Shown here piece by piece: positions 1-64,000 of a stretch of 64,000 bases of DNA. A program made the translations under genes and the position numbers. The stretch comes from Minisyncoccota bacterium. Lineage in GTDB: Bacteria; Patescibacteriota; Minisyncoccia; Phycocordibacterales; SBAW01. How positions within the stretch are numbered: the first letter of the stretch is position 1; each line of letters starts with the position of its first letter. The DNA is taken from the NCBI GenBank assembly GCA_035546615.1, contig DASZWM010000003.1:92902-156901 (forward strand). The letters are read 5' to 3'. The notes beneath the pieces were generated by a model. The model had not been told where the DNA came from, did not search any database, and was given only the letters and a program-made list of their open reading frames with translations.

Positions 1-1089
1 ATAATAGCCGGAGGAGAGCACGTACGTGCCGAGCATGATGCGGCGGCGGGCTTCCGGACCGAACCCTTCGCCGCGGGTTTTCGCATAATCCTCCCACAGG
101 CTGTCGCCCTTGAGCGACAGCCCGTAGCGCACGCCGTCGAAGCGCGCGAGGTTGGTCGATACCTCGGCCGGCATGATCACATAGTAGATCGCGAGCGCCA
201 GTCCGGCTGAAGGCAGATCGATATCGACGATTTCGTAGCCTTGCGCCCTCAGCTTGTCGAGCGACTCTTCAAAATGCCCGAGCACATCGGCATCCACGCC
301 TCTTGCCAGAAGCGCGCGGGGCACGCCGATTTTTTTCTTGGATGCGCGCTTTGGGTAGAAATTTTCATCAATTGACGTGCTATCAAGCGGGTCCTTGCCG
401 CGCATAGCGTTAAAAATGAGCTCGGCGTCGGCCACGCTGCGCGCGAGCGGGCCGGCCTGGTCGAGGCTGCTGCCCATCGCGATGAGTCCCGATCGGGACA
501 CGGCTCCGTACGTCGGCTTAAACCCAACCAGGCCGCAGAAGCTCGCGGGCTCGCGAATAGAGCCGCCTGTGTCGGTACCCAATGCGCCCAGCGCCATGTT
601 CGCGGCGACGGCCGCCGCGGAGCCGCCGGAGGAGCCGCCGGGGACGCGCGAGGTATCGTGGGGATTTTTGGTCGGGCCGTAGGCCGAGTTCTCGGTAGAG
701 CTGCCGTGAGCGAATTCATCCATGTTGGTGCGGCCCAGGAATACCGCGCCGGCTTCCTTAAGCTTGCGTATGAGCGTCGCGTCGTAGCTTGCGACGTAGT
801 TCTCGAGAATTTTGGAGGCCGCCGATACGCGCCGCCCTTCTATCAAAATATTGTCCTTTAGCGCGAGCGGTATGCCGAGCAGGGGACCGCTCTCCCCCGC
901 CCTTCGCCGCTCATCGGCTTTTGCGGCCTGCGCTTCAACATCGTCGAACACTTCCAGGTAGGCGTTAAGCTCGCCGTTGCGCGCCTTGACGTTATCGAGG
1001 CAGGCGCGGGCGAGATCGACCGCCGTTATGTCCCCGGCCGCCAGCTTTTTGCCCGCCTCAAGTATGGAAAGCTCCGCTAGATTATTCAT
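1..1089 (-). CDS. gatA: Glutamyl-tRNA(Gln) amidotransferase subunit A (partial, C-terminus beyond window start)
   Basis: Reverse-strand translation contains the amidase signature GGSSGGSAAAV and the N-terminus MNNLAELSILEAGKKLAAGDITAVDL; ORF runs off the left edge. Confidence 0.85.
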   Translation of the reverse strand, partial: MNNLAELSILEAGKKLAAGDITAVDLARACLDNVKARNGELNAYLEVFDDVEAQAAKADERRRAGESGPLLGIPLALKDNILIEGRRVSAASKILENYVASYDATLIRKLKEAGAVFLGRTNMDEFAHGSSTENSAYGPTKNPHDTSRVPGGSSGGSAAAVAANMALGALGTDTGGSIREPASFCGLVGFKPTYGAVSRSGLIAMGSSLDQAGPLARSVADAELIFNAMRGKDPLDSTSIDENFYPKRASKKKIGVPRALLARGVDADVLGHFEESLDKLRAQGYEIVDIDLPSAGLALAIYYVIMPAEVSTNLARFDGVRYGLSLKGDSLWEDYAKTRGEGFGPEARRRIMLGTYVLSSGYY

Positions 1090-1381
1090 CTTTCTGTATT
1101 ATCTTGCGGACGACGTTGTACTCGCCTTCGCGCCTGGGAAGGGCCGTCAGGAGCGCCTCGCGCTTTTCCGCCATAGGGTCGCCCCCTTCGCGCGGCATAT
1201 CCGCGCGCATACTATTGCGGTTCTGCGTTGACGCCTCTGCACCCTCGGCCGACACGGAGGCCACTTGCCCCACATAATCGAGGATAGAAGAGATATCCTT
1301 CTGCAAAACGGCGGCTTCACCCTCGCTGAGGGTTAGGCGCGCCAGCTGGGCCAAATTTTGCACCTCGTCCCTCGAAATCAT
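1082..1381 (-). CDS. gatC: Glutamyl-tRNA(Gln) amidotransferase subunit C
   Basis: 99-aa ORF with typical GatC N-terminus (ISRDEVQNLAQLARLTLSEGE), overlaps gatA start by 8 nt (gatCA arrangement). Confidence 0.8.
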   Translation of the reverse strand: MISRDEVQNLAQLARLTLSEGEAAVLQKDISSILDYVGQVASVSAEGAEASTQNRNSMRADMPREGGDPMAEKREALLTALPRREGEYNVVRKIIQKDE

Positions 1382-1467
1382 GAGCTTATTGTCTAGCGGA
1401 GCGAGTGAAAAGTAAAGCTTGCTTTCTTTTACGAGCGGAGCGACGACAATATCCGGGCCTTGCCCGG

Positions 1468-3483
<2,016 letters not shown>

Positions 3484-3513
3484 TTAGTGCTTCTTCAGGC
3501 CGGAAGCCAGCCC

Positions 3514-4035
3514 TTAATAATTCACCTGAAGCGCGCGCTCAAGCCGCACCATCCCGCCCGACGCGCAGGTGTTGTAGCCGTGGGACGTGACGGTGGTCCT
3601 CGACGGGTCGCCTGATTTTGCGACCTCCACTTTGGCGCAGGGGCCTGTGGCCGACCCCATGGTTATGGTGAAGGTGGTCGTCGCGGCGGCGCCGGTCTTC
3701 ACGATCGGGTCGGGAGACGACCAGAGGGAGCTTATCACCTGGCCGTTGCAGACGATGCTCGAATCTGACGACGGCCACGTGTCTGAAGTGGACGTTCCAA
3801 AGGCGCTCTTGTCCGAATCGGTGTATTTGTTATCCCAATACAGCGCGCATTCCGCGCCGGTATCGGCAGCATAGATGGCATACTGCGACTGCGTGGCGGT
3901 CTGGGACAGCACGAGCTCGCGGGACAGGAGGTCATAAATGGCGAGTCCGACCGCAAGCGCGAGGCTCGACACCAGCACGGCGAAGAAAATGGTAAAGCCG
4001 CGCTTATGCATTCGTATGTGCCGGGGGGTGCGCAT
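3514..4035 (-). CDS. Type IV minor pilin-like protein, non-canonical N-terminus lacking Glu5
   Basis: Basic leader then GFTIFFAVLVSSLALAV hydrophobic segment (class III signal-like but F at +5 instead of E); last gene of pseudopilin run. Confidence 0.55.
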   Translation of the reverse strand: MRTPRHIRMHKRGFTIFFAVLVSSLALAVGLAIYDLLSRELVLSQTATQSQYAIYAADTGAECALYWDNKYTDSDKSAFGTSTSDTWPSSDSSIVCNGQVISSLWSSPDPIVKTGAAATTTFTITMGSATGPCAKVEVAKSGDPSRTTVTSHGYNTCASGGMVRLERALQVNY

Positions 4036-4036
4036 A

Positions 4037-4627
4037 TTATTGCCAGTTGAAGATGTTCTCGGTCACTTTGACAGAGCGGCCGGTTCCGCCCGTATCGCTC
4101 CAGGATACCGTAACGACCAGTTTTTGCTCGTCATCGGAAAGATCGGTCAGGCTGACGGTGCGGGTATAGATGGTGGGCGTGACGGAGGGAGGATTCGCGG
4201 CCGAGTAGGTAAAGCGCCCCTGCGAGGCGTCGTAGTTCAGCGCCGGACAGGTCGAGCCGCAGGTCTGCGGAGTGGCCGGATAATTTCCCGTGGAATCCAC
4301 ATAGCAGAGTGCGCTGCCGTTTGCGCTTTTGCATACTGAAAGGTCGGTTCCGGCGGCCGAGCCCCCCGCGCCCGTAAGCCAATCGGCTCCTTTCAGCTTG
4401 TTTGAGTCGCGCACGAAGCGTACGTACTCGACCGCGTCCTGCGCGAGGAAGAACGCGGTCACCTGGTCCTTGGCAACTAGCGCGGTTGTAAGGCTTTTGC
4501 TCGCTATGGTCATAGGGCCCGCTATGGCGGTCGAGAGAATGAGCACGGCCACGAGCATCTCAATGAGCGTGAAGCCCCCGCGGGCCTTCGCGACGAGCCG
4601 CCGCATGTTCTTGGGTTTACTGGTCAT
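4037..4627 (-). CDS. Type IV pseudopilin (prepilin-type N-terminal methylation domain)
   Basis: N-terminus ...ARGGFTLIEMLVAVLIL matches G|FTLIE prepilin cleavage/methylation motif. Confidence 0.65.
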   Translation of the reverse strand: MTSKPKNMRRLVAKARGGFTLIEMLVAVLILSTAIAGPMTIASKSLTTALVAKDQVTAFFLAQDAVEYVRFVRDSNKLKGADWLTGAGGSAAGTDLSVCKSANGSALCYVDSTGNYPATPQTCGSTCPALNYDASQGRFTYSAANPPSVTPTIYTRTVSLTDLSDDEQKLVVTVSWSDTGGTGRSVKVTENIFNWQ

Positions 4628-5225
4628 ACAGTCGCTGGGTTACTGAGGTCTGGATATTGAATACGGAGCACTGCGCGGGCGTCGCCAGGCAGTCGGCCAT
4701 GGAGGCGGGGTTGCCGCTTATCTTCACAAAGCCGCTCAGGGCTATCGTGATTCGGGCCTGTAGGGTATCCGCGGGAGACGAGCCGACCAGGTAGAATTTC
4801 AAAGAAGTTATGACGACTTCCGGAGCCGTAATCGACAGGTAGCCCGAACCGTCCCCAGTATCGCGCATGATGCAGCCGGCCGTCGCAAGAGCCGACTGGC
4901 CGCAGGGGGCGGCGGTTGTCTCGAACTTGTACTTCGTCCGCGCGCCCGGACTTGCAGCGTCGACGGGATGGAATCCTACCTCCTGCGCGCCGTCGGTGCA
5001 GTCGGTATTCGCTCCGCGGCCGCAATCGTACAGCGTGCCGGTGCGGATGGTGCGCGACATGCTCTCTATGGCGAAGTTGAGGTTGTTCATGACCGTCTTC
5101 AGCGTCTCGGCCTTCTTGTCGGCTGCTGATATCGACAGGAGCGCGCCCATGGAAACGACCATGACGATGGAGAATATCGTCACCGACACCATTATCTCTA
5201 TGAGCGTAAAACCTCCTTTGTTCAT
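4617..5225 (-). CDS. Type IV pseudopilin (prepilin-type N-terminal methylation domain)
   Basis: MNKGGFTLIEIMVSVTIFSIV... prepilin motif. Confidence 0.65.
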   Translation of the reverse strand: MNKGGFTLIEIMVSVTIFSIVMVVSMGALLSISAADKKAETLKTVMNNLNFAIESMSRTIRTGTLYDCGRGANTDCTDGAQEVGFHPVDAASPGARTKYKFETTAAPCGQSALATAGCIMRDTGDGSGYLSITAPEVVITSLKFYLVGSSPADTLQARITIALSGFVKISGNPASMADCLATPAQCSVFNIQTSVTQRLYDQ

Positions 5226-5226
5226 A

Positions 5227-5910
5227 TTAGCAGTCTGGGTACACCTTGTTGACCCCGCAAACGATAATTTGACCCGTCGTGGTGACGGTTATTCCGCGCG
5301 TTGTAACGCCGTCAGGCCCGACTATCTGAATATACGCGCTTTTATACGTGCCGCCGGCCGAGGTTGCAAAGAACGCGTCGGGATTGGGGCGCTTGAAATA
5401 GATCGAAAGCCAGTCCAAAGTCGGCGTACATACTTGCGAGTTCGAGGACGTGGTGGCACAGAACTTCAATATGGAATAGCCCGGCCCGAGCTTGAACTGC
5501 TGCACGTCTTCGTTGCCCGCGTTGGAAGAGCAGAATCCGGTAACCGCCCATCCCGCGCGACAGTGGTCCTTCGTACCGCTGTCGGCGAAAATATAGTAGT
5601 TGCTCGTGCCCTCTCCTTTGTAGAAGAATACCCCGTAGTCGGACGTGAAGCCGCTCGTGGCCGAATCCTGCCGGACGCTCGTGCCGTAGACCTGCGCCTG
5701 GCGCACCGACAGCGCGATGCTGTAGGCCAGGCTGCGCAGCAGGGTCGAACTGTCGAACTTCCGCTGCTGGAGCAGCAGCACCGTGGTCATGATAGTTATG
5801 ATGGCGACCACCACCAGAAGCTCGATGAGCGTGAACCCTCTTCCCTTCCCCAGGAGGCGCCGGAAAGGCTTTTTAAAAAAGGAGCGGGAGTGAGGAGAGA
5901 AAATCGACAT
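5227..5910 (-). CDS. Type IV pseudopilin; exact start uncertain
   Basis: ...GKGRGFTLIELLVVVAIITIM prepilin motif; 5' end overlaps pilD 3' end; start codon ambiguous (ORF-track ATG at 5943 or ATG at 5910). Confidence 0.55.
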   Translation of the reverse strand: MSIFSPHSRSFFKKPFRRLLGKGRGFTLIELLVVVAIITIMTTVLLLQQRKFDSSTLLRSLAYSIALSVRQAQVYGTSVRQDSATSGFTSDYGVFFYKGEGTSNYYIFADSGTKDHCRAGWAVTGFCSSNAGNEDVQQFKLGPGYSILKFCATTSSNSQVCTPTLDWLSIYFKRPNPDAFFATSAGGTYKSAYIQIVGPDGVTTRGITVTTTGQIIVCGVNKVYPDC

Positions 5911-6673
5911 GGAAGAATAGTGCGACCAGCGCGCCCAGCACAAGGAAGGGCGCGAACGGGAGCTCGCTTCTCATTGTAAGCCCTTTTTTTAGGACGATGA
6001 GCAGTATGCCCACAGCGGCCCCTATCCAGAACGCGAGCATGAGGGCGCTGCCGCCCGCCGCGAGCCCCAGGAACCAGCCGAGACTGAGTTCAAGCGCCCC
6101 GTCGCCCCACCCCATCCACCGCCCGCGCGAGGCGAGCGAAATGAGCGTCAGCGGCAATGCCAGCAAGGGTCCCGCGAGCACCGCCCATATATCTGGACTT
6201 ACGAAGTCCAGAATATGGCCCGGAGAACTGAAGGATATGAAGAGAGACGCGAAGGCGAGGATGGCGAGCAGTATGGAGCACGACCAGGGGATGACCGTAT
6301 GGCGAAGGTCGTACACCACGACGAACAGCAGTATCATCCAGACCAAAAGCCAGAATGCGTATGCGAGCGGCAGCGAGTACGAAAGGAATACCAAAAGAGA
6401 GAGGCCCGCGCCGGCCAGCTCGACCAGCGGATACTGCACGCTGATGCGCGCGCTGCAGTAGCGGCACCGGCCGCCGAGGAACACGTACGAGAATACCGGC
6501 ACGAGGTCGCTTGCGGCGAGCGTATGGCCGCACTGCATGCATTTGGAGCGGCCGTTTGCTATCGAGCGGCCGGTCCCCCACCGGAAGGACAGCGCGTTTA
6601 TGAAGCTTCCGAATATGGCGCCCAATACCGCCGCGGCGACCGGAAAAAGAAGACTGCTTTGCAAGGCGTCCAT
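5873..6673 (-). CDS. pilD: Prepilin peptidase (A24 family)
   Basis: Polytopic membrane protein with N-terminal CxxC...CxxC zinc-binding pairs (CMQCGH...CRYCSA) and conserved peptidase core. Confidence 0.85.
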   Translation of the reverse strand: MDALQSSLLFPVAAAVLGAIFGSFINALSFRWGTGRSIANGRSKCMQCGHTLAASDLVPVFSYVFLGGRCRYCSARISVQYPLVELAGAGLSLLVFLSYSLPLAYAFWLLVWMILLFVVVYDLRHTVIPWSCSILLAILAFASLFISFSSPGHILDFVSPDIWAVLAGPLLALPLTLISLASRGRWMGWGDGALELSLGWFLGLAAGGSALMLAFWIGAAVGILLIVLKKGLTMRSELPFAPFLVLGALVALFFHVDFLSSLPLLF

Positions 6674-7191
6674 CAGTTATTGGTCACGTCGTAGCACTGG
6701 TCGGGGGTGCCGCCGCCCTGCGTGCAGTCCTTCGTTGGGTAAAAGTCATTGTAGCCGAAACACGCGACCGCTCCGTTCGGCACCGTTCCTCCAAGATCGT
6801 CCGACGGCATAGTCGCGTTTTCCAGAGCCGCGCCGAGATGATATTTCGAAGCGCCGCCGGAACATGCCGTAGTCGCCCCGAACGGGGCATACATATAGCT
6901 CCCTCCTGTCAGCGGATCAGTAGGTATCTTGGAGATGTATCCGCCGTTCACGAGTGCGGTTGCCAGGTTATTGGCGTCAGCGACCTTAGGGTACGACAGG
7001 TTATCATTGTAATAGAGCCCGAGCGCGAGCTGGATATTTTTTATATCACTGATGCGCTTGGCGTCGCGGCCGCTCGCCTTGGCGCCGCTCAATCCCGCTA
7101 TCATGATGCTTGCCAATATGCCGATGATGGCGATTACCACCAGGAGCTCGATGAGCGTAAAGCCGCGCAATCTTGCGGCAATAGTATGCAT
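6673..7191 (-). CDS. Type IV pilin (major-pilin-like, 4 Cys)
   Basis: MHTIAARLRGFTLIELLVVIAIIGILASI; followed by separate transcription unit (terminator upstream at 7218-7250). Confidence 0.75.
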   Translation of the reverse strand: MHTIAARLRGFTLIELLVVIAIIGILASIMIAGLSGAKASGRDAKRISDIKNIQLALGLYYNDNLSYPKVADANNLATALVNGGYISKIPTDPLTGGSYMYAPFGATTACSGGASKYHLGAALENATMPSDDLGGTVPNGAVACFGYNDFYPTKDCTQGGGTPDQCYDVTNN

Positions 7192-7217
7192 ACAGCCAGT
7201 ATACCCTCAAAAACAAA

Positions 7218-7250
7218 ATCCCCAGCACATGCTGGGGATTTTGTTTTTCC
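7218..7250. terminator. Rho-independent terminator (bidirectional hairpin) after upstream pilin gene
   Basis: atccccagca-cat-gctggggat stem flanked by A-run and T-run (aaaatccccagcacatgctggggattttgttttt). Confidence 0.6.
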
Positions 7251-7263
7251 TTTAAAGCGAAGA

Positions 7264-7728
<465 letters not shown>

Positions 7729-7847
7729 AATTATGATAACTATCCGAATTCCTAATAATTGTTAATGGAACGCTAAATTGCGGATGCCTTAAGTATAGCC
7801 TGTTCCTGGGCGGACAAATACGCCGTGTGGATAACACCCCTTCGGGG

Positions 7848-9062
7848 CTAGATGCTCCCGGCGGTGTTGTAGATAGGCAGGAGGACCGACGCAAGGAGGA
7901 AGCCGACGCCGAGCGCCAGCAATATGATAAGCGCGGGCTCGATGAGCGACACAAGCGTGTCCACAGCCGCATTGACCTCGCGGTTGTAGAATTTGGCGAG
8001 ACGCTCGAGAATGCTCCCCATCTCCCCCGTTTCCTCGCCTATCTGGAGCATCTGGACCATGATGGCCGGTATCTCGTGCGGATAGCGAGCGAGAGCCTGC
8101 GACATCGGGCTGCCGGCCTTCACCGCCTCAAGCGCCTCCTGCAGTATCCCCTCGTACACGCTGTTGCCCACGACCGATGCGGTTATTTCAAGCGCGCGCA
8201 CGGCGGAAATGCCGGATGAAAGCATGACGTGCATGTTGTCGGCCATGCGGGCAAGGAAGAGCTTCTGGTAGAGGGCGCCGATGTACGGGACCGAGAGCTG
8301 GAGATGGTCGAGCGCAAGCTTGCCCTGCGGGGTGCGCGTAAATTTGACGAGGAAGAAGCCCCCGATGATAAGCGCGATGAGAAGGAAAATGCCGTAATCG
8401 ACCAGGAACGAGCTGAACCCGAGCACGAGCGACGTGATGAACGGCAGCTCCTGCCCCGAGTCGGCGATGATTGCGCCTATCTTGGGGATGACCACCGTAA
8501 GCATAAGGGTCATGACCGCTACGAACGTAAGCATGATGAAGCCCGGATAGACCAGGGCGTTGCGGGCCTTGCTGGTGAGCTCGTAGGAGCGGTCGATATA
8601 GTCGGCCAAAAAGAGGAACGTCTCGTCGAGCTTGCCGGACTCCTCGCCCGCGCGGACCATGTTGACGTAGAAGTCGGAAAATACCTTCGGGTGCTTCGCC
8701 AGCGATTTTGAAATGGAGCTGCCCGCCTGCAGGTCGTCGCTTATTGTGACGAGCACCGTCCGCAGGAAGGGTTTTTCCGCCTGTTCGGCCAGAAGCTTGA
8801 AGACGCGCAAAGCCGAAACCTGCGCCTCGAAGAGCGTCGCTATCTGGCGCGACAGGAGCACGAGGTCGCGGTTGCTGACGCCGCCGAAGAGCGTAATGCC
8901 GCCAATAGAGGCAAGCATCCCCTTGGCGCCGCCGGCATCGAAGGACGTGATAGTGAGGCCGCGCCGCTGAAGCGCCGTGATGGCGGCGTCCTGGCTGGCG
9001 GCGTTTACCACGCCGGAGGTCGGCTTGCCGTTTTGGTCGAGTGCTTCGTATTTGAATTCCAT
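7848..9062 (-). CDS. pilC: Type IV pilus assembly platform protein PilC/GspF
   Basis: 404 aa, two GspF repeats, polytopic. Confidence 0.85.
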   Translation of the reverse strand: MEFKYEALDQNGKPTSGVVNAASQDAAITALQRRGLTITSFDAGGAKGMLASIGGITLFGGVSNRDLVLLSRQIATLFEAQVSALRVFKLLAEQAEKPFLRTVLVTISDDLQAGSSISKSLAKHPKVFSDFYVNMVRAGEESGKLDETFLFLADYIDRSYELTSKARNALVYPGFIMLTFVAVMTLMLTVVIPKIGAIIADSGQELPFITSLVLGFSSFLVDYGIFLLIALIIGGFFLVKFTRTPQGKLALDHLQLSVPYIGALYQKLFLARMADNMHVMLSSGISAVRALEITASVVGNSVYEGILQEALEAVKAGSPMSQALARYPHEIPAIMVQMLQIGEETGEMGSILERLAKFYNREVNAAVDTLVSLIEPALIILLALGVGFLLASVLLPIYNTAGSI

Positions 9063-9071
9063 ATATGCAGT

Positions 9072-10136
9072 TTACAGCAATCGCTCCAGGTTCTTGGGGT
9101 TCCCCGAGCGGCTGTACGCGCTCTCGGCCGTTATCTCCCCCATGCGCACCAGCTCGGCCAAGCTGCGATTCATGTCTATCATGCCGTCCTCGCCGCCGGT
9201 CTCGATGACCGTCTGTATCTCGTGCGTGCGCTTCTCGCGGATGAGATTGGCGACCGCGCTGTTGGCGACAAGCAATTCATAGGCCGGGATGAGCCCGCCG
9301 GAGATGCGGGGCACCAGCCGCTGGGAAAATATGCCCGCAAGCGAGCCGGCCAGCTGGATGCGTATCTGCTCCTGCTGGCCCGCCGGGAACGTGTCGATGA
9401 TGCGGTCGATGGTCTGCGACGCGTTGTTGGTGTGCAGGGTCGAGAACACGAGATGGCCGGTTTCGGCGGCGGTCACGGCTGTGGCCATGGTCTCGGGCGT
9501 GCGCATCTCCCCTATCATGAGCACGTTCACGTCCTGTCGAAAAACCGAAGCGAGCGCCGTCTGGAAGTCGGCGGTATCGACGCGCACCTCCCGCTGGTCG
9601 ATGAGCGACTTCTTGTTCTCGAAAATATACTCGATAGGGTCCTCTATCGTGATGATGTGCTCGGTGCGCTCGTTGTTTATCTTTTCTATCAAAGCCGCGA
9701 GCGTCGTGGTCTTCCCTTGCCCCACCGGCCCCACCACCAGGAAGAATCCCTGCTCGCGCGCGGTAAAGGACTCAAGCGACGGCGGCAGATTGAGCTCGGC
9801 GATGGTGCGGATCATTCGCGGGATAAGCCTGAGTGCCACGCTTACCTGGCCGCGCTCCACGTACGCGTTGCCGCGGAAGCGCGCCTTCTCGCCGTAGGAA
9901 TATGAAAAGTCGGCTTCCTGCGTCTCCGTGAACGCCTTCATGCGCTCCGGCGATATCATCTCGGCCAAGTAGCCGCGCATGTCCTCGGGAGTGAGTATCG
10001 GTTCGGAAAGAAGCGGCGCCAAGGCGCCGGATACGCGCATGACCGGCTGGATGCCCGCGCCCATGTGGAGGTCGCTTGCTCCTTGGGCTATGAGCTTGTC
10101 TATAAGAGCCGCTAATTTTTCCTTGTACTGGGGCAT
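9072..10136 (-). CDS. pilT: Twitching motility/retraction ATPase PilT
   Basis: Walker A GPVGQGKTTT, GHLVFSTLHTN and AIRNLIRE-like VANLIREKRTHEI motifs. Confidence 0.85.
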   Translation of the reverse strand: MPQYKEKLAALIDKLIAQGASDLHMGAGIQPVMRVSGALAPLLSEPILTPEDMRGYLAEMISPERMKAFTETQEADFSYSYGEKARFRGNAYVERGQVSVALRLIPRMIRTIAELNLPPSLESFTAREQGFFLVVGPVGQGKTTTLAALIEKINNERTEHIITIEDPIEYIFENKKSLIDQREVRVDTADFQTALASVFRQDVNVLMIGEMRTPETMATAVTAAETGHLVFSTLHTNNASQTIDRIIDTFPAGQQEQIRIQLAGSLAGIFSQRLVPRISGGLIPAYELLVANSAVANLIREKRTHEIQTVIETGGEDGMIDMNRSLAELVRMGEITAESAYSRSGNPKNLERLL

Positions 10137-10139
10137 GAG

Positions 10140-12011
10140 TTAGACTTTTATTTCCTTTTCGGGCGCGGCCGGCGCATCTGGAGCGTCATCGCCGTCCCCA
10201 TCCTCGGAAAGGGCTATCGGGGCCGGCGTTGGCTCGGCCTCGGGAGTATCGTCGAGCTCGAACTCGCCGCCGAGCGTGTTCACTTCCTCAAACGGCACCG
10301 TGCCCTGCGCTGACTTGATGATAGCATCCTCCTTCATGGTGAGCATGCCGTTCTTGCGCGCTATCGAGAACAGCTCGTCCTCCGGCTTGCCGGCGAGTAT
10401 CGCGTGCTCGAAGTCGGAGTTCATGCCCCACATCTCGAACGCCGCGATGCGGCCGCGCGTGCCCGACGGGCAGTCGGGAGTGACGTCCACGCGGTACATC
10501 TCGTCAAGCGGCGGTATCTCCTTGCGGTATTCCTCCGGCAGGTCCGCGAACTGCTTGTCGAGCATCTCCTTGGTGCTGGAGTCGACTTCCACTTTTTTGC
10601 CGCCGCCCGGGCACAGGGTCTTCACCAGGCGCTGCGCCATGCCGAGGATGAGCACGGGCGGAATGAGGTACGGTTCCACGCCCATGTCCAGGAGGCGCGG
10701 GATGATACCGACGGAGTTGTTGGTGTGGATGGTCGAAAGCACGAGGTGGCCGGTCAGCGCCGCCTGCACCGCAAGGTTGGCGGTCTCGGCGTCGCGGATC
10801 TCGCCCACCATGATGATGTTCGGGTCCTGGCGGAGCGTCGTGCGCAAGCCGTTGGCGAACGTGTAGCCTATTTCCGGCCGCACCTGCGACTGGGAGACGC
10901 CGGGTATCGTGTATTCGACCGGGTCCTCGAGGCTGAGCACGGTCTGCTTGTCGCGGTCCACCTCGTTAAGGAGCGCGTAGAGGGTCGTTGATTTGCCCGA
11001 GCCGGTCGGTCCCGAGATGAGTATCATGCCGTACGGCTTCTTTATCGCGGTGCGTATCATCTCGAGATTGCGCTTGGAGAGCCCGAAGTCCTCGAGCTTG
11101 AGGACTTTCGCGGAGGCCCCGAGAATTCTCATCACCACCTTCTCGCCGTAGTAGGTCGGGAACGTCGAGACGCGGAAGTCCACCTTGTTGCCGGCCACGC
11201 GCGCGGAGAAGCGGCCGTCCTGCGGCTTGCGCTTCTCGTCGAGCTTCATGTTTGAAAGCACCTTGATGCGCGCCACGACGGCCGAATGCACCTTGGGCGG
11301 CAGGGTGATGTTGGTTACAAGCACGCCGTCGATGCGGAAGCGCACGCGCGTCTGGTCGGCGAGCGGCTCTATGTGGATGTCGGACGCGCGCTGCTCGGCG
11401 GCGTGGCGCAGGACGGTCGCCACAATTTTGGTGACGGGCGCGTCCTCGGTTATCGCCTCCGCGCCGGTGTCGGTAATGATGTCCTCCTCGAGGCTGATGG
11501 AGCGCTTCTTGCCGTCCTTCCCCTCCTTCTGCGCTTCTATAGTGCTTTCGGTGTCGAGCTCGCCGAGCGCCTTGCCCACCTCGCCGGAGAGTCCTTTGTA
11601 CTGCTGGAGCAGGTGCTCGAAATCGGTGTCGGTAATGAGGAATATCTTGTACGGCATGCCTACCTTTGCGGAAATGAAAGTGAGCGCGTCGCGCGCTTCC
11701 AGGTTGTCCGGGTCGACGATGCCGACCTCAAGCGCGCCGTCGACTATCCCCAGCGGCGCAAAGCGGTAGTGGCGCGCGCTTTCCTCCGGCACGAACCGGA
11801 GCACCTCGAAGGGCACGTTCTTGTCGCCCACCTCGCGCGTCGGGAGGCCGTAATAGTCCCCCTTGGCCTTGAGCACCATAGGGAGCGTAATGCCGGCGGC
11901 CTGCAGCACGCCCTCGACGGTCGTGCCCGGCTTTGCGAGCTCGGCGCGAAGCTCGGCCGCCTTCGCGCGGTCAAGCGTCCCTGAATCGATTAAGAGTTGA
12001 AAGAGGTCCAT
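10140..12011 (-). CDS. pilB: Type IV pilus assembly ATPase PilB/GspE
   Basis: 623 aa, N-terminal GSPII domains, Walker A GPTGSGKSTT, tetracysteine region (CPGG...CPSG), acidic C-terminal tail. Confidence 0.85.
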   Translation of the reverse strand: MDLFQLLIDSGTLDRAKAAELRAELAKPGTTVEGVLQAAGITLPMVLKAKGDYYGLPTREVGDKNVPFEVLRFVPEESARHYRFAPLGIVDGALEVGIVDPDNLEARDALTFISAKVGMPYKIFLITDTDFEHLLQQYKGLSGEVGKALGELDTESTIEAQKEGKDGKKRSISLEEDIITDTGAEAITEDAPVTKIVATVLRHAAEQRASDIHIEPLADQTRVRFRIDGVLVTNITLPPKVHSAVVARIKVLSNMKLDEKRKPQDGRFSARVAGNKVDFRVSTFPTYYGEKVVMRILGASAKVLKLEDFGLSKRNLEMIRTAIKKPYGMILISGPTGSGKSTTLYALLNEVDRDKQTVLSLEDPVEYTIPGVSQSQVRPEIGYTFANGLRTTLRQDPNIIMVGEIRDAETANLAVQAALTGHLVLSTIHTNNSVGIIPRLLDMGVEPYLIPPVLILGMAQRLVKTLCPGGGKKVEVDSSTKEMLDKQFADLPEEYRKEIPPLDEMYRVDVTPDCPSGTRGRIAAFEMWGMNSDFEHAILAGKPEDELFSIARKNGMLTMKEDAIIKSAQGTVPFEEVNTLGGEFELDDTPEAEPTPAPIALSEDGDGDDAPDAPAAPEKEIKV

Positions 12012-12023
12012 AGCAGGCCATAC

Positions 12024-12314
12024 CTATAAGGGCGCGAACGGATTGCGCCGCCCCGCGTTCTCGGGCGGGATCTGCACGCCGTAGTCGGTAAGCGAGGTGA
12101 AAATGGGGTCGCTGAAGATGCTCGAGTCCAGGCGGATGACGGTAAGGTTCGAGAGCGTCGTAAGCACGTCAGCCGACAAGGGCGAGGCCTGCGGGATCTC
12201 CAGCAGGGTGTTGTTCGCCGGGCCGCCGGAGAAGTACGTCATATACAGCCACCAGGCGAGCACCGCCGCGACGACGAGGCCGATATACAGTTTGTTGTCT
12301 TTAAGGAATTGCAT
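12024..12314 (-). CDS. Small single-pass membrane protein (possible PilP-like pilus assembly component)
   Basis: 96 aa, N-terminal TM, C-terminal RRNPFAPL; position between pilO and pilB. Confidence 0.35.
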   Translation of the reverse strand: MQFLKDNKLYIGLVVAAVLAWWLYMTYFSGGPANNTLLEIPQASPLSADVLTTLSNLTVIRLDSSIFSDPIFTSLTDYGVQIPPENAGRRNPFAPL

Positions 12315-12321
12315 GGTGGTG

Positions 12322-12873
12322 TTAATGGAGCCAGTAGGTCCGGATAGAAAGCGTGTAGTCGCTGAGGCCGGTTTCCGTCGCGGCGAACTTTATCTCCTCC
12401 ACGTCCACGACGCGCAGACTGTGCTCGAGGTCCTGCAGGAACGCGAGGAAGTCGTCGTACGACGCCGAGAGCGTGAATCCGAGCGACACCGACCCTATCG
12501 CGTCTCCCGACGCCCCGACCGCGGCGGCGCTGCGCGCGGAGGCCGCGTCGGAAACGCTCCCGAGCTGCACATTCTTGAGGCTGAGCCCGTGGCGCGCGGC
12601 GATGTTGTTTATGTCGATGATGAGGTGGATATTGTCCACGTTGTCCGGGAGTATCTCCTCGAGCCGGTCCTTGTTCTCGACCGAGAAGGTGTTGAACGCC
12701 GCGGTCTTCTGGTCGCGTATCTTGCGCAGCTCCTGCGACTTGTCGAGCGCTTCGTCGTACGTCTTCACTTCCGCCTGGAGGCTCTTGGTGCTTTGATAGG
12801 TCGGATTGGTATACATAACGAAGAGGCCGATTGCGGCCAGGACGAGGAGGATGGGCAGTGCGAGTCTGGTCAT
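12322..12873 (-). CDS. pilO: PilO-like pilus assembly protein
   Basis: 183 aa, N-terminal TM + coiled coil, operon position after pilN. Confidence 0.5.
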   Translation of the reverse strand: MTRLALPILLVLAAIGLFVMYTNPTYQSTKSLQAEVKTYDEALDKSQELRKIRDQKTAAFNTFSVENKDRLEEILPDNVDNIHLIIDINNIAARHGLSLKNVQLGSVSDAASARSAAAVGASGDAIGSVSLGFTLSASYDDFLAFLQDLEHSLRVVDVEEIKFAATETGLSDYTLSIRTYWLH

Positions 12874-12877
12874 GATG

Positions 12878-13561
12878 TTATTGGGCGGCTTTTGGCGCTC
12901 CTGACGAAGGGGGCGTTGTGGAGGCGGCCGGAGCCGCGGGCGTCTGGGGCGCGGCGGTTTCCGCCGGGGGCAGCGACTGCGGCGCGGCGAGGTTCTTGGC
13001 GTATGAGATGAGCGCGGAATCCACCGTAGCCGTTACATGGAACGATACGGCGCCGCTATCTTTTATCGCGATGTCCGAGAAGAGGAGGTCCTTGAGCACC
13101 TTGCTCGCGCCGAACTGGTCGGATTGGAGCGCCACGCCGGAGAAGCTGTCGGCCACGCCGGAGAGAGTGATGTCAGCCGACCCGTCGTCCTTCAGCTCGT
13201 AGGAGAATTCCGTCAGCTGGACGCTTTCAAGCGTCTGCTGCGCGAGGAAGTAGAAGATCGCCGAAGGGGCGATGTGCTTGTTGAGGACCGCGCGGGCCTG
13301 GGTCAGGCGGGTATCGAACCGCACGAGCAATTGGATGCTGGGCAGGTCAAACGCCTCCTGGTACTTAACCAACGAGTCCTTTTTGTCCTGGAGCGACTTG
13401 TCGAGCAGGCGCGTATACGCGAAGGCGCCGCCCGCGGCCGCGATGGATGCGACGAAGAAGAGCACGGCTATAAGGAGAATGAGGCCGGAGAAGCCGCGCA
13501 CGCCGCGCGCCTCGACAAGCGGCTTCTTGGGTATGAACGATGCCTGGAGCGAAGGATCCAT
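12878..13561 (-). CDS. pilN: PilN-like fimbrial assembly protein
   Basis: 227 aa, N-terminal TM, Pro/Ala/Thr-rich C-terminal tail, follows pilM. Confidence 0.5.
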   Translation of the reverse strand: MDPSLQASFIPKKPLVEARGVRGFSGLILLIAVLFFVASIAAAGGAFAYTRLLDKSLQDKKDSLVKYQEAFDLPSIQLLVRFDTRLTQARAVLNKHIAPSAIFYFLAQQTLESVQLTEFSYELKDDGSADITLSGVADSFSGVALQSDQFGASKVLKDLLFSDIAIKDSGAVSFHVTATVDSALISYAKNLAAPQSLPPAETAAPQTPAAPAASTTPPSSGAPKAAQ

Positions 13562-13659
13562 CTTGGGCTTAATTATATAGTATGAAAAAACATCGCATGA
13601 GAGCTATCAACAAGCGAGTTCGCGCAGTTGATAGCAAATTAAATAGTCAACATGGTCTT

Positions 13660-14769
13660 TTATCCGACTTCCTGCAGCCGTCTGAGCGCCAGCCCCACCG
13701 CCACCGCAAACTCCGGTCCCGCTTCTTTCAGTATGCCTTCGAGGAAGGCGGGCGCCTGGGTCTTTCCGAACGGGTCGGCGAGCCGTATCTCGTTGGGAAT
13801 CTTGCTTTGGGCGAATTCCTTGAAGCCTTTCAGCGCCGCTCCCCCGCCGGTCGCTACCAGAGTGCTCAGGGTCTGGTTGGTGCGCTGCTCGTAGCCGACT
13901 ATTGTGCGCGAGAGCTCGGAGAGAAGCGGCGCCAGCGACAGCTCGAAGGACTGCACCAGCTGCGCCGTTACCTCGTTCTGCTGGGCGGCCGTGGGCGCGA
14001 GGCCGACCTTCCTCTTTCTCTCCTCGGCCTCCATGACCGAAATGTTGAGCGCGCGCGAAGCGGCGAGCGTGAGGTTCTGCGAGCCCTGGTTGATGATATG
14101 GCTCTCGTGTATGAGCCCGCGCTCGACGACATAGAACTTCGTCGTCGCCGCGCCCATGTCAACGACCGCCACCGGCGCCAGGCCGTGCTCGAGCGCCGCG
14201 CGCACCGCGCTGAAGACCTCTATTTCGAAAAACGCCACCGCAAGCGCCGCGTCGGAGGCTATTGCGCGGAACTTCGCGATGGTGTCGTTATGTATCGCCA
14301 CCAGGAGCACTTCTATCTTGTCCTGCTCTCCCTTGGCGGCGGCCTTGTCGTTGCCGACCACGAACCAATCGAGCAGGACTTCGTTTATGGGCACCGGGAT
14401 ATACTTGCGCGCCTCGATAGGCACGACCTGCGCCAGCTGCTTCTCGACCGTAGCGGGGAGCTTAATGATGGAAATGAGGCTCGAGGAGTACGGAATGGAT
14501 ATCGCCGCGTCGGCAGTGGTGACATTGGCCTCGCGGATGACATCCTTGAGCGCTTCTGATATCTTGTCGGCCGGAAGCGAGGTCGCGCGGCCTATCTCCA
14601 CCCCCGCATAGGGGCCGAGCGATATCGCGCCGTAGGTTTCCAGTATCACCTTCCCCTTCTCGCGCCTCAGCTGCACGACCTTTATGGCCGAGGTACCGAT
14701 ATCCACCCCAAGCACGCTATGCGCTTCCTGCGAGAACATTTTAGAGAAATCAGGGATAGAGAACGCCAT
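13660..14769 (-). CDS. pilM: Type IV pilus assembly ATPase-fold protein PilM (actin-like)
   Basis: 369 aa, N-terminal GVDIGTSAIKVV actin/Hsp70-fold phosphate-1 motif, first gene of pilMNO. Confidence 0.75.
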   Translation of the reverse strand: MAFSIPDFSKMFSQEAHSVLGVDIGTSAIKVVQLRREKGKVILETYGAISLGPYAGVEIGRATSLPADKISEALKDVIREANVTTADAAISIPYSSSLISIIKLPATVEKQLAQVVPIEARKYIPVPINEVLLDWFVVGNDKAAAKGEQDKIEVLLVAIHNDTIAKFRAIASDAALAVAFFEIEVFSAVRAALEHGLAPVAVVDMGAATTKFYVVERGLIHESHIINQGSQNLTLAASRALNISVMEAEERKRKVGLAPTAAQQNEVTAQLVQSFELSLAPLLSELSRTIVGYEQRTNQTLSTLVATGGGAALKGFKEFAQSKIPNEIRLADPFGKTQAPAFLEGILKEAGPEFAVAVGLALRRLQEVG

Positions 14770-14807
14770 ATAGAAGAATATCTTCCTTATTATACCATTT
14801 TATATCC

Positions 14808-15419
14808 ATGCTTCGCGCGATTTCCTCATTGTTTGCCTCTTTGGTCGGCCTGCTTATCCCGCCGCGGCGCAACGAGCGGGTCGTTGCGGCGATGACGCTC
14901 GATGATCTGGAGCAATTGCGCGCCGAGGACGGGCTTCCTTATCGCGACGAGCGCGTCAGGGCGTTTATATGGGAGCTTAAATACAACAAAAACCCCCACG
15001 CGCTCAGGCTTGCGGGCGAATTCCTGGCCGAAGACCTGCTCGGCATCGCCGAAGAAGAGCTGGGCCGGCCGCTGTTGGTGCCTATTCCCATGCATGCAAC
15101 AAGGAGGCGCGAGCGCGGGCACAATCAGACCGAAGCTTTATGCGAAGCGGCGCTCGCATTCGTGAACGATTCATTCGAGTACATGCCGAACGCGCTTGCG
15201 CGCATAGCACATACGCCGCCTCAGCAGGGACTTCCCCGCCGCAAGCGGCTTGAAAACCTTATCGGCTCGATGCAGGCAAATGCAGATGCGGTTCGGGGCC
15301 GCGTATGCGTCGTCATGGACGACGTTTCTACGACGGGCGCCACGTTTGCGGAAGCCAAACGCGCCCTGCGCGAAGCCGGCGCCAAGCGCGTGCACCCGGT
15401 CGCGCTTGCTCGCTCCTAA
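14808..15419 (+). CDS. ComF-family phosphoribosyltransferase (ComFC-like), N-terminal zinc-finger absent
   Basis: C-terminal PRTase motif VCVVMDDVSTTGATF; no CxxC pairs at N-terminus. Confidence 0.6.
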   Translation: MLRAISSLFASLVGLLIPPRRNERVVAAMTLDDLEQLRAEDGLPYRDERVRAFIWELKYNKNPHALRLAGEFLAEDLLGIAEEELGRPLLVPIPMHATRRRERGHNQTEALCEAALAFVNDSFEYMPNALARIAHTPPQQGLPRRKRLENLIGSMQANADAVRGRVCVVMDDVSTTGATFAEAKRALREAGAKRVHPVALARS

Positions 15420-17008
15420 TCTTCTTCCTCGATAAGGCCCAATTTGATGAGTCGCGCGCGTATGGAGCCCGGCTGGCGGCCGAATTCGCTCGCCAGGCTC
15501 TTTTGCGACTCGTTCGAGAGGAACTTTTCCTTCAGCCGTTCGTCTTCTTCCTTGCTCCACGGCCGATAGGCGTTGGGATGCTTCTGCCTCAGCAGTTCAA
15601 GCTTGCCCGGTCCGGCTTCAGCGGGTTTTTGCGCCGCGACCGGCTCAATAGAACCGCCCGAGGCTTTTATAAAATTGTTCTGCATTACCAGAAGCTCTTG
15701 TGCAGGCATCGCGCCGAAGGCTTGCTGTGCGGCTTCAGAAGCGGCGCGGAACTCCGCATCCTTCTTCCGTATCTCCGGATGCACTTCAAGCGCGCGCTCG
15801 TTGAGGCCGCTCAGGGAAAGCCCCGCAAGCGTGCGTACGCGAGAGAGCGCGACGTATCCCTGCCCGTATTCGAAGGCGCTCGATAGGTCCATATGCGCGG
15901 CATCAAGCGACATGCCCTGGCTTTTATGCACCGTCATCGCCCACGCGAGCCTGAGCGGCAGCTGGTGTATGGAGGCCAGCGTCTTTCCGCCGTCGTCTAT
16001 GCGCCATTCGGCAGGCTCCACCACCATGGTGCGGCCGCTATGCGTCCTAACCGTCGGGTAGCCGGTCTCTTTTGCAAAACCCGTCACGACGCCAAGCGTG
16101 CCGTTCACGTACGCGCGGCCCGCGATATCGTTCTTGGTAAACATTACTTTGGCGCCCGGCTTGAGCGAAAGCGTTTCGGGCGACAGGCAGCCGCGCTTAA
16201 GCGCCTCCACGAGCCGGTCGCTGCCGCGGCTTGTCATCGTGAATACGCGCGAGGTCTCAGGAATTTTCCCAAGCTCCGCATCGTTTATCTGATTCACGTC
16301 GGCATTGTGCGAGAACAGCTGCGTGCGGCCCGGCTCCGCCTTTGCGGCGCGGCGCGCCTGAAGCATTTCGCGGTGCGTTTCGTCCACGTCCCCGCTGCGA
16401 ATAGCCGAAAGTATGCCGAGAAAGTCGTCGTCTTCCTGCCGGTGCTGTTCGGAGATGTAGCAGACTATCGGATTAAGCGTTTTCCAAGCATTAGAGGTGA
16501 AAGCGAATTGCGTCTGCGAGGCCGCGGCGACAAACATATCGCCCTCCTCGTTGCTCGCTTCTTCCCTGGGAGTGACCGGCGGCAGCTGGAAGAAGTCGCC
16601 TACCAAAAGCACCTGGAGCCCGCCGAAGGGCTTCGGATTCATCCGCACTTCCCTGCACACGGCCTCCACCATCGCGAAGGTTTGGGACGAGAGCATCGAT
16701 ATCTCGTCGATTATCAGAATCTTCGTATCGCGGATGCGCTTGGCAACGCGCTCGTTCTGCGAGATGCGGTCAAGCTCGTATGCAGAGAGCGTTCGCTTGA
16801 TGCCAATGCCGCTCCACGAATGTATGGTGTAGCCGCCGATGTGCGTCGCCGCAATTCCTGTGGAGGCGGTGATGGCGGGCTCAATGCCCCGCTCGCGCAG
16901 CCACTTCACGTATTCGTTGACAGTGTGCGTCTTGCCGGAGCCGGGCTCGCCGGTCAAGAAAACATTCGCGCCGGTCTTTAAAATAGTCAGTGCTTCCTGC
17001 TGGGTCAT
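15416..17008 (-). CDS. PIF1/RecD-like AAA_30 ATP-dependent DNA helicase with C-terminal HTH
   Basis: Walker A GEPGSGKTH, DEISML, VGDFFQLPPV motifs; start taken at MTQQEAL. Confidence 0.7.
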   Translation of the reverse strand: MTQQEALTILKTGANVFLTGEPGSGKTHTVNEYVKWLRERGIEPAITASTGIAATHIGGYTIHSWSGIGIKRTLSAYELDRISQNERVAKRIRDTKILIIDEISMLSSQTFAMVEAVCREVRMNPKPFGGLQVLLVGDFFQLPPVTPREEASNEEGDMFVAAASQTQFAFTSNAWKTLNPIVCYISEQHRQEDDDFLGILSAIRSGDVDETHREMLQARRAAKAEPGRTQLFSHNADVNQINDAELGKIPETSRVFTMTSRGSDRLVEALKRGCLSPETLSLKPGAKVMFTKNDIAGRAYVNGTLGVVTGFAKETGYPTVRTHSGRTMVVEPAEWRIDDGGKTLASIHQLPLRLAWAMTVHKSQGMSLDAAHMDLSSAFEYGQGYVALSRVRTLAGLSLSGLNERALEVHPEIRKKDAEFRAASEAAQQAFGAMPAQELLVMQNNFIKASGGSIEPVAAQKPAEAGPGKLELLRQKHPNAYRPWSKEEDERLKEKFLSNESQKSLASEFGRQPGSIRARLIKLGLIEEED

Positions 17009-17058
17009 CAGGCTATTGTATGTGCCTAAGCCAAGAGCGCAAACTTGTGTACACAAAT

Positions 17059-17505
17059 CTAGCCGAATATCTTTTCCTCTTTAAGTATCTTCACGATGCG
17101 GCCGCGCAGGCCGAACATGCGCGACAGAAGCGCCGATGATACGAAGGCGAACGTTATCGCCGTCGCGTCCAAACCGGTGTGGACGACGTCAAAAAATACC
17201 GCGCGGCTTACCTCAAACACAATATATGCCACGAGCACGAACCACCCTATCTTGTCGATGCGGCCCACGACCCGCTGCCCGTCTTCATTCCAAGACAAAT
17301 GAAATATGCGGCTGGTGAACCAGCCAACGACAGTGCCGACCGCAATTGACGCCAGAGCCACAGGCACTGTAATGGCGCCCTGCACAATATCCCATCCTAC
17401 GACCGCAAGCGTGATGCCGCCGATTATAAAGAACATGCGGAGGCGGCGCTGGAGCGTCGGGTGCACATGATGCCGGAAATCCTTCCGGCCGTGAGTATAG
17501 AGCAT
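17059..17505 (-). CDS. Hypothetical membrane protein
   Basis: 148 aa, several predicted TM segments. Confidence 0.4.
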   Translation of the reverse strand: MLYTHGRKDFRHHVHPTLQRRLRMFFIIGGITLAVVGWDIVQGAITVPVALASIAVGTVVGWFTSRIFHLSWNEDGQRVVGRIDKIGWFVLVAYIVFEVSRAVFFDVVHTGLDATAITFAFVSSALLSRMFGLRGRIVKILKEEKIFG

Positions 17506-17532
17506 CTATCTATTATAGCATTTTGCCCAAAT

Positions 17533-17619
17533 GCGGAGGCGGAAGGATTCGAACCTTCGGTCCAGTTTCCCGGACAACAACTTAGCAGGTTGCTGCATTC
17601 GACCGCTCTGCCACGCCTC
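17533..17619 (-). tRNA. tRNA-Ser (anticodon GCU), long variable arm
   Basis: Manual fold: acceptor GGAGGCG/CGCCUCC, anticodon loop CUGCUAA, variable arm GUCCGGGAAACUGGAC, T-loop GGUUCGAAUCC; CCA not encoded. Confidence 0.8.
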
Positions 17620-17634
17620 CGTTACCTCAACACC

Positions 17635-18936
17635 TTACAACAAATTCTCCCTTGACGCACCCCGTTTGCGCTCTTCTTTTACATGACGGTACAGTGTTAG
17701 CAACTCATCCGCAATGCGTGCGCTTCGGAACCGCTCCGACGTCTGTTGGGCGGCGGCGGCCATTGCCAGCCGCTTATCGGTATCGCCAAGCAGTTCTCTC
17801 GCCCGCTCTTCCGCTTCCTTCTCCGTCGATACCAGGAACCCGTTCCTCCCGTCTTCTATTATTTCCGGAGCTACGCCGACGGCGAAAGAAATAGGTACCA
17901 GTCCCTGCGACATGCCTTCTATCAAGCTGAGCGAAAAGCCTTCGTACCGGGAGGAAAGGAACAGGATGCTGCCGAAGAGCGGGGCAAGCGCGCCCGGAAT
18001 CAGGTCTTTGCGCAAATTCACAAACATATGATGCTTGGGAAAAGAGACTCGCAACCACTCTTTAAGCTTGCGGTTGGTCGTCATGCAGACCGTCGTTTTT
18101 GGAACATCCGGAAAAGCGCGGAAAAAGGCGACCAAGCGAGACAAGCCTTTTAGTTTTAGCGTAAAAACGTCATTGCCCAGCCGACCGAGAAATACCAGAT
18201 GGGGAGGCTGCGCGGCAACGGTACGCCTCGATTCGAACCAGTAATCCTCGATGGCATTATGGATGACGTGGATCCGTTCGGACGGAATATCCATAGCAAT
18301 AAGCTCATCTCTTACTTTCTGGGAAGTGGCGATGCAGGCGGCCGCGCGAGAAGCGGTCAAGGCTTCCACGTCCGCCACATCCTCCATCGGGCGAAATGTT
18401 TTAAGTTCTATTTCTGGAATGATTTGAAGCGCTGTTAACTCTCTAAATACCGCTTTCTCATGCCGCGGAAGCAGTTTCGTCTGGGGAACGGAATCAAGAT
18501 ATCCGCGAACGGTAGAGCCGAAATGACAAATGATGGGCGTAGTAAAAGAAGTGAACGGAAGTGGCGTATATGTTGTGCCTTGAATGATGTCGTATTTGAG
18601 CATCGCGTCTTTATGCTCAAGCATCGAATAGAAGAAGAGAATGTTCGCTATGCCGCGCAGGTGCACAGGAGCGTCGGTCAGCTGGTGTCGGGGGTAAAAA
18701 TTCTTGATCTGCACTCCGCGCGCGGCAAGCGCCCGGGCCATAAGGCGGTTTATCTGCGCGGCTCCGGTATGCATGCCGGCATGTACGCGCTTTTCGTTAT
18801 GGATAAAAGCGACTTTTATGCCGCTGCGCCGGACAGTTTTGGGCAACGGCTCAGCCTTATCCGAAGAAAACCGCCGAAGCAGGGAGCGGGTGGCGCGGAA
18901 GGCCCGCCGCTGAAGACCATGTCCCCATTCTTGCAT
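17635..18936 (-). CDS. Glycosyltransferase family 4 (GT1 fold); true start probably internal (possible TTG near 18846)
   Basis: Retaining GT-B motifs (EGFSLSLIEGMSQGLVPI); N-terminal 40 aa of ORF look non-native. Confidence 0.65.
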   Translation of the reverse strand: MQEWGHGLQRRAFRATRSLLRRFSSDKAEPLPKTVRRSGIKVAFIHNEKRVHAGMHTGAAQINRLMARALAARGVQIKNFYPRHQLTDAPVHLRGIANILFFYSMLEHKDAMLKYDIIQGTTYTPLPFTSFTTPIICHFGSTVRGYLDSVPQTKLLPRHEKAVFRELTALQIIPEIELKTFRPMEDVADVEALTASRAAACIATSQKVRDELIAMDIPSERIHVIHNAIEDYWFESRRTVAAQPPHLVFLGRLGNDVFTLKLKGLSRLVAFFRAFPDVPKTTVCMTTNRKLKEWLRVSFPKHHMFVNLRKDLIPGALAPLFGSILFLSSRYEGFSLSLIEGMSQGLVPISFAVGVAPEIIEDGRNGFLVSTEKEAEERARELLGDTDKRLAMAAAAQQTSERFRSARIADELLTLYRHVKEERKRGASRENLL

Positions 18937-18981
18937 TATATTCGGTTATACCACAGCCTCATCAGGCAGGAAATCGGAGAT

Positions 18982-19272
18982 CTACAAAAACTTCTCGCCG
19001 TAGCGGCGCATGGCATTTTCCACCATCTTGAGCCCCTCCCCTTTGCGGGTCGCGGCATAGGCGCCGCTGCGCAGCTTACGCACTATCCGCTCGTCTTCGA
19101 GCTTCTTGAGCTTGAGGGCCAACGTGCGCGTTGAGATGCCGGAGAGTTCGCGCTCAAGCTCGCAGAAATGGAGCGGCCCTTCCAAAAGGGCGTGCGCGAT
19201 GAGCATGGTCCAGGTGTCGGAGAGCATCCGGGCGGTCTTCGTGATGGGGCAGGTTGTTTTGAGGGGCTTCAT
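18982..19272 (-). CDS. HxlR-family winged-helix transcriptional regulator
   Basis: 96 aa; CPITKTARMLSDTWTMLIAHALLEGPLHFCELEREL matches HxlR/DUF24 signature. Confidence 0.7.
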   Translation of the reverse strand: MKPLKTTCPITKTARMLSDTWTMLIAHALLEGPLHFCELERELSGISTRTLALKLKKLEDERIVRKLRSGAYAATRKGEGLKMVENAMRRYGEKFL

Positions 19273-19310
19273 GGCCTGTACACCTATTATAGCATAGGTC
19301 GGAGTTAATA

Positions 19311-19333
19311 AGTACTTTACTTTGTAAAGTACT
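19311..19333. promoter_or_regulatory. Perfect 10-bp inverted repeat in divergent HxlR/LUD intergenic region (candidate operator)
   Basis: AGTACTTTAC-TTT-GTAAAGTACT. Confidence 0.4.
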
Positions 19334-19373
19334 AGTTGATATACTGGACGTCTATTTATAACTCATAACCACT

Positions 19374-19991
19374 ATGGAATATAACGCAATCGCGCCCCGC
19401 GCCGTGCTTGAAAAGACGGTCGAAGCGCTCAAGAGCATGAACGTGGAGGGAATAATCGTGAAGGACCGCTCCGAGGCGCTCGCCAAAATAAAGGAGCTTA
19501 TCCCCGCCGGAGCTTCCGTCATGAACGGCGCTTCCAAGACCCTTGAGGAAATCGGCTTCGTCGGCCATCTCAAGTCAGGCGACCACGACTGGCACAACCT
19601 GCACGAGGCAATACTCAGCGAGAAGGACCCTGTCGAGCAGGCAAAGCTCCGGAAAATGTCGGTAGTATCCGACTTCTACCTCGGCAGCGTGCATGCGATC
19701 GCGCAGACCGGCGAAATGGTTATCGTCTCGAACACCGGCAGCCAGCTCCCCCACATCGTCTACACGTCGCCGAACCTTATCTTCGTGGTGGGCGCGAACA
19801 AGGTGATGCCCACGCTCGAGGACGCGCGCAAGCGCGTGGTCGAGCATGTGGTCCCGCTTGAGGACGTGCGGCTTATGGGCGTCTACAACGCGCATACGCA
19901 CCTCTCCAAGGAGCTCATATTCCATTGGGAGAACCCGATGATGGGCCGCAAGGTGCGGGTGCTCTTGGTCGAGGAAGCGCTCGGCTTCTAA
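19374..19991 (+). CDS. LUD-domain (LutC/YkgG-like) protein
   Basis: 205 aa, divergent from HxlR regulator. Confidence 0.6.
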   Translation: MEYNAIAPRAVLEKTVEALKSMNVEGIIVKDRSEALAKIKELIPAGASVMNGASKTLEEIGFVGHLKSGDHDWHNLHEAILSEKDPVEQAKLRKMSVVSDFYLGSVHAIAQTGEMVIVSNTGSQLPHIVYTSPNLIFVVGANKVMPTLEDARKRVVEHVVPLEDVRLMGVYNAHTHLSKELIFHWENPMMGRKVRVLLVEEALGF

Positions 19992-20003
19992 AAAGAAAGC
20001 GTA

Positions 20004-21224
20004 TTAAAAAGGTATGACGGGCAGGCCGGGAACGGCCTGCCCGCTGCCGTCGTTGTCAGAATCGTCGTCTTGCGAGGTAGCGCCTCCCCAACCGCCGATA
20101 GAAGCGTGGACGAAGTCGCCGTCGAACTTGGCGCTCGCCTCAATAAGCGCCTTGAGCTCGATGCCCCCCTTCAGCACCGCGCTGAACATCGCGCGCGCAT
20201 CAGCGTAAGCGCCGTCGCGAAGCTCGCTGTCGCCCACCTTGGCCTGCGTCTCCAGCTGGGCGAGCTGGGACTGCACCTTGTCGGTCGTCGTAGCGTCGAG
20301 CGAGTCGGCAACCTGCGCATAGGCCTTGCGGGCCTGGCTTAGGTCGTACAAAGCTTTCTTCTGAAGCTGCATCGCTATTTTTTTGTCCACGGCGGAAGCC
20401 TGCGCGTCCTCAGCGGATTCCGTATCCGCTTCCAGCGCGGCGGTAGCCGACACATCGTCGGACGTAGTCGCCTCTTCCTCGCCCGGCGCCGCCTCGTTTG
20501 AAAGCATGCTCACCTGCATCTTGGCGGCCATGGGCGCCATGGCCTTTGCCGTGCGCGCGGGAGCGGCGGCCACTGCAAGGTCGGCGTCGCGCGAGCGCAC
20601 GCGCATGGCGAGCGAGTCGGAATTCTCCTGGGTCTGCGTGTCGCGGCTGTCCCGGCCGAGGCTCGCCAAGATGCTTCCATGGGCGGAGAGCGACGAGTCA
20701 AGGGTGAGCTTCGCCTCCACGCCCGCGCTCGGGTCCTTCTCTTCTATCGCCTGCGCGAGCACGTCGGCCTGCGCCACATGCTCTTCGAAGTTGGATGCGA
20801 TCTGCGCGGTCGCCGACGTGTCGAGCCGGCCCTGGGAGGCGAGCGTCTCGGCCTCCTCAAGGCGCTCCTGCGCCACGGACGTGTGGTACGAAAGCTTCGC
20901 TTCGTCGGAAACCGCGAGCGCGCCCGCGACCTTTTCGTTCACATAAATCTTCACCGGGTAGAGAATCCCGCCGGGGAGCGCGCCCTTGGCGGCATAGGCG
21001 GTGGAGCTGCCCAGCACTATCACGAGCACCGCCGCAAGCGCGGTCGCGTATCGCACCGAGAACCAGGAGTACGCGGTGAACACAGCGGCGCGCTGGCGCG
21101 GAGCGGGCGCGTACTTTGCCCCGTCTATTATTTCAAAAATTCGGGCACGCATACCGGCCTTCTCGTCGTGCGAGAGGCGGATATTCTTTGCGGCGCTATT
21201 CAGTTTGTTGAGAGGATTGTTCAT
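20004..21224 (-). CDS. Putative anti-sigma factor / membrane-anchored low-complexity protein
   Basis: N-terminal cytoplasmic segment, one TM, long Ala/Asp/Ser-rich extracytoplasmic domain; 4-nt overlap with upstream ECF sigma. Confidence 0.4.
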   Translation of the reverse strand: MNNPLNKLNSAAKNIRLSHDEKAGMRARIFEIIDGAKYAPAPRQRAAVFTAYSWFSVRYATALAAVLVIVLGSSTAYAAKGALPGGILYPVKIYVNEKVAGALAVSDEAKLSYHTSVAQERLEEAETLASQGRLDTSATAQIASNFEEHVAQADVLAQAIEEKDPSAGVEAKLTLDSSLSAHGSILASLGRDSRDTQTQENSDSLAMRVRSRDADLAVAAAPARTAKAMAPMAAKMQVSMLSNEAAPGEEEATTSDDVSATAALEADTESAEDAQASAVDKKIAMQLQKKALYDLSQARKAYAQVADSLDATTTDKVQSQLAQLETQAKVGDSELRDGAYADARAMFSAVLKGGIELKALIEASAKFDGDFVHASIGGWGGATSQDDDSDNDGSGQAVPGLPVIPF

Positions 21225-21760
21225 GCTGGTTTTTCTTCAGGTTCGAGCGCGGCCTTCAGCTTTTTAAGCCCGCGGTGGATGCGTACCGATACCGCGTTCT
21301 CGTTCTCCCCTATCGACTCCGCTATCTCCTTCGGCGAGAAGCCGTCGACATAGCGCATCGAAAGCACTTCACGATAGGAATCCGGCAGCCCCTTGAGCGC
21401 CTCAAGCGCGCGGGCTCCGTCGAACCGCTCTATCGCCGTTTCAAGGGTATTGGTCTCGTCGGCGGGCACAAGCGCGTCTATGCCGCCGCTTTCCTCGTTC
21501 TTTTCCGCGATGCCCTCAAGCGAGAGGTTCTTGTTCTTGCGGTACTCGTCGATTATAAGGTTGCGCAGCGTGCGATAGAGAAAAGGCCTCAGTTCGCGCA
21601 CCTCGTTGCCTTTGCTCATGTATTCCCAGGTCTTAAGGAACGCCTCCTGGGTAAGCTCGAGCGCCCGCTCGCGGTCGGACAGTCGCAGGGCCGCATGCCG
21701 GAAAAGCTCGTCGCTGTAGCGCTCGTAGGCTTCGCCGAATTGTCCCGCTATGTCCTGCAT
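21221..21760 (-). CDS. ECF-type RNA polymerase sigma factor (sigma-70 regions 2 and 4)
   Basis: 179 aa; region 2 (FLKTWEYM...LYRTLRNLIIDEYR) and region 4 HTH (SPKEIAESIGENENAVSVRIHRGLKKLK). Confidence 0.75.
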   Translation of the reverse strand: MQDIAGQFGEAYERYSDELFRHAALRLSDRERALELTQEAFLKTWEYMSKGNEVRELRPFLYRTLRNLIIDEYRKNKNLSLEGIAEKNEESGGIDALVPADETNTLETAIERFDGARALEALKGLPDSYREVLSMRYVDGFSPKEIAESIGENENAVSVRIHRGLKKLKAALEPEEKPA

Positions 21761-21906
21761 ATATAGACGTATCCGGGCGCCAACCCTTTCACGCGCCCTT
21801 TATTGTAGCGGATTCGGAACATGAAGGCGATTCTTGCCTTTTTCATGCTTCGTAGGGTATACAGGGAGAGGGGCTACGTTCTGTTTGATACAGGAGTCTC
21901 ATAATC

Positions 21907-22362
21907 GTGAATAAAAGCGAAGAGCCGGCTTCCAGTTCGAAGCTGAAGAAGAAGTCTGATGTGGAAGACTGGTGGAGTACCACCGCTGGAGAGCTGAGTT
22001 CTAGGCTCATGCACTTCGGCGAAAAGAAACACCTGACGCGCCTACGCAAGACCGTGAAAGCGGTCGCACGCAACAAGGAGATCGCCGAGGAGCTTGCCCG
22101 GCGCTTCCCCACCAACAGCGCGGCGGAAAAGCGCCGCCTGCATGCGGCAATAGCCGCGCTCGCGATACGCAAGAAGCTATATGTCCGCGGCCGGGCACGG
22201 CTGGACGAGGACACCGCAGCTCTTGCACAGTGGCTCGAGGACAAAACGTTCGACCTCGGACACAAGACCCACGAATGGAGAAAGCAGGAGCGGGACGTCT
22301 ACATCGCTCATCTGCCCCTGCTCTTGGCGCTCCATGAGCGCAAAAACGCCTCCGTGCAATAA
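21907..22362 (+). CDS. Hypothetical basic protein
   Basis: 151-aa ORF, K/R-rich, no recognisable motif. Confidence 0.35.
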   Translation: MNKSEEPASSSKLKKKSDVEDWWSTTAGELSSRLMHFGEKKHLTRLRKTVKAVARNKEIAEELARRFPTNSAAEKRRLHAAIAALAIRKKLYVRGRARLDEDTAALAQWLEDKTFDLGHKTHEWRKQERDVYIAHLPLLLALHERKNASVQ

Positions 22363-22427
22363 AGAAGAGCCGCTGCGGAAACGCGGCGGCTCTCTACTTT
22401 TTATATGCGGATGAGTACAATACCCCT

Positions 22428-24596
22428 ATGCAGCCGTCCGACCCCCTCTCCAAGCACCTTCGGCTCAGCGAAGAGCACTCAAACGCCCTGTCGCGCCTCG
22501 GCATCAAGACCGTACGCGATCTCCTCTTTTATTTCCCCTTCCGCTACGACCAAGGAGGCGGCGAGGCAAGCGTAGCAGGCCTAACGGTGGGCGCGGAAGT
22601 ATCCATCATCGGCACGCTCGAAAAGCTTGAGGCGAAGAAATCATGGAAGAGCCGCATCCCCGTCGCCGAAGGATATCTGCGCGACGCGACCGGCCGCATC
22701 AAACTGCGTTTTTTCAATCAGCCGTACATCGCAAAAATGTATACGGACGGCCTGCTAGTTAAGGCTACCGGCAAAGTGAGCGGCTCGGCCGGAAAGGAAT
22801 ATCTCGCAAACCCGCAGCTTGAACGCGTCTCCCCTACCGAAGCGGGGCTGTTCAAGAAAACCGCGGACATTCTGGCGGAGGCCGACGCGGAAGTGCCGAC
22901 CCTTTTCGCGATGTATCCGGAAACGCGCGGCATTACCTCGCTCTGGTTCCGGCACGCGATAGAAAAAGTACTGAACGGCGGGGCGCTGGACGCGATGGAA
23001 GACCCGATTCCCGCCGATATGCTTAAGCGCTATAACTTGCCCACACTTAGGAGCGCCCTGGTCTGGATACACGCGCCGCAAACGCTGAAGGACGCCGAGG
23101 CCGCGCGCAAGCGATTCGCGTTTCAGGAAGTATTTTTGATACAGCTCGAGCGCGGGCGCGAACGCGCGCTCCAGGCGCGCGAAAAAAGCTTTTCCATTGA
23201 TGCGCCGGAAGAAGCTGTGGAGGAGTTCATGGGCGAATTCCCTTTCGAGGCGACCGATGCGCAGAAGCGCGCTATCGACGCGATACTAAACGACATGCGC
23301 AGCGGCCGCCCCATGTCGCGACTGCTGGAAGGCGACGTCGGAAGCGGCAAGACAGCGGTGGCGGCAACAGCCGCCTATGCCGCCGTGCGGACTCGGCCCC
23401 AAGGACAAAAGTACGGCACGCTCCAGGTGGCCTACATGGCGCCAACCGAGATCCTCGCCAAGCAGCATTTCGAATCCTTCATCAAGTATTTCGAGAAGTT
23501 CCCTATCAATATCGGGCTCATCACGGGCTCTGGCTGTTTCAAATTCCCTTCTAAAAGCCGGCGCGACGAGGCCACGAACATTTCGCGCGCGCAGCTTCTG
23601 AAGTGGGTGGCTAACGGCGAGATACCGGTCTTGATCGGCACGCATGCGCTCATACAGAAATCGGTCGCGTTTAAGCACCTGGCGCTCGTCGTGATAGACG
23701 AGCAGCACCGCTTCGGCACCAACCAGCGCCGCAAGCTCGCCAAAAAAGAAGAGCGGCTGCCCCATCTGCTGTCCATGACCGCAACCCCCATCCCCCGCAC
23801 GCTCGCGCTCACTATATATGGAGACCTCGATCTGACGCTCTTGGACCAGATGCCGCCGGGCCGCAAAACTATCATCACCGAAATCGTGAAGCCGGAGGAC
23901 CGTGGCGAGGCGTACCAGCTCATGCGCCGCGAACTCAAGGACGGCCGCCAGGCGTACGTCATCTGCCCGCGCATCGACGAGCCGGACCCGGACAAGGCGT
24001 TCGCGATACAGGCGAAGTCGGTGAAGGAAGAAGCGAAGCGCCTGAAGCTGAAAGTATTCCCGGAATATGCGATCGAGATACTGCACAGCAAGATGAAGCC
24101 CAAGGAGAAGGACGATATCATGGCGCGGTTCGCCGCGCACGAGATAGATATTCTTGTGGCAACATCGGTCGTGGAGGTGGGCGTGAACGTACCCAACGCG
24201 ACGCTCATCATGATAGAGGGCGCGGAGCGCTTCGGCCTTTCCCAGCTCCACCAGCTGCGCGGACGCGTCGTACGGTCCAACCATCAGGCGTATTGCTTCG
24301 TGTGCCCGGAATCGCGCGGAGAAAAGACCCTGGCCCGTCTCAAGGCGCTTACGAAAGCCAAGAACGGCTTTGAATTGGCCGAGATGGACCTGATGCAGCG
24401 CGGGCCGGGAGAATTGTCAGGCCGCCAGCAATGGGGCATCTCCGACATCGGCATGGAGGCGCTCAAGAACCTGAAACTGGTCGAAGCCGCGCGCAACGAA
24501 GCGCTTGAGCTCATACAAAAGGACGAAATGCTGGCGAAGCACCCACTCTTAGACCAAGCCCTCGCCGATCGCCGGCCCACGATGCATTTTGAGTAG
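22428..24596 (+). CDS. recG: ATP-dependent DNA helicase RecG
   Basis: 722 aa; wedge domain, Walker A GDVGSGKT, DEQHRFG, TATPIPRT. Confidence 0.9.
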   Translation: MQPSDPLSKHLRLSEEHSNALSRLGIKTVRDLLFYFPFRYDQGGGEASVAGLTVGAEVSIIGTLEKLEAKKSWKSRIPVAEGYLRDATGRIKLRFFNQPYIAKMYTDGLLVKATGKVSGSAGKEYLANPQLERVSPTEAGLFKKTADILAEADAEVPTLFAMYPETRGITSLWFRHAIEKVLNGGALDAMEDPIPADMLKRYNLPTLRSALVWIHAPQTLKDAEAARKRFAFQEVFLIQLERGRERALQAREKSFSIDAPEEAVEEFMGEFPFEATDAQKRAIDAILNDMRSGRPMSRLLEGDVGSGKTAVAATAAYAAVRTRPQGQKYGTLQVAYMAPTEILAKQHFESFIKYFEKFPINIGLITGSGCFKFPSKSRRDEATNISRAQLLKWVANGEIPVLIGTHALIQKSVAFKHLALVVIDEQHRFGTNQRRKLAKKEERLPHLLSMTATPIPRTLALTIYGDLDLTLLDQMPPGRKTIITEIVKPEDRGEAYQLMRRELKDGRQAYVICPRIDEPDPDKAFAIQAKSVKEEAKRLKLKVFPEYAIEILHSKMKPKEKDDIMARFAAHEIDILVATSVVEVGVNVPNATLIMIEGAERFGLSQLHQLRGRVVRSNHQAYCFVCPESRGEKTLARLKALTKAKNGFELAEMDLMQRGPGELSGRQQWGISDIGMEALKNLKLVEAARNEALELIQKDEMLAKHPLLDQALADRRPTMHFE

Positions 24597-24621
24597 GGAT
24601 GATATATATTGAGACAGAAAC

Positions 24622-24694
24622 GGGCGTGTAGCTCAGTTGGTAGAGCAGCCGACTTATACTCGGCCGGTCCCAGGTTCGATCCCTGGCGCGCCCA
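24622..24694 (+). tRNA. tRNA-Ile with anticodon UAU (decodes AUA)
   Basis: Manual cloverleaf: acceptor GGGCGUG/CGCGCCC, D-arm GCUC/GAGC, anticodon stem GCCGA/UCGGC, loop CUUAUAC (U33, anticodon UAU, A37), T-loop GGUUCGAUCC. Confidence 0.7.
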
Positions 24695-24768
24695 CAAAAT
24701 ACAGAAACACCTGCCCTGCGGCAGGTTTTGTGCTACTGTTGTGCGGGTTCATTAACAGGGAGGGCGCG

Positions 24769-25707
24769 ATGCCCCACAAACTGCATGGCCAATCGATCAT
24801 CTGGTCGCAAGACTTTGACGTGCCGCTGCTCGAAGAGCTGTTCGAGCTGGCGGACAAGCTCAAGAAAGAGCCTGAGAACAAGGCTCTGGCAGGCCAGCTG
24901 ATAATCAGTCTCTTTTTCGAAAAGAGCACGAGAACTCGAATGTCTTTCGAGGCAGCGGTTCATGGACTGGGCGGTGATCGCATGACCACTGAAGACGCGA
25001 TGCAATTCTCCTCATTCGGCAAGGGTGAGCCGTTCGAGGAGGGCATACAGGTCATCTCCGCATACGGGCAGGCGATTATTCTCCGACATCCGGAGGACGA
25101 TGCCGCCATGCGGGCGCGCGACTATCTGCAAAGCTTCAACATCTGGGTGCCCATCATCAACGCCGGATGCGGCCAGGCGCAGCATCCGACACAGTCGCTG
25201 CTTGATCTCTATACTATCCGCGAGCTCCGCGGCCGTATCGAGAACCTTACAATCGTCATTGTGGGCGACCTCAAGCACAGCCGTGTGGTTCGCTCGCTCA
25301 TCTACCTGCTCGGCAAATTCCCCGGCATCCGTATCATCCTGGTTGCGCCGTGGGAGCTCGCCATCGGCCACAACATGCTCGCCTACATGCGGCGGCATGG
25401 AGTGGAATTCCTGCAGACGCCGAAGCTCGCCGATGTCATCGGGGAGGCCGACGTAGTCTATTTCACCCGCGTCCAGAAGGAGCGGTTCGAAGATCCGAAG
25501 GAGTACGAGCGCCTCAAGAACTCGTATCGCCTTACGGTCGGGCTTGCGGAGAAGATGCGGCCCGGCGCCGCCATCATGCATCCGCTTCCCCGCGTCGACG
25601 AGATAGACGAGGCGGTATCGCGGATGCCGCAGGCCCATTGGATAACGCAATCCAACAACGGCGTGCCGATTCGCAAGGCACTGCTCCAGATGGTGCTCGG
25701 CGAGTGA
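24769..25707 (+). CDS. pyrB: Aspartate carbamoyltransferase catalytic subunit
   Basis: STRTR, HPTQ and HPLPR motifs; ORF-track start trimmed to ATG downstream of tRNA with GGAGGG SD. Confidence 0.8.
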   Translation: MPHKLHGQSIIWSQDFDVPLLEELFELADKLKKEPENKALAGQLIISLFFEKSTRTRMSFEAAVHGLGGDRMTTEDAMQFSSFGKGEPFEEGIQVISAYGQAIILRHPEDDAAMRARDYLQSFNIWVPIINAGCGQAQHPTQSLLDLYTIRELRGRIENLTIVIVGDLKHSRVVRSLIYLLGKFPGIRIILVAPWELAIGHNMLAYMRRHGVEFLQTPKLADVIGEADVVYFTRVQKERFEDPKEYERLKNSYRLTVGLAEKMRPGAAIMHPLPRVDEIDEAVSRMPQAHWITQSNNGVPIRKALLQMVLGE

Positions 25708-25825
25708 CGACAAACTTCGCAGCAGGGCCGCGGTCTTCGGACCGCGGCCTTTCTTTTTCATAGCAGCGGCTGTATTGTGCGATGGGTTCTTTCCCATACA
25801 TCGCAAACCAACGGAGGATACGGCG

Positions 25826-26992
25826 ATGGAAGTACAAGGAGACGCCGACACCGCACTAAAGGTCGTCATGCGCAAGCCTGCCGATATGCACCAACATGTC
25901 CGTACGGGCGCAACGCTCGAGCTGGTGGCGCCGATGGTGCGAGCTCGATTCGCGACATTCGTAGCGATGCCAAATACCCAGCCTGACTACATCACCACCA
26001 GCGACGCTTTGGTGGCGTATCACAGCGAGATCGTCGGCGCCATGTTTCCCGAGTGGAGCGCGCGAGGCTACAAGCCCGGCAAGGATCCCGACCGGGTGCC
26101 GGATTGCCTCATGACGCTCTACTTCACCGACGCTCTCGAGCCCAAAGAGATCGAGCATTCCCTGCCCTATCCGTTCGCGGGAGTGAAATACTACCCGCGG
26201 GGCCTCACGACCAACAGCGACAAAGGAATCGCGGACCCAGCATCGCTCTGGACCCCCGGTACGAAAGCGTACGAAGTCGTGCGCATGCTCGCGGACAGCG
26301 ATAAGGTGTTGCTCATGCACGGAGCGGATGGCCTCGATAAAGACCGTCACGAGCTCGACCCGTTCGAGCAGGAGCCGCATTTCTTCCGCGAGACGCTGCC
26401 TCGTACCATGGATGCACATCCGGACGCTAAGATCTCGGTCGAGCATCTCTCGACCGCGGTCGGCGCGGAGTTCATCCGCAACCACGGGAGCGAGCGGCTC
26501 GGCTGCTCGCTCACGCCGCACCACCTGCTTCTGGACCGGCGCGACGTGCTGCGGGGCGGCTTCAATCCGCACCGCTACTGGCTGCCGCCCATCCAATCGA
26601 GCGAGCATAAGGAGGAGCTCCGCCGGCTGGCGGCGGAAGACCATCCGTTCGTGTGGCTTGGCAGCGACTCGGCTCCGCATACGGTCGATAAGAAGCAGGC
26701 GGCATGTTGCGCGGGCGGCGTGCTCACCGCGCACGCGGGGATTGAGCTGTATGTCGAGGCGTTCGAGGATATGGGCGCGCTCGACGATCGGTTCGAACGG
26801 TTCGCGTCTGTTAACGGCCCGCGGTTCTACGGCTACGAGCCGAGCGGCGAGAAGATAACCCTCATTCGGGAAGAATGGAAGTTCAATAATTTCTTCTGTC
26901 TCTCGACCGACGTCAGCCAGCGGCTGAACCCGGAGCAGAACATCCGTCCGTTCCGCCTCGGCGAACCAATCCGCTGGAAGCTGGCCGTGTAG
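25826..26992 (+). CDS. pyrC: Dihydroorotase (class II, E. coli-like)
   Basis: DMHQHVR metal-binding start, GSDSAPH motif; GGAGGA SD before ATG at 25826. Confidence 0.7.
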   Translation: MEVQGDADTALKVVMRKPADMHQHVRTGATLELVAPMVRARFATFVAMPNTQPDYITTSDALVAYHSEIVGAMFPEWSARGYKPGKDPDRVPDCLMTLYFTDALEPKEIEHSLPYPFAGVKYYPRGLTTNSDKGIADPASLWTPGTKAYEVVRMLADSDKVLLMHGADGLDKDRHELDPFEQEPHFFRETLPRTMDAHPDAKISVEHLSTAVGAEFIRNHGSERLGCSLTPHHLLLDRRDVLRGGFNPHRYWLPPIQSSEHKEELRRLAAEDHPFVWLGSDSAPHTVDKKQAACCAGGVLTAHAGIELYVEAFEDMGALDDRFERFASVNGPRFYGYEPSGEKITLIREEWKFNNFFCLSTDVSQRLNPEQNIRPFRLGEPIRWKLAV

Positions 26993-27017
26993 GCCCCTAC
27001 AAAACCTGCCGCGGCGT

Positions 27018-27059
27018 TCCCTACTTGGGATGCCGCGGCTTTTCTTTTATGAATTCTTC
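27018..27059 (+). terminator. Rho-independent terminator after pyrC
   Basis: gccgcggc...gccgcggc long hairpin followed by ttttctttt. Confidence 0.55.
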
Positions 27060-27136
27060 TTCATGTACCGTTCATCAAAGCCCCTGTATACAGAAGGCTG
27101 GCTCGAATAAAAGCTTTATCAATTATAGGCAATTAC

Positions 27137-27892
27137 ATGAAAAATATATCAAAGACAGGCATCGTTTCAGTCCTCGCGGCGGCGGCTTTCGTTATCGGCC
27201 CGTTTAGCGCATTTGCGCTTACGGTCGACAGCGCCGGCGCGGCATCGGCCGACACCTCCGTATCAGGCTCGGCTAACGGCAGCGGCTCCAACACGACGGG
27301 CACCGCCGCGGGCAACGCCACCGTAGACGTAGGCGTGTCCGGCAGCGCATCGGGCAATACGACCGGAGCGACCGGTACCGATACCGACACTTCCGGCAGC
27401 GGCAATGCATCCGGCAGCACCGGCGCAACGCTCGACACCAACGCAAACGGCGTTGCGATCAGCTCATCCGGCCAGGTATCTTCCGATGCCGACCTTGAGG
27501 TCTTCAGCAGCAACGCGGAGAAAATGGACGCTAACGTGAAGGATGTCGAGGCGAGCTCGGACAACGAGATCAAGGTCGCCTACGCGCACGCGGGGCGCCT
27601 CTTCGGCTTCATTCCGGTCAAGGTAACCTCCGAGACCGACGTCTCAGTAGACGCCAGCGGCAACACCAACATCCACACCCGCATGCCGTGGTGGAACATG
27701 TTCGTCACCCGCACGCACCAGGTAAGCAACGACGTCGACACCTACCTCTCCGCTTCGCTCACGGGAAGCATGAAGCTTTCGGCGGACGCATCGGCGGCGG
27801 AGCGCGCTCGCATCATAGAGTCGATCATCCGCGCGCACTCTTCGCTTGAGGCGGACGCAAGCGCGCAGGCAAGCGGCACCGCGCAGTACTAA
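27137..27892 (+). CDS. Secreted protein with Ser/Thr/Gly-rich low-complexity N-terminal half
   Basis: Signal peptide MKNISKTGIVSVLAAAAFVIGPFSAFA; SGSxSG/TGxT repeats. Confidence 0.45.
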   Translation: MKNISKTGIVSVLAAAAFVIGPFSAFALTVDSAGAASADTSVSGSANGSGSNTTGTAAGNATVDVGVSGSASGNTTGATGTDTDTSGSGNASGSTGATLDTNANGVAISSSGQVSSDADLEVFSSNAEKMDANVKDVEASSDNEIKVAYAHAGRLFGFIPVKVTSETDVSVDASGNTNIHTRMPWWNMFVTRTHQVSNDVDTYLSASLTGSMKLSADASAAERARIIESIIRAHSSLEADASAQASGTAQY

Positions 27893-27910
27893 CTAATTTT
27901 GCCAGGGCAG

Positions 27911-27940
27911 AAAAACCCGCGCCTCAGGCGCGGGTTTTTC
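27911..27940. terminator. Bidirectional rho-independent terminator between convergent genes
   Basis: aaaaacccgcgcc-tcag-gcgcgggttttt. Confidence 0.6.
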
Positions 27941-27946
27941 GTGGGC

Positions 27947-28339
27947 TTACGAGAGCTTCGATTTTATTTCCGTCAGCTCCTTCTCTACCCTATCAAGCTG
28001 GGCCTTCATCGCTTCGTTTATATCCACGTCCTTCATCACCTCCTCTTCGGTGCGCTCGACAAGCTTCTTCTGATTGCGATAGCCGGACAATATTATGTTG
28101 TCGCCGATGAAGAAGGAGACGAAGAGACCGGTTGGGAGTATCAAGAGCAGCCCGAGCGCGGCCGACGGCCAGCCGTACAGTATCGGGAAGTGCTCCGCCG
28201 CCTCCCATACGCCCTTCCAAAACAGCACGATGCCCACGCCGCCGATGAGCGCATAGAGTATCGGCCGGTGGCTGAGCCGCGCGCGCAAAGTGTCCTCAAG
28301 CTTGTCGAAAAACTTCACCAGTCCGCGTTCTCTGGTCAT
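27947..28339 (-). CDS. Hypothetical membrane protein with C-terminal coiled coil
   Basis: 130 aa, two TM segments, charged helical tail. Confidence 0.4.
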   Translation of the reverse strand: MTRERGLVKFFDKLEDTLRARLSHRPILYALIGGVGIVLFWKGVWEAAEHFPILYGWPSAALGLLLILPTGLFVSFFIGDNIILSGYRNQKKLVERTEEEVMKDVDINEAMKAQLDRVEKELTEIKSKLS

Positions 28340-28342
28340 ACC

Positions 28343-30298
<1,956 letters not shown>

Positions 30299-30531
30299 GA
30301 TAAAAAGAGTATAGCACTAGAACCAATCTCAATAAAACCCTGTAGGTAAAAAGATTTTACCTGGCTACTGCGAATCGTTTTGGACGGCTGCGACAGGCAA
30401 CGGCTCGGTCTTAGCGTATCAGGATACGCTTCGTCCTGCGCCGGCCCGTCTCGCTCGCCCAAAAGCGCTTCTCGTAACGCCATTTTTATTGAGATTGATT
30501 CTCGCATATAGGAGCAAAAAAATGTGCGGGG

Positions 30532-30540
30532 TGCTATATT
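30532..30540 (+). promoter_or_regulatory. Candidate extended -10 promoter (TGcTATATT) 6 nt before smpB ATG (leaderless transcript?)
   Basis: tgtgcggggTGcTATATTctgcgtATG. Confidence 0.3.
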
Positions 30541-30546
30541 CTGCGT

Positions 30547-31008
30547 ATGAATCTCATCGAGCACAAGAAGGCGCGATTGGACTATGAGTTCCTCGAGGAA
30601 TACGAGGCGGGATTGGAGCTGCTCGGCTTCGAGGTAAAGAGCCTGCGCGCCCATCACGGCAAGCTTGAAGGCGCGCATATAGTGGTGCGCTCCTCTGGCC
30701 GGGCTCAAAATGTCGAGGCGTACATCGTAGGCATGTCCATCCCCCCCTACCAGGCCGGTAACACGCCCAAGGACTACGAAGCCGACCGCACCCGCCGCCT
30801 GCTCCTCACTAAAAAAGAGCTTGCGGGGATTGCCGGAATTGAAGGCCAGAAAGGCTTGACAATAGTACCTGTTTCGGTGTATAATAAAGGGAAGGTATTG
30901 AAGCTCCGAATAGCCGTCGCGCGCGGCCGTAAGCAGTACGACAAGCGCGCCGTCTTAAAGAAGCGGGATACCGACCGCGACATCCGCAGGACCTTGAAAA
31001 ACGCTTAA
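30547..31008 (+). CDS. smpB: SsrA-binding protein
   Basis: MNLIEHKKARLDYEFLEEYEAGLELLGFEVKSLRAHHGKLEGAHIVV. Confidence 0.85.
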   Translation: MNLIEHKKARLDYEFLEEYEAGLELLGFEVKSLRAHHGKLEGAHIVVRSSGRAQNVEAYIVGMSIPPYQAGNTPKDYEADRTRRLLLTKKELAGIAGIEGQKGLTIVPVSVYNKGKVLKLRIAVARGRKQYDKRAVLKKRDTDRDIRRTLKNA

Positions 31009-31046
31009 GCCCTCCCCACCAGCACGCGACCTCTCACGTTCTGCTT

Positions 31047-31420
31047 GGGAGTGACAGGCTTAGACAATATAAATAATAGTTCGCACGCAAGGGAGAAGCG
31101 GGGACCTTCTTTAAAAAGCCCCAAACCATAACTGCAAAATCAGTTACATCGCCGTATTTCACGGTGAATGACCTCGCTTTCGCTACCGCAAGGAGCTAAG
31201 CGAGCATTGGCTCTGCAACGCTCGTGAGCGGAGTACCAATGTTATAACACCGAGATCGATCGGCTAGCCTGCTTGCCTAGCCCTTCTAAACTAAAGCTGC
31301 GATCCGGTCTTATTTCGTCTGCTTCTTACAACCGGGTCTAAGAAACAAAAGCAGCCTATCTCTTGTAGACCTGCGCTCTATCTTATGTTGCACGGCGGTT
31401 CAACTCCGCCCACTTCCACC
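31047..31420 (+). ncRNA. ssrA: tmRNA (ssrA), one-piece; CCA not encoded
   Basis: Immediately downstream of smpB; 5' GGGAGUGACAGGCUUAGAC pairs with 3' CACUUCC-A-CC (G3-U70 wobble = Ala identity); T-arm GGCGGUUCAACUCCGCC; terminator follows. Confidence 0.7.
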
Positions 31421-31433
31421 GGTAAAAACATTG

Positions 31434-31460
31434 CGCCCTCATGGGCGCTTTTGTTTTTTC
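31434..31460 (+). terminator. Rho-independent terminator of ssrA
   Basis: gcgccc-tcat-gggcgc followed by ttttgtttttt. Confidence 0.6.
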
Positions 31461-31507
31461 GGTGGAAGTGAGTACTGTGCCTGAGCACAGTACGAGGCGG
31501 AGTTGAA
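31455..31507. repeat. Inverted partial copy of ssrA 3' end (T-loop/acceptor) with internal palindrome
   Basis: Reverse complement reads TTCAACTCCGCC-[tcGTACTGTGCtcagGCACAGTAC]-TCACTTCCACCG, mirroring 31396-31421. Confidence 0.4.
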
Positions 31508-31715
31508 AGGCGCAGCGATGCCCTGCACTGGCAGGGCCGCGAGCCGGGGTCGCGAAAACTTTTTGCGACGGCAAAAAGTTATTTGTGACCAACCCTTCCC
31601 CACTTCGGCCCACACATACCAAAAGCTGTCCTCGATGGGCAGCTTTTGGTGTTCTTTACCGCACACTTTTGTCTTAGTAATATGGCATTAGGCTGAACAA
31701 AAGGGAGTGCGTGCG

Positions 31716-32123
31716 ATGCCTATACGACCTGAAGCATCCGGCCGCATCAGGATCACGAAAGTACCTGATGGCGAAGCCCCGCTTGAAGTCCGGCAGGCAT
31801 GGGTGGGACTTGAACTGCCCTGCGGACCCATCTGTGGCTACGGCGACGAACCTCCGAAGGGAGTGCTGTCGAATGAGCCCATCAAGAAGAACATGTACGG
31901 CTTCGACGTTCCCCAGCGTGAAGCGCTGGAAATTCTGGAAGCCAGCTCTCCGGAGGCGGCGGCCTGGTGGCGAACACATGGCTTCCCCGAAGGCAACGAC
32001 TATTTCGTCTTCGATCGCCACTGGGCCGAAATCATCAGCGGCGTCACGATGCAGGAGATTACCGTGTGGGACAACATGGAGACCGGACGCTACCAGCCCG
32101 TGTTCACCTACACTCCCCCGTGA
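31716..32123 (+). CDS. Hypothetical protein
   Basis: ORF with AAGGGAG SD 9 nt before ATG at 31716 (ORF track starts at GTG 31707). Confidence 0.45.
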   Translation: MPIRPEASGRIRITKVPDGEAPLEVRQAWVGLELPCGPICGYGDEPPKGVLSNEPIKKNMYGFDVPQREALEILEASSPEAAAWWRTHGFPEGNDYFVFDRHWAEIISGVTMQEITVWDNMETGRYQPVFTYTPP

Positions 32124-32137
32124 CAACTTCTCACCGC

Positions 32138-32180
32138 AAAAAACGCGAACGCCCCGGCAACAACCGGGGCGTTTCACTTT
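32138..32180. terminator. Bidirectional rho-independent terminator between convergent genes
   Basis: aaaaaacgcgaacgccccgg-caacaa-ccggggcgtt-tcactttttacg. Confidence 0.6.
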
Positions 32181-32195
32181 TTACGACATTGAATC

Positions 32196-32618
32196 CTACT
32201 TCCCCTTCATGCGGGAGGCGATGTGGAAGCTCATGTACGCGAGGTAGGTCGTGACCGCCACGCCGAACCACGAGAGCCAGGTCGGGACGTCCCAGTCGCC
32301 GAGCATAAGGTCGGCGCCGGTAAATATCCTCCAGATGTGGGCGATAGCCACAACAGTGAACACTACTCCGACGAGGAATATGTAGGAGCGCTCGCGCATG
32401 GCCGGGATCTTCCCCACATGCCACGCGTAGTGCACCAGGATAATAAAGAGGGCGAGGTCGAAGATAAGGTTCGGCAGCAGCATTTCGGAGGTTACCGACA
32501 TGCCGAAGAACGAAACCGACTTCAGGTGCTGCTGGGAGAACCAGAGCAGCCAAAGGAAGTCCGCGGCAACGAGGCCTGCGGCGAACTTCGCTACCTCATG
32601 CAAAGAACTGTTTTTCAT
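32196..32618 (-). CDS. Hypothetical polytopic membrane protein
   Basis: 140 aa, 4 predicted TM helices. Confidence 0.4.
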   Translation of the reverse strand: MKNSSLHEVAKFAAGLVAADFLWLLWFSQQHLKSVSFFGMSVTSEMLLPNLIFDLALFIILVHYAWHVGKIPAMRERSYIFLVGVVFTVVAIAHIWRIFTGADLMLGDWDVPTWLSWFGVAVTTYLAYMSFHIASRMKGK

Positions 32619-32702
32619 AGGAACATCAAATACGCACGGTTATTGATATACCCGTAAGTCTAGCGCATAAGGCTATTTCCTGGTATAGTACTTATCACCA
32701 CT

Positions 32703-33221
32703 TTGGATACTACTCGAATCAACCACCAGATCCGCTCTGCAGAGGTGCGCGTTATAGGCCCCGAAGGCGAGAACTTCGGCGTCCTGGCCCTTTCCGAGGC
32801 CATACAGCGGGCTTCCGACGTCGGTTTGGACCTTATAGAGATCTCCCCTAACGCCGTTCCCCCGGTTGCAAAAATAATGGAATATGGTAAATTCCAATAC
32901 GAACAGGCCAAAAAAAGGCGGGAAATGAAGGCCAAATCCCACGTTACCGAGACCAAGGGGGTCCAGGTAAAGATAGGGACCGGAGACCACGACCTCAACC
33001 TGAAGGCCCGAAAGGCAGCCGAGTGGCTGGCCGAAGGCCACCGGGTGAAGGTCGACCTGTTTTTGTGGGGGCGGTACAAGTACATGGAGTTCAACTTCCT
33101 CAAGGACCGCTTGGAGCAGTTCCTCAAGCTCATCCCGGAGGAGTACAAGATAGCCGAGCCGATAGGCAAAAGCCCGAAGGGGCTCAGCGCGGTGCTTGAG
33201 CGTGCGGCAAAGGGCAAATAG
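32703..33221 (+). CDS. infC: Translation initiation factor IF-3 (non-AUG start; true start between 32685 and 32703)
   Basis: RINHQIRSAEVRVIGPEGENFGVLALSEAIQRASDVGLDLIEISPNAVPPVAKIMEYGKFQYEQAKK; in-frame stop at 32661 leaves only AUA/AUC/UUG candidates. Confidence 0.8.
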   Translation: MDTTRINHQIRSAEVRVIGPEGENFGVLALSEAIQRASDVGLDLIEISPNAVPPVAKIMEYGKFQYEQAKKRREMKAKSHVTETKGVQVKIGTGDHDLNLKARKAAEWLAEGHRVKVDLFLWGRYKYMEFNFLKDRLEQFLKLIPEEYKIAEPIGKSPKGLSAVLERAAKGK

Positions 33222-33304
33222 CCAGATACTATAGAACGAGGACGTTATATAATCGTCTCGCTGCAGAATCAAAAACAAGTTTTTGTTCACTCACTCGCTA
33301 GATT

Positions 33305-33505
33305 ATGAAAACCAACAAGTCATTTACGAAGCGCCTCAAAATCACCCGTACGGGGAAGATTATCGCGCGCAAGCCCGGCCAGGACCATTTCAACGCCAAG
33401 GAGCGCCGCTCAACCCAGATGGACGGCAACCGCTCCCAGGCCCTTTCCCTTACCCCGAAAGTGTCCCAGCGCTACATCGGCACCGCTTCTAAATCCCGCA
33501 ACTAA
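33305..33505 (+). CDS. rpmI: 50S ribosomal protein L35
   Basis: 66-aa basic protein, infC-rpmI-rplT order. Confidence 0.85.
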   Translation: MKTNKSFTKRLKITRTGKIIARKPGQDHFNAKERRSTQMDGNRSQALSLTPKVSQRYIGTASKSRN

Positions 33506-33517
33506 TTTTTAATCTGT

Positions 33518-33868
33518 ATGGCACGCGTAAAAGGAGGTCAAAAATCGCTCAAGCGCCGCAAGAATATCCTTAAGCAGGTTAAGGGCTATCGCTTTGCCCG
33601 CTCCAAGAAGACCCGCGCCGCGAAGGAGGCTATCTTCCACGCAGGCAAGTACGCCTTCGCCCACCGCCGCGACAAGAAGAACGATTTCAAGCGCCTTTGG
33701 AACGTCCAGGCGAACGCGGGGCTGCGCGCGATAGACGAAAAGCTTTCCTACAGCAAATTCATGGGCGCGATGCGCAAGAAGGGCGTACTGGTGAACCGCA
33801 AGATGCTCGCCGAACTCGCGCAGAAGTCTCCTGAAGCGTTCAACCGCTTCGTTAAGAAGATCTCCTAA
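33518..33868 (+). CDS. rplT: 50S ribosomal protein L20
   Basis: MARVKGGQKSLKRRKNILKQVKGYRFARSK. Confidence 0.9.
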   Translation: MARVKGGQKSLKRRKNILKQVKGYRFARSKKTRAAKEAIFHAGKYAFAHRRDKKNDFKRLWNVQANAGLRAIDEKLSYSKFMGAMRKKGVLVNRKMLAELAQKSPEAFNRFVKKIS

Positions 33869-33873
33869 CAAAA

Positions 33874-33902
33874 AGCCGCCGAGAAATCGGCGGCTTTTTT
33901 CG
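33874..33902 (+). terminator. Rho-independent terminator after rplT
   Basis: aaaaagccgccgag-aaat-cggcggcttttttcgtc. Confidence 0.65.
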
Positions 33903-34041
33903 TCTTCGTCAACGCCGCTTTGGCAGCACGGCGATCAAATGAGCGAGCAGCGCCTGCGCGAGCCGCTGCCGGTCTTCTCGGCTTTCCATGACTTCCTCCC
34001 GATGTGCGCCCTATATTAAAACAAGCGCCGCAGGTAAAGGG

Positions 34042-34644
34042 TCACAGCGTCGCTGTCGGCTCGAAGTGGAACGACGCCCTGTTTATCTTGTCCTTGTTGA
34101 CCAGCTCTATCACGCGCTCCACGAGAGCCTTCGGGTCGGTATCAAAGAGGATGCGGTCGTTGGGGCGGTGCCCGTTGGCGAGAATATCCTTGATAACCTC
34201 GTCGGTCTCCCAATCTGATTCCAGTATCCCGATAGGCTTCCTGTCCTCGAAGGCTATGGTGAACTCGTGTATGGTCCCGATGCGGCCGCAGCCGAAGAAC
34301 ACGGCATCCGACGAGCGGGTCAGGATAAGGTCGCGGCCCGGGTAGCCGAAGCCGGTATAGACGATGACGTCCATATATTCGATAGGCAGGTTGTAGGTCT
34401 CTACATGCTCCTTCTCGGTATTGGCCGGGGAAAAGCCGAGGCTGAACCCGCCGGCTTCCTTGGCGCCCATGGCGCTCCAGAGTGGAAAGCCGGTCGTAGC
34501 GCCGGTCACTATCATGGCGCCGTGCTTGGCTATCTGCCGGCCGAGCTCAACCCCCTTCTCGTACGCGTCGATGCCGCAGTGGCCGGTCTCGGCCGCGCCG
34601 GAGACGCAGAACTTCAGCTGCAAGTGAGCGTGCTTGGGATCCAT
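34042..34644 (-). CDS. LOG/TIGR00725-family Rossmann-fold nucleotide-binding protein
   Basis: 200 aa; GAMIVTGATTG glycine motif. Confidence 0.5.
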   Translation of the reverse strand: MDPKHAHLQLKFCVSGAAETGHCGIDAYEKGVELGRQIAKHGAMIVTGATTGFPLWSAMGAKEAGGFSLGFSPANTEKEHVETYNLPIEYMDVIVYTGFGYPGRDLILTRSSDAVFFGCGRIGTIHEFTIAFEDRKPIGILESDWETDEVIKDILANGHRPNDRILFDTDPKALVERVIELVNKDKINRASFHFEPTATL

Positions 34645-34657
34645 TTTCCTAATTGTA

Positions 34658-36019
34658 TCAGAAATCTATCTTGGCTTCCGCATTAGCCTCCGGCGCGATA
34701 GCCTTGGTGCCGAGATAGTCGCGGATGCGCTGGGCCAGGAATCCCGCCGAAATAGGTTCCCCCATCACGACGAATACTTGCTTGAGGCTTTCGGCGGTCT
34801 GATTGACGAACTCAAGGAGCTGCTCTGAATCCATGTGCGCGGAATAGCCGTAGATGGCCTCGATGCGGCAATGCACGAAGGTTTCCTGCCCCTGGAGCCG
34901 CACGTGCCGCTCCCCTTCCACCAGCCTGCGGCCAAGGCTCCCCGCCGCCTGATAGCCCACGACAAGCATGGTCGACTTCTCGTCAGGAAGCACGTACTTC
35001 TGATGCTCGTGCACGCGGCCGCCGTTGCTCATGCCGCTTCCGGCGATGACTATCTTCGGGCCCGGAAGCGCAGCCACCTTGCGCGACTCATCAGCGTTCT
35101 CGACGAACCGGAGCTCGGGAAAGGTAAAGATATCCTCCCCCTTCTCCAGCCGCTCGCGGATGGGGGCCGAGAAATACTGCGGGTACTTAAGGTACGCGGC
35201 CGTTATCTTTTGCGCCAGCGGCGAATCCGCGTACACCGGCATGCTTGGTATGCGCTTCTCGAGCATGAGCGCGCGGATGTCGAAGAGGAGGTCCTGCGTG
35301 CGCTCGGTCGAGAATGCCGGTATAAGGAGAGTGCCCTTTCGCGCGGCAGTGTCTTCAATGATGTCTTCGAGCTTCTCCCGATGCTCGCTGTCCTTGCTGC
35401 GCACGCGGTCGCCGTAGACGCTTTCCATCACCAGGTACTTCACGCCGCTCAGCGCGTCGATCTGCGGCAGCAGCAGAGAATTGCCGCTGCCTAGGTCGCC
35501 GGTAAACACGAGGCGCGTATCGCCGCGCGAAAGCTCGACGAGGCCCGAGCCCAGGATATGCGCCGAGTTGAGAAACCGGAACGATACGCCGTCCGCGAGC
35601 TCCTGTTTTTCGTGAAATGGAACGCCTTCCCACATGCCCATTGCGCGGGCAATATCCGCTTCGTTGTAGAGCTCTTCGCGGCCGTGCTTGCGCGCGTCGT
35701 GCGCGAGCAGTTCCATGCTGTCCAGGAGCAGGGGCTCAGCGAGCGCCTTCGTCGCTTCGGTCGAGATGATGCGGCCCTTAAAGCCGTCGCGAACGAGCTT
35801 CGGGATGCGGCCGATATGGTCAACGTGGGCGTGGGTAACGATAAGGACCGGAATGGAGGCGGGGTCGTAGGAAAACGGCTGCCAATTCAGTTCCTCCGCC
35901 GCATGCCTCCCCTGCGAAAGCCCGCAGTCTATCAATATCTTCGAGCCGCCCGTGTCGAGCAAAAAGTTAGAGCCCGTGACGGCGCCCGCGCCGCCGCAGA
36001 AGCGAATAGTCGATTGCAT
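34658..36019 (-). CDS. Beta-CASP family MBL-fold ribonuclease (RNase J/CPSF-like)
   Basis: HAHVDH motif, beta-CASP motifs, RMMBL-like C-terminus; start at MQSTIRF. Confidence 0.6.
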   Translation of the reverse strand: MQSTIRFCGGAGAVTGSNFLLDTGGSKILIDCGLSQGRHAAEELNWQPFSYDPASIPVLIVTHAHVDHIGRIPKLVRDGFKGRIISTEATKALAEPLLLDSMELLAHDARKHGREELYNEADIARAMGMWEGVPFHEKQELADGVSFRFLNSAHILGSGLVELSRGDTRLVFTGDLGSGNSLLLPQIDALSGVKYLVMESVYGDRVRSKDSEHREKLEDIIEDTAARKGTLLIPAFSTERTQDLLFDIRALMLEKRIPSMPVYADSPLAQKITAAYLKYPQYFSAPIRERLEKGEDIFTFPELRFVENADESRKVAALPGPKIVIAGSGMSNGGRVHEHQKYVLPDEKSTMLVVGYQAAGSLGRRLVEGERHVRLQGQETFVHCRIEAIYGYSAHMDSEQLLEFVNQTAESLKQVFVVMGEPISAGFLAQRIRDYLGTKAIAPEANAEAKIDF

Positions 36020-36032
36020 CGCGTTATTGTAA

Positions 36033-36062
36033 CAAAAAATCCCACCGAGGTGGGGTTCTTTA
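36033..36062 (-). terminator. Hairpin plus U-run between ndk and ribonuclease gene (terminator/attenuator)
   Basis: minus-sense ccccacc-tcg-gtgggattttttgtt, only ~17 nt before next ATG. Confidence 0.45.
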
Positions 36063-36253
36063 TCGGACTCCGGAGGCAAGCGTCTACTTTTGTGCAAAGT
36101 GGGTGTTCTAAGCGGTACACCACGGTGCCCCGCCACAACGAACTCCCTGTAGATCACTTAAGGACATTTGCCTCCGCAGTCCTGCCTTTAAGTATAGCCC
36201 TCCGCTTCTGAGATGCAAATGAAGAATTCCAGCAAGGTTTCACCTTGAGAAAA

Positions 36254-36841
36254 TTACTCGTCTATCCCAAAGCGCTTGTATTTGTGTATCGCGTTCTTGC
36301 CGAACCAGTGGCTTATCTCGTGCTTGGCCTCTTCGGGCGTCTCGCTTGCGTGCACGAGGTTGAAGACCGCGCGGCGCTCGGCATTGGCGTTAACCGGAGA
36401 GTCCGCGGAAAAGTCGCCGCGTATGGTGCCCATCTCGGCAAGGTACGGCATGGTAGGGCCTACTATTTTACGCACCATATCTACCGCGTGCACGCCCTGT
36501 ACCACTATTTTCACCATCGGGGCTGAAGACATAAAATCCAGCAGCCAGTTGCGCACGGTTTTGCCCACGCGGGTGAGGTCGGACGTGCCGAAATCCTTTT
36601 TGACGTCCTGGCCGTACTTGGCGTAGGTCGCCATCGTCTTCTCGCCCAGCCGGCGGATCCACTTCTCGTCCTTGGGGTAATGGTTGTCCATTTCCTTCCG
36701 GGTGGCGTGGAACATCTCGAGCGCGACTATCTTGAGGTCGCGCTGCTCGAAGCGCTTGAGTATCTCCCCCACCAGGCCCTTGCGGACGCCGTCAGGCTTG
36801 ATAAGGATGAATGTCTTCTCCTCCTTGGGGCTCATTTGCAT
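36254..36841 (-). CDS. ndk: Nucleoside diphosphate kinase (long form)
   Basis: NLVHASETPEEAKHEISHWF active-site region; GVRKGLVGEIL N-terminus. Confidence 0.8.
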   Translation of the reverse strand: MQMSPKEEKTFILIKPDGVRKGLVGEILKRFEQRDLKIVALEMFHATRKEMDNHYPKDEKWIRRLGEKTMATYAKYGQDVKKDFGTSDLTRVGKTVRNWLLDFMSSAPMVKIVVQGVHAVDMVRKIVGPTMPYLAEMGTIRGDFSADSPVNANAERRAVFNLVHASETPEEAKHEISHWFGKNAIHKYKRFGIDE

Positions 36842-36886
36842 AATGCCCGCACTCTACAATGCTATAAGAGTTTTTACAAGCTACTC

Positions 36887-37195
36887 CTATTCCTCTTCTT
36901 TTTTAGCGCGCTCTGTGAGGTCATCATAGACTATTTTTGCGTCTTTCAACCGCCCCTCCTGCCTTTTGGCCGCTTCTTCGTAATTTTTGATCGCCGTCTC
37001 CATTTCCAGAATCTCTTCGCCTGTCAGCGACCCTAGCGCCCGGCCCCTTTGAAGGCCAGCCCTTAGTTCATCCGCGTCCTTCTTACCTTGTTCCAAATCT
37101 ACCTCTGTTTCTTCAATGAAATGGCCTACTCTTGCTAGCCGGACCGTAAGGCTCTCCTGAGGGTCTTGTCCTGGGGCTCCGGGAGGTTTTTCCAT
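36887..37195 (-). CDS. Small coiled-coil protein, immediately downstream of T4CP-like ATPase
   Basis: 102 aa, heptad-rich, Glu/Lys-rich. Confidence 0.35.
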   Translation of the reverse strand: MEKPPGAPGQDPQESLTVRLARVGHFIEETEVDLEQGKKDADELRAGLQRGRALGSLTGEEILEMETAIKNYEEAAKRQEGRLKDAKIVYDDLTERAKKEEE

Positions 37196-37202
37196 TCTGG
37201 TA

Positions 37203-39989
37203 TTATATCCCGCTTGCGGCCAAACTCGCCGGCTCTTGGGTCATGCCCGCGCCCGCAAGGCTTTGTGCCACTTCAGCCTCTACTTCAGCCCTGGAGCGCC
37301 CGTATTTGAGGCTTGAGAGCTCCTGCATCTGGGCAACATTGTCGGCATGGCCCGGCTCAAACGGCAGCGTTTCTATGTTAAAAGGCTGGCTGGGCTTGCC
37401 GTTGATAAGGAGCTTCAGGTACGCGTTGCGGTTGTCGATATTCATGAGGTCCGCTGCCTTGAAGGTAGGCGCGAACTGCTTTTCCAAAAACTCGGCGTCG
37501 GTCGCGCCTACGCGGAAGGCGCACAGGCTTCCGACGTTGCCGAACACCGCGTCGCGTATCTCATCGGTAAGCTGGGCGATGAACTGATGCGCTACAGTCA
37601 GCGACAGCTTGTATTTGCGCGCCTCGGAGAAGATAGCGGCGATGGACGGCGTCGTAAAGTTCTGGAATTCGTCGATATGGAGGTAGAACGGCGGCAGGTC
37701 CTTCCCGACCGAGTCGGCCCGGGACAGCGCGGCGATGAGGAACTTGCCTACGATGACGAGGCCGAGCAGGTTGGCGTTGAGGTCGCCGATGCGGCCCTTG
37801 GCCAGGTTCACGAGCAGTATCTTCTTCGTATCCATAAGCTCGCGGAAATTGAATGATGACTTCTGCTGAGCGATGATGGGCCGCACTATCTCGTTGGTCG
37901 TGAACGCGTCGAACTTGTTGGTAACGTACGGCGCGTAATTCTCGAGCCCCTGGTCGCCGGAGGCCTTCATGGCAATATCCTGCCAGAACCTGGAGACTAT
38001 AGGATTACGGCACGCGGCAAGCTTGCGCGCGCGGAATTCGCCGTCGCTGAAGATGCGCGCGATGTCGAGCAAGGTGTTGCCCGAAGCCGGGTCTTCCATC
38101 ACCAAAAGCGCGGCGTTGCGGAAGTACTGCTCGAACGCCGGGCCCATGCTTTCGGGCACCGCGCCGAAGAGCTTCTTGAATATGCCGAGCAATTCGTCCA
38201 CGACGAGCGTCTTCTGCTCGGGGCGCGACTCATCGTACTCGAGCATGTTGAGCGCCATAGGCCGGTCTGTGGCGCCCGGGTCGAAATAGATGACGTCCTG
38301 CATGCGGTTTTCAGGTATGCGCGAAAGAATGTCGAGCACGTCGGAGCCGTGCGGGTCTATCATGCACAGCCCCGCGCCGGCCTCGATATCCTGGATGATG
38401 ACGTTCTTAAGCAATGTCGATTTGCCGGTGCCGGTCTGGCCGATAACGTACAGGTGGCGCAAGCGGTCCTCGGGGCTCAAGCGCACTTCCTGCGTAGCGC
38501 CGCGGAAACGGTTCACGCCGAGCACCGCGCCGGCGCTCGGGAGCGCCGCGGGCGGAGCCGATACGGAAGCGCTTTCCTGGCGCAGCTCCGGCGCCGCAAC
38601 CTTGCTGCCCGCGCCGGGCATATGCGCCAAAGTTGCGAGCTCGGCGGCCGAAAGCGGCATGGCGGTAGCGGCATCCAGGGTCCGATATGAAAAGGCGTGG
38701 ACAAAATTTCTGAGCTTGCGCGCAGGAATACCCGCGAATTCCAGGCCGTTGCCCGCCGTATCGGTAAACTGCCGGAACGGCCCTTCAATATCGCCCAGTA
38801 TCGCCTGCGCGCGCTCCCCGGTTGCCGCGGAAGCGACAATGCGAATATTGGCGTGGAGGATCGGGCTCGCAACCTTGGCTTCGATGTTCTTGATGCGCGG
38901 ATCGTCCGCGCCGGGCCGCTCGTCGGCGGCGAGCTTTTTTGAAGAAGAAAAGAGGTCCGTAAAGAATCCGGCGGCGCCCGACTTGATATTGGTCGCGGTC
39001 TTAAGCGGCACGCCGGCGCGTACTTGTTCAAGCGCGTAGCGATATTTCTTGAGCAGGCCGAAATCCTGCGGGGAAACGATAAACTGCACGGCTGCCCCCT
39101 CCGCCGCGGCGTCAAGCTTTGAGAACGAGTTCAGAAGCACGTCGAGCGGATCGTTCGGGAACGACTCGTATGTGCGCAAAGAGTATATCGGCCGGTGTTC
39201 AAGCGTCGCGGCCGCCGCAGCCACCTGCGAGCCGGGCGCGAAGGCGTTGTAGTCGTCCGGGCGCTCGATAAGCCGCGCGGCCGGGTACAGGCTGAGCAGC
39301 TGCTTCTCGAACAGCTCCTTCCGGGCGCGGGGCACGGCCACATACAGGCTCGTTTCCTTGGCGCCAGCGGGGTTCGCTATCTCGAACGAGAAATACTCGT
39401 CGTGCGCCGCATCCATCTGGAGCATGCCGCGATAGAACTGCTCCATAAGCGATATGTAGTCGTGCACGGCCCGCGAAGGGTCGGTCGGCTTTTCCGCGTC
39501 AGCGCTCCCCGGCAGGGTCACTTCATAAAGCGTCATCCCCAGAGCGGCGCGATACTGCCGCTTATCCGCTTCCTTGGCGGGCAATCCTTCTTTTATGTAT
39601 TCGACGAGAATACGGTGGAAGTCGTCTATGAGATGCGCATTGCCGGTGGCTTCGGCGGCGGCAATAGCGCGACTTACGCCGTGCGCCTGCAGTATCGCGA
39701 TAACGCCGCCCATCTGAGCGTCGTGCTCCTCTGGGCTCAGCTGCAGGGTAAAAGCCTCAGGATGCGCGAGCACCTGCGCGTCCAGTGTCCGTTGCGGCGA
39801 CACCTCCCGGCTCCATTTCTCGACGACCGCCTGCTGGGCGGCCGCGCTCGGAGCGGCCTCCTGCGGCACGCCTTCGCGCTTGAGGCCCGCCTCAAGCTCG
39901 GCCGCACGCGCCTTCAGGCTCTCTATTTCCTGGCGCGCGGCGTCAGAGGCCGCGCGAATTTCAAGGCTCCCAGCGCCTTTCACTTCCAT
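37203..39989 (-). CDS. VirD4/TraD/TraG-like type IV coupling-protein-type P-loop ATPase (FtsK/HerA superfamily) with ~520-aa uncharacterised N-terminal region
   Basis: C-terminal half: Walker A GQTGTGKST, IDPHGSD (cf. DPKG), Walker B IDEFQNF, VAHQFIAQL (HQ box). Confidence 0.6.
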   Translation of the reverse strand: MEVKGAGSLEIRAASDAARQEIESLKARAAELEAGLKREGVPQEAAPSAAAQQAVVEKWSREVSPQRTLDAQVLAHPEAFTLQLSPEEHDAQMGGVIAILQAHGVSRAIAAAEATGNAHLIDDFHRILVEYIKEGLPAKEADKRQYRAALGMTLYEVTLPGSADAEKPTDPSRAVHDYISLMEQFYRGMLQMDAAHDEYFSFEIANPAGAKETSLYVAVPRARKELFEKQLLSLYPAARLIERPDDYNAFAPGSQVAAAAATLEHRPIYSLRTYESFPNDPLDVLLNSFSKLDAAAEGAAVQFIVSPQDFGLLKKYRYALEQVRAGVPLKTATNIKSGAAGFFTDLFSSSKKLAADERPGADDPRIKNIEAKVASPILHANIRIVASAATGERAQAILGDIEGPFRQFTDTAGNGLEFAGIPARKLRNFVHAFSYRTLDAATAMPLSAAELATLAHMPGAGSKVAAPELRQESASVSAPPAALPSAGAVLGVNRFRGATQEVRLSPEDRLRHLYVIGQTGTGKSTLLKNVIIQDIEAGAGLCMIDPHGSDVLDILSRIPENRMQDVIYFDPGATDRPMALNMLEYDESRPEQKTLVVDELLGIFKKLFGAVPESMGPAFEQYFRNAALLVMEDPASGNTLLDIARIFSDGEFRARKLAACRNPIVSRFWQDIAMKASGDQGLENYAPYVTNKFDAFTTNEIVRPIIAQQKSSFNFRELMDTKKILLVNLAKGRIGDLNANLLGLVIVGKFLIAALSRADSVGKDLPPFYLHIDEFQNFTTPSIAAIFSEARKYKLSLTVAHQFIAQLTDEIRDAVFGNVGSLCAFRVGATDAEFLEKQFAPTFKAADLMNIDNRNAYLKLLINGKPSQPFNIETLPFEPGHADNVAQMQELSSLKYGRSRAEVEAEVAQSLAGAGMTQEPASLAASGI

Positions 39990-40022
39990 GCGGAAAGTAT
40001 ACCATCCGCCGAGTAAACGTGA

Positions 40023-40784
40023 TTACAATTGCGTCAAAACCTCAGGGCCGTCCTTCGTAAGCAAGATCGTATGTTCCGAATGCGCGGCGCGCGAACCGTC
40101 TTTAGTGCTGTAGGTGTAGCCGTCGCCCTTGTCCTTCATCGCTCCGGAGCCTTCGGCGAAGATAGGCTCGATCGCGATAACCAATCCCTCCGGCATTTTC
40201 TCCCCCGTTCCTGCCTTGCCATAATTCAAAATGCTCGGCTCTTCATGCACCGCCTTTCCCACGCCGTGGCCGCGAAGGTCCTTAACGATGCCGAGCTTAT
40301 AGCGCTTGGCCGCCGCCTCGACCGCAGCGCCTATGTCGCCGGTGTAACCGCCCGCTTTCGCGGCCGCGATAGCCGCTTCAAGCGCTTCCTCAGTGCCTGC
40401 TATAAGATTCTGGCCCTTGGCATCGGCCTTCCCCACCGCGACCGTATGCGCCGTGTCCATAAAATATCCCTGATACGAGAGTCCGAAATCGATTGAAACC
40501 ACGTCTCCCGCGCGCAAGATTTTGTCAGGCGAAGGCGGGCTATGCGCGATATCGTCGTTTATGGAAACGCACAGGGCCGCAGGGTACTTTTTTTCTCCCT
40601 TGGTCTTGTAGCCGAGGTACGACGGCTTTGCGTCAAGCCGCTTCGTGGCCGCGCGGGCAACTTCCTCAAGCTCCATCGAAGACACATTGGGCGCGACCTT
40701 CTCCAGCACCTCGCGCACCACCTGCGCCATGCGCCTGCCCGCCTCGCGCAGGCCGTCTATTTCTTTTTGCGTCTTCGCTATCAT
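40023..40784 (-). CDS. map: Methionine aminopeptidase type I
   Basis: Pita-bread fold metal ligands region (DVVSIDFG... HGVGKAVHEEP ... IAIEP); start at MIAKTQKEI. Confidence 0.85.
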   Translation of the reverse strand: MIAKTQKEIDGLREAGRRMAQVVREVLEKVAPNVSSMELEEVARAATKRLDAKPSYLGYKTKGEKKYPAALCVSINDDIAHSPPSPDKILRAGDVVSIDFGLSYQGYFMDTAHTVAVGKADAKGQNLIAGTEEALEAAIAAAKAGGYTGDIGAAVEAAAKRYKLGIVKDLRGHGVGKAVHEEPSILNYGKAGTGEKMPEGLVIAIEPIFAEGSGAMKDKGDGYTYSTKDGSRAAHSEHTILLTKDGPEVLTQL

Positions 40785-41383
40785 GAAAGCCCGAGCTTTG
40801 AGAGAATGTCCGCATGCACGTCCTCGATGCTGCGCTCGCCCTGTATCTCGACCACCTTGTATATCGGGTTGCCATCGAGGCGGGCGCGGATCTTCATCCA
40901 TTCGGCGCGGGTCCAGGCGAGGCGCTTGCGGATAATGTCCTCGGTGTCATCGGCGCGCGCGCGCTTGATGAGGCGCTTTACGCCCTCCTCGTCTGAGATA
41001 TCGATATGTACCACCGTGCACGACGGCCGCTTGTAGAAGGCCATCGTTGCGTCCACCACGTCCATCTGCGTTTCCGAGCGCGGAAAGCCGTCGGTCACCA
41101 GATGCTCGTCGCCCTTCATATTCTCGATCAGGTACTGCGAGAATACGCTGCTGCTTATGTTGAACGGTATGAGGTCGCCGCGCGCCATGATCTCCTGCAT
41201 GAGCCGGGAGGTGTGGGTGTCGCGGCCCGCGAGGTCGCGCAGGTTCTTTCCCATCTCGAAATGGACGACCGGGCGCGACGGGTCGAGGCGCTTGAGATCG
41301 GCATCGAACATCGTGGCATGCGTCCCCTTGCCGCTTCCCTGCGGGCCCAAAAATATGACTGTCTGTTGTTCCATATCCGCCAT
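40781..41383 (-). CDS. adk: Adenylate kinase
   Basis: P-loop GPQGSGKGT, LID and NMP-binding regions; start at MADMEQQTV. Confidence 0.85.
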   Translation of the reverse strand: MADMEQQTVIFLGPQGSGKGTHATMFDADLKRLDPSRPVVHFEMGKNLRDLAGRDTHTSRLMQEIMARGDLIPFNISSSVFSQYLIENMKGDEHLVTDGFPRSETQMDVVDATMAFYKRPSCTVVHIDISDEEGVKRLIKRARADDTEDIIRKRLAWTRAEWMKIRARLDGNPIYKVVEIQGERSIEDVHADILSKLGLS

Positions 41384-41387
41384 CGTA

Positions 41388-41957
41388 TCACGAGACGAAC
41401 TCCCGGATAACCCGCACGAATTCCTGCTTTGCCTGCTCCAGTCCCCCATTGGGATTGCGGATAACAGCTGTTGCCTGAGCCTTGAAGGCTGTCTCATCCT
41501 CGTACCGCTTGCGGCGCGCCAGGAGCTCCACTTCCGTAATAGGGGCCCGGGAGCGGATGCGCTGTTCAAGATCCTCCCAAGAACCGGCATCGATAAATAT
41601 CATGCGCAGTATATCGGCCGGAACTGCCGTCTGTATCTGGCGGGCGCCCTGTACTTCGACCTCGCGGACCACATTCTTACCCTGTTCGAGCGCCGGGAGT
41701 ATCTCTCCCTTGAGCGTGCCGTAGTAGTTACCTCCATACGAAGCCCACTCCAAAAAGTCTCCGGCAACTTCTCTTTTTTCGAATTCCTCCTTGGTTATGA
41801 AAAAATACTTTTCTCCTTCGACTTCGCCGGGGCGGGGCGTACGGGTCGTGCAGGAGCGCGGAAATATAAGTTCGGGCATCTGTTCGTGCAGATAGCTCAA
41901 CAGGGCGCTTTTCCCGCTACCGGAAGGGCCGATAACGAGAATAAATTTGCCTTGCAT
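41388..41957 (-). CDS. gmk: Guanylate kinase
   Basis: GPSGSGKS P-loop, TTRTPRPGEVEGEKYFF, GNYYGT. Confidence 0.8.
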   Translation of the reverse strand: MQGKFILVIGPSGSGKSALLSYLHEQMPELIFPRSCTTRTPRPGEVEGEKYFFITKEEFEKREVAGDFLEWASYGGNYYGTLKGEILPALEQGKNVVREVEVQGARQIQTAVPADILRMIFIDAGSWEDLEQRIRSRAPITEVELLARRKRYEDETAFKAQATAVIRNPNGGLEQAKQEFVRVIREFVS

Positions 41958-41965
41958 ACGGATTT

Positions 41966-43237
41966 TTAGTACTCGCGGATGGAAATCTGCGCATCTATGC
42001 GGCGCGCAAGATCGAGGATTACCGAAACGACGATGAGGAGCGCGGTGCCGCCGAGCGCGAGCGTCGAGATGCCGGTGACGTACTGCATGAATATAGGCAG
42101 GACCGCAATGATAGCCAGGAAGAGCGCGCCCACGAACGTGATGCGCGTGATTATCTTCGCCAAGTGCTCTGCGGTGGAGCCGCCCGGGCGTACGCCCGGA
42201 ATGAACGCGCCGTTCTTCTGGAGGTTCTCCGAGATCTGGTTAGGGTCGAACGTGACGGCGGTGTAGAAGTAGGTAAAGAGGAACACGAAGACGAAGTAGA
42301 GGCTGCCGTACAGGAGCAGGTTCTGGAACGCGCCCAGAATAGAGGATGAAATGGCGAGCAGGACCGCATTGCTTGAAGTGGCGAAGAAGCTCGCGAACAT
42401 CTGCGGGATGAGGAGCAGGGACAATGCGAAGATGATCGGAATGACCCCGGCCTGGTTGAGGCGAAGCGGAAGATAGGTGGAGGCGCCGCCGAAGAACTTC
42501 ATGCCGCGCACGCGCTTGGCATAAGTAACCGGCACCGGACGCTCCGCTTCGCTCACGGTAACGACCGCCGCGATGATGGCGATAGCCGCAGCGAGGAAGG
42601 CCGCATATACGGGGATCTGCGCCGCATCGAACGAGAACAGCGCCTGGCTGATGTCCTGCGGAAGGCGCGACACGATGCCTGCGAAGATGATAAGCGAAAC
42701 GCCGTTGCCTAGGCCGAATTCCGAGATGAGCTCGCCTATCCACATGAGAAGCACCGAGCCCGCGGTAATGACAAGCAGGTTCACGAGGAACTGCATTGGG
42801 GAAAGCGCGCCCAGCACGCCCTGGCGCTCAAGTATCAAAAGGAAGCTGATGCCCTGCGTTACCGCTATCGGAACGCTCAGCATGCGCGTGTACTGGCTGA
42901 AGCGCTGGCGGCCCGCCTCCCCCTCCTCCTGATACAGCTGCTTGAGCTTCGGCACCATCATTGTAAGGAGCTGCATGATGATGGATGCGGTGATGTAGGG
43001 AGCCACGCCCAGCATCACGATGGAAAGGCTCGAGAGGCCGCCGCCGGAGAAGAGGTTGAGCAGGCCGAAGAACTGGTTATTGGAAAAGAAAAGCTCCAGC
43101 TGAGCCGGATTGACGCCGGGGATCGGAATAGCGGCAAGCACGCGGAAGACCGCGAGCGCGCCGAGCACGAAGAGGAGCCGGTTGCGCAACGACTTGTCTG
43201 CGAGGAGGAGGGTAAGCCGTTCTATGAATGCATTCAT
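41966..43237 (-). CDS. secY: Preprotein translocase subunit SecY
   Basis: 423 aa, 10-TM, conserved SecY segments. Confidence 0.9.
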   Translation of the reverse strand: MNAFIERLTLLLADKSLRNRLLFVLGALAVFRVLAAIPIPGVNPAQLELFFSNNQFFGLLNLFSGGGLSSLSIVMLGVAPYITASIIMQLLTMMVPKLKQLYQEEGEAGRQRFSQYTRMLSVPIAVTQGISFLLILERQGVLGALSPMQFLVNLLVITAGSVLLMWIGELISEFGLGNGVSLIIFAGIVSRLPQDISQALFSFDAAQIPVYAAFLAAAIAIIAAVVTVSEAERPVPVTYAKRVRGMKFFGGASTYLPLRLNQAGVIPIIFALSLLLIPQMFASFFATSSNAVLLAISSSILGAFQNLLLYGSLYFVFVFLFTYFYTAVTFDPNQISENLQKNGAFIPGVRPGGSTAEHLAKIITRITFVGALFLAIIAVLPIFMQYVTGISTLALGGTALLIVVSVILDLARRIDAQISIREY

Positions 43238-43243
43238 GGGTGT

Positions 43244-43675
43244 TTATGCGCTGACGGAACCGCCAGCCTTCTCTATCTTAGCGCGAGCCGAGCCGGAAAC
43301 CGAGCATCCGGATATGGTGAGCTTCTTCGTGAGCTCTCCGTCGCCGAGGATCTTGACGACGCCTGTCTCGCGGACCGCGCCGCGCTCGATGAGGACTTTC
43401 GGAGTGATAGTGTCGCCCGGCGCGAACATCTTCTCCAGAAGCGCCACGTTAACGACGGACGGCTTGTCCTTGATGCTGCGCAAACCGCCTATGCCGCGCC
43501 CGCGGAGCTTCGGAAGCTTCTTAAGCTGCTCGCGAATGGCGGGCATGATCGAGTGGCCCGCGCGGGCCTTCTGGCCCTTGGTGCCGCGTCCGGAGGTCTT
43601 GCCCCGGCCGCCGCCGCGTCCGACGCGCTTCTCGCTTTTGTTGGGGGTTGCCCGCTTGAGTTCGTGGAGTTGCAT
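43244..43675 (-). CDS. rplO: 50S ribosomal protein L15
   Basis: RVGRGGGRGKTSGRGTKGQKARAG. Confidence 0.9.
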   Translation of the reverse strand: MQLHELKRATPNKSEKRVGRGGGRGKTSGRGTKGQKARAGHSIMPAIREQLKKLPKLRGRGIGGLRSIKDKPSVVNVALLEKMFAPGDTITPKVLIERGAVRETGVVKILGDGELTKKLTISGCSVSGSARAKIEKAGGSVSA

Positions 43676-43714
43676 AAATTTGAGTCTCTTTTTGATTGTT
43701 AAATCATTAAAATG

Positions 43715-44338
43715 CTACGCTTTCAATGATTTAAGAGCCTCTACCGCAGCGCGGGCATTGTTAAGGCCGTTCTTGCTGCCGGAGTGGACCTTCGCAACGA
43801 TGTTCGTGATGCCGGCAAGCTCAAGCACAGGACGAACCGAGGAGCCTGCGACAAGGCCGCGGCCGCGAGCCGGCATGAGGGATACGCGCGAGGCGTTGAA
43901 CTTGGCGTTCACATCATGGGCAATGGAAGAATCCTTGGTGAGCGACACGGTTATCATGTGCTTCTTGGCGTCGCGCACCGCCTTGTCTATCGCGAGGGTG
44001 GTGTCCCCTGCCTTGCCGACGCCGACGCCGACGCGGCCCTTCTTATTGCCGATGATTATGGAAACGCTGAAGGAGAACCGGCGGCCGCCCGCGATAACGC
44101 GGGATACGCGGCGGATGTTTATCATGCGCTGGTCGAACTCGGTCTTGCGCTCGGGGCGAGGGCCACGTGCGCCCGGACGGCCTCCGGGGCGACCGCCCTG
44201 GCGGCCGCGGCGGTCACCGCCGGCGCGAGGAGCGCGTGCAGGCGCCTCAGATGCAGCCACAGGAGCAGCAGCTTCAGCCGCAACCTCTGGGGCCGCTTCT
44301 GTATTGGTGTCTATTACTTTTTCTTCAGGGGTATCCAT
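43715..44338 (-). CDS. rpsE: 30S ribosomal protein S5 with ~65-aa Ala/Arg/Gly-rich N-terminal extension
   Basis: Core RMINIRRVSRVIAGGRRFSFSVSIIIGNKKGRVGVGVGKA matches S5; followed directly by rplO (no L30 gene). Confidence 0.85.
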   Translation of the reverse strand: MDTPEEKVIDTNTEAAPEVAAEAAAPVAASEAPARAPRAGGDRRGRQGGRPGGRPGARGPRPERKTEFDQRMINIRRVSRVIAGGRRFSFSVSIIIGNKKGRVGVGVGKAGDTTLAIDKAVRDAKKHMITVSLTKDSSIAHDVNAKFNASRVSLMPARGRGLVAGSSVRPVLELAGITNIVAKVHSGSKNGLNNARAAVEALKSLKA

Positions 44339-44343
44339 ATAGT

Positions 44344-44691
44344 TTAAAATTTGAGGCCTCCTTCGCGGGCTGCGGTCGCAAGCACCGCTACGCGTCCGGT
44401 GTAGCGGAAGCCGCCGCGATCGAACACTACTTCGTTAATGCCCGCCGCCGAGGCCGCCTTGGCGAGCGCCATGCCGAGCGCTTTTGCCGCATCGGTCTTC
44501 TTGGCCTTCATGCCCTTCGTGCTGCCGGCTACGATGGTCTTCCCTGCCTCGTCATCGATGACCTGCGCGTGCAGATAGCGGTTGGACTTGTACACGGCCA
44601 GGCGCGGGCGCGCGGCGGTGCCCATGACGCGGGCACGAATGCGCGCATGGCGGCGTGAGCGGCTTATAGTTTTAGTAATGCTTTTGTTCAT
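44344..44691 (-). CDS. rplR: 50S ribosomal protein L18
   Basis: typical L18 sequence. Confidence 0.9.
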   Translation of the reverse strand: MNKSITKTISRSRRHARIRARVMGTAARPRLAVYKSNRYLHAQVIDDEAGKTIVAGSTKGMKAKKTDAAKALGMALAKAASAAGINEVVFDRGGFRYTGRVAVLATAAREGGLKF

Positions 44692-44726
44692 ATTGGTCTT
44701 TTAGATCTTTCCTCGCAAGCTCGGAA

Positions 44727-45260
44727 CTACGCGGCCTTCTTGCCCTGCTTGCGGCGGATAACCTCGCCGTCGTAGCGGATGCCCTTGCCCTTGTACGGCT
44801 CCGGAACCTTGAGCGCGCGTACATTAGCCGCGAACTGGCCGACGAGCTCCTTATCGAAACCGGTTATGGAAAGTGCGCCCTTCTCTACCGTTACGGTAAG
44901 GCCTTCCGGGATGCTCATCTTGACCGGGTGCGAGAAGCCGAGGCTGAGGTTCAAGGTCTTCCCTGCGACATCCCACTTGTAGCCGACGCCCTCGATAGCA
45001 AGCTTCTTGGTGAAGCCGGTGCCGACGCCCTCTATCATGTTGCGGATGTGCGAAGCATAGCTGCCGACAAGCGCGCGAGCCTCGAGCGTGTCCTTCTTCA
45101 TCGCGACCTGCACGCCCTCAGGAACCTTCTCGATGGAAATGAGGCGGTGGCCCGGGCGCATGAGCGTGCCCTTCGGTCCCTTTACGGTAACCAAATCGCC
45201 CGAAATGGTTATTTCGGTCTTGGCCGGGACGGCTATTGGGCGTTTAGCTAGGCGTGACAT
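44727..45260 (-). CDS. rplF: 50S ribosomal protein L6
   Basis: typical L6 sequence. Confidence 0.9.
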   Translation of the reverse strand: MSRLAKRPIAVPAKTEITISGDLVTVKGPKGTLMRPGHRLISIEKVPEGVQVAMKKDTLEARALVGSYASHIRNMIEGVGTGFTKKLAIEGVGYKWDVAGKTLNLSLGFSHPVKMSIPEGLTVTVEKGALSITGFDKELVGQFAANVRALKVPEPYKGKGIRYDGEVIRRKQGKKAA

Positions 45261-45291
45261 ACAGGTTTTATGGAAGACGGGTTACACATGA

Positions 45292-45678
45292 TTACCAGAT
45301 TTCGAACAGGGCCTCGCCGCCGACGCGCTTTGCGCGCGCTTCCTTGCCGGTGAGGATGCCTTCAGGCGTCGAAAGCACGAGGAGGCCGTGGCCGCGCTTG
45401 ACCGGCTGCACGTCGCGCACGCCCATGTACATGCGGCGCGAGGGCTTCGAGATGCGCTTGGCGCCGCCGATAGCCGGACGGCCGCCCTTGTAGACGAGCA
45501 TGATGGAAAGGAGATTGTTCTTCGCGCGCTTATCTACCGCGCCGATGTAGCCCTCGCGCTCGAGCACTTCGGAAAGGGCGCGGGTCATCTTGGATGCGGG
45601 CACGACAACGGACTCCTTGCGCGCCATGGAGGCGTTGCGGATGCGGACGAGAAAATCTGCGATAGGGTCAGTTACCAT
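45292..45678 (-). CDS. rpsH: 30S ribosomal protein S8
   Basis: typical S8 sequence. Confidence 0.9.
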   Translation of the reverse strand: MVTDPIADFLVRIRNASMARKESVVVPASKMTRALSEVLEREGYIGAVDKRAKNNLLSIMLVYKGGRPAIGGAKRISKPSRRMYMGVRDVQPVKRGHGLLVLSTPEGILTGKEARAKRVGGEALFEIW

Positions 45679-45686
45679 ACGATTGA

Positions 45687-45872
45687 TTACCAGGATGACT
45701 TGCGGACGCCCGGGATGAGGCCCTCATTAGCCGCCTCGCGGAAGCAGGCGCGGCACATGCCGAAGTCGCGCATGAAGGAGCGCTTGCGGCCGCAGCGGAA
45801 GCAACGGTTAACAACCCTCGATTTGAATTTCGGAGGGCGGTTTGAGCGCGCGACTGTAGACTTTTTTGCCAT
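45687..45872 (-). CDS. rpsN: 30S ribosomal protein S14 type Z (zinc-binding)
   Basis: 61 aa, CFRCGRK...CRAC. Confidence 0.85.
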
Positions 45873-46002
45873 TGTGTAATTAGGTCCCCCGGACCGGCCG
45901 GGGGTACTCCCCTTACCTAGGAAGTTATGATTCTGCCGGTTTGCCTCGCCTTGCGACTAAGCGGCACCTAACAGAAAAAAGGAGCCCTGATGGGCTCGGC
46001 AA

Positions 46003-46031
46003 AATATACGCGATATGGGCATATAAGTCAA
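46003..46031 (-). promoter_or_regulatory. Sigma-70-type promoter TTGACT-N17-TATATT driving rpsN and downstream genes
   Basis: minus-sense ggatTTGACTtatatgcccatatcgcgTATATTttgcc, ~125 nt upstream of rpsN ATG; leader contains two hairpins (45981-45998, 45886-45904). Confidence 0.5.
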
Positions 46032-46101
46032 ATCCGGCTTGACAGGGAGCCGAGATATAGAAAACTGAGGGTAGTTGGTCGGCCCGTTGGAGGAAACTGC
46101 C

Positions 46102-46359
46102 ATGGTTGCACTGGCGCCTCCTGAACGGAGGCCGTTGTCGAAAATACGCGTATTCTTCGCCCTGATCGGATTAATAGGCATGACGCTTGTTATCCTCGGA
46201 GGCGCGGCGCTGGCGTTAGACGGCTTGGGAATGTTCTTCATCCACCATCTTCCAGCCGATAGGGCGGCCGGCATCACCGGGATGGGCATCATCCTTGTGG
46301 CAATGGCGATGGGGGTGTTCAACCTTCTGCGAAGAAAAATCAAAGGGCCCGCGGGATGA
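46102..46359 (+). CDS. Small (86 aa) two-TM membrane protein inserted antisense between rpsN and rplE
   Basis: GGAGGA SD 6 nt before ATG 46102; MVALAPPERRPLSKIRVFFALIGLIGMTLVILGGAALAL...; ends at terminator. Confidence 0.4.
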   Translation: MVALAPPERRPLSKIRVFFALIGLIGMTLVILGGAALALDGLGMFFIHHLPADRAAGITGMGIILVAMAMGVFNLLRRKIKGPAG

Positions 46360-46388
46360 CCATCTCCCGCGGGCCCTTCGTGATTTTA
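46344..46388. terminator. Bidirectional rho-independent terminator immediately after rplE
   Basis: agggcccgcggg-atgaccatctc-ccgcgggccct with T-runs on both sides. Confidence 0.6.
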
Positions 46389-46392
46389 AAAA

Positions 46393-46929
46393 CTATTTCT
46401 TGAATGGGAAGCCGAGGTGTGTGAGATATGCTTTCGCTTCGTCCTTGTTCTTGGCGCCCGTCACAACCGTGACCGACATGCCGAAGACATCCTTAAGCTC
46501 CTCGTCGGCGGTCTCCGGGAATACCGTGTTCTCCTTGATACCAAGCGTGTAGTTGCCCATCTCGTCGATAGCGGAAGTCTCGATACCCTTGAAGTCCTTG
46601 GTGCGAGGAAGCGCGATGTGCACGAGGCGGTTGAGGAAATCCTCAGCGCGCTTGCCGCGCATCGTTACCTGGTAGCCTATCTTGTCGCCCACGCGGGTCT
46701 TGAAGGTGGCGATGGCCTTCTTGGCGGCGCGGGGAGCCGGCTTCTGTCCGGTTATCTTCTCCAGCCGATTGGCGATGAGCTCGATCTTGTTCTTATCTTT
46801 GGTTGAGCCGGTACCAACGGAAATAACTACCTTCTCCACCTTGGGGGTCTGCATGACATTCACCCACCCAAGAGTGCCCTTGAGCTCCGCGAATGCCGTC
46901 TTCTGCTGTTCTTGAATGAGTTTAGCCAT
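46393..46929 (-). CDS. rplE: 50S ribosomal protein L5
   Basis: typical L5 sequence. Confidence 0.9.
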   Translation of the reverse strand: MAKLIQEQQKTAFAELKGTLGWVNVMQTPKVEKVVISVGTGSTKDKNKIELIANRLEKITGQKPAPRAAKKAIATFKTRVGDKIGYQVTMRGKRAEDFLNRLVHIALPRTKDFKGIETSAIDEMGNYTLGIKENTVFPETADEELKDVFGMSVTVVTGAKNKDEAKAYLTHLGFPFKK

Positions 46930-46937
46930 GGTGGTGG

Positions 46938-47029
46938 ATTATTATCTAGCGAGCGAGAGAAATGAAAACTTGTTTTCATTTCCGAGCGAGCGACGATAAT
47001 ATAAATTTTTCATAAAATTTCTATTTCTT
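46938..47029 (-). repeat. 92-nt AT-rich intercistronic element (copy 1) between rplX stop and rplE start; contains perfect 11-bp hairpin
   Basis: 88/92 nt identical to 49598-49689; gaaatgaaaac-tt-gttttcatttc stem flanked by direct AGCGAGCGA repeats. Confidence 0.6.
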
Positions 47030-47248
47030 CGGACCGACGTTGCTGGCGTGTATCGGGAAATGCTTGTCGATTATCTGGCCCTTCTGCCCTTCGCGGCGGG
47101 GCTTCTGGTGCTTCTTGCGCATGCCCACACCCTCAACGAGCACGAGGCCAAGCTTCGGGAAGGTCTTTACGACCCTGCCGCTCTTGCCCTTCTCGTTGCC
47201 CGAGAGGACCGTTACCGTATCGCCTTTTTTTACATGCATGGTATTCAT
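47021..47248 (-). CDS. rplX: 50S ribosomal protein L24
   Basis: KOW motif MHVKKGDTVTVLSGNEKGKSGRV. Confidence 0.85.
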   Translation of the reverse strand: MNTMHVKKGDTVTVLSGNEKGKSGRVVKTFPKLGLVLVEGVGMRKKHQKPRREGQKGQIIDKHFPIHASNVGPKK

Positions 47249-47265
47249 ACGTTTCTTTTTTATTG

Positions 47266-47289
47266 GTGTAAAAATTAAAATTTTTACAC
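47266..47289 (-). promoter_or_regulatory. AT-rich hairpin spanning rplN stop codon, 18 nt upstream of rplX start
   Basis: ggtgtaaaaa-ttaaaa-tttttacacc (9-bp stem). Confidence 0.35.
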
Positions 47290-47664
47290 AACCTCCGGAG
47301 CGCGGGAAATGATGGTCTGGTAGCCGAGCTCCTGGAGCTCGCGCGGGATAGGGCCGAAGATGCGGCCTGCCTTAGGCTCCTTCTTGTCCTTGCCGGCGGT
47401 GTCCAGTATGACGACCGCGTTCTCGTCGAAGCGGATGTACGAGCCGTCCTTGCGGCGCATGGCCTTCTTCTGGCGCACGACGACGGCGCGCAGGATGTCC
47501 TTCTTCTTAACGGCTTTGCGCGGCTCGGCCGACTGCACCGAAATGACCACGAGCTCGCCGATTTCCGCGTAGCGCTTCTTGGAACCGCCAAGCACTTTGA
47601 AAACGCGGCCGATCTTGGCGCCGGAATTATCTGCAACAACAACGAGTGAGCGGTCTTGTATCAT
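47284..47664 (-). CDS. rplN: 50S ribosomal protein L14
   Basis: typical L14 sequence. Confidence 0.9.
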   Translation of the reverse strand: MIQDRSLVVVADNSGAKIGRVFKVLGGSKKRYAEIGELVVISVQSAEPRKAVKKKDILRAVVVRQKKAMRRKDGSYIRFDENAVVILDTAGKDKKEPKAGRIFGPIPRELQELGYQTIISRAPEVV

Positions 47665-47665
47665 A

Positions 47666-47914
47666 TTAGTTTTCGAACACTATCTCGAAGGACTTGAGCT
47701 TCGACATAGGGCGGCACGAGCGGATGGTAACCGCCTCCCCTTCCTGCGCGCGGTTGCCCGGATTGTGGGCGTGGTAGCGCTTGGTCGACTTCATGTACTT
47801 CTTGTACTTCGGATGCTTCACGTAGCGGGATACGGCAACTACCGCCGTGTCCTGCATTTTAGCCGAGACTACGGTGCCGCGAAGCGTCTTCTTATGTACG
47901 GTTTTGGTTTCCAT
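47666..47914 (-). CDS. rpsQ: 30S ribosomal protein S17
   Basis: typical S17 sequence. Confidence 0.85.
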   Translation of the reverse strand: METKTVHKKTLRGTVVSAKMQDTAVVAVSRYVKHPKYKKYMKSTKRYHAHNPGNRAQEGEAVTIRSCRPMSKLKSFEIVFEN

Positions 47915-47915
47915 A

Positions 47916-48119
47916 TTATTTCTTTGCCGCGGCCTTCTGCGCGGCGAGCTCTGTCATGGCGCGCGCGACGTCTTTGCGGAGCGTGCGGGCGAGCTTTACA
48001 TTGCGATTTTTACTACCGGAAGCGGAAAAGCGCAAGCCGCGGAGCTCTTCGCGCTTATCGGCAACGATCTTGAGAAGATCGTCCTGGTTATGGTTCTTGA
48101 GCGAGTTCTTCTTGGTCAT
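47916..48119 (-). CDS. rpmC: 50S ribosomal protein L29
   Basis: 67-aa protein starting MTKKNSLKNHNQDDLLKIVADKREELRGLRF; ORF-track N-terminal extension rejected (overlaps rplP). Confidence 0.75.
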   Translation of the reverse strand: MTKKNSLKNHNQDDLLKIVADKREELRGLRFSASGSKNRNVKLARTLRKDVARAMTELAAQKAAAKK

Positions 48120-48120
48120 A

Positions 48121-48540
48121 TTAGTGTCTGGTGACCACCTTGGTCTTGAGCGGCAGCTTCTTCCCTGCCTTCTCGAGCGTCTCCTTGGCGAGGGGTCCGG
48201 CAACGCCGTCCACTTCGAACAGTACGCGGCCCGGCCATACTTCCACCTCGTAGCCGACCGGATCGCCCTTACCCTTGCCGAGCTTCACTTCCGGCGGCTT
48301 CTGGGTGAACGGCTTGTCGGGGAATACGCGCAGCCACATCTTGCCGGTCTTGCCGAGGCTGCGGACCACCACTTTGCGGGCGCTCTCGAGCTGGTTGGAG
48401 CGCAGGCGGGCGTGGGTCATCGCCTTGAGGCCGTGGGAACCAAAGGCAACGGTAATGCCGCGGGTAGCGACTTTGCCCTTCTTGGCATTGTGGCGCATCG
48501 TGTGCCACTTCCTGAATTTTACTTTTTTGGGGAATAACAT
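48121..48540 (-). CDS. rplP: 50S ribosomal protein L16
   Basis: typical L16 sequence. Confidence 0.9.
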   Translation of the reverse strand: MLFPKKVKFRKWHTMRHNAKKGKVATRGITVAFGSHGLKAMTHARLRSNQLESARKVVVRSLGKTGKMWLRVFPDKPFTQKPPEVKLGKGKGDPVGYEVEVWPGRVLFEVDGVAGPLAKETLEKAGKKLPLKTKVVTRH

Positions 48541-48567
48541 GGTGTTGATTCAATCCTCGGCACTTTT

Positions 48568-49248
48568 TTATTTGTCTTTGCCGCCATCCTTGCCGGTGGC
48601 TGCAAAGACCTCGCCGCGGTATATCCAAACCTTGACGCCGATGACGCCGAGCGGAAGGTTCGCGCGCTCCTTGGCATAGTCGATATCCGAACGGAACGTC
48701 TGGAGCGGGATGCGGCCCTTCTTGAGCTCCTCGGTGCGGGACATGGAGCCGCCGCCGAGCATGCCGGAAACGCCGATGCGCACTCCCTTCACGTCGCGGT
48801 TGGCCATCACCTTCTCGATGGTCTGCTTGAGCACGCGGCGGAACGGCATGCGCTTCTCGAGGCTCTCAACCACCATGTATGCGACTATTGCCGCGCTGGA
48901 CTCAGGGCTGCGAATTTCCTCGATATCGAGCTTGATCTCAGGGACCTGGAGCTTGCGCTTCTTAAGGAAGGCGACGATCTTGTCCTTGAGCTTGGTCGAG
49001 CCCTCGCCGGAGCGGCCGATGATGATGCCCGGGCGCGAGGTCTTGATGATAACGCGCAGCTGCTTTTCGTTGCGCTCTATCTCCAGGGCGCCGATGTACA
49101 TGCCGCGAAGCTCCTTCTGCAAAAATTCGCGCAGGAGGATATCGGCCTTGAGGTACTGCTGGTACTTGGCGCCGGTAGCGAACCAGCGGTGACGCCAGTC
49201 ACGCAGTATTCCGAGCCTATGGGCAAATGGGTTTACGACTTTAGACAT
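48568..49248 (-). CDS. rpsC: 30S ribosomal protein S3
   Basis: KH domain, typical S3. Confidence 0.9.
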   Translation of the reverse strand: MSKVVNPFAHRLGILRDWRHRWFATGAKYQQYLKADILLREFLQKELRGMYIGALEIERNEKQLRVIIKTSRPGIIIGRSGEGSTKLKDKIVAFLKKRKLQVPEIKLDIEEIRSPESSAAIVAYMVVESLEKRMPFRRVLKQTIEKVMANRDVKGVRIGVSGMLGGGSMSRTEELKKGRIPLQTFRSDIDYAKERANLPLGVIGVKVWIYRGEVFAATGKDGGKDK

Positions 49249-49252
49249 ATAG

Positions 49253-49594
49253 TTATTGGGCTTTCGCGGCCTTGCGGGAAAGGGCGAGGGTGATATGACT
49301 GGACTTCTTGCGTATCGGGGACGAGCTGCCGCGGGCGCGGGGCATGGAGCGCTTGAAGACGATGCCGCCGTTCACCTGGATGCTTGAAATGTAGAGCTCG
49401 GAGGCCGCAACATCCTTGCTGTTTGCAATAGCGGACTTAACCAGCTTTGCCATCGGGTCGGAGCCGCGCTTCGGGAGCGTGGCAAGAAGCGCGAGCGCGC
49501 GCTCGACGGACTTGCCGCGGATGAGGTCGGCAATGAGGCGCACCTTGCGGGGCGACTGGCGGTAGTTCTTGAGTGATGCGGTTGCGTCTGACAT
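49253..49594 (-). CDS. rplV: 50S ribosomal protein L22
   Basis: typical L22 sequence. Confidence 0.9.
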   Translation of the reverse strand: MSDATASLKNYRQSPRKVRLIADLIRGKSVERALALLATLPKRGSDPMAKLVKSAIANSKDVAASELYISSIQVNGGIVFKRSMPRARGSSSPIRKKSSHITLALSRKAAKAQ

Positions 49595-49597
49595 ATA

Positions 49598-49689
49598 ATT
49601 ATTATCTAGCGAGTGAGAGAAATGAAAACTTGTTTTCTTTTCCGAGCGAGCGACGATAATATAAATTATTCATATAATTTCTATTTCTT
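49598..49689 (-). repeat. 92-nt AT-rich intercistronic element (copy 2) between rpsS stop and rplV start
   Basis: 96% identical to 46938-47029; begins at KK* stop of upstream gene, ends 3 nt before ATG. Confidence 0.6.
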
Positions 49690-50052
49690 GCCTGCCGGAG
49701 CGCCAGCCTTGCCGCCCGCCGCATCAGCCGCAGCCTTGGCCGCGCCCGCTGCCGCGATCTCGGCCTCCTTGGCCTTGGTCTCCATCTCCTTCTGCATCTT
49801 GCCGCCGTGGCGCTGGAACTTCTTCGTGGGAGAGAACTCGCCCAGGCGGTGCCCGACCATGTCCTCGCTCACGAGCACCTCAACGTGCGTCTTGCCGTTG
49901 TGGACGCCGAACTTGAAGCCGACCATTTCGGGGGCTATCTGGCTGCGGCGCGCCCACGTCTTAATAAGCTCAGATCCTTGAGCTTTTTTGCCCTCAATCT
50001 TCTTGAGGAGCTTTTCGTCTACGTATGGTCCTTTTTTGAGGCTGCGTGCCAT
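49681..50052 (-). CDS. rpsS: 30S ribosomal protein S19 with Ala/Lys-rich C-terminal extension
   Basis: S19 core [13 protein letters not shown]...HNGKTHVEV; ~35-aa tail. Confidence 0.85.
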
Positions 50053-50122
50053 ATTTCCAAAATTAAAGCCCCTGTCCGTTTGAGCAGAGAGCGCTCAAAC
50101 CTTGCGACACGGGAGTACAGGG

Positions 50123-50151
50123 ATAGTACAGGATAAGGCTGGGATAGTCAA
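50123..50151 (-). promoter_or_regulatory. Sigma-70-type promoter TTGACT-N17-TACTAT for rpsS operon segment
   Basis: minus-sense aatTTGACTatcccagccttatcctgTACTATccc; leader hairpin gtttgagc-gctctct-gctcaaac (50079-50101). Confidence 0.5.
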
Positions 50152-50196
50152 ATTGTGCTATAGTCGGCCGCGGATTCCCCAACCTAGGAGGTTGCT

Positions 50197-50763
50197 GTGA
50201 TAGCGTCAGCCAATATCGTACAGGCGGAGTACTTTCACGTGGACGGAGGGAGGACTCATTCGCTCGATGTTCTGCGTAATCAAATACGGGAGCGTGTGAA
50301 AGACAATCTCGAGCTAGCCCTTCGGACGGGACAGGAAGTCTCGCCCGGCATCAAGACATGCGTCCGGTTCTGCGATAATGACGAATCGGTTACGGCACGC
50401 GTGCGAGAAGCCGAGCAGCTCGAGAAAAAATATGGCGCGACGCTCGATGCCCTTGGCCGGCCTCGGAACGGTCGCCTTATGCGCTGGTGGTATCGGCGCC
50501 AGCTGCGGAATATCGGCGACAGTAAGAGGCGCGCGAAAGAGACCGCCATAGAACATTCCATATCGGCGCTTTTGCGCGCGATCAAGGCCAAGGAAAAGAT
50601 CGCTGTCGAGAAAAACGACCATTCGTATCGCTTTCTCAACGACAACGAATCGCTCGAACTTGCTGAAAGGGTGAGCGCCGCGAAGAGCGGGTGGATATTT
50701 GTCTTCAAGCCAAATAAAGACCTGTTGGCGGACAGAAACACTATAGTAACCCGTATCATGTAA
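50197..50763 (+). CDS. Hypothetical 188-aa protein inserted antisense between rpsS and rplB (GTG start)
   Basis: AGGAGG SD 6 nt before GTG; extended -10 TGcTATAGT at 50156-50164; own strong terminator. Confidence 0.5.
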   Translation: MIASANIVQAEYFHVDGGRTHSLDVLRNQIRERVKDNLELALRTGQEVSPGIKTCVRFCDNDESVTARVREAEQLEKKYGATLDALGRPRNGRLMRWWYRRQLRNIGDSKRRAKETAIEHSISALLRAIKAKEKIAVEKNDHSYRFLNDNESLELAERVSAAKSGWIFVFKPNKDLLADRNTIVTRIM

Positions 50764-50770
50764 CGAAAAT

Positions 50771-50810
50771 CGCCCCGGCATTTTGCCGGGGCGTTCTCTT
50801 TTTTGTGTTT
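50771..50810. terminator. Rho-independent terminator (bidirectional) after 188-aa gene and after rplB
   Basis: cgccccggc-attt-tgccggggcg + ttctcttttttgtgtttgattttt. Confidence 0.65.
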
Positions 50811-50815
50811 GATTT

Positions 50816-51664
50816 TTACTGCTGTGCTCCGCGCTTGCCGACTTTGCGGCGGGAAACAATGAGGTAGTTGGAGTACTTCTTCGGGCGGCGAGACTTCTGG
50901 CCCTTGCCGGTGGGCTTGCCCCACATGGACTTCGCGCGACGCGTACCGCGGCCCTGGCGGCCTTCGCCTCCGCCGTACGGGTGGTCAACCGGGTTCATTG
51001 CAGTGCCGCGAACGGTCGGGCGGATGCCGAGCCAGCGGCTGCGGCCTGCTTTGCCGAGGTTCATGAGCTTGTTCTCAGGGTTGGAAACTTCGCCGAGGGT
51101 TGCCCAGCAGGTCTCAAGCACCTTGCGCACCTCCGAAGACGGCATCTTAAGGTCTACATAGCCGCCGTCGCGCGCGATAACCTCAATGTGCGTGCCTGCC
51201 GCGCGGCCAAGCTTGGCGCCGTTGCCCGGCTTTATCTCGACGTTGTATACGAATGCGCCGATCGGAACATTCTTAAGCGGCATACGATTGCCCGGAGTGG
51301 CTGCAGCCTCAGTCGCGGTCTCGATAACGTCCCCTACCCGGGCGGTCTGCGGGAGAAGCGCGTAGCGGCGCTCGCCGTCGCGGTACACCAGCACGCCGAT
51401 GAAGCCAGAACGGTTCGGATCATACTCGACGGTCTCTACCTTGGCCGGAACCTGCTTGTCGTAGAAAAAGTCCACCTCGCGGAACATGCGCTTGTGGCCG
51501 CCGCCCTTGTGGCGCACCGAAATGCGGCCCGCGTTGTCGCGGCCGGAACCGCGGCGCCCGCCCTTCGTAAGCGCCTTGTGCGGCTCGTTGGTTGTGAGCT
51601 TGCCGCGGAAGGTTACCGTGGTCATGCCGCGGCGCGATTTAGTATATGGTCGGTAGTGTTTCAT
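50816..51664 (-). CDS. rplB: 50S ribosomal protein L2
   Basis: typical L2 sequence. Confidence 0.9.
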   Translation of the reverse strand: MKHYRPYTKSRRGMTTVTFRGKLTTNEPHKALTKGGRRGSGRDNAGRISVRHKGGGHKRMFREVDFFYDKQVPAKVETVEYDPNRSGFIGVLVYRDGERRYALLPQTARVGDVIETATEAAATPGNRMPLKNVPIGAFVYNVEIKPGNGAKLGRAAGTHIEVIARDGGYVDLKMPSSEVRKVLETCWATLGEVSNPENKLMNLGKAGRSRWLGIRPTVRGTAMNPVDHPYGGGEGRQGRGTRRAKSMWGKPTGKGQKSRRPKKYSNYLIVSRRKVGKRGAQQ

Positions 51665-51695
51665 AAAATCTCTTTTTTAATTGGTCTAAATAAAT

Positions 51696-51983
51696 TTAGA
51701 CCAGCTCGATGGTCTCCCCCTTCTTGAGGAACACGTATGCCTTCTTTCCTGCGCTAGTTTTGCCCTTGCGGTTAGTACGGCGGGTGAGCACTGCCTTGCG
51801 GGGAACAGCGACAATGCGTACGAAGCGAGGAGTGACCTTGTAGACGGTCTGCACCGCATCCGCAATCTCCTTCTTGTTGGCATCCATCGCCACGTTGAAG
51901 ACATAGACGCTATGCTCAGAAAGGTATGCGCCTTTTTCCGTGATGCGGGGCGAGAGCAGTATGTGGGTGTGAGAGCGTTTCAT
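51696..51983 (-). CDS. rplW: 50S ribosomal protein L23
   Basis: typical L23 sequence. Confidence 0.85.
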   Translation of the reverse strand: MKRSHTHILLSPRITEKGAYLSEHSVYVFNVAMDANKKEIADAVQTVYKVTPRFVRIVAVPRKAVLTRRTNRKGKTSAGKKAYVFLKKGETIELV

Positions 51984-51984
51984 A

Positions 51985-52704
51985 TTATTTCTTTACCACC
52001 TTCTTAGCGCCCAAGGTCTCCATAGCGGCGGCCGGCTCTGCAATGATGAGGTACTTGCTGGAGAGGACCGATACCGGGTTCAGGTTGCGCACCTCCACCA
52101 TCTCGACATTACCGAAGTTCTGGAAGCTCTTCTGCGTTGCAACATGCACGCGCGGAATAGCGATAAGCGCGGCGTTCTTTGCCTTCGAAAGGCCGGAGAA
52201 GGTCTTGCCGAGCGCTGCAAGGAGTATCTTGGCCTGTGCGGTCTTCGGGCTGCTCAACTCAAGCGAGTCTATAAAGAGCACCTCCCCGTCCTTGTACTTG
52301 CGGGAAAGGGTCACGAGGAGCGCCTTCTGGCGGGCCTGGCGGTTTATCTTCTGGGCGTAGATCTTCTCGTTGCGAGGACCGTGGGTAACGCCGCCGCCCT
52401 TCCATATAGGAGAGCGCGAGGAGCCATGGCGGGCGCGGCCGGTGCCCTTTTGCTTCCAAGGCTTCTTGCCGCCGCCGCGAACCTCGCCCCGGTCTTTAGT
52501 ATGAGCGACCGGGCCGCGAGCATTGGCCTGCATCGCGGTAACCACCTGGTGCACGAGGTCGGCATTCCAAGGAAGTCCGAAGATGTTCTCCGGAAGCATG
52601 AAGGTGCCGGCCGACTTGCCGTCCTTGTTGAAGACGGAAGCCTCCATCTTGTTGCCGGCCGGAGCGGCCTTCTCTACTTTCTTTGTTTTGGTAGTGGTAG
52701 CCAT
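51985..52704 (-). CDS. rplD: 50S ribosomal protein L4
   Basis: typical L4 sequence. Confidence 0.9.
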   Translation of the reverse strand: MATTTKTKKVEKAAPAGNKMEASVFNKDGKSAGTFMLPENIFGLPWNADLVHQVVTAMQANARGPVAHTKDRGEVRGGGKKPWKQKGTGRARHGSSRSPIWKGGGVTHGPRNEKIYAQKINRQARQKALLVTLSRKYKDGEVLFIDSLELSSPKTAQAKILLAALGKTFSGLSKAKNAALIAIPRVHVATQKSFQNFGNVEMVEVRNLNPVSVLSSKYLIIAEPAAAMETLGAKKVVKK

Positions 52705-52709
52705 AAAAA

Positions 52710-53342
52710 TTATGATGTTGCAGCAGTGCCGCGGATCTCAACTACCGTACCGCGGCGGCCGGGAACGGCGCCTGCGAGAACGAGCTCGTTGGTCTCGGGA
52801 AGTATCTGGAGTATCGGAAGGTTGCGGACGGTTACGCGGTCAGAACCCATGCGGCCCGCCATGCGCATGCCCTTGGCAACGCGGCCTCCCGCGCGGCCGC
52901 CTGAGCCGCCTATGGAGCCCGGTGCGCGCTCGGAGTGCTTCTGGCCGTGGGAGCGAGGACCGCCGTGGAAGCCGTGGCGCTTAACGACGCCCTGGAAGCC
53001 GCGGCCCTTGGAAATAGCCGAAACGGTTACCTTCTCCCCTACTGCGAATGCGGAGAGGTCTACGACTGCGCCGACCTCAACATCTGCCGCGCCGCCCTTG
53101 AGATTGATCTCGCGGAAATGGCGGAGCGCTTTGCCCTTCGTGTGGCCCATCTGCGCCTTGCTGACGTGCTTGGGGGTCGTCTCGACGCCGCCGATCTGGA
53201 CTGCGGAATAGCCGTCCTTCTCCACCGTCTTTATCTGGGTTACCAGGTTAGGAGCGGCGTTTATGACGGTAGCGGCAAAAGCCTGTCCCTCTTCGGTATA
53301 GACAGTAGTCATTTTGCCCTTTGTTCCAAGGATGAATTTCAT
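52710..53342 (-). CDS. rplC: 50S ribosomal protein L3
   Basis: typical L3 sequence. Confidence 0.9.
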   Translation of the reverse strand: MKFILGTKGKMTTVYTEEGQAFAATVINAAPNLVTQIKTVEKDGYSAVQIGGVETTPKHVSKAQMGHTKGKALRHFREINLKGGAADVEVGAVVDLSAFAVGEKVTVSAISKGRGFQGVVKRHGFHGGPRSHGQKHSERAPGSIGGSGGRAGGRVAKGMRMAGRMGSDRVTVRNLPILQILPETNELVLAGAVPGRRGTVVEIRGTAATS

Positions 53343-53359
53343 AACTTAGCGTAGTGAGT

Positions 53360-53383
53360 GAGAAGAAAATGTATTTTCTTCTC
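53360..53383 (-). promoter_or_regulatory. Leader hairpin (11-bp stem) 17 nt upstream of rplC start
   Basis: gagaagaaaat-gt-attttcttctc flanked by AGTGAGTGAG / GGAGCGAC. Confidence 0.4.
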
Positions 53384-53493
53384 CGAACGGAGCGACAGTT
53401 ATATCGGGGGATTTTCCCGCTATGTTGTCTGTAGGTCCCTCTGCTTGGCCCAAGGCCTGGGACGCGGATCAACTCTTATGTAGAGTCCCAAAG

Positions 53494-53522
53494 AATATAC
53501 ATCAGAGCCTTAATTTATGCAA
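53494..53522 (-). promoter_or_regulatory. Sigma-70-type promoter TTGCAT-N17-TATATT for rplC-rplD-rplW-rplB
   Basis: minus-sense TTGCATaaattaaggctctgatgTATATTcttt at edge of AT-rich island. Confidence 0.55.
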
Positions 53523-53544
53523 ATAGTGATGATAAACTTAGTAT

Positions 53545-53961
53545 ATGAACATTTTTGAGATAATTGGATTTATATTTCTTATAAGTGCCTTTTTAATGGG
53601 ATTTGGTTATAATTTATTTACAGATTTCCTTTGGTTTAAATGGCTGCATAAGTGGGTGCCTGAGCAATTCCGAGAGCGTAAAAACATTCAAAAACCTTTT
53701 TCTCTTATGGCTTCTGAATATTTCAAAAATAACTTCTTTGCATTTACTAGTCCCTCAAATCCTCCTGATCCAATGTTTCAAAGGCCTCTTACCCTTCTAC
53801 TTCCTATGATCTTAACCGTTGTTAGCTTGATGATAGCTGGCATATCATTGGTTGAGGCTCCATTTTTTGAATGTCTTATAGGCGTAATTGTTTTTCTCGC
53901 TATTAGTCTGTTCTTTATAGTACGTCTAGCAAAAAGACAGATCAAAAACCATACTTGGTAG
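53545..53961 (+). CDS. Hypothetical 138-aa membrane protein encoded in AT-rich island
   Basis: AT-rich codon usage distinct from host; 3-4 TM helices; hairpin gcctcatc-aaaaat-gatgaggc downstream. Confidence 0.5.
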   Translation: MNIFEIIGFIFLISAFLMGFGYNLFTDFLWFKWLHKWVPEQFRERKNIQKPFSLMASEYFKNNFFAFTSPSNPPDPMFQRPLTLLLPMILTVVSLMIAGISLVEAPFFECLIGVIVFLAISLFFIVRLAKRQIKNHTW

Positions 53962-54210
53962 AAAATAAGGGCAAGAATAAAGCCTCATCAAAAATGATGA
54001 GGCGGATGGGGAGGGAGAGGAGGGTGGGGAAAAAAGAGAAGAAAGAACTAGATGGAATGATGGAGTGGGAGAGCGTGTAAAAACAGAGGCTCAGGAAGGA
54101 TGCGAGAGTACCGTAAGCGAGCGCGCTATATGGTTTCCCATCGCAGACCTCCGCTGTCAGTCAGTCCGTTTATGAGAACCGGGCACGACGCAAAAGGTTA
54201 CATACACGAA

Positions 54211-54234
54211 AAGGCCTCCGCGCGGAGGCCTTTT
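54211..54234. terminator. Palindromic GC hairpin with flanking A/T runs (possible bidirectional terminator, end of candidate sRNA)
   Basis: gaaaaggcctccg-cgcggaggccttttcg. Confidence 0.4.
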
Positions 54235-54420
54235 CGTTCCAATTTCTTTGCTCAGCTTGCAGAGTGTGCCCTGTGGGCTGCAAACGGAACAAAAAACCCG
54301 ACCTATAGTTCGGGCGAAATTAACGCCTATGTGTCGCGACTAAAGGACAAAACCGTACTGAGCGTCTTGTTCTAAGTATATGAATTGCTCATCTTTAGTC
54401 AATAAAATTTTCCACAAAAA

Positions 54421-54448
54421 CAAAAACTCCCGCCGAAGCGGGAGTTTT
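54421..54448 (-). terminator. Rho-independent terminator directly downstream of rpsJ
   Basis: minus-sense aaaaactcccgc-ttcg-gcgggagtttttgtttttgtgg. Confidence 0.6.
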
Positions 54449-54492
54449 TCGAATGCCATTCTTTTTGATTTGTAAAAATGTCCTAGCTAACG

Positions 54493-54870
54493 CTATGCCA
54501 TTTTTACGTCGATAGTGACACCGGAAGGAAGTGAGAGGTTCGTGAGAGCCTCGATGACCTTGGCAGACGGATCGAGGATGTCGATGACGCGCTTATGGAT
54601 GCGCATCTCGAACTGCTCGCGCGCGTCCTTGTAGACGAAGGTCGAGCGGTTGACCGTGTACTTCTTTATCTCGGTCGGCAGCGGTATCGGGCCTGCGACC
54701 TTCGCGTCGTAGCGAAGCGCGGTGTCGAGTATCTGCTTGATGCTCGCATCAAGCACCTTGTGCTCGTACGCGCGGACCTTGATGCGAAGGCGCTGGACTG
54801 CGGCCGGGGCGGCTGCGCGGCGTGCGCGCTTAGGAGCTGCTTTCTTCTCTGCTATTGGTTCGGTAGCCAT
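54493..54870 (-). CDS. rpsJ: 30S ribosomal protein S10 (with ~25-aa basic N-terminal extension)
   Basis: [25 protein letters not shown]... Confidence 0.85.
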
Positions 54871-54881
54871 ACTTTTTTATT

Positions 54882-54902
54882 GGCAGACAACGAGTTGTCT
54901 GC
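54882..54902 (-). promoter_or_regulatory. Leader hairpin 12 nt upstream of rpsJ start
   Basis: gcagacaac-tcg-ttgtctgc followed by AAUAAAAAAGUAUG. Confidence 0.35.
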
Positions 54903-55013
54903 TTTGAGTCTAGTTCTCCTGTTCTCCAGGTAACCTATACTCGGTTAGCTTACGCTTACAGATAATGGGAACGCTCATCACTATGGCCTAGATTACGAAT
55001 AATTGCAACACGA

Positions 55014-55038
55014 AAAAGTCCCGCCTACGCGGGACTTT
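55014..55038 (-). terminator. Rho-independent terminator after tuf
   Basis: minus-sense aaaaagtcccgc-gtag-gcgggactttttcg. Confidence 0.65.
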
Positions 55039-55071
55039 TTCAGCAACGTCTTTTTGATTTAAAATTGTTGC

Positions 55072-56268
55072 TTAAGCAACAATTTTCGTCACAACGCCTG
55101 CACCGACGGTCTTGCCGCCCTCGCGAACCGCGAAGCGGGTCTGCGCCTCGAGCGCAACCGGCGCCGTGAGCTTGACCTTGAAGGTGATGGTGTCGCCCGG
55201 CATGACCATTTCTACGCCTGCCGGAAGGGTTACCTCGCCGGTAACGTCGGTCGTGCGGATGTAGAACTGGGGCTTGTAGCCGGTGAAGAACGGCGTGTGG
55301 CGGCCGCCCTCCTCCTTGTTGAGGACGTATACCTCGCCCTCGAACTCGGTGTGGGGGGTAACGGAGCCGGGCTTCGAAAGCACCTGGCCGCGGTGGATGT
55401 CATCCTTGGCGGTACCGCGCAGGAGAAGGCCCGCGTTGTCGCCTGCCTGGCCCTGGTCGAGCTGCTTGTTGAACATCTCGATGCCGGTAATGGTTGTCTT
55501 TGCGGTCGGAACGAGGCCGACGATCTCGACTTCCTCGCCTACCTTGATGACGCCGCGCTCGATGCGGCCGGTAACCACCGTGCCGCGTCCTTCTATAGAG
55601 AAGATGTCTTCAACCGGCATAAGGAACGGCTTGTCGAGCTCGCGGGTCGGCATCGGGATGTAGGTGTCGAGCGTGTTTACGAGCTCAAGCACCTTCTTCG
55701 CCCACTCGTCGTCGAGGGTCTTTGCTTCAAGAGCCTTGAGGCCCGAGCCGCGGATGACCGGAGAGTCGGTGTAGCCCTGCTTCTTGAGGAGGTCCTTCAC
55801 TTCCTCTTCCACGAGGTCTACGAGGTCCTTGTCGTCGACCATGTCCACCTTGTTGAGGAAGACGATGATCTTCGGCACGCCGACCTGCTTGGCGAGGAGG
55901 ATGTGCTCGCGTGTCTGGGGCATTGCGCCGTCAGTCGCGGCAACCACGAGGATGGCGCCGTCCATTTGGGCGGCTCCGGTGATCATGTTCTTGATGTAGT
56001 CCGCGTGGCCCGGAGCGTCGATGTGGGCGTAGTGGCGGTTCGGCGTCTCGTACTCCGAGTGGTGGAGCGCGATGGTAATGCCGCGGGCCTTTTCCTCGGG
56101 AGCGTTGTCGATGCCGTCGACGGCCTCGACGCGCGCGCCGTAGCCCTGGCCCTTAGCGAGGTCGAGCACGTGGAGAATCGACGCGGTAAGCGTCGTCTTT
56201 CCGTGGTCGACGTGACCGATGGTGCCGACGTTTACGTGCGGCTTTGTCCTGTCAAATGAATCTGCCAT
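55072..56268 (-). CDS. tuf: Elongation factor Tu
   Basis: [19 protein letters not shown] motifs; 398 aa. Confidence 0.95.
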
Positions 56269-56355
56269 AAATAAAATACCTAGTGAATAATACTTTTAAG
56301 ACCTTGTAACGCACACAGTGAGCACAGAAAAGCACGCCCTATCGCTTTAGAGCCA

Positions 56356-56383
56356 ATAGTAGCAGAAGCTGAAAAACAGTCAA
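56356..56383 (-). promoter_or_regulatory. Sigma-70-type promoter TTGACT-N16-TACTAT upstream of tuf
   Basis: minus-sense ggTTGACTgtttttcagcttctgcTACTATtgg, ~88-nt leader. Confidence 0.5.
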
Positions 56384-56405
56384 CCCGCCGCGCCTAGGCG
56401 CAGGG

Positions 56406-57404
56406 CTATCTTTCGAAGAGGGAGAGATACCCGTCCATGACCGCGGCCATGCCCGAGCCCATGAGGGAGAAGACGTGGCCTATATTTACTGCGCCGGGCA
56501 CTACGACCAGCTTCTTTTCAGGAGCCGAGGTCTTGTCGTCGCCCACAAAAACGGTCGCAAAGCACTGGCCTTCGCCCTTATCGTTATAGACCTTCTTTAG
56601 ATACGTCGTGGTTTCGGTCGGAGTAACGGTCACGGAGCCGGAAAGGTCCGTGCTTCTGCCGCCGTCGGCGGTGCTGACCTCAGTGGCATTCCTGCTTTCC
56701 CACTTCAAGGTAACGCTGTCGCCTGAGGAGACACGCTCTTTGCTTGCGCGAAGGGTGCAGACCGGCGACGTTGTTGAAGAAGCGCTTGAGAGGCCCGGGC
56801 GCGCCATAGGCTGGCTGCTCTGCGAATTGCCTGCACCGCTATTGGCGGAAGTGCCGCCGCAGCGCTCCATAAGGAGCTGGCGGGTCTTCGGGCCTGCGGC
56901 GCCGAAGCCGGTTGAGGCCGCATCGCCGGAGGAGGCGATGCCTTCCCTAGCCTGCCATGCCTTGAGAGCGGCCTCTGTTGTAGGGCCGAAATAGGTAGTG
57001 GTCGAGGCTTCCTTTAGATCGCCGGTGCGCTTGAGGAACTCCTGAAGCTTGGCGACATCGTCCCCTACCGCGCCGCGCACTAGGGTGCGGGCAAAGGCCA
57101 CGCATGCGCCCGCAGGCATTGTGCCGGGCTTTGCATCTGTGCCTTGCGGAGGCATCTTCGCCGCCATAGCCTTGAGCAACTCCTCGCGGGAGGCGCCCTT
57201 GAGCGCCAGCTGCACGTTCTCGAGCACAGCCTGCTCGGTGCCGAAGGACTTAAGCAGGCTCACGACCGCCTGAACCTGTTCCTGGGTCGGCCCGGCCGCG
57301 CGGGCGGGAGCCGGCAGTACCGCGTATGCGAGAAGGAGCGCGAAAACGACAACGAACATCTGCGCTGCCTTAAAAAGTGCGGCTGATACGGTCTTTGTTT
57401 GCAT
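56406..57404 (-). CDS. Secreted protein with peptidoglycan-binding (PG_binding_1-like) domain, inserted between fusA and tuf
   Basis: Signal/TM N-terminus; GDDVAKLQEFLKRTGDLKEASTTTYFGPTTEAALKAWQAREGI matches PGBD. Confidence 0.55.
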   Translation of the reverse strand: MQTKTVSAALFKAAQMFVVVFALLLAYAVLPAPARAAGPTQEQVQAVVSLLKSFGTEQAVLENVQLALKGASREELLKAMAAKMPPQGTDAKPGTMPAGACVAFARTLVRGAVGDDVAKLQEFLKRTGDLKEASTTTYFGPTTEAALKAWQAREGIASSGDAASTGFGAAGPKTRQLLMERCGGTSANSGAGNSQSSQPMARPGLSSASSTTSPVCTLRASKERVSSGDSVTLKWESRNATEVSTADGGRSTDLSGSVTVTPTETTTYLKKVYNDKGEGQCFATVFVGDDKTSAPEKKLVVVPGAVNIGHVFSLMGSGMAAVMDGYLSLFER

Positions 57405-57540
57405 GGTGCTTATAAATGCTATCCGCTAATTAATAAAGGGCACGGAAGAGGGCACGAGCTTTCGCTCGTGCCCTGATAGCCATAACTATAGCTCTTCCGT
57501 CATGCTCCACAAGGAGCTTGTGTGGATAACCAAAAAAGCC

Positions 57541-59691
57541 TTATTTGCGGCCTGCAACGATAGTTGCCGCGACGTTGGGAGGCACAACCTCGTAATGGTC
57601 GAATTCCATGGTGAAGCTGGCGCGGCCTTCGGTCATAGAGCGAAGCGCGGTGGTATAGCCGAACATTTCAGAAAGCGGCACCTTTGCCTTGACGGCGCGG
57701 GCGAGTCCGCGCTCTTCCATGCCTTCTATCTGTCCGCGCTTGGAGTTAAGGGAACCGGTGATGTCACCCATGAACTTCTCAGGCACCACGACCTCCACTT
57801 TCATAATAGGCTCAAGGAGAACCGGCTTTGCGGCCTTGGCCGCTTCCTGGAAGCCCATCGATGCCGCAATCTTAAAGGCGATTTCGGAGGAGTCGACGTC
57901 GTGGTAGGAGCCGTCGTAGAGCTCGCAGGAGATGTCCACCATCTTGAAGCCGGCCACGATGCCGCGCTCCATTGCCTCGCGCACGCCGTCCTCCACCGGA
58001 CCGATGAATTCGTTCGGAACCACGCCTCCCTTGATGTTATTGATGAATTCGAAATGCTCCTCGCGCGTGATGTTCTTGGAAACCTTCTTGTCGGGATCAA
58101 GCGGCTCAAGCGGCTTCAGGCGCAGGCGCACATGGCCGTACTGGCCCTTGCCGCCGGTCTGCTTGATGTATTTGCCTTCCGCCTCCGATTCCTTCTGGAT
58201 GGTCTCGCGGTATGCCACCTGCGGCTTGCCGACGTTGGCCTCCACGCCGAACTCGCGCTTCATGCGGTCGACAAGGATCTCGAGGTGCAGCTCTCCCATG
58301 CCGGAGATGAGCGTCTCCATGGTCTCGCTGTCGGTCGATACTTTAAATGTCGGGTCCTCGTCGGCGAGCTTCTTCATCGCCATGCCCATCTTTTCCTGGT
58401 CGGCCTTGGTCTTCGGCTCGATGCGCAGGGAGATAACCGGCTCCGGGAATTTGATCTGCTCGAGCTGTATGGGATTTGCCTCGTCGCACAGGGTATGCGA
58501 GGTGCGTGTGTCCTTAAGGCCAACCGCTGCCGCTATTTCTCCCGCGTATACCTTCTTCACTTCCTCGCGCTCGTTTGCCTGGAGGCGCACGATGCGGCCG
58601 AGTCGCTCCTTGGTGCCGGTCGTCGAGTTATACAAATACGAGCCCGCCTCGATGGTGCCGGAGTATACGCGGAAGAAGGTCAGCTGGCCCACGAACGGGT
58701 CGGCCTGGAGCTTGAATGCTAGGGCGGTAAAAGGCTCGTCATCGCTTGCCTGGCGCTGTATAGCATCGCCGGTGCGAGGATCGATGCCGGTAATAGGCGG
58801 CATGTCCACGGGCGAGGGCAGGTAGTCGACGACGGCGTCGAGCACGAGCTGCACGCCCTTGTTCTTGAGGGCGGAACCGGTATAGACCGGGAATATCTTG
58901 TTCGCGATAACCGCTTTGCGGAGCGTTGCTTTGAGCTGCTCCAGGGTCGGCTCTTTGCCGTCGAGGTATGCGGTCATGAGCGCGTCGTCATGCTCCACCA
59001 CGGCCTCGATAAGCTGGGCGCGGTACTTTGCCGCATCAGCCTTGAGGTTCTCGGGAACCTCCATCTCAACGACGTTCTCGCCCATCGAGCCTTCGAACTT
59101 GTAGGCCTTCATGGAAAGGAGATCAACGACGCCTTCGAAGTTGCCCTCTTCGCCAATCGGAAGCTGCATGCGCACCGCATGCTTGGTGAGGCGGTCAAGG
59201 ATGGACTGGAACGACTTTTCAAAAGAGGCGCCGGTGCGGTCGAGCTTGTTGATGAAGCAGACGCGCGGGACATTGGCCTCGTCGGCGTAGCGCCAGTTGG
59301 TCTCCGACTGCGGTTCCACGCCGGCAACGCCGTCGAACACGACGACCGCACCGTCGAGCACCCGCATGGAGCGCTTCACCTCGACGGTGAAGTCGATGTG
59401 TCCGGGGGTGTCGATGATATTGAAACGGAACTTCTTGGCCGGATCCTTCTTGTCGGGTTCGAGGGAAGGGCTCCAGAAGCAGGTGATGGCGGCGGCGGTG
59501 ATGGTGATGCCGCGCTCGCGCTCCTGTTCCATCCAGTCGGTCGTGGTCTCGCCCTCGTGCACCTCCCCTATCTTGTGCTGGGAGCCGGTGTAATACAGAA
59601 CGCGCTCAGACGTGGTCGTCTTGCCCGCATCGATATGCGCGATGATGCCGAAGTTGCGAACCTTCTCAAGTGGATAGTCTCTTCCTGCCAT
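57541..59691 (-). CDS. fusA: Elongation factor G
   Basis: [18 protein letters not shown], 716 aa. Confidence 0.9.
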
Positions 59692-59815
59692 ATATGGTTA
59701 GTAATTCAAAAAAATAGGCGCCCGAGGCGTACCTACAAGATACTAAAAACTGGCGGAAATGCAAACGGCGCCGAAGGCTTGTGGGCCTCCTGCGCCTGTT
59801 TGCTGCACCTCTCTC

Positions 59816-60466
59816 TTATTTCCAGAACGGCCAGAACTTGAAGTGGAAGTTCGAGAACCAGCTGAACCAGCCGTAGTGATTGCCGGGGGTAGTGGTGGCA
59901 TGCCAATCGTGGCCGTGGTCATCCCCGTCATGAGGATTCGAGTCGTCCTTGTCGCTCACGACTATGGTCGCCTTCCCTACCGTCTTTCCGGCCCAGATGC
60001 ACTGAACATTGTCGGGGCAAGCGTCCTGTATGAGCAGGGCGGTGTACGTGCCCGCCTTCGCGTACGTATGGGTGAGCGAGCACTGGGCCGGGCTCGACTG
60101 CAAGCATTCGCCGTACTTAGACCTAGAACCATCGCCAAAGTCTACCGTGTAGCGGTTAGGCTCCATGAGCTTGGAATAGAAGTCGACCTTGAGCGGCGCA
60201 TCGCCCCACTTCGGAGAAGCCGAGAAAGTATATGCGGCAGGCGCGGGATCGGCCGTTCCCGGACACTTGAACTCGCACTTGGGGCCCGAGCGTCCCACCC
60301 AGGAACCGTCTGGGCACTGCATCGCGTCCATTGTGCATACGGTCATGCCTGCGCCGGCAGAAGCGCCTATCGTATTCGCCTGAAGCACAAGCGGGGAAAG
60401 CACAAGGAGCGTGAACATTCCGAAGCCGGCTGAGGTAAGAGCGAAAGAAGTCTTAATCGTTTTCAT
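59816..60466 (-). CDS. Secreted PKD-like domain protein with His/Trp-rich C-terminal tail, inserted between rpsG and fusA
   Basis: Signal peptide; KVDFYSKLMEPNRYTVDFGDGS...HTYAKAGTYTALL PKD-like; tail HDGDDHGHDWH...WFSWFSNFHFKFWPFWK. Confidence 0.55.
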   Translation of the reverse strand: MKTIKTSFALTSAGFGMFTLLVLSPLVLQANTIGASAGAGMTVCTMDAMQCPDGSWVGRSGPKCEFKCPGTADPAPAAYTFSASPKWGDAPLKVDFYSKLMEPNRYTVDFGDGSRSKYGECLQSSPAQCSLTHTYAKAGTYTALLIQDACPDNVQCIWAGKTVGKATIVVSDKDDSNPHDGDDHGHDWHATTTPGNHYGWFSWFSNFHFKFWPFWK

Positions 60467-60547
60467 AGAGTTAAAAGTTAGCTGCTAAAAATTTAAATCG
60501 GGTACATAAGCGGAAAGCCCGCCTACTAGTATAGACGAAATAGAAAA

Positions 60548-60566
60548 GAGGCCCTTACCGGGCCTG
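60548..60566 (-). terminator. Candidate intrinsic terminator downstream of 25-aa mini-ORF
   Basis: minus-sense caggcccggtaagggcctc followed by uuuucuauuucg. Confidence 0.4.
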
Positions 60567-60577
60567 CTTCCTCCCTT

Positions 60578-60655
60578 CTATAAGATGTGGAACAGATATA
60601 AAAGGATAATCACGCCGACCGGGACCCCCAGCAGCCACAATAGTATTCCTTTCAT
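60578..60655 (-). CDS. Candidate 25-aa hydrophobic mini-protein (MKGILLWLLGVPVGVIILLYLFHIL)
   Basis: Short ORF between rpsG and PKD gene followed by terminator hairpin; no SD; below ORF-track cutoff. Confidence 0.2.
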   Translation of the reverse strand: MKGILLWLLGVPVGVIILLYLFHIL

Positions 60656-60727
60656 ACGTTCATGAAACACTACCGTACCTGAAGGAGAAATGAACATCTA
60701 CTCCCGCTTCCAAATTAGAATTTTGAA

Positions 60728-60884
60728 ATGCAATGCGAGGCGCGAAGCAAAAATCCGGAAGTATTAGAAGAGGCGCTTTATTTTGGATGCAGTGCGCGAA
60801 GCGAAGGCAAAAATTCTTGAGCAATACAAGCGTATTGTGAGAGAATTTTTGCCGCACGTCCTCCAAGTGCAATGCGCAAAAATA
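60728..60884. repeat. Three imperfect direct repeats (TGCARTGCG..GCGAAGC..AAAAAT) in rpsG-PKD intergenic region
   Basis: aaatgcaatgcgaggcgcgaagcaaaaat / ggatgcagtgcgcgaagcgaaggcaaaaat / agtgcaatgcgcaaaaat; contain GCGAAGC mini-hairpin motif. Confidence 0.4.
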
Positions 60885-60894
60885 AACCGCCGAA

Positions 60895-61365
60895 TTACCA
60901 GGCGAAGTGGGCGAACGCTTTGTTGGCCTCAGCCATGCGCAGCGTATCGTCGCGCTTCTTGATGGCGCTTCCTTCGTTGTTTGCGGCCGCCATGATTTCG
61001 GTAGCGAGCTTCTCGGCCATCGGCTTGCCCTTGCCGCCGCGAGCCGCAATAAGTATCCAGCGGAACGCCAGCGCCATCTTGCGCTCGGGGCGAACCTCGC
61101 GCGGCACCTGGTAGTTGGCGCCGCCGACGCGGCGGGAGCGGATCTCCATGGCCGGGCCTACGTTGCGGATAGCGGTCTCGAAGACTTCAAGCGGCATGTC
61201 GGTCTTCGCCTTCTCCTTGATTATTTCAAGCGCGTCGTATACCACCTTGCGGGCGGTAGATTTCTTGCCGTCCCACATGACCGAGTTGATGAATTTCTCC
61301 ACACGCACGGAGTTGTACTTCATGTCGGGACCAACGATATTCCTGTTTTTTACCGGACGTCGCAT
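60895..61365 (-). CDS. rpsG: 30S ribosomal protein S7
   Basis: typical S7 sequence. Confidence 0.9.
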
Positions 61366-61374
61366 GATTGAGAA

Positions 61375-61785
61375 TTACTTTTTAGGACGTTTAACGCCGT
61401 AACGGGAGCGGGACACATTGCGCTTCTCCACGCCGGCGGCGTCGAGCTTGCCGCGCACCACCTGATAGCGGACATTGATATCCTTCACACGGCCCGCGCG
61501 AACGACGACGACGGAGTGCTCCTGAAGGTTGTGGCCCTCGCCCGGGATGTATGCGGTTATTTCCTGGCCGTTGGTCAGGCGCACGCGGGCGATCTTGCGG
61601 ATAGCGGAGTTCGGCTTGCGAGGGGTCGTGGTGGTCACTTTGGTGCAGACGCCGCGCTTGAACGGGGATGGGTAGAAGATCGGGCGGTTCTTAAGCACGT
61701 TAAAGCCGCGGGCGAGGGCCGGCGACTTGGACTTGCTCTTCATTTGTTTGCGTCCCTTGCGGACGAGTTGGGATATGCGGGCCAT
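61375..61785 (-). CDS. rpsL: 30S ribosomal protein S12
   Basis: typical S12 ([16 protein letters not shown]). Confidence 0.9.
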
Positions 61786-61896
61786 TTCGTCTTTTTATAT
61801 GCCAATTGCCCGACCGGGCAATTGAAAACGCCCAGAAGGCGTTGAAAACACTCTACTATATAAGGTCCATGGGCGCAAATGGTCTCGGGTATGAGG

Positions 61897-64000
61897 TTAG
61901 ATCTCCTGGTAGGAAGGCACGATCGTAACCGTCTTGGAGACGCTGTTGGGAGTACCATCCGGCGCCGTACACGAGAGCTTAAAGGTTGTTGGTTGTGTGA
62001 TGGTCGAGGAGATGCCTGTCGTATTGACCCACGTAGAGCCGGTCTGCGGCCACGGTATTGGGAATGAGGCATCATCCGGGTTGCGATCGATGGAGCACGA
62101 GTCGCTTTCTTTGCCGTTGGCGCCGGTTATGAGGCCGCTTACGCTCCAGGTTACTAGTACGGCACTGCCGCTGCGCACTCGCGCCGGAGTTACCCCAAGA
62201 TTGCACAACCCGCCGGCAATACCGGTGCATGCGGTAAATGAGCCCGAAGGGAGCGAAGCGGCGGTCTGCGCGTCGGTTATGGTAACGGTAGCAGAGGCCG
62301 GCGCGCCGACCGTATAGCTCGAGTCGCCCGGACTCTGAATAGTAAGCGTTACCGGTTCGTTTCCTTCATACAGGTAGTCTTGCGTGGGGGTTACTGTCAC
62401 GTCTACGTACTGCTGGCCCGACGGGATTACGACGGTGGTGCCGGAAGGATTGGTGATACTGCCGCCCGAGAGCGTGTAATCGGTCGTGCGCACGGCATTG
62501 GCACCGCCTGCGGCAAAAGAAAATATAACCGGAAGATCGACAGATAGGTCAATGCCGGGGGTCGTAGGCACGTACGATATAACGATAAGGCCTTGCGTGC
62601 CTGAACCACCTGGACCGCCACTGCCTCTGCCGCCGCCACCGCCGCCGCCATACAAACCGCCGGAGGCACTGTAGGTATTCAGACGCCCGCTACCTCCGCC
62701 GCCGGACCCGTGAGTAGAATCCCATTCCGTGCCTCTTCCTCCATCAACCGGAGGGGCCCATCCAACTCCCCCGGCTCCTCCAAATGCGTTGTCTCCGGTC
62801 CCGCCGCTACCTCCTGAGGTTGATACAGCGTTTGCTCCGTTTCCGCCCGCTCCATGCGGTCCCGCCGCGCCGCCGCCGCCGCCGCCTGCGCCCGCGCCTG
62901 CTTCCGATGCTCCTCCGGTTCCGCCGTCATATTTTGTGGTGCCCCGGCCGTTGGACGCCAGTCCTCCCGCGCCTCCCGGCACGCTGCCGGCAGTCGAAGC
63001 GTTGGTTCCGTTGCGGCCCCCCTCAGCGCCTGCTACTACCGAAGAATCCGTGATGGAGGCACACGCGGTGTTGAAATTGCAAAAATAGGTGTTACCCGCA
63101 TTTGTTCCGCCGACACCCGCAGATCCTATCTGATACGCAACAGGGGTGTTTAAGGTTAAGGATACGTTTGAGACTGCAGAATACGCTCCTCCGCCTCCGC
63201 CTCCGCCCGAACGTGCTGTTGCACTGCCGGTCCCGTCTCCTCCCTTTCCTCCTCCGCCAATGACCTCAATGCTGTTGTTGGATGAATTCCAATCACTCGG
63301 TACGGTCCAGCTGGTTCCAGAAAGGAGGTAGCCCCGACAGACGCCGCCCCCGACGCTGGAACCGAAGCCGCACACAGATGCGCTGCCCGCCCTTGTTATT
63401 CTGAACGTGCCCGTATCGACAGGGCTCTCCGCTGCGGCTGCGTCTTGGGCTATAACGCTAACGGCTGGAGTAGAAGCTATATTCACGGTTGTTTGCACGC
63501 TCCCTATTCCGCTACACGTGAGCGTATATGTGGTGGTTTGGGTAAGGTTGCCCGTTCCTATTGAACCAACGGCTCCGCTGCCAAACAGGCCGGAGCCGCT
63601 CGTATTGCTCCATGCAACGGAGCAGGCCGGATAGGTCGCCTTAAAGAGACCCAGGCCCCAGGTGTTCGCGTCAACGGAGGAATAGCCGATAAGATGCATG
63701 GTCCCCGACAGCTGCGCGAACAGGGCCGGAAAAGAAAAGTAGTTAGGGATAGTCTGCCATATGTTTGTCTTCGTGGTAGCAGATTCGCAGGTGCCCGCCG
63801 CGTTGCCGAAGCATCCCTTGTTGCTGTTGCCGGCGGGATTCCACTTGTATACGTATGCCAAAGGCCAGTCGCTGCCGAGGCGCTGGGAAGTAACCAGGAA
63901 CGTTCCGTCCGGAGTGGTAGTAGAGAGAAGGCCGAAGTTGGCCGAAGGCATCTTTTGGAAGAAGTTCGCGGTCTTCGTGCCGCAGGCGTTCGCGGTGCCG
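61897..64000 (-). CDS. Very large secreted/surface protein with two glycine-rich repeat domains (partial; N-terminus beyond window end)
   Basis: Reading frame open to window edge; blocks GGGGKGGDGTGS...[10 protein letters not shown] and GGGGGGRGSGGPGGSGTQGLIVISY; underlying DNA has GGN/CCN simple repeats (62560-63300). Confidence 0.6.
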   Translation of the reverse strand, partial: GTANACGTKTANFFQKMPSANFGLLSTTTPDGTFLVTSQRLGSDWPLAYVYKWNPAGNSNKGCFGNAAGTCESATTKTNIWQTIPNYFSFPALFAQLSGTMHLIGYSSVDANTWGLGLFKATYPACSVAWSNTSGSGLFGSGAVGSIGTGNLTQTTTYTLTCSGIGSVQTTVNIASTPAVSVIAQDAAAAESPVDTGTFRITRAGSASVCGFGSSVGGGVCRGYLLSGTSWTVPSDWNSSNNSIEVIGGGGKGGDGTGSATARSGGGGGGGAYSAVSNVSLTLNTPVAYQIGSAGVGGTNAGNTYFCNFNTACASITDSSVVAGAEGGRNGTNASTAGSVPGGAGGLASNGRGTTKYDGGTGGASEAGAGAGGGGGGAAGPHGAGGNGANAVSTSGGSGGTGDNAFGGAGGVGWAPPVDGGRGTEWDSTHGSGGGGSGRLNTYSASGGLYGGGGGGGRGSGGPGGSGTQGLIVISYVPTTPGIDLSVDLPVIFSFAAGGANAVRTTDYTLSGGSITNPSGTTVVIPSGQQYVDVTVTPTQDYLYEGNEPVTLTIQSPGDSSYTVGAPASATVTITDAQTAASLPSGSFTACTGIAGGLCNLGVTPARVRSGSAVLVTWSVSGLITGANGKESDSCSIDRNPDDASFPIPWPQTGSTWVNTTGISSTITQPTTFKLSCTAPDGTPNSVSKTVTIVPSYQEI

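Follow-up and report, generated by a model that had tools for sequence, protein, structure and literature searches.

The window, which is the whole 64-kb stretch of DNA analysed and part of a 157-kb contig, carries on its minus strand a gene (gene X; 37203..39989, stop codon 37203-37205) for a 928-aa protein that joins a DUF8128 domain to a T4CP-type ATPase. Gene X stands between map (type I methionine aminopeptidase; 40023..40901, minus strand) upstream and ndk (nucleoside diphosphate kinase; 36254..36841, minus strand) downstream, both identified using Pfam and NCBIfam. The map gene, whose real start is probably about 35-40 codons inside its ORF, ends the string rpsE-rplO-secY-gmk-adk-map, and ndk is followed by genes for a beta-CASP RNase and then a SLOG protein. 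A 102-aa ORF (36887..37195, minus strand) lies between X and ndk. An earlier, sequence-only reading of this DNA had picked out the 928-aa and 102-aa ORFs, and both are in place in the ORF list and its translations; the smaller one had been described as immediately downstream and overlapping, of which the first part holds but not the second, as it starts 7 nt past the X stop codon. The base composition of X (GC 0.62, GC3 0.78) resembles that of its neighbours and shows no anomaly.

The X protein is identical to an NCBI protein (P0001) from 'Candidatus Paceibacterota bacterium', confirming its CPR origin. Built of three fused parts, it represents the Paceibacteria (CPR) in a very large family of chromosomally encoded proteins. 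A total of 331 homologs of approximately 910-930 aa share 48-83% identity with X, the family is present in at least 594 species genomes, every one of them Patescibacteria, its N-terminal domain is carried by 2,499 representative clusters, and more than 4,098 relatives are of a transmembrane form (TM-form). Precomputed Pfam results list PF26449 (DUF8128) for P0001 and nearly all relatives, and the name that NCBI gives to relatives is 'type IV secretion system DNA-binding domain-containing protein'. The family thus named is already in databases and its bulk distribution has been published; a survey of 3,035 Patescibacteria genomes reported VirD4-type homologues away from virB4 in 2,918 (PMC12102498). 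The word 'orphan', previously applied to X, is therefore misplaced for a family of this extent in housekeeping contexts.

The C-terminal half of X (residues 487-880; 37350..38531, minus strand) is a P-loop ATPase of the FtsK/HerA superfamily and of the T4CP (VirD4/TraD/TrwB) sequence type. Its initial description as VirD4/TraD-like is supported by PF02534 above the cut-off, a match to TrwB, and the Walker motifs. The recognition by T4CP models is marginal, if consistent: PF02534 scores 26.2 bits vs a gathering cut-off of 20.1, TraG-D_C scores 21.4, slightly below its cut-off of 22, and matches to T4CP, DUF87, and FtsK models are weak. NCBIfam TraD and VirD4-like models match partially, and the full-length NCBIfam equivalogs (TraD, TrbC, CD1115) reach at best 43.9 bits vs a cut-off of 366. 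TrwB, aligned to the ATPase over 361 residues, was the only match among PDB sequences, relatives of X carry matches to PF10412 (TrwB_AAD_bind), and the annotated plasmid relatives of the ATPase are all T4CP-type. The motifs quoted in the sequence-only reading were all found: GQTGTGKS (Walker A, residues 517-524; 38418..38441, minus strand), IDPHG (544-548), IDEFQNF (772-778), and AHQF (800-803) vary little or not at all among 46 family members. Both Walker motifs are intact; Walker A is invariant in these 46 sequences, as are D773, E774, F775, Q776, and N777 of the Walker B region (FYLHIDEFQNF, residues 768-778; 37656..37688, minus strand).

Between Walker A (517) and Walker B (773), DSSP analysis of the AF2 model of X (mean pLDDT 81.9) revealed an all-alpha insertion (residues 591-722; 37824..38219, minus strand) with 7-8 helices over residues 592-720 and a mean column identity of 0.79. 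Judged from the model, the insertion appears equivalent to the all-alpha domain of T4CPs; structure by itself cannot tell T4CP, VirB4, and DptH apart in the ATPase half. X does not show the set of features that defines FtsK/SpoIIIE DNA translocases, namely a match to the FtsK_SpoIIIE model, a gamma domain, and a multi-TM N-terminus. The closest ATPase relatives outside the CPR are mostly on non-mobilizable replicons with no T4SS genes adjoining.

The N-terminal 520 or so residues, which had been said to match nothing recognisable, consist of a fused partner module and the DUF8128 domain. The DUF8128 core (PF26449; residues 141-465; 38595..39569, minus strand) is an alpha/beta domain with the predicted fold of the VirB4 N-terminal domain, a link at the level of the fold only and drawn from AF2 models. 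Foldseek aligned X to TrwK over its full length and collinearly (E 6e-15, approximately 900 columns). At profile level, DUF8128 showed no similarity to either the Patescibacterial VirB4 N-terminus or the TrsD-like protein. Its HMM failed to hit the N-terminal part of a Bradyrhizobium relative, and NCBIfam, PADLOC, and Pfam models other than PF26449 gave nothing over the N-terminal region of X. In VirB4, the N-terminal domain docks the ATPase on the inner-membrane platform of the T4SS.

Residues 1-140 (39570..39989, minus strand) form a helical module made of a coiled-coil helix (16-62), a linker, and a helical bundle (84-135) with conserved SPEEHD and HLIDDFHR motifs. In sister lineages, a small gene of approximately 130 aa lies directly upstream of a TM-anchored DUF8128 gene in 69 of 72 loci, and the family of small proteins aligns collinearly to the N-terminal 150 aa of X (hhalign probability 93.7%, E 1.9e-7). 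The alignment became significant only once 70 small-protein sequences were collected (E 0.0015 with two sequences), and among 1,505 ORFs searched, the small-protein HMM matched X N-termini exclusively. Because residues 16-140 or so are homologous to this upstream-encoded protein, the small partner is indeed fused at the X N-terminus. The TM-form proteins of the sister clade, 44% identical to X across 747 residues, have a single TM helix at the N-terminus, whereas a hydropathy scan found no N-terminal TM segment in X or 120 relatives; the sole hydropathy peak of X is a buried helix of the ATPase core (737-755). In the X subfamily the fused partner replaces the N-terminal TM helix of the sister lineages, and the N-terminus is not the TraD/TraG transmembrane region that the sequence-only reading had allowed for.

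The 102-aa ORF, proposed earlier as the small partner, is an ORFan confined to its lineage rather than a conserved partner. Its single homolog among 5.8 billion proteins searched is a 99%-identical fragment, tblastn found no match in 83 loci, and the ORF is missing from an 82%-identical relative (locus L084). Codon usage is atypical (GC3 0.505 vs 0.76-0.86 in neighbours; host-codon score about 0). The ORF begins MEKPPGAP and fits the N-terminal 'x-PP' motif of variable genes tightly coupled downstream of X elsewhere. The motif is enriched in genes downstream of X (p = 7.7e-9), and a fast-evolving membrane-protein family in which it is conserved recurs directly downstream, in a minority of X loci. 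Against the N-terminal region of this large family, the 102-aa ORF scores no better than shuffled sequence, leaving only the motif in common, and tblastn and HMM searches of the 64-kb window for the PP-family and for DUF5663-like proteins found none. An origin of the motif at the nucleotide level (CCUCC pairing) was discarded since its Pro codons vary synonymously.

Comparison of neighbourhoods across CPR loci places the X family usually in housekeeping surroundings. The map gene is directly upstream in approximately 26 of 83 loci and ndk downstream in 32 of 83; the position at the tail of the ribosomal-protein/secY/adk/map string, before ndk, is found in roughly a third of related genomes. 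A simple scan of the minus strand between map, X, and ndk found no promoter- or terminator-like site, which, with the placement after map, suggests constitutive co-expression with housekeeping genes and weakly supports co-transcription. The absence of VirB4 near X, noted at the outset, was borne out: tblastn with Patescibacterial T4SS proteins detected none in the 64-kb window, and none of the large ORFs scanned there is VirB4-like. No integrase or relaxase turned up in the scanned flanking genes. Only two of the 83 loci (L003 and L005), probably representing a single lineage, place X beside a PrgI/TrsD-like/VirB4/pilin cluster. A link to T4P or competence genes, raised in the sequence-only reading, was rejected, with PilB, PilT, PilC, PilM, or ComFC in the flanks of just 1-3 of 90 loci. 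The T4P cluster of the window is approximately 23 kb from X. In L084, mobile elements are seen to be able to insert near the X operon.

Published surveys bear on this distribution. T4CP homologues are found in 2,918 and VirB4 in 2,417 of 3,035 Patescibacteria genomes (96% vs 80%), and relaxases in only 103 (PMC12102498). Of 5,713 VirD4-type homologues in Patescibacteria, among which the X family is likely included, 148 (2.6%) are near virB4 (PMC12102498), a share that we infer to be at or below chance level for a window of +/-20 genes in a genome of about 800 genes. No coupling protein can be recognised in the Saccharibacterial T4SS cluster, which is essential (PMC10633639), and in S. epibionticum the T4SS is essential but the T4CP homologue is not (PMC12102498).

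The ATPase of X belongs to the same sequence family as the T4CPs (VirD4, TrwB of R388, TraD, DotL, Cagbeta). Unlike them, X has no N-terminal transmembrane domain, adds a VirB4-NTD-like domain of approximately 325 aa (DUF8128) and a fused partner module of approximately 125 aa, and is encoded not beside T4SS or relaxase genes but in a ribosomal-protein/secY/adk/map/ndk string. With VirB4 (TrwK of R388; the Thermoanaerobacter VirB4 CTD, 4ag5) it shares the layout of NTD and ATPase CTD, but its helical insertion is more T4CP-like, no VirB3, TrsD, VirB6, or VirB8 homologues were found encoded with it in the window, and Patescibacteria have in addition a genuine VirB4, partnered by a TrsD-like protein. 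The TM-form proteins (e.g. Wolfebacteria P0247) have the DUF8128 core and ATPase motifs in common with X and are likewise chromosomal and in housekeeping contexts, adjoining a divergently transcribed PMT_2 glycosyltransferase gene; they keep one TM helix and a separate upstream partner gene, whereas in X the partner is fused and the helix lost. Cagbeta-CagZ, a T4CP with a small helical regulator (PDB 8dol), may offer a conceptual likeness only, and in the X family the partner is instead fused or encoded upstream. The C-domain of DptH/DndH, mad8 of MADS, and HerA (Sir2-HerA and related) fall in the same ATPase clade as X with different N-terminal domains; X differs from these defence ATPases in having no linked effector or modification genes and a conserved, core-like locus rather than a variable island.

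A large part of bacterial diversity is accounted for by Patescibacteria (CPR), whose epibiotic life relies on cell-surface machines. Their T4SS is essential in the sole genetically tractable species, and X may bear on its energising or coupling component. The function that we infer for gene X, tentatively and at somewhat less than an even chance, is that of a three-part fused coupling or translocation motor serving the chromosomal Patescibacterial T4SS in trans. X would form a ring, probably a hexamer, like other ATPases of the VirB4/VirD4/HerA clade, and would spend NTP hydrolysis to feed a macromolecular substrate into a membrane channel. That channel would most likely be the chromosomal, non-conjugative T4SS of most Patescibacteria, whose cluster has no coupling protein of its own; X, presumably co-expressed constitutively with housekeeping genes, would dock on it through the VirB4-like domain, and the fused helical module may serve it as an integral adaptor or regulator, a role that small proteins have with other T4CPs. 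Against such coupling, genomic context supports it in 2 of 83 loci only, the X subfamily has no transmembrane anchor, and T4CP homologues are more widespread than VirB4. The analysis supplies an anatomy for the 'orphan T4CP' family with the widest distribution in one major CPR class: a docking domain resembling that of VirB4, a motor of T4CP type, and a partner either fused or produced from its own tightly coupled gene. Should the homology to the VirB4 NTD hold, it would bear on the evolution of coupling proteins from VirB4-like ancestors. The hypotheses raised concern which T4SS platform proteins the docking domain binds, the role of the partner module, and PP-motif proteins as clients.

A serious contender, if short of probable, is that X is an exapted, T4SS-independent housekeeping translocase that works alone or with another channel in DNA uptake, segregation, or the handling of the hypervariable 'x-PP' membrane proteins coupled downstream. 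The near-universal family in housekeeping neighbourhoods not beside T4SS genes, the self-contained and tightly coupled pair of TM-form and small partner, the recurrence of the PP-motif family directly downstream, and the non-mobilizable replicons of the nearest non-CPR relatives all fit such a translocase. On the other hand, no conserved partner channel came to light, T4P and ComFC genes lie close to X in only 1-2 of 90 loci, the PP-family is in a minority of loci and not in the window, and to our knowledge the VirB4-like docking domain is otherwise known from T4SS alone. T4CP homologues are also commoner than VirB4 and not enriched near virB4, and exaptation has been raised in the same survey (PMC12102498). 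It is distinctly unlikely that X is not a coupling protein but a divergent second VirB4-type ATPase. The NTD and CTD layout is collinear with TrwK/VirB4 over the whole protein, and the TM helix and NTD of the sister form resemble VirB3-VirB4 fusions, a resemblance we take to count for a VirB4 paralog; yet no VirB4 model (CagE_TrbE_VirB, AAA_10, P-loop_TraG; PF03135, PF12846, PF19044) matches X, whereas the genuine Patescibacterial VirB4 of L003 matches PF19044 at 98 bits and PF12846 at 44 bits. The matches that X does have are to T4CP-type models, TrwB is favoured both by the longer alignment and by the all-alpha insertion, and hhalign of the X CTD to the CPR VirB4 is weak (E 4e-4).

The defence unit suggested earlier, in which X, alone or with the 102-aa ORF, would be an anti-phage ATPase of the HerA, mad8, or DptH type, is very doubtful. 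PADLOC mad8 matches residues 511-837 (E 2.5e-13), HerA matches are weak, and a Bradyrhizobium relative of the ATPase sits among CHAT and TPR genes. However, the PADLOC match is confined to the generic ATPase core, no nuclease, methylase, Sir2, or other effector partner and no further MADS or Dnd genes stand close by, the small ORF put forward as partner is an ORFan, and a single conserved housekeeping-operon locus in hundreds of species at 50-80% identity is unlike patchy defence islands. Hardly credible is the idea that X is the standard coupling protein of some conjugative or integrative element whose remaining genes lie elsewhere on the contig. The T4CP-type ATPase, the portion of the contig covered by the window, and the mobile-element insertion in L084 would suit it, but the orthologous map/ndk position recurs in many species, X has neither a compositional anomaly nor a TM domain, relaxases are rare in Patescibacteria, and the scanned flanking genes include no integrase or relaxase. 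A broader proposal, also unlikely, would make the DUF8128 ATPases both a VirB4-VirD4 evolutionary intermediate, of coupling type but retaining the docking domain of VirB4, and, in Paceibacteria, a minimal, T4SS-independent machine with a small helical partner (in X, the fused one) and x-PP clients. The clients would be the downstream hypervariable membrane proteins, recognised through a conserved N-terminal 'x-Pro-Pro' peptide, and the 102-aa ORF would count as a client gene that is short or in decay.

The 928-aa gene (hereafter X) lies at 37203..39989 (-) in the ORF listing and its translation, and the 102-aa ORF at 36887..37195 (-) starts 7 nt past the X stop codon. The motifs quoted for X in the sequence-only reading were located at residues 517-524 (GQTGTGKS), 544-548 (IDPHG), 772-778 (IDEFQNF) and 800-803 (AHQF). 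X belongs to a large, conserved family of Patescibacteria/Paceibacteria; its identical NCBI entry, annotated as "DUF87 domain-containing protein", derives from a MAG of Candidatus Paceibacterota, which confirms the CPR origin. A word-indexed search returned 331 homologs, the best 120 of which are nearly all 900-950 aa, full length and 48-83% identical to X, with precomputed Pfam matches to PF26449 (DUF8128) at the N-terminus and to DUF87, T4SS-DNA_transf, TraG-D_C or TrwB_AAD_bind at the C-terminus. Relatives occur in at least 594 genomes (scan of one genome per GTDB species), and all 80 loci among the matches listed carry Patescibacteria/Paceibacteria-type labels. Alignment of 46 family members gave a mean column identity of 58%, with invariant Walker A and B residues and, likewise, many invariant N-terminal residues; the ATPase is the most conserved part (0.76-0.82), and values remain at 0.57-0.67 across the DUF8128 core and helical segment 84-140.

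The C-terminal half is a VirD4/TraD/TrwB-type coupling protein (T4CP) ATPase, as the sequence-only reading had it: PF02534 matches with 26.2 bits (cut-off 20.1), the TraG-D_C, NCBIfam TraD and VirD4-like models match in part, and TrwB is the sole PDB sequence match. The AlphaFold2 model places an all-alpha insertion (helices 592-720) between Walker A and B, as in T4CPs, and no N-terminal TM segment was found in X. With the ATPase half as query, tblastn matched 718 plasmid records (best 33-36% identity, E down to 2e-68), and for 453 of these the replicon is predicted non-mobilizable; where a record carries a product name, it is a T4CP-type or DUF87 name, never VirB4. Downstream of a 738-aa ATPase homolog in Rhodococcus is a ~100-aa DUF5663 protein (plasmid pYYL1.1, L169:8489-8812, 57.7 bits). 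A ~100-aa family with weak, below-cut-off DUF5663 likeness (20.8 bits) follows the large downstream protein at four Paceibacteria loci (L038:15310-15621, L058:15192-15491, L065 and L078), and a DUF5663-like protein could be a recurrent accessory of this ATPase clade.

The N-terminal half, described earlier as matching nothing recognisable, combines DUF8128 with a fused partner module. A full-length model of X (AlphaFold2 with the family alignment, mean pLDDT 81.9) was compared with the PDB using Foldseek; full-length TrwK/VirB4 chains ranked at the top (E 6e-15, ~900 aligned columns), followed by TrwB, which covers just the C-terminal half (TMt 0.6-0.66). From this ranking, DUF8128 (~residues 141-465) is predicted to adopt the VirB4 N-terminal-domain fold. 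Profile comparison of DUF8128 with the Patescibacterial VirB4 N-terminus and a TrsD-like protein gave no signal, and the likeness is at the fold level only.

Exhaustive HMM searching with the N-terminal profile matched 2,499 representative clusters, among them a class of 790-840-aa proteins whose match is confined to profile positions ~140-488. In four representatives, the DUF8128 core and the same ATPase come after one TM-like hydrophobic helix at the start of the protein; one of the four, P0247 (Wolfebacteria), shares 44% identity with X over 747 residues and has >4,098 relatives. In both loci of this TM-form first retrieved, a 131-142-aa gene without Pfam match lies directly upstream. A metagenome scan with the small protein gave 80 loci, of which 72 extend far enough downstream; a DUF8128 ATPase gene comes next in 69 of these 72, at a gap of -21 to +14 nt in ~53 of the 69. 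When a profile of 70 small proteins was compared with one of residues 1-150 from 115 soluble-form (X-type) proteins, the probability was 93.7% (E 1.9e-7) and small-protein columns 12-134 aligned collinearly with X residues 16-140, with pFILDAFHDAL of the small proteins paired with HLIDDFHRxL of X. Among the full set of 1,505 ORFs from the soluble-form loci, the small-family HMM matches X-family proteins only, and the main match in each is at the N-terminus (~residues 14-135). This homology and the comparison with the TM-form show X to be a fusion of the small partner, DUF8128 and the ATPase that no longer has the TM helix. Directly upstream of the partner and ATPase pair in 39 of 42 TM-form loci (TM-form set L085-L166) is a divergently transcribed gene for a PMT_2-type (GT-C) membrane glycosyltransferase of ~500-600 aa (e.g. 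L085:7204-8934 (-)); neither the soluble-form loci nor the window has it.

The adjacent 102-aa ORF, proposed earlier as the small partner, is a lineage-specific ORFan rather than a conserved partner. It has no match in Pfam, NCBIfam or PADLOC, or at 83 related loci (tblastn), and among 5.8 billion proteins it matches just one, a 69-aa fragment (99% identity) from a 1-kb contig. In an 82%-identical relative (L084), Ndk directly follows X at a gap of just 42 nt, and an 81% relative (JGI 3300056388) has a 120-aa unannotated gene in the slot of the ORF. Its GC3 is 0.505 vs 0.76-0.86 in its neighbours, and its host-codon score is ~0. Among non-Ndk genes within 40 nt after X, 10 of 29, including this ORF (MEKPPGAP), have Pro-Pro in the first 14 residues vs 36 of 1,351 other ORFs (Fisher p = 7.7e-9, which overstates the evidence because the loci are phylogenetically non-independent). 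The Pro codons vary synonymously, so the "x-P-P" signal is at the peptide level. The loci at issue for this motif and for the large family are L038, L050, L051, L053, L057, L058, L065, L071, L077, L081 and L082, each at the gene immediately downstream of X, and 36887-37195 of the window. Large Pro-Pro examples (583-916 aa) are mostly one fast-evolving family without Pfam match, tightly coupled after X (gap 1-11 nt) in many Paceibacteria. Its members combine a strongly charged N-terminal region with TM segment(s) and a C-terminal domain. This family is absent elsewhere in the window, and the 102-aa ORF shares no homology with it beyond the Pro-Pro motif; the ORF might still belong, as a short or decaying gene, to a positional class of "client" genes.

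On the minus strand of the window, X is preceded by rpsE, rplO, secY, gmk, adk and map and followed by ndk, a beta-CASP RNase and a SLOG-family protein (Pfam/NCBIfam). When the ORFs of 83 X loci were clustered, the order SecY-Adk-Map-[X]-Ndk-(DUF2238)-betaCASP-SLOG was found in about one third, including a locus with only 50% identity (L001) and the close relatives L084 and the P0005 contig. The remaining loci mostly appear to be housekeeping-like, with neighbours that resemble Tgt, FKBP, UvrB, RmuC, PBP and DedA, as judged by reading the sequences without database scans. Other large window ORFs are LigA, PilB, Pif1, RecG, FtsH, EF-G and similar, and a 684-aa ORF at 61897-63951 (-) has a weak Gly_rich_2 match (E 0.003) as its only family match. 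The composition of X matches its neighbours (GC 0.62, GC3 0.78); by context and composition it is a chromosomal, core-like gene, part of neither a mobile element nor a defence island. The guanylate kinase gene (41388-41957 (-)) inserted between secY and adk is shared by the window lineage and the 81% relative and not by most other Paceibacteria loci. A true start near residue 73-78 is probable for Adk, whose mechanical ORF (40781-41590 (-)) runs into both adjacent genes. The beta-CASP/MBL RNase (34658-36157 (-)), a conserved gene after ndk, reaches 407 bits with the NCBIfam model "type VII CRISPR-associated Cas14" (cut-off 800) and 292 bits with aCPSF1, and is probably a housekeeping RNase J/CPSF-like enzyme, not CRISPR-associated. 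Directly upstream of rpsH in L084 (93-4750) are a serine recombinase, a weak Phage_rep_O match and a NYN-domain gene, which suggests a mobile element inserted into the ribosomal-protein operon.

A survey of 3,035 Patescibacteria genomes (Microb Genom 2025; PMC12102498) reported VirB4 in 2,417, relaxases in 103, and 5,713 VirD4-type T4CP homologues in 2,918, only 148 of them near virB4, so that scattered T4CP homologues are already known in bulk. The X family itself is already catalogued, as Pfam DUF8128. No mention of "DUF8128" was found in the literature searched, nor any published description of the domain anatomy of these homologues, the fused or split partner, or the ribosomal-operon synteny. 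With the anatomy of X, hypotheses about this abundant, so far uncharacterised machine of CPR bacteria become testable.

X has a three-part architecture, conserved catalytic motifs and a housekeeping context, and we infer that it is a ring-forming, NTP-driven coupling or translocation motor. Our tentative preference is that X, encoded in trans, would serve the chromosomal Patescibacterial T4SS as its coupling ATPase, with the VirB4-like domain as the putative docking part. This role is favoured because such a domain is otherwise known only from T4SS, because the T4SS clusters lack a T4CP of their own, and because X abuts a T4SS-like cluster (PrgI/VirB3, a TrsD/TraC-like protein, a 614-aa VirB4 and a T4SS pilin) in L003 and L005. 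The essential T4SS of Southlakia has no recognisable coupling and relaxase proteins (PMC10633639). The main rival, a substantial possibility, is an exapted, T4SS-independent function: neighbourhood enrichment is lacking (2.6% near virB4, at or below chance by our own estimate), T4CP homologues are distributed more widely than VirB4, and partner and ATPase form a self-contained pair. The survey authors also kept exaptation possible, citing a non-essential S. epibionticum homologue (PMC12102498).

Three other readings are less likely. A divergent VirB4 paralog, which would share the TrwK/VirB4 structural match, is improbable; no VirB4 sequence model matches X, and a genuine Patescibacterial VirB4 scores 98 bits against PF19044. 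A defence role, raised in the sequence-only reading, is very unlikely for a core-like gene in this housekeeping context. The closest non-CPR relative of the ATPase half (L167:7050-9176, 708 aa, Bradyrhizobium sp. 131 plasmid p131_1, 36% identity, E 2e-68) has CHAT-domain and TPR genes around it on a non-mobilizable plasmid, a setting that resembles a defence or signalling island, and the DUF8128 HMM does not match its ~320-aa N-terminus. Membership in an ordinary conjugative element is the most improbable. A T4SS-like cluster adjoins X only in L003 and L005 among the 83 loci, and no relatives of those T4SS proteins were detectable within the 64-kb window, which is part of a 157-kb contig. Of the earlier interpretation, a T4CP-like ATPase without T4SS neighbours stands, and the small partner, the unrecognised N-terminus and the defence unit do not.

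Type IV pilus (T4P) and competence genes, whose co-occurrence was suggested earlier as a check, are not linked to X: T4P/ComFC genes are in its flanks at only 1-3 of 90 loci. In the window, a T4P cluster and a ComFC-like gene lie at 7848-15413, ~23 kb from X. The T4P gene set is complete, with PilC (7848-9062), PilT (9072-10136), PilB (10140-12011), PilN-like (12878-13561) and PilM (13660-14769) on the minus strand, adjoined on the opposite strand by the ComFC-like gene (~14940-15413 (+)). The same T4P and ComFC arrangement is also present in L085, a TM-form locus.

Follow-up and report, generated by a model that had tools for sequence, protein, structure and literature searches.

A str-S10-spc ribosomal supercluster that appears to be split into about seven transcription units in an Adlerbacteria-like Paceibacterota genome

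The ribosomal-protein gene cluster is normally seamless, and the usual form of str-S10-spc is three long operons. In the 64-kb stretch of DNA analysed here (the window), which is from an Adlerbacteria-like lineage of the Paceibacterota (Parcubacteria, CPR), the supercluster keeps the universal gene order: rpsL-rpsG-fusA-tuf-rpsJ-rplC…rpsN…secY is unbroken. However, there is 0.5-1.3 kb of extra DNA at each of five junctions: rpsG/fusA, fusA/tuf, rpsJ/rplC, rplB/rpsS, and rplE/rpsN. Is the cluster still transcribed as long operons, and how did the extra DNA come to be there? We found no earlier report of such an arrangement in the literature.

We found that the supercluster appears to be split into approximately seven transcription units. 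Both this division and the accompanying loss of co-transcription were deduced from sequence only. Searches with NCBIfam and Pfam identified every ribosomal gene where a preliminary description of this DNA had placed it. The five interrupted junctions reported there also held up, and each downstream block has a predicted promoter of its own. The predicted units are:

60895-61785, minus strand: unit 1, rpsL (61375-61785) and rpsG (60895-61365); TIGR00981, TIGR01029
57541-59691, minus strand: unit 2, fusA (EF-G); TIGR00484, 1066 bits
55072-56268, minus strand: unit 3, tuf (EF-Tu); NF000766, 678 bits
54422-54870, minus strand: unit 4, rpsJ (54493-54870) with terminator; NF001861
50771-53342, minus strand: unit 5, rplC-rplD-rplW-rplB (50816-53342) with terminator; NCBIfam
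46341-50052, minus strand: unit 6, rpsS-rplV-rpsC-rplP-rpmC-rpsQ-rplN-rplX-rplE (46393-50052) with terminator; NCBIfam
40023-45872, minus strand: unit 7, rpsN-rpsH-rplF-rplR-rpsE-rplO-secY-gmk-adk-map; NCBIfam, Pfam, and ORF map

Unit 7 begins with rpsN (45687-45872, minus strand), followed by rpsH…secY, and its end is the end of the supercluster on our map. No L30 gene was found in this unit with NCBIfam, Pfam, or the ORF map of the window.

Six of the units are preceded by a predicted sigma-70-type promoter (TTGACT or TTGCAY, 16-18-nt spacer, TAnnnT) and a leader:

59692-59764, minus strand: fusA promoter and short leader; candidate promoter TTGCAT (59764-59759), 16-nt spacer, TATCTT (59742-59737); CGCC/GGCG hairpin, then U7
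56269-56383, minus strand: tuf promoter (56383-56356; TTGACT, 16-nt spacer, TACTAT) and conserved leader, from an alignment of 25 relatives
54871-55008, minus strand: rpsJ candidate promoter (TTGCAA 55008-55003, 17-nt spacer, CATAGT 54985-54980) and leader (54871-54979, including a hairpin at 54881-54900)
53343-53523, minus strand: rplC promoter (53523-53494; TTTGCA, 18-nt spacer, TATATT) and structured leader (53343-53493)
50053-50151, minus strand: rpsS promoter (50151-50123; TTGACT, 17-nt spacer, TACTAT) and structured leader (50053-50121)
45873-46031, minus strand: rpsN promoter (46031-46003; TTGACT, 17-nt spacer, TATATT) and structured leader of ~130 nt (45873-46002)

The promoters of tuf, rplC, rpsS, and rpsN had been recognized before, at these sites. 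None had been recognized for rpsJ or fusA, but we found candidates upstream of both. Their -10 boxes (CATAGT and TATCTT, respectively) are weak matches to the consensus, yet are conserved in relatives. Upstream of rpsL there is a possible -10 (TATAGT, 61855-61860) followed by two leader hairpins; no clear -35 box was found in that upstream sequence. Promoter-like sites numbered 19 in the region, compared to 6.7 ± 2.2 in shuffled sequence, and a stricter scan of the whole window gave only 8 sites, 4 of which are junction promoters.

We found that the promoters and leaders of all six units are conserved (alignments of 8-41 loci), indicating that they are real features and not chance matches to a consensus. 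The rplC promoter is conserved as cTTGCATAA…gTATAGT in ~40 loci. That of rpsS is kept among both close and distant relatives: promoter-like sites precede rpsS in 26/41 loci of the close group and, with scores of at least 9/12, in 22/24 of the distant group. In contrast, only 0-3 loci have such sites before the internal genes rplV, rpsC, rplN, rpsH, and rplF. Internal promoters are present even at junctions without inserted genes (cargo); the compact relatives L035 and L033, with rplB/rpsS gaps of 73 and 93 bp, keep the rpsS promoter. A hairpin and U-run directly behind several of the promoters resembles a terminator and, if functional, would make the output of those promoters uncertain. At fusA, 7 relatives retain the -10 box as well as the hairpin and its U-run; the stem sequence varies and the pairing is kept.

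The leaders of rpsJ, rplC, rpsS, and rpsN are, as judged from alignments, structured RNAs with covariation. None had a match in Rfam. The core of the rpsJ leader, GTAAGCTAAYCGRGTATAGGTTAC…GAGAACTAGAC, is shared by 21 loci with compensatory changes at 7/11 pairs, and the rplC leader, GGGACTCT…TAGAGTTGATCCRCGTCCC…GGGACCAATAGACAAC, by ~40 loci with compensatory changes at 6/10 pairs. For the rpsS leader, 97.6% of alignment cells were paired and double changes were found at 11/17 pairs, compared to 1-2 in slid controls; its covariance model (CM) had matches in 17 genomes, all of them located just before rpsS. The rpsN promoter, a 5' hairpin plus UUUUUUCUG, and a multi-helix leader are conserved in ~19 loci (compensatory changes at 6/15 pairs). 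The end of the rplC leader is also one copy of a dispersed ~65-nt repeat (53341-53405).

We found canonical hairpin-plus-U terminators behind four genes, tuf, rpsJ, rplB, and rplE, each where the preliminary description had located it, and a terminator-like hairpin in one spacer:

55013-55040, minus strand: tuf intrinsic terminator, -25 kcal/mol, conserved in relatives
54422-54449, minus strand: rpsJ terminator, -19.8 kcal/mol
50771-50793, minus strand: rplB bidirectional terminator, -26.3 kcal/mol
46341-46380, minus strand: rplE bidirectional terminator, -36.3 kcal/mol
60549-60565, minus strand: terminator-like hairpin in the rpsG-PKD spacer, -17.1 kcal/mol

Lying between two strong terminators, with its own conserved promoter and leader, rpsJ is apparently monocistronic, as had been suggested. 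No U-tract terminator was found after rpsG or after the PKD or PG-binding genes (below), and the one directly behind fusA is weak. Therefore, rpsL through tuf could still be partly co-transcribed, with internal promoters merely adding to expression. In relatives, ~40-55% of gaps of at least 150 bp have a terminator right after the upstream gene.

We found that the same five junctions are expanded in related genomes. We compared 80 related Paceibacterota loci (the 80 closest species), scoring gaps >200 bp. Gaps were present at rpsG/fusA in 10/16 loci, fusA/tuf in 26/28, rpsJ/rplC in 32/63 (28/33 in close relatives), rplB/rpsS in 53/65, and rplE/rpsN in 32/44. Among the remaining 18 junctions, tuf/rpsJ was open in 6/60 loci and the 17 others in 0-1 loci. 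The largest expansion at the five junctions was 9.7 kb. This recurrence indicates that the pattern is not due to chance and, because the cut points recur in dozens of genomes, that it is a lineage-wide organization of core genes rather than an isolated accident. The break points are, on this comparison, old and recurrent in the class. Because the sample is the 80 closest species, how old the trait is and how far it extends can be judged only roughly. The reorganization had been proposed to be lineage-specific; it is common across Paceibacterota and not peculiar to the window genome.

DNA just upstream of rpsN, rpsS, rplC, rpsJ, and tuf is alignable across relatives, but the cargo is not. Cargo occurs in both orientations and includes PG-binding and PKD surface proteins, small membrane proteins, and orphans; in distant relatives it includes rplJ-rplL and metabolic genes. 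Cargo ORFs of at least 100 aa in relatives included 144 singletons. Cargo at the five junctions turns over quickly.

In the window, the extra DNA contains five inserted genes:

60467-60894, minus strand: rpsG to PKD-gene spacer, 428 bp, GC ~0.45
59816-60466, minus strand, co-oriented with the ribosomal genes: insert 1, 216-aa PKD-domain protein (Pfam PKD_4, 28 bits, cut-off 27); N-terminal signal/TM segment, residues 8-28; GC3 0.73
56406-57404, minus strand, co-oriented with the ribosomal genes: insert 2, PG_binding_1 domain (PF01471, E = 8e-9) in a secreted protein of 332 aa; signal/TM segment, residues 5-37
53545-53961, plus strand, antisense: insert 3, AT-rich, 138-aa protein with several hydrophobic (TM) segments
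50197-50763, plus strand, antisense: insert 4, 188-aa soluble orphan protein; GTG start preceded by AGGAGG
46102-46359, plus strand, antisense: insert 5, 85-aa protein (from its ATG) with two TM segments; GGAGG before the ATG

The spacers at rpsJ/rplC, rplB/rpsS, and rplE/rpsN are 1150 bp (GC down to 0.36), 763 bp, and 520 bp, respectively. A 25-aa hydrophobic ORF with its own terminator (60578-60655) lies inside the rpsG-PKD spacer. The repeated antisense insertion noted before applies to only three of the five inserts, since the PKD and PG-binding genes run in the ribosomal direction. Likewise, the inserts are not all secreted or membrane proteins. We searched the 188-aa protein for a hydrophobic segment and found none, so it is neither secreted nor membrane-bound; the others have signal or TM segments. 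Insert 4 is convergent with rplB and divergent from rpsS, and insert 5 is convergent with rplE and divergent from rpsN.

We favor an ancestral partition of the supercluster into mini-operons, with the spacers later becoming permissive insertion sites, and consider this explanation probable. We infer that promoters came first and cargo later. Each unit would start at its own promoter and conserved leader, and four would finish at strong intrinsic terminators. Spacers between units would tolerate insertions because expression of each unit would not depend on upstream read-through, and they would have become class-wide hot spots of accessory gene gain, loss, and exchange. Each of the three antisense inserts would be wedged between the bidirectional terminator of the upstream unit and the promoter of the downstream one, a layout that may also insulate units from one another. 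In E. coli, L4, S8, and S7 exert feedback control over whole operons. Here, in contrast, the rpsJ, rplC, rpsS, and rpsN leaders probably assume such control unit by unit, by putative autoregulation.

Our results might also indicate that the operons are functionally intact, with long read-through transcripts, junction promoters that are merely internal or secondary, and cargo genes in the role of passengers, transcribed either together with the ribosomal mRNA or opposite to it. [quoted passage not shown] We nevertheless consider it unlikely. Behind tuf, rpsJ, rplB, and rplE there are U-tract terminators of -20 to -36 kcal/mol, convergent antisense genes share those terminators at three junctions, and a conserved promoter and long structured leader for each downstream block would be unnecessary under read-through.

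Partition followed by insertion also accounts better for the cargo than do recent, horizontally acquired islets specific to the window genome, which we regard as very improbable. A foreign origin had been raised for all of the inserts. From composition and homology searches, only insert 3 is compositionally foreign: its GC is 0.34 and its GC3 is 0.30, compared to a GC3 of ~0.78 in neighboring genes. It is absent from both closest relatives (L001 and L002) and has only two homologues, both distant, among 1.8 billion representatives, one of them elsewhere in another CPR-like genome. In contrast, the other inserts are native in composition (GC3 0.64-0.73), and some are syntenic in relatives. Homologues of insert 2 occupy the fusA/tuf gap of L002, L006, L007, L014, others, and a relative on an independent JGI contig, where a PKD_4 gene is also upstream of fusA. 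Insert 4, identical to NCBI hypothetical protein VHD55_02000, has an identically placed and oriented orthologue (66% identity) on the JGI contig, and a homologue (30% identity) at rplB/rpsS in L034. In L006, a homologue of insert 5 lies at rplE/rpsN in matching orientation (identity of 47% by tblastn and of 50% across the 86 codons in the dN/dS alignment), and the JGI relative has a 101-aa antisense gene in its place. The 25 commonest Pfam families of 118 cargo ORFs from relatives (47 families matched in all) included no integrase or transposase, no convincing flanking repeats were found at the inserts, and the break points recur across the class. Scarcely credible is an artefact, that is, assembly or binning chimeras at the junctions, or ORFs that are not genes. 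The window is from a metagenome-assembled genome (MAG), and three inserted ORFs, including insert 4, have no family match. However, chimerism, raised as a caveat in the preliminary description, is very unlikely because the JGI contig, assembled independently, has the same five-insert layout and tens of independent MAGs share the junction leaders and promoters. Two inserts have Pfam domains, and the native inserts show the periodicity to be expected if they are coding, with GC3 above both GC1 and GC2. The antisense inserts 4 and 5 are under purifying selection, as estimated from dN/dS (0.17 and 0.28, respectively), and the N-terminal extension of insert 4 is conserved.

We noted two more elements in the rpsJ/rplC spacer:

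~53975-54206, minus strand: conserved non-coding element, candidate small RNA, from sequence conservation
54206-54402, minus strand: window-specific stretch with a promoter-like site, then two terminator hairpins

The first has no Rfam match and is conserved only in L001 and L002 (MFE z-score -3.07). Its 5' half is structured, and it also contains a long single-stranded stretch rich in C and U and an intrinsic terminator (53982-54003). The second, absent from L001 and without conservation in L002, contains TTGACT, a 16-nt spacer, and TATACT (54402-54375), and hairpins at 54315-54296 and 54233-54206.

We found that the str-S10-spc gene series of the window is collinear throughout and open at five junctions. 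In E. coli, rpsL-rpsG-fusA-tufA, rpsJ to rpsQ and rplN to secY form one operon each, with tight spacing and one main promoter. According to an ORF listing combined with NCBIfam and Pfam searches, the minus strand of the window encodes the full series, beginning with rpsL (61375-61785), reaching secY (41966-43237) and continuing with gmk, adk and map. Every cluster gene was an NCBIfam equivalog match, in the universal order rpsL-rpsG-fusA-tuf-rpsJ-rplC-rplD-rplW-rplB-rpsS-…-rplE-rpsN-rpsH-…-secY, with a single strand coding for all. Thus the window has the genes of the canonical E. coli and B. subtilis str, S10 and spc operons from rpsL to secY, in the canonical order, minus L30, which is missing between rpsE and rplO. 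Absence of L30 is a CPR trait (PMC9297842). What differs from the canonical operons is the presence of five breaks within operons, a predicted promoter and leader for each block, and terminators for four blocks.

The preliminary description had the supercluster interrupted at five junctions, and this was borne out by the ORF map and the NCBIfam/Pfam assignments. The tight spacing of canonical operons is lost at these places: five spacers of 520-1272 bp hold non-ribosomal ORFs, one or two per junction, and the flanking gene order is kept.

Open junctions of the str-S10-spc series in the window
rpsG/fusA: 428-bp spacer and a 216-aa PKD-domain gene, minus strand
fusA/tuf: 332-aa PG_binding_1 gene, minus strand
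rpsJ/rplC: 1150 bp, GC down to 0.36; 138-aa AT-rich gene at 53545-53961, plus strand
rplB/rpsS: 763 bp; 188-aa gene at 50197-50763, plus strand
rplE/rpsN: 520 bp; 85-aa gene at 46102-46359, plus strand

Both ends of the cluster are cut as well (37203-41957 and 61897-63951). gmk is placed between secY and adk, a gene for a 928-aa TraG/VirD4-like ATPase follows map where the infA to rpoA alpha operon would stand, and a gene for a 684-aa glycine-rich protein (no recognisable signal or TM segment) replaces rpoBC upstream of rpsL. L24 (rplX, 47021-47248, minus strand) is 75 aa long; its match to the bacterial model covers positions 2-70 of 104, so that the C-terminal third is missing. The L24 of a relative represented by an independent metagenome contig (the JGI contig) is likewise 75 aa.

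We found that the same junctions are open in related genomes. We took the 80 loci around rplB nearest to the window, one genome per species, mapped the cluster genes by tblastn, and scored a gap of more than 200 bp as open.

Junctions with gaps of more than 200 bp in the related loci
rpsG/fusA: 10/16 loci, median gap 604 bp
fusA/tuf: 26/28 loci, median gap 1748 bp
rpsJ/rplC: 32/63 loci (28/33 close and 4/30 distant relatives), median gap 276 bp
rplB/rpsS: 53/65 loci, median gap 869 bp, maximum 9683 bp
rplE/rpsN: 32/44 loci, median gap 597 bp
tuf/rpsJ: 6/60 loci, median gap 63 bp
17 other junctions: 0-1 loci each

The five junctions of the window are those expanded in the 80 nearest loci, so the same five are used throughout the group. 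We regard the finding as real and lineage-wide, and rplB/rpsS is the oldest and most general break. The layout of the 197-kb JGI contig is throughout that of the window: PKD, fusA, PG-binding, tuf, rpsJ, gap, rplC to rplB, an antisense 191-aa gene, rpsS to rplE, an antisense 101-aa gene, rpsN. Exact-sequence look-ups of the window's L2 and of NCBI protein P0001 returned no record of an independent assembly of the same species.

The cargo differs even between the closest genomes and is mostly unique (144 singleton ORFs of at least 100 aa). Recognisable cargo families included PG_binding_1, PKD, PaaX_M and assorted enzymes, and PG-binding and PKD proteins were the commonest cargo of the fusA/tuf gap. 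Among the cargo of distant relatives are rplJ-rplL, a membrane protein with an MS-channel domain, DAG kinase and pyrimidine genes.

Promoter-like sites are enriched in the cluster region. A consensus scan gave 19 sites, compared with 6.7 ± 2.2 in shuffled sequence, and found sites at exactly the four positions first proposed as promoters, upstream of rplC (53494-53522), rpsS (50123-50151), rpsN (46003-46031) and tuf (56356-56383). Strong hairpin-plus-U terminators (-20 to -36 kcal/mol) lie 3' of tuf, rpsJ, rplB and rplE, and the earlier observation therefore stands. In the preliminary description no promoter had been recognised upstream of rpsJ or fusA. Candidates whose -10 boxes line up in relatives were found for both rpsJ (TTGCAA, 17-nt spacer, CATAGT, 55008-54980) and fusA (TTGCAT, 16-nt spacer, TATCTT, 59764-59737). 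The predicted internal promoters, taken with the strong terminators after tuf, rpsJ, rplB and rplE, argue against one polycistronic transcript per operon. From rpsL to tuf the hairpins lack U-tracts or have weak stems, which leaves room for read-through. Transcription of all of these units is predicted from sequence.

The upstream regions are conserved. The 100-200 nt upstream of rpsN, rpsS, rplC, rpsJ and tuf could be aligned across relatives (blastn), and alignments revealed a conserved promoter (TTGACT or TTGCRY, a 16-18-nt spacer, TAnnnT) followed by a conserved leader at rpsS, rpsN, fusA, tuf, rpsJ and rplC. Promoter-like sites were present upstream of rpsS in 26 of 41 close and 22 of 24 distant loci, and upstream of the internal genes rplV, rpsC, rplN, rpsH and rplF in 0-3 loci. 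By the standard of E. coli, the insertion sites lie within operons; here they coincide with conserved promoters and leaders, so in this lineage they are probably boundaries of predicted transcription units. Two compact genomes (loci L035 and L033, with rplB/rpsS gaps of 73 and 93 bp) keep the rpsS promoter, which suggests that the predicted internal promoters came first and the cargo later.

An additional strong promoter-like site (TTGACT, 16-nt spacer, TATACT; 10/12 matches) lies directly after the rpsJ terminator, in the stretch 54206-54402 (minus strand), and two terminator hairpins follow within ~170 nt of it. Related locus L001 lacks this stretch, and L002 shows no conservation of it. The stretch is perhaps a remnant or a very short transcript.

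Four of the leaders are structured RNAs. In the rpsS leader, compensatory (double) changes were found in 11 of 17 pairs, compared with 1-2 pairs in slid controls, and 97.6% of cells were paired. Compensatory changes were also found in 7 of 11 pairs of the rpsJ leader, around an almost invariant core, in 6 of 10 pairs of the rplC leader, and in 6 of 15 pairs of the multi-helix rpsN leader (~130 nt). Covariation-supported 5' UTR structure, one mark of the ribosomal-protein leader class, is thus present in the rpsS, rpsJ, rplC and rpsN leaders. The rpsS covariance model recovered only its 17 training sequences, and the remaining genomes have a shorter, hairpin-plus-U form. No leader matched an Rfam family at the gathering score, and none resembled the ribosomal leader families of Rfam. 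A scan of the junctions at E <= 5 gave only terminator-like sub-threshold matches (rsmX, istR, Phe/His leader), which we judged to be chance.

In E. coli, autoregulatory leaders include the S10 leader, an attenuator under L4 control, and that of spc, controlled by S8. Autoregulatory ribosomal-protein leader RNAs are a known class (Fu et al. 2013, PMC3616713). The leaders described here resemble them in being conserved structured 5' UTRs directly before ribosomal-protein operons, some with terminator-like hairpins. They match no Rfam family in sequence or structure, and the first genes (rplC, rpsS, rpsN) are different. Compared by eye with the S8 site of 16S helix 21, the rpsN leader was unconvincing as a mimic, with a similar 5' strand (UUAGUC) and a dissimilar 3' strand. 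Neither the window nor the related loci contain an rRNA gene.

The rpsN, fusA, tuf and short-form rpsS leaders have a hairpin and then a U-rich tract right after the -10 box. This element could be an attenuator, or it could be a 5' stabilising hairpin before an A/U-rich ribosome standby site. All ribosomal and elongation-factor gene starts (41388 to 61785) are devoid of a Shine-Dalgarno motif and have A/U-rich contexts such as AAT-ATG. Among the inserts, the 188-aa ORF has AGGAGG 7 nt from its GTG and the 85-aa ORF has GGAGG 8 nt from its ATG. The lack of Shine-Dalgarno motifs at the ribosomal genes and their presence at these two inserts fit the stabiliser and standby option.

The preliminary description spoke of repeated antisense insertion. 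This applies to the 138-, 188- and 85-aa genes; the PKD and PG-binding genes share the strand of the ribosomal genes. The three antisense inserts have one topology. Each is convergent with the upstream ribosomal unit, with a bidirectional terminator in common, and divergent from the downstream unit, with promoters back to back.

The PKD and PG-binding genes encode Pfam domains and signal-like N-termini and have native GC3 (0.72-0.73). The 188-aa protein, first listed with the secreted or membrane proteins, has no hydrophobic segment. Its ORF is annotated as a hypothetical protein in a Paceibacterota MAG, has an orthologue of 66% identity on the JGI contig, and gave a dN/dS of 0.17. The 85-aa ORF gave a dN/dS of 0.28 against its counterpart at the same junction of related locus L006. 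No family match in Pfam, NCBIfam or PHROGs was found for the 138-, 188- and 85-aa ORFs or for a 25-aa ORF near the PKD gene, and an AlphaFold2 model of the 188-aa protein (3-sequence alignment) was unusable, with a mean pLDDT of 38.

Foreign origin, as judged by composition, is indicated for the 138-aa gene and for none of the other inserts. Its GC3 is 0.30, compared with ~0.78, and it is the sole compositionally foreign insert; the other four (GC3 0.64-0.73) are not atypical. The 138-aa gene is absent from the two closest relatives and nearly without homologues, one distant homologue being encoded at an unrelated locus of another CPR-like genome. Protein-family searches detected no mobile-element family in any insert. 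Phage families gave no match apart from the PG-binding gene, whose PG-binding domain matched endolysins and which had weak matches to virion structural proteins. There was no integrase or transposase in the window spacers or among the 25 commonest cargo families listed for the relatives, and flanking direct repeats were only short and at chance level. A 13-nt direct repeat, CTTAGTATATGAA, at 53537 and 54372 was rejected as a target-site duplication because chance alone would give ~0.5 pairs of this kind in 1.25 kb (estimate).

Several smaller features accompany the inserts. The public annotation of the 50197-50763 (plus strand) gene, VHD55_02000, is 155 aa long. The annotated start is probably too late: the 33 additional N-terminal residues from the GTG, preceded by AGGAGG, are conserved in the JGI orthologue (66% identity). 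The 25-aa hydrophobic mini-ORF, MKGILLWLLGVPVGVIILLYLFHIL, lies between rpsG and the PKD gene (60578-60655, minus strand) and has its own terminator (60549-60565). Two imperfect tandem copies of a ~57-nt unit are just upstream of it (60733-60830). We rejected a 91-aa plus-strand ORF at 54100-54375 as a gene: GC is flat across its codon positions, relatives have no homologue of it, and part of it coincides with a conserved non-coding element.

Most simply, the supercluster of this class would be organised as a row of mini-operons, and the spacers between them would be neutral or even advantageous sites of gene gain and loss. Disconnection of operon clusters usually begins with insertion of small numbers of unrelated genes (Brandis 2021, PMC8046335; cited beside it, a 2019 paper, PMC6735719). 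The published examples, from Gammaproteobacteria and Bacilli, are mostly insertions between operons; they also include one insertion into the rpoBC operon, and six are transposable elements that integrated within the cluster (Brandis 2021, PMC8046335). As in those examples, few unrelated genes have been inserted here and the translation-gene cluster is otherwise collinear. In contrast to them, the sites are inside E. coli-type operons, recur at five places class-wide, and have conserved new predicted promoters and leaders, and no transposable elements were among the 25 most frequent cargo families listed for relatives. We see the arrangement as a variation on operon-cluster erosion, a known process, and not as a system of a new kind.

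Archaea provide a second comparison. There, uS10 is separate from uL3-uL4-uL23-uL2, which is often apart from the large uS19-uL22-uS3… cluster (PMC10833476). The rpsJ/rplC and rplB/rpsS breaks bound exactly these modules. However, the modules here have stayed next to each other and collinear, which is the bacterial state; the proteins are of bacterial type, and the uL5/uS14 break does not mark a general boundary in Archaea. Only the module boundaries are alike, which does not imply shared descent.

A further-reaching reading, which we consider doubtful, is that in Paceibacteria the three-operon architecture with L4, S8 and S7 feedback would have been replaced by about seven mini-operons. Each would be under its own ribosomal leader RNA, with at least four undescribed structured families (rpsJ, rplC, rpsS and rpsN). 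The spacers, next to the cell's strongest promoters, would then be preferred landing and expression sites for the fast-evolving PG-binding/PKD surface proteins and small membrane proteins of an episymbiotic lifestyle.

In literature searches we met no account of such an organisation in CPR bacteria, and as far as we have checked it is previously unreported. The str-S10-spc cluster is a textbook case of rearrangement-resistant gene order across Bacteria and the basis of the 16-protein marker set that places CPR lineages. Here five intra-operon break points are tolerated and used again and again across a whole CPR class, which suggests that selection protects modules smaller than the E. coli operons. 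The leaders add four covariation-supported candidate regulatory RNAs in a group with almost no gene regulation understood. Such loci may be handled wrongly by genome annotators and marker-gene pipelines built on the assumption of contiguity, and the variable spacers could act as strain-level markers.

We noted a candidate small RNA of ~230 nt between rpsJ and rplC (53975-54206, minus strand; L001 2725-2950; L002 7806-8016). Its 5' half is structured, and it contains an invariant ACACGCTCTCCCACTCCATC. A long C/U-rich part is unpaired, has CCUCC repeats and looks anti-Shine-Dalgarno-like, and an intrinsic terminator of its own closes the element. The MFE z-score was -3.07, and there was no Rfam match. 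A three-sequence profile (nhmmer) found no further copies in the 80 loci; the element was present only in the window and the two closest relatives.

A dispersed repeat of ~65 nt occurs at 53341-53405, 49601-49663, 46940-47003 and 1387-1453 (all minus strand) and at 33246-33306 (plus strand), with the structure …GTCGCTCCGCTCG-hairpin GAAAAGAAAA/TTTTCTTTTC-CACTCRCTCCGCTAGATAATAAT. Copies lie immediately 5' of the start codons of rplC, rplV, rplE and gatC, and account for the 86-91-bp gaps at rpsS/rplV and rplX/rplE. Scattered copies are present in related loci L012, L010 and others, and L009 and L023 have a related module within a loop of the rplC leader. The repeat may represent a miniature mobile element, or else a processing site or a module for translation initiation.

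Two features lie outside the cluster. A perfect consensus promoter (TTGACA, 18-nt spacer, TATAAT; 12/12) at 30856-30885 (plus strand) is ~160 nt upstream of the tmRNA gene (31047-31421, plus strand). ARAGORN identified a tRNA-Ile with anticodon TAT (UAU) at 24622-24695 (plus strand); this is an uncommon bacterial way to read AUA, the usual one being a lysidine-modified CAU tRNA.

Follow-up and report, generated by a model that had tools for sequence, protein, structure and literature searches.

In Escherichia coli, ribosomal protein S8 is the repressor of the spc genes homologous to those considered here (PMC3616713; PMC10931766). Its operator overlaps the start of rplE inside a longer operon. 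Recognition of RNA by S8 involves two base triples, 595-(596-644), which is A595-(A596-U644), and (G597-C643)-N641, in which N is U641, together with an invariant, extruded A642; the 596-644 pair covaries, being A-U in E. coli and C-G in Thermus (PMC4176348). In the 16S rRNA of E. coli MG1655 (L081), these residues form part of helix 21, which reads UUA595A596G597U598C...G639A640U641A642C643U644GG. Outside Gammaproteobacteria, the operator structure of E. coli is not found (PMC3616713), and a review published in 2024 described spc regulation outside this group as unknown (PMC10931766). No S8, rpsN, or CPR leader was present among the 20 candidate ribosomal leaders of Eckert and Weinberg 2020, and our literature searches found no description of one. 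We report here on a leader upstream of rpsN that resembles the L1, L20, S15, S4, and L10 leaders in being a conserved, structured 5' untranslated region restricted to one clade and placed before a ribosomal-protein unit. Like the S15 and L31 leaders, it comes in several structural classes for one gene in different lineages.

The window, by which we mean the whole 64-kb stretch of DNA that was analyzed, is from a Candidatus Paceibacterota (CPR) genome and represents an uncultured, tiny-celled group. CPR bacteria have reduced ribosomes and are not culturable; the way in which they match ribosomal-protein levels to rRNA has, to our knowledge, not been described. The ribosomal-protein cluster of the window is encoded on the minus strand and comprises tuf and rpsJ through rplO and secY. 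According to the table of open reading frames (ORFs), rplE (L5; 46393 to 46929, minus strand; Pfam Ribosomal_L5 and L5_C, E 1e-30) is the last gene of an upstream unit, rpsS...rplE. The downstream unit, rpsN...secY, is headed by rpsN (45687 to 45872, minus strand), which encodes a zinc-type S14 of 61 amino acids (aa) (Pfam Ribosomal_S14, E 5e-21). Its second gene, rpsH (45292 to 45678, minus strand), encodes S8, the proposed ligand of the leader. Both genes are read from the minus strand and lie 8 nt apart, and our terminator scan detected nothing between them. An exact-sequence look-up gave no match for S14 and only one identical contig for L5.

Between rplE and rpsN lies a spacer of 520 nt (45873 to 46392), as a preliminary description of this DNA had estimated. 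In the order of the operon strand, a very stable hairpin comes first, then an ORF read from the other strand, and finally a promoter with its leader. Because an independent Logan assembly of an SRA run (L203) is 100% identical to the window from 45955 to 46989 (1,035 nt), this arrangement is no assembly artifact; the identical sequence is carried by run SRR12170516. Our explanation of the spacer as a whole is that it combines a transcription-unit boundary, a tenant gene, a promoter, and an S8 feedback operator that has moved to rpsN, and we assign to it a probability of roughly 0.6. We are highly confident of three of its components, namely, that the boundary exists, that promoter and leader form a family, and that the small gene is real. 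The rpsN leader is the most interesting element of the spacer and the one most worth following up.

The rpsN unit is preceded by a sigma-70-type promoter, TTGACT-17-TATATT (46003 to 46031, minus strand), already noted in the preliminary description. It agrees with the consensus at 10 of 12 positions and ranks first among the 9 sites detected in the 11 kb scanned (4.2 expected). Of 22 class-1 leaders, 19 have a -35/-10 pair with 17-nt spacing, located at a constant distance from the first hairpin, P0. This spacing falls within the 17 ± 1 nt of sigma-70 promoters, and the position of the hexamers, from which a start site is predicted, is conserved in relatives. As the A of AGCCC lies 7 to 8 nt past the -10 box (19 of 22 members), P0 begins at this predicted +1. 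The conserved promoter would start transcription of the whole rpsN-rpsH-...-secY unit.

From the predicted +1 (A45996) to the AUG at 45872, the leader measures 124 nt, in good agreement with the structured leader of about 125 nt expected beforehand. It folds into four hairpins with an energy of -51.7 kcal/mol (z = -2.6), and none of 200 shuffled sequences folded as well. P0 itself, (G)AGCCC-AUCA-GGGCU(C) (45982 to 45997, minus strand), starts at the predicted +1 and corresponds to Helix 1 of our alignment A5, in which it is 92% paired. It is directly followed by a C-U6 tract (45975 to 45981, minus strand), which occupies columns 27 to 34 of A5; seven of these are invariant in 23 distinct sequences, and column 28 is conserved in 22 of the 23. 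The last two U's of the tract belong to the next element, the P1/P2 helix (45931 to 45976, minus strand), which carries an internal loop resembling an S8 site. In P1, positions 45972 to 45976 are paired with 45931 to 45935 (UUCUG/CAGAA), and P2 (45943 to 45965) is capped at its tip by GCAA. The core of the loop between them consists of A45969, G45968, G45967, and U45966 opposite A45942, A45941, A45940, C45939, and C45938, the equivalents of 16S positions 595 to 598 and 640 to 644.

Downstream of P1/P2, a conserved linker, AAUCAUAAC, leads to a third hairpin, P3, ACUUCCU/GGGGAGU (45906 to 45925, minus strand), whose loop contains AGG. Since the MAFFT alignment of the P3 segment is not structure-aware, we judged P3 by folding each sequence individually, and it formed in 18 of 18 folded members, with arms as varied as ACUCCC/GGGAGU, ACCCC/GGGGU, UUCCGC/GCGGGA, and GCC/GGC. 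The last hairpin, P4, CCCCCGG-CCGGU-CCGGGGG (45886 to 45904, minus strand), is optional and was found in a subset of relatives. The stems of these P4 hairpins differ, but five genomes (L001, L004, L018, L162, and L197) retain C(C/U)AGU as the loop, a sixth (L029) having AGCAGU. For the window, a long-range pairing was also predicted between the U6 tract and codons 2 to 4 of rpsN, the lysine codons that follow the AUG. We discarded this pairing as a general feature because it was predicted in only about 7 of 21 members, i.e., about a third.

Stem-loops that stabilize mRNAs from their 5' terminus are found, for example, in the ompA leader of E. coli and the aprE leader of Bacillus subtilis. Like these, P0 begins at the first transcribed nucleotide, as predicted, and leaves no single-stranded 5' end, so that the +1 hairpin is probably a 5' stabilizer. 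Unlike these, it is followed by an invariant U6 and is hence terminator-like as well; indeed, our terminator scan flagged P0 as a 6-bp stem with 5 G-C pairs followed by CTTTTTTCTG. P0 and U6 could therefore form a promoter-proximal terminator or attenuator, which would insulate the unit from read-through out of the cargo genes or sense UTP or growth rate, and which would be compatible with control by S8. The nearly complete invariance of C-U6, of which P1 needs only the last two U's, fits such a function. However, the stem is short (5 to 6 bp), and a terminator that begins at the predicted +1, as P0 does in almost every member, would also stop the transcripts of the unit itself. We consider an attenuator improbable and prefer the stabilizing role for P0.

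In a comparison of the window spacer with those of relatives, nucleotide similarity did not extend beyond the ~140 nt immediately preceding rpsN. Sixteen relatives have the promoter and a leader of like design, and four more came from a scan of metagenomes with CCTTTTTTCTGNNAGGT, which returned 121 pattern matches, 117 of them due to chance and 4 representing real leaders. We built a covariance model, R1, of the 5' 77 positions of the leader. In the window, R1 has a single match, running from P0 through the linker (45924 to 46000, minus strand; 98.4 bits, E 5e-24). Altogether, it matched 24 sequences, 23 of them distinct, with 54 to 99 bits, once per genome and always either directly before rpsN or at the end of a contig, in a position where rpsN would be expected. 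Eighteen of these matches were from the window and 17 of the 80 genome loci fetched for comparison, two of them in sequences that had not been used in model building; two metagenome contigs (L204 and L205) were matched as well. In the 777 kb searched, R1 gave no other match below E 0.6.

Across the 23 distinct sequences, 96.5% of the cells were paired, compared to 31 to 49% when the partners were slid, and double changes occurred in 9 pairs versus 1.5 in shuffled alignments, with both P1 and P2 covarying. Common descent could account for part of the invariance, given that the class-1 sequences are rather close relatives. A scan against Rfam 15 gave no family at gathering score and only sub-threshold chance matches, which we rejected: His_leader and ar14 correspond to the terminator hairpin described below, and COG2908 covers 25 nt with an E value of 2.7.

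The sequence of the P1/P2 internal loop, A-G-G-U opposite A-N-A-C-C, is invariant in 23 of 23 sequences, and N, the equivalent of 641, is free (U in 8, A in 12, and G in 3). These nine core positions are the only fully invariant block besides the U tract, the neighboring pairs being variable or covarying. We compared the loop with E. coli 16S rRNA and with the published rules, the 64-kb window and the fetched loci containing no 16S rRNA. The leader follows all of these rules (PMC4176348), the 596-644 pair being a G-C. Its sequence agrees with the pattern of S8 operators that mimic helix 21, in which an unpaired purine at 595 is stacked on a Watson-Crick 596-644 pair, G597-C643 and 598-640 are paired, and two nucleotides bulge on the 3' side, the second of them an invariant A. 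Furthermore, the two U-G wobble pairs that lie below the loop in E. coli recur in the window leader. The preliminary description had proposed to look for an S8- or S14-responsive structure in the leader; sequence and covariation indeed reveal a recognition loop of the S8 type, to which S8 would bind.

This leader shares with the E. coli spc operator its location on an mRNA that encodes S8 (rpsH follows rpsN on the same strand) as well as rpsN, rpsH, rplF... downstream of the site. It also shares the asymmetric internal-loop helix fitting 595-598/640-644, with an equivalent of A642 and the G597-C643 pair. In contrast to the spc operator, it has a promoter of its own and is positioned 42 to 121 nt before rpsN, its 596-644 pair is G-C, and it has extra modules in the form of the +1 hairpin, U6, P3, and P4. 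In the window, the loop core is 97 nt upstream of the rpsN AUG (42 to 121 nt across class 1) and is therefore too far away for a simple occlusion of the start site. Since there is neither sequence homology to that operator nor an Rfam match, the gene downstream of the site is a different one, and the distance to the start differs, we place the leader outside the spc operator family while proposing that it works in the same way.

Taken as a mechanism, the internal loop of the leader helix would copy the helix-21 site of 16S rRNA recognized by S8. When present in excess over free 16S rRNA, S8 would most likely bind to the leader loop, and the bound protein would repress translation of rpsN and of the genes after it, which are closely spaced and probably coupled in their translation. 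The leader would thus be an autogenous feedback operator comparable to that of spc, but located 5' of rpsN instead of at the start of rplE. On the strength of these sequence comparisons, we regard S8 as the probable ligand, at slightly better than even odds. With its conservation, its covariation, and a loop of the S8 type, the leader is a concrete candidate for the regulation of spc genes outside Gammaproteobacteria.

The S8 motif itself is of low information, with twelve strict chance matches in the 128 kb of the window (both strands), and for this reason the case for S8 rests on position and invariance. A strict scan for the motif identified it in 21 of 62 regions upstream of rpsN; the expectation, derived from the remainder of the loci, was 0.03 per region. 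It is conceivable that the leader is real and that its loop is not an S8 site. The leader would then respond to another protein of the unit (S14, L6, L18, S5, or L15) or to none, and it would act mainly on mRNA stability and ribosome loading. Such a function would accommodate the low information of the motif and its distance from the AUG. The leaders of more distant relatives are either minimal (+1 hairpin, U-rich tract, and AUG) or contain helices of different sequence. It would also suit the minimal leaders without the internal-loop helix, in which the +1 hairpin and the U-rich tract occur alone and which were found, for example, in L014, L020, L025, L053, L060, and L075. In addition, a large class-2 set of rpsN leaders from other Paceibacteria, GAUUGGAAGC...GCUAACCAAUC, falls outside the strict S8 motif.

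On the other hand, the invariance is confined to the nine S8-core positions, and the position that is free in rRNA is free here too. Moreover, an independent leader class of different sequence (GGAGCAAGUUACG...CGUAAUACUGUUCC), found among the strict motif matches in L019, L037, L070, and L080, reproduces the E. coli-type core as AAGUU...AAUACU (AAGU/AUACU); in L037, the equivalent of A595 is located 48 nt upstream of the start codon. Finally, S8 is the known regulator of the homologous E. coli genes (PMC3616713; PMC10931766). We therefore find a ligand other than S8, or none, rather unlikely and retain S8 as the preferred ligand.

The boundary at which this leader is found was compared across 80 loci from other species, which were fetched via their L5 protein and in which the neighboring genes were placed by tblastn. 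Both rplE and rpsN were located in 62 loci (61 relatives and the window), which form the basis of the spacer counts. The rplE|rpsN junction was open in 62 of 62 loci, with spacers of 80 to 4,849 nt and variable cargo, whereas the S19|L22, L24|L5, and S14|S8 junctions of the same set mostly measured less than 30 nt. The rplB|rpsS junction was open as well (71 to 1,764 nt). Terminator-like hairpins were detected within 110 nt of the rplE stop codon in 41 of 62 loci and after rplB in 27 of 38, and the layout seen at rplE|rpsN is repeated at rplB|rpsS and, within the window, also at rpsJ|rplC. Spacers held from none to eight ORFs on either strand, nearly all of them unrelated to one another (156 singletons upon clustering), and about one quarter of the rplE|rpsN-spacer ORFs (37 of 142) had predicted transmembrane (TM) or signal segments. 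Relatives that have other cargo or none in place of the small ORF of the window still retain the promoter and leader; in L007, both are kept in a spacer of only 178 nt.

As the junction is open in all 62 loci, and as promoter and leader are kept without the ORF, the boundary must be older than the small gene. The rplE-rpsN spacer is an old, conserved transcription-unit boundary in Paceibacteria that collects variable genes, and the small gene is one lineage-specific tenant of a permissive site behind a terminator. This differs from the preliminary description, in which the small gene split rplE from rpsN and the promoter was new. In its strongest form, that view would imply that a continuous rplE-rpsN operon was broken by the recent insertion of a small antisense gene with its own terminator and a new promoter. 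The segment with the terminator and the ORF (46032 to 46392) is indeed without nucleotide similarity to most relatives, and the small ORF and the other cargo gene are preceded by a Shine-Dalgarno motif, which is absent from the ribosomal-protein genes of the cluster; both observations speak for an insertion. The universally open junction, the many terminators after rplE, and the conservation of promoter and leader next to different or no cargo nevertheless make a recent insertion very improbable, and we keep to an old boundary with a later tenant.

Gene order in ribosomal-protein clusters is widely used as a phylogenetic and binning marker. Here, it is interrupted at fixed points throughout the clade, and each of these break points has a terminator and a promoter of its own. 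That these break points gather lineage-specific small genes bears on the annotation of CPR genomes, on operon prediction, and on the reading of synteny. More speculatively, Paceibacteria may have cut the S10-spc supercluster into separately promoted units and independently evolved at least two distinct S8-responsive rpsN operators (AGGU/ANACC and AAGU/AUACU) that copy helix 21, with a further covarying leader before rpsS. In that case, these operators would be the earliest examples of S8 feedback beyond the Gammaproteobacteria and of a ribosomal-protein leader in CPR bacteria. The boundaries would then have become landing pads for genes encoding small membrane or secreted proteins. We offer this wider scenario tentatively, with less than even confidence.

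On the rplE side, the boundary of the window is marked by a putative bidirectional intrinsic terminator (46331 to 46388), identified by a terminator scan of both strands and by folding. As stated in the preliminary description, a strong, G+C-rich hairpin comes right after rplE: its stem (46341 to 46380) begins 12 nt past the stop codon and consists of 16 pairs, 12 of them G-C, around an 8-nt loop. A T-run follows the stem on both strands, which is why we call the terminator bidirectional; on either strand, the predicted structure is a G+C-rich stem-loop directly followed by a U-run. The 71-nt fold has an energy of -37.2 kcal/mol (z = -5.9), and none of 200 shuffled sequences did as well. This terminator would end the transcription of rpsS...rplE.

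Like other bidirectional terminators between convergent genes, the hairpin is a long, G+C-rich palindrome with flanking A- and T-runs, situated between the 3' ends of rplE and of the small gene. Unlike the usual ones, it has a 5' arm on the plus strand that is also coding sequence, specifying the five C-terminal residues (KGPAG) of the small protein together with the stop codon. L004 and L001 have a homologous stem, GGCCCGCG...CGCGGGCC, at the equivalent place, and in both, the terminator arm likewise includes the final five codons of the small gene and its stop.

The small gene (VHD55_01950; 46102 to 46359, plus strand) is antisense to the cluster and extends from an ATG at 46102 to a TGA at 46357 to 46359. 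It had been predicted to encode an 86-aa protein with two TM segments on the opposite strand; strand and segments, two hydrophobic stretches by hydropathy, stand, and the length is corrected to 85 aa. With an in-frame TTG at 46075 as the start, the protein would have 94 aa. The GGAGGA Shine-Dalgarno motif of the preliminary description can be read at 46089 to 46094 (plus strand), 7 nt before the ATG. In a window-wide survey of Shine-Dalgarno motifs, the high G+C content of the window gave many spurious ORFs.

A weak candidate promoter for the small gene, TTGACA-16-AAAACT (46039 to 46066, plus strand), lies back-to-back with the rpsN promoter and falls under the threshold of our promoter scan. 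The window, L204, and L004 retain the pattern TTGAC(A/T)-16/17-(A/G)A(A/G)A(C/T)T, as does L001 with TTGAAG, and the Shine-Dalgarno motif is likewise conserved in these four genomes. The small gene would be read from this weak, divergent promoter convergently toward the shared terminator. Inside the small ORF, the promoter scan found no promoter-like site on the opposite strand.

The frame of the small gene was the best of six according to a codon model trained on the window, and its G+C contents at codon positions 1/2/3 (.60/.44/.67) are close to the genome mean (.62/.46/.72). The gene at first looked like an orphan: a word-indexed protein search returned only its own entry, a hypothetical protein from a Candidatus Paceibacterota metagenome-assembled genome by which the window is assigned to the CPR, and neither clustering of ORFs nor blastn, for which the DNA is too diverged between relatives, linked it to any other. 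This status was overturned by an exhaustive HMMER search of 1.84 billion representatives, which found two short relatives, P0004 (E 1e-8) and P0005 (E 7e-6). On two metagenome contigs (L204 and L205), the gene for P0004 sits in antisense orientation between rplE and rpsN/rpsH. P0005 comes from the L004 genome, where it represents the truncated call of a 77-aa ORF, and homologues occupy the equivalent site in L204, L205, and L206. The window protein and its two relatives share the N terminus MVA(L/W)APPE(R/G)R..SK.R.FFA, the first TM segment, and a loop, F.xH.xPxDxAxGI(T/S)GxG; the second TM segment and a basic tail are common to the proteins of the window and L004.

A comparison of the window gene with that of L004 gave a dN/dS of 0.34, and the other pairs ranged from 0.26 to 0.36; differences at codon positions 1/2/3 numbered 32/17/47. 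Conservation of the small ORF in relatives, named as a check in the preliminary description, thus holds for the nearest ones, with signs of purifying selection. By its sequence features, the small gene looks like a real, fast-evolving gene under purifying selection that belongs to a narrow-clade family.

One could also regard the 85-aa ORF as a decaying or chance ORF of the spacer from which no protein is made. No Pfam family matched it at E ≤ 1, its best PHROG match (E 0.005) is to a PHROG without assigned function, and its candidate promoter has no clear -10 box. In the copy of L204/L205, the second TM segment is lost and the ORF runs into rplE, and 8% of wrong-frame windows score equally well in the codon model. 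Syntenic homologues with a conserved N terminus and loop motif, the low dN/dS values, the skew of differences toward third codon positions, and the Shine-Dalgarno and promoter-like patterns kept in four genomes are hard to reconcile with a noncoding stretch. We judge it improbable that the ORF is decaying or due to chance and continue to treat it as a gene.

As to the identity of the protein, a SecG-like assignment was dropped after no match was found. Type I toxins, which usually have fewer than 60 aa, one TM segment, and a cis-antisense RNA, were rejected as well, the protein having 85 aa and two TM segments. The family is a modest addition in itself. Elsewhere at the same site, L001 has a two-TM ORF at the equivalent place that can barely be aligned, and a closer relative, known from its gene calls alone, has an ORF of 101 aa at the position of the small gene.

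The spacer between rplE and rpsN is not the only one of its kind in the cluster. We found the same layout in the 763-nt spacer between rplB and rpsS, which contains a bidirectional terminator (50771-50793, both strands), an open reading frame at 50197 that encodes 188 aa, runs antisense to the cluster and is equipped with a Shine-Dalgarno sequence, and, upstream of rpsS, a second conserved promoter (TTGACT-17-TACTAT) followed by a structured leader (50053-50151, minus strand). The 188-aa product matched no known family, and a single homologue was recovered, 66% identical and encoded at the identical site on a JGI contig. In 11 sequences, the rpsS leader displayed compensatory changes at 11 of its 17 predicted pairs, and a search of Rfam returned no match to it. 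We consider it a candidate ribosomal-protein leader of the rpsS...rplE unit.

A third break in the cluster separates rpsJ from rplC by 1150 nt (53343-54492). On the minus strand, this gap harbors a terminator (54449-54422) and two promoter-like sites (54402-54375 and 53523-53494), and the antisense strand carries a hydrophobic, low-G+C open reading frame of 138 aa (53545-53961), whose product looks like a multi-transmembrane protein.

All 20 ribosomal-protein and secY genes in the cluster (41966-53342) lack a Shine-Dalgarno motif, and their upstream regions are A/U-rich. Unlike these, the antisense genes at 46102 and 50197, in the rplE|rpsN and rplB|rpsS spacers, do possess the motif. Loss of the anti-Shine-Dalgarno motif has been described in part of the Parcubacteria (PMC9297842).

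Among the homologous loci of relatives, a number from more distant Paceibacteria (L030, L032, L033, L038, L040, L042, L044, L046, L047, L051, L055, L056, L058, L059, L061-L063, L066, L068, L073, and L078) harbor another conserved rpsN leader, unlike the class-1 leader of the window. Its 5' hairpin is followed by a second element of the form GAUUGGAAGC-hairpin-GCUAACCAAUC, in which the internal loop is AA/UAA; downstream of this lie a U-rich tract and then the AUG. The GG...AACC is retained in this leader, and the strict S8 motif, our descriptor of the helix-21 core, is absent from it. At one further locus, L006, the stretch about 100 nt 5' of rpsN where a class-1 leader would be expected is N-masked in the stored genome record, and the masking ends exactly at ...AGAATCATAAC.

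Two junctions within the operon, rplX|rplE and rpsS|rplV, are occupied by copies of an A+T-rich element of 92 nt (46938-47029 and 49598-49689), oriented in the sense of the operon and 96% identical to each other. In the closest relative, the junctions at both of these sites are instead 5 to 6 nt long. A third copy (94% identity over 63 nt) lies in the rplW-rplB gap of a locus from another species (L020, positions 454-516), whose L5 is 76% identical to that of the window. The element contains a hairpin, GAAAUGAAAAC-AAG-UUUUCAUUUC, UCGCUCGCU direct repeats on the flanks of this hairpin, and two pairs of promoter-like hexamers. It may represent either a MITE-like mobile element or an intercistronic control or processing element.

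S19 (49681-50052, 123 aa) ends in a C-terminal tail, about 30 residues long, that is rich in Ala and Lys, and S5 (43715-44338, 207 aa) is extended at its N terminus by some 50 residues of low complexity. The rpmD gene (L30) is absent between rpsE and rplO in the window, as expected for CPR bacteria. Finally, the window encodes a tRNA-Ile with the anticodon TAT (24622-24695), which is unusual for bacteria because AUA is normally read by a modified CAU anticodon.

Follow-up and report, generated by a model that had tools for sequence, protein, structure and literature searches.

A hairpin-forming interspersed repeat of Patescibacteria, probably a mobile element, at ribosomal protein gene junctions

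Several classes of short, hairpin-forming sequences are known at bacterial gene boundaries. In proteobacteria, REP and REPIN sequences, which go with RAYT (TnpA-REP) transposases, are short imperfect palindromes with many intergenic copies in either orientation; they are co-transcribed with their neighbours, only one strand is active, and they carry a GTAG head, form inverted doublets and differ between genera. PATEs, which derive from IS200/IS605, are defined by distinct left-end and right-end hairpins rather than by terminal inverted repeats, lack an obvious target duplication and end on one side in a conserved tetranucleotide. Correia (NEMIS), ERIC, BOX, RUP and Rickettsia palindromic elements are miniature repeats beside or between genes that fold into hairpins in the mRNA and may supply promoters or processing sites; each is restricted to a single genus or family and bounded by defined terminal repeats, with TA duplication in Correia. 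Ribosomal protein (r-protein) leader RNAs (S8/spc, L4/S10, L20) are structured sequences directly 5' of r-protein start codons, and in Escherichia coli S8 binds at the rplE start.

The locus described here lies in a 64-kb stretch of DNA, referred to below as the window, in which the r-protein genes around two hairpin elements, copies A and B (Table 1), are all on the minus strand. The two copies are identical at 88 of 92 positions (0 expected by chance), as an earlier sequence-only reading had reported, and two of the four differences form a compensatory pair within the left-arm hairpin. Both start, as that reading also stated, at the KK-stop of the upstream gene (AAG AAA TAG, in rplX for A and in rpsS for B). 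It had placed the other end 3 nt before the next start codon, which is correct for B (rplV ATG, 49594), whereas 8 nt (ccaccacc) separate A from the rplE ATG (46929). Likewise, the perfect 11-bp stem attributed to both is present in A but is interrupted by one mismatch in B, and the repeats flanking the stem carry one change in B (AGCGAGTGA). Neither copy has a Shine-Dalgarno sequence; 27 gene starts of the window were inspected and all lack one, so its absence is not special to the element. The same sequence occurs upstream of rplE in an independent Logan assembly of the same organism (L001), and the element is therefore not an assembly artefact. A predicted 23-codon open frame begins 7 nt past the upstream stop and finishes 7 to 12 nt ahead of the next ATG. 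A third copy with the A/B left arm, on another contig at rpsL|rpsG (L164), retains a 22-codon version of it.

Table 1. Coordinates of the hairpin elements and associated features in the window
Feature	Position	Strand	Remark
Copy A, 92-nt subfamily	46938..47029	minus	rplX (stop TAG 47021-47023) / rplE (ATG 46927-46929) junction; covariance model 85.6 bits
Copy A left-arm hairpin AAATTTT-ATGA-AAAATTT	47003-47020	minus	first in sense order
Copy A P1 5' strand TATTATC	46995-47001	minus	
Copy A first loop strand GTCGCTCGCTCGG	46982-46994	minus	
Copy A P2 hairpin	46959-46982	minus	
Copy A second loop strand TCTCGCTCGCTA	46947-46958	minus	
Copy A P1 3' strand GATAATA	46940-46946	minus	
23-codon open frame (MKNLYYRRSLGNENKFSFLSLAR) through copy A	46942..47013	minus	predicted from sequence
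Copy B, 92-nt subfamily	49598..49689	minus	rpsS (stop 49681-49683) / rplV (ATG 49592-49594) junction; covariance model 80.2 bits
Copy B P2	49619-49642	minus	one A.A mismatch, plus one C.A at the loop pair
Counterpart of the 23-codon frame in copy B	49602-49673	minus	
Copy C	53336..53407	minus	immediately 5' of rplC; covariance model 73.7 bits
Copy D	1383..1455	minus	ligA (1468-3474) / gatC (1082-1381) junction; 62.7 bits; absent from the sequence-only reading
Copy E, degenerate	33244..33311	plus	infC (32703-33221) / rpmI (33305-33505) junction; 33.6 bits
Perfect 11-bp palindrome over the rplN stop codon	47266..47289		separate from the family; no model match

Further copies, whose search the sequence-only reading had proposed, were revealed by a covariance model and pattern scans: the family is multi-copy, with five members in the window, ahead of rplE, rplV, rplC, gatC and rpmI. 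All five are sense to the local genes and lie 0 to 12 nt ahead of a start codon. The hairpin at rplC (53360-53383), which had been called related, is a true homologue; the AT of the rplC ATG (53340-53342) forms the final two pairs of the outer stem of copy C, and a small GC hairpin (53408-53425) lies just 5' of that copy. In copy E the rpmI ATG falls inside the 3' strand of the outer stem. The AT hairpin noted between rplN and rplX exists, but does not belong to the family; this palindrome occurs once in the window and is a lineage-specific addition of about 30 nt.

The core of the element is about 70 nt long and forms a rod-like hairpin that consists of an outer stem (P1), two loop strands and an apical stem (P2) of 9 to 10 pairs. 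P1 is AT-rich and behaves as a 7-bp inverted repeat, in which four pairs covary freely among copies and three are conserved. The two loop strands, GTCGCTCGYTCGG and CTCRCT..GCTA, are pyrimidine-rich and joined by only a few G-C pairs; their 27 nucleotides hardly vary among Saccharibacteria, Moranbacteria and Kaiserbacteria. Stem covariation is pronounced: 95.4% of cells are paired (38 to 53% in slid controls), both sides have changed at 14 pairs, and the observed values were reached by 0 of 500 shuffles. Predicted minimum-energy folds of copies A, C and D give the same structure. In a Moranbacteria subfamily of about 190 nt, long terminal inverted repeats surround the core. A second hairpin on the 5' side of the core (P0) was not significant as a family-wide feature (z of -0.70 upstream vs -0.59 downstream) and is clear only in some subfamilies, A, B and L164 among them.

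With a loose pattern, about 125 further copies were found in public genomes and metagenomes; named matches are nearly all Patescibacteria, often with several copies per genome. The genome scan gave 62 loci, against roughly estimated chance expectation of about 2. Fifty-eight of these are titled Patescibacteria or belong to an unnamed bin, and the other four come from one metagenome-assembled genome (MAG) titled Bdellovibrionales. Up to 6 to 7 copies per MAG were counted with the strict pattern and the model. The metagenome scan added 101 stretches, and the hairpin was obviously absent in only 3. No homologue was found in viral contigs or in phage and plasmid collections, where Providencia plasmids gave only chance AT-palindrome matches of 31 to 35 nt. 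Rfam 15 matched only tmRNA and two tRNAs, and no rRNA, in the 64-kb window. Copies A, C and E together with four other loci matched no family at the gathering threshold or at E<=10, the best match on the element being 13.5 bits (E=6), with nothing at copies C or E. A search of a library of papers, which included the core sequence itself, yielded no description of the element. A hairpin-forming repeat of about 70 nt across the Patescibacteria (Candidate Phyla Radiation [CPR]) apparently has been undescribed so far.

Copies A and B are absent at the same junctions in seven close relatives (L002-L005 and L169-L171; L5 83 to 89% identical), and no family copy was detected in the loci of L003-L005 (E<=0.001) or of L002, L169 and L171 (E<=1). 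This absence, together with the multi-copy nature of the family, supports the suggestions of the sequence-only reading that the sequence is mobile or recently duplicated and that it could be a miniature repeat element. The junctions measure 0 to 12 nt in relatives and 86 to 91 nt with the element. Comparison of filled and empty sites revealed only a 2- to 4-nt A/T repeat (AATA/TA), indistinguishable from microhomology, and no clear target-site duplication. The copy at rplC is common to the window and an Adlerbacteria outgroup locus (L058; L3 71% identical), where the hairpin has been kept via two compensatory changes, and is missing from the closer L003 and L004 (L3 78 to 84% identical).

Across the family, the orientation of the element is independent of transcription. 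Element and neighbours were same/same in 22 cases, opposite/opposite in 18, convergent in 9 and divergent in 6; these counts come from an ORF-based table that mis-calls GC-rich loci, and a codon-position GC filter, itself still imperfect, gave a similar balance. Some copies adjoin divergent tRNA genes. The genes downstream are enriched for translation genes, yet are not confined to them. R-protein genes follow 12 of 55 forward copies abutting a start codon, an enrichment of about 3- to 4-fold that rests on an assumed background of 6 to 7% of CPR genes, and IF3 and GatC genes occur in addition; others encode Ddl, SMC, RhuM, YceG and glycosyltransferases. In the mRNA sense, mismatches in P2 and the loop pair are A.C in 72 cases and G.U in 6, arising from changes in either arm, and the bias holds for forward (8:1) and reverse (14:0) copies alike. 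The consensus fold energy is -22.5 on the reverse strand vs -12.0 on the forward strand, the reverse being more stable in 45 of 61 sequences. Since the sense-strand mismatches are A.C rather than G.U whatever the direction of the neighbour, the opposite strand is the folding strand. The wobble bias does not track the transcribed strand, as it would under selection at the RNA level. After the variable part of P1, the flank has the consensus ATRA, with T in 114 of 114 copies, although this position lies outside the search pattern. In copies C and E and in L058 the ATRA is the gene's own ATG plus A, and copies of the Kaiser/Adlerbacteria type have TATAAT exactly 6 nt ahead of the ATG.

We estimate a probability of about 0.6 that A and B were both inserted recently and belong to a 92-nt subfamily of an interspersed, hairpin-forming, non-coding repeat that is spread through the Patescibacteria. 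The element is probably a REP/MITE-like mobile hairpin that acts as single-stranded DNA and lands at ATRA beside stop/start junctions. It would be non-autonomous, with its copying or movement left to an enzyme that is encoded elsewhere and recognizes the hairpin on one DNA strand, here the strand complementary to the r-protein mRNAs, much as in REP/RAYT or IS200/IS605-type elements. Landing would occur beside ATAA or ATGA. In a Shine-Dalgarno-less genome of 60% GC these sequences are found mainly at ...AAATAA(N)ATG stop-start junctions, which would account for the accumulation of copies in r-protein operons. The element may also be lost precisely, in which case the excision junction would read AAGAAATAAT..ATG. 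As an incidental consequence of the stable hairpin immediately ahead of the start codon, direct restart from the upstream stop is probably lost at rplE and rplV; the 23-codon frame could relay ribosomes across the element.

Like REPs, the element is a short imperfect palindrome that occurs in many intergenic copies and either orientation, is co-transcribed with its neighbours and has one active strand. It differs in having no GTAG head on either strand (the alignment gives GTCGCTC.. and ..GCTAG), no inverted doublets and no RAYT found, in its greater length and two invariant unpaired strands, and in a core conserved across whole CPR classes. It resembles PATEs in being defined by its hairpin, in its conserved end tetranucleotide (ATRA, TYAT on the folding strand), in strand specificity (wobble is tolerated on one strand only, whatever the gene direction), in lacking an obvious target duplication and in apparently precise presence or absence. 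Its flank and one-sided wobble are consistent with strand-specific, duplication-free insertion beside a fixed tetra- or pentanucleotide. Unlike PATEs, it has one conserved hairpin, and its insertion mechanism is wholly inferred. No Y1 transposase was detected: two Y1 transposase sequences used as tblastn queries had no match below E=0.3 in the 1.2 Mb of loci, within which a single-copy gene would seldom fall. The Correia-type families share its position between genes and its mRNA hairpins, but the element spans a superphylum, and its outer stem covaries rather than being conserved. Several other candidates were rejected. One is an intrinsic terminator, a GC-rich hairpin with a U tract directly behind it: the core is followed by AATAA (sense) or by CAAAAG or ATAT (other strand), and a terminator scan did not flag it. 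Integron attC sites have R''/R' core sites (RYYYAAC ... GTTRRRY) and are arrayed beside intI; neither orientation of the flanks TTGTTATC ... GATAATAA fits this pattern, and the copies are solitary. TIGR arrays, raised by a literature match, were dismissed because the element occurs as single copies with conserved "spacer" stems, and boxA/nut-like antitermination sites and K-turns because their defining motifs are missing.

Some observations stand against the mobile reading. No transposase or other partner was found, and a clear target-site duplication and a REP-type GTAG are lacking. The sequence is conserved across CPR classes to a depth well beyond that usual in REPs or MITEs, which hints at a role in the host or at a conserved partner in the cell; compensatory changes in the orthologous rplC copies are unexpected for a dead selfish insertion; and the r-protein enrichment, the TATAAT 6 nt before ATG and the uniform sense orientation in the window also count against it. 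An alternative is a cis-acting RNA that benefits the host, an mRNA hairpin bound by a conserved CPR protein or nuclease to control stability, processing or start-codon access of the adjacent gene, notably of translation genes in Shine-Dalgarno-less organisms. The deeply conserved loop nucleotides beside covarying stems, the window copies placed just before start codons, or with the ATG within P1 (C and E), the r-protein genes downstream and the structure retained at rplC would all suit such an RNA. We nevertheless regard it as unlikely, because about half of the copies are antisense to or downstream of their neighbours, the A.C mismatches extend to forward copies, close relatives' r-protein genes manage without A and B, and Rfam holds no matching family. 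A part in RNase processing or attenuation, which the sequence-only reading had also raised, is conceivable. Quite unlikely, in our judgment, is a non-selfish, CPR-wide structured nucleic-acid signal that marks gene boundaries and has a dedicated conserved partner; it could possibly be a translation-restart or start-site element for Shine-Dalgarno-less operons, or else possibly a strand-specific DNA site for a core cellular machine.

Gene boundaries might also be served at the DNA level, by a cassette with a 5' hairpin or terminator and an outward 3' -10 box that starts leaderless or short-leader mRNAs. GGYTATAAT-N6-ATG is present in at least seven copies, and B, D and L164 have GATAAT, GACAAT or GATTAT at the same N6 spacing from the ATG, giving two registers, both of 6 nt; T is invariant at the would-be -7, a consensus scan flags TTTTCA-16-GATAAT and TAGAAA-16-TATTAT within A and B, some copies stand beside the divergent tRNA genes, and the lineage's r-protein cluster is already divided by terminators. 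This cassette is nonetheless very unlikely: only some 55% of copies have the critical -11 A, the supposed -10 box of C, E and L058 contains the ATG, for about half of the copies the neighbour is the 3' end of a convergent gene, a duplex promoter does not explain stem covariation, and -10-like hexamers arise by chance in AT-rich stems. The sequence-only reading had also raised, as a possibility, an autoregulatory r-protein binding site. Such an operator would mimic an rRNA site of the S8, L4 or L20 type, and the location at the start of rplE, the S8 binding point in E. coli, as well as the copies before the classical regulatory points rplC and rpmI, recall r-protein leaders. This explanation is already largely refuted and can hardly be sustained. 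Unlike the leaders, the element lacks conservation at orthologous junctions, stands ahead of genes with many different, unrelated functions (Ddl, SMC, glycosyltransferase and RhuM among them), occurs in both orientations and matches no Rfam leader family even at E<=10; its wobble is on the wrong strand, the mismatches indicating that the mRNA-sense strand is not selected to fold.

CPR bacteria make up a large share of bacterial diversity and have tiny genomes, and to our knowledge almost no non-coding elements have been described in them. The nearly invariant loops and covarying stems imply a conserved, so far unnamed partner. The element breaks assemblies (the L001 contig terminates within it), splits otherwise tightly coupled operons and could mislead the annotation of r-protein leaders. 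If it moves via single-stranded DNA, it could serve to study genome dynamics in organisms that are considered static; if it is functional, it has implications for the way genes are started in bacteria without Shine-Dalgarno pairing. If a CPR-wide boundary signal proved true, it would be a new class of cis-element peculiar to the Candidate Phyla Radiation.

The two near-identical elements in the S10-spc ribosomal-protein cluster, which lies on the minus strand of a window with a GC content of 60% from a Candidatus Paceibacterota (Parcubacteria, CPR) MAG, belong to a Patescibacteria-wide, structurally constrained hairpin repeat. Copies A and B share 88 of 92 positions, as the sequence-only reading had stated, and the window holds their 37-nt core twice, where chance predicts 0 occurrences. 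Two of the four differences form a compensatory pair within the left-arm hairpin; the perfect stem ascribed to both copies is present in A, but B carries one mismatch. The sequence is also present in a second, independent assembly from this organism (L001), on a contig that stops within the element. In gene sense, each copy begins with AAG AAA TAG, the end of rplX (A) or rpsS (B), and continues with a small AT hairpin (AAATTWT-ATGA-AWAATTT), ATAT and the outer stem strand TATTATC, GTCGCTCGCTCGG, the apical hairpin GAAATGAAAAC-AA-GTTTTCATTTC, TCTCGCTCGCTA, and the second outer stem strand GATAATA, which ends 5 nt (B) or 10 nt (A) before ATG. Both copies lack a Shine-Dalgarno sequence, which does not set them apart, as none was seen at 27 inspected gene starts (window 40000-57000); upstream regions there are A/U-rich (aataatATG, aaactatATG), little space separates stop from start codons, and native junctions resemble aaataatATG.

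A search pattern consisting of the two conserved loop strands only (GTCGCTC N2-3 TCGG N24 CTCRCT N1-2 GCTA) matched 62 loci in GTDB (one genome per species), with 3 to 6 matches in several genomes. Those with names are essentially all Patescibacteria (Moranii-, Kaiser-, Adler-, Taylor-, Nomura-, Falkow-, Sungii-, and Saccharibacteria); four matches labelled Bdellovibrionales are from a single MAG and have Moranbacteria-type flanks. JGI metagenomes contributed 101 further stretches, 3 of which plainly lack the hairpin, in agreement with a rough chance estimate of about 2, and IMG/VR gave no matches. Run over the window with filters off, a covariance model trained on 61 copies returned five copies, with the identities of gatC and rpmI confirmed by Pfam. 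The suggestion of a miniature repeat element is thereby supported and considerably enlarged. The hairpin before rplC, previously noted as related, aligns with A and B across the whole core, and both stems differ by compensatory changes. The palindrome over the rplN stop, also taken as related, is real but a one-off in the window and outside the family; its 5' arm holds the last rplN codon and the stop, its 3' arm seems to have been templated by adjacent sequence, and it is missing in two close relatives (L003 and L004). The repeat corresponds to no Rfam 15 family, and no description was found in the literature that could be searched. In Moranbacteria, the core forms the tip of a larger element of ~190 nt, which has long terminal inverted repeats and many near-identical copies (ends TTTGCCTGTTTTCTTTTGAGGC ... 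GCCGAGAAAGGAAACAGGCAAA; core central in loci L006, L016, L018, L019, L024, L057, L060, and L062). A partial copy in locus L059 is evidence for element decay or partial duplication.

Locations of the repeat copies and of other features in the window and in compared loci
Feature	Location	Description	Covariance model (bits)
Copy A	46938-47029	before rplE	85.6
Copy B	49598-49689	before rplV	80.2
Copy C	53336-53407	before rplC	73.7
Copy D	1383-1455	between ligA and gatC	62.7
Copy E, degenerate	33244-33311	between infC and rpmI	33.6
Palindrome	47266-47289	perfect, 11 bp, over rplN stop	
S10-spc cluster breaks	50053-50815, 53343-54492, 46344-46392	separate units after rpsJ, rplB, rplE	
Hairpins at breaks	54449-54422, 50793-50771, 46380-46341	strong, terminator-like	
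ORFs in breaks	50197-50763, 53545-53961	opposite strand, no Pfam match	
rplC leader	53408-53500 (-)	downstream of TTGCAT-17-TATAGT promoter; GGACTCT..ACATAGGGTTG.TCCACGTCC..GGGGACCAATAGAAACC	
rplC leader, other loci	L003 2140-2238, L004 3660-3756, L058 6590-6690	conserved with or without the repeat	
Inserted block	L169/L170 3843-12594	~9 kb, directly 3' of rplE; serine recombinase, Phage_rep_O-like gene, HTH regulator, NYN nuclease	
S19	49681-50052 (-)	123 aa; Ala/Lys/Glu-rich C-terminal tail of roughly 30 residues	
tRNA-Ile	24622-24695 (+)	anticodon UAU (ARAGORN; Rfam tRNA, 70.6 bits)	
Pilin-type repeats	4549-7707	five; reverse complement encodes GFTLIELLVV-type pilin N-terminus	
Variant element	L055 1307-1393	same ends as the Moranbacteria element, different middle	
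DnaA-box-like motifs	L055 4380-4900	several TTATCCAC, between two repeat copies, just upstream of rpmH (L34)	
Partial repeat copy	L059 2395-2425 (-)	3' half only (CTCTCACTTTGCTAGCGAAT), 45 nt upstream of full copy	

The cluster breaks are conserved in position in relatives (L003, L004, and L005), though with other inserted genes (SAICAR synthase in L003); in a close relative, a mobile element, the ~9-kb block, has integrated at the spc-cluster break after rplE. The conserved sequence upstream of rplC, which has no Rfam match, could be a genuine r-protein leader. S19 is 118 to 123 aa in relatives. A UAU anticodon for AUA, in place of lysidine-modified CAU, is unusual in bacteria. The pilin-type repeats mark clustered type IV pilin-like genes, and the DnaA-box-like region in L055 probably contains the replication origin of that Parcubacteria genome.

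Across the alignment of 61 sequences, 95.4% of cells are paired in the proposed structure, and 14 of 21 pairs show changes in both partners (169 cells). Not one of 500 column shuffles reached any observed measure, and sliding the partners by 1 to 3 columns reduced pairing to 38 to 53%. RNAalifold places a few G-C pairs across the "internal loop," one of which covaries (C-G 23, U-A 22); this makes the whole element an irregular rod, and folding A, C, and D individually gives the same shape. The invariance of GTCGCTCG.TCGG and CTC.CT..GCTA stems from the search pattern itself. Conservation also extends beyond it: four variable bases 3' of GCTA are followed by A (92%), T (114/114), A (92%), and A/G.

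The apical stem and the covarying loop pair also indicate which strand folds. Non-Watson-Crick cells on the forward strand, which is the mRNA-sense strand in this window, comprise 72 A.C and 6 G.U. A-T positions mutate in the 3' arm (T to C), whereas G-C positions mutate in the 5' arm (G to A). Stronger constraint on one arm therefore does not account for the bias; whichever base changes, the reverse strand receives a wobble pair. The A.C:G.U bias is 8:1 in copies sense to their neighbours and 14:0 in antisense copies, and is thus independent of the transcribed strand. The consensus fold is -22.5 kcal/mol for the reverse strand versus -12.0 for the forward strand, and the reverse strand is the more stable in 45 of 61 sequences. 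This points to selection on a fixed strand regardless of transcription, on single-stranded DNA or an element-specific transcript rather than an mRNA leader; no conserved promoter was seen for such a transcript.

Judged from junction sequences, A and B are evidently recent insertions. In seven relatives (L5 83-89% identical) the rplX-rplE spacer is 0 to 12 nt and the rpsS-rplV spacer 2 to 6 nt, and the covariance model detected no copy in their loci. Empty junctions read AAGAAATAATATATG, AAGAAATAATATTGTATG, and AAGAAATAAatcgtATG; filled sites correspond to the element placed after AAGAAATA, with the stop changed from TAA to TAG and ATAA remaining on the right. At its rpsL|rpsG junction, a related organism's metagenome contig (L164) carries a member of the A/B subfamily that shares the left arm, again placed as AAATAG...GATTATAAccatATG. 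The rplC copy, with an extra small GC hairpin, is common to the window and Adlerbacteria L058 (L3 only 71% identical), yet is missing from the closer L003 and L004 (78-84%), which requires precise loss or repeated gain.

This lack of conservation at orthologous junctions speaks against an autoregulatory r-protein operator, as had been proposed. The element has no match to an Rfam family, leader or otherwise, and is blind to orientation: relative to flanking genes it is same/same in 22 cases, opposite/opposite in 18, convergent in 9, and divergent in 6, and a better gene caller gave a similar balance in AT-rich and GC-rich loci. Among 55 frames starting within ~50 nt downstream of forward copies, 12 encode r-proteins (S14 and L3 twice each, S7, L14, L21, L22, L5, L34, L29, and L35), about 3- to 4-fold above an assumed background and not exclusively. 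Others encode IF3 and GatC, and the remainder include D-Ala-D-Ala ligase (three), RhuM, YceG, glycosyltransferases, SMC, an ABC ATPase, a resolvase, and RuvA.

The repeat is most likely a mobile-DNA element resembling those of the REP/RAYT or IS200/IS605 type, an interpretation by analogy that we rank first mainly because the selected strand is fixed whatever the direction of transcription. Such elements are processed as single-stranded hairpins by HUH enzymes. The repeat resembles them in its one conserved hairpin, in being strand specific, in carrying at one foot a conserved tetranucleotide (host derived in some copies: ATG+A at rplC and rpmI), and in lacking clear duplication, with apparently precise gain and loss. 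No mobilising enzyme was found by tblastn with Y1 transposase queries in 1.2 Mb of loci, a result that says little. Loop-strand conservation across CPR classes, however, is far deeper than in known REPs or MITEs, and a host function at the mRNA or promoter level is a less likely alternative, favored also by the hairpin kept in orthologous rplC copies through two compensatory changes and by the sense orientation of all five window copies, 0 to 12 nt from a start codon. A -10 box serving leaderless mRNA is suggested by the 3' flank: Kaiser/Adlerbacteria-type copies have GGYTATAAT, exactly 6 nt, and then ATG, and in B, D, and L164 the 6 nt before ATG are preceded by GATAAT, GACAAT, or GATTAT. The -11 A is nevertheless present in only ~55% of copies, ATG falls inside the supposed box in C and E, and half of the copies face a gene's 3' end.

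As a mobile element, the repeat would be handled as a single-stranded hairpin. In a GC-rich genome without Shine-Dalgarno sequences, ATAA/ATGA would occur mainly at stop-start junctions such as AAATAAtATG, in which r-protein operons would be rich; this would explain both position and r-protein enrichment without a regulatory role. For the host operon, the A and B insertions would have extended junctions of 0 to 12 nt in relatives to 86 to 91 nt, placing a hairpin of a predicted -11 to -18 kcal/mol beside the start codon. A 23-codon frame crosses the element (MKNLYYRRSLGNENKFSFLSLAR in A, MNNLYYRRSLGKENKFSFLSLAR in B), starting 7 nt past the upstream stop and ending 7 to 12 nt before the next ATG; in L164 the frame is retained with 22 codons, the three being too similar to count as independent evidence. 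Translation through this predicted frame would open up the hairpin and could hand ribosomes on.
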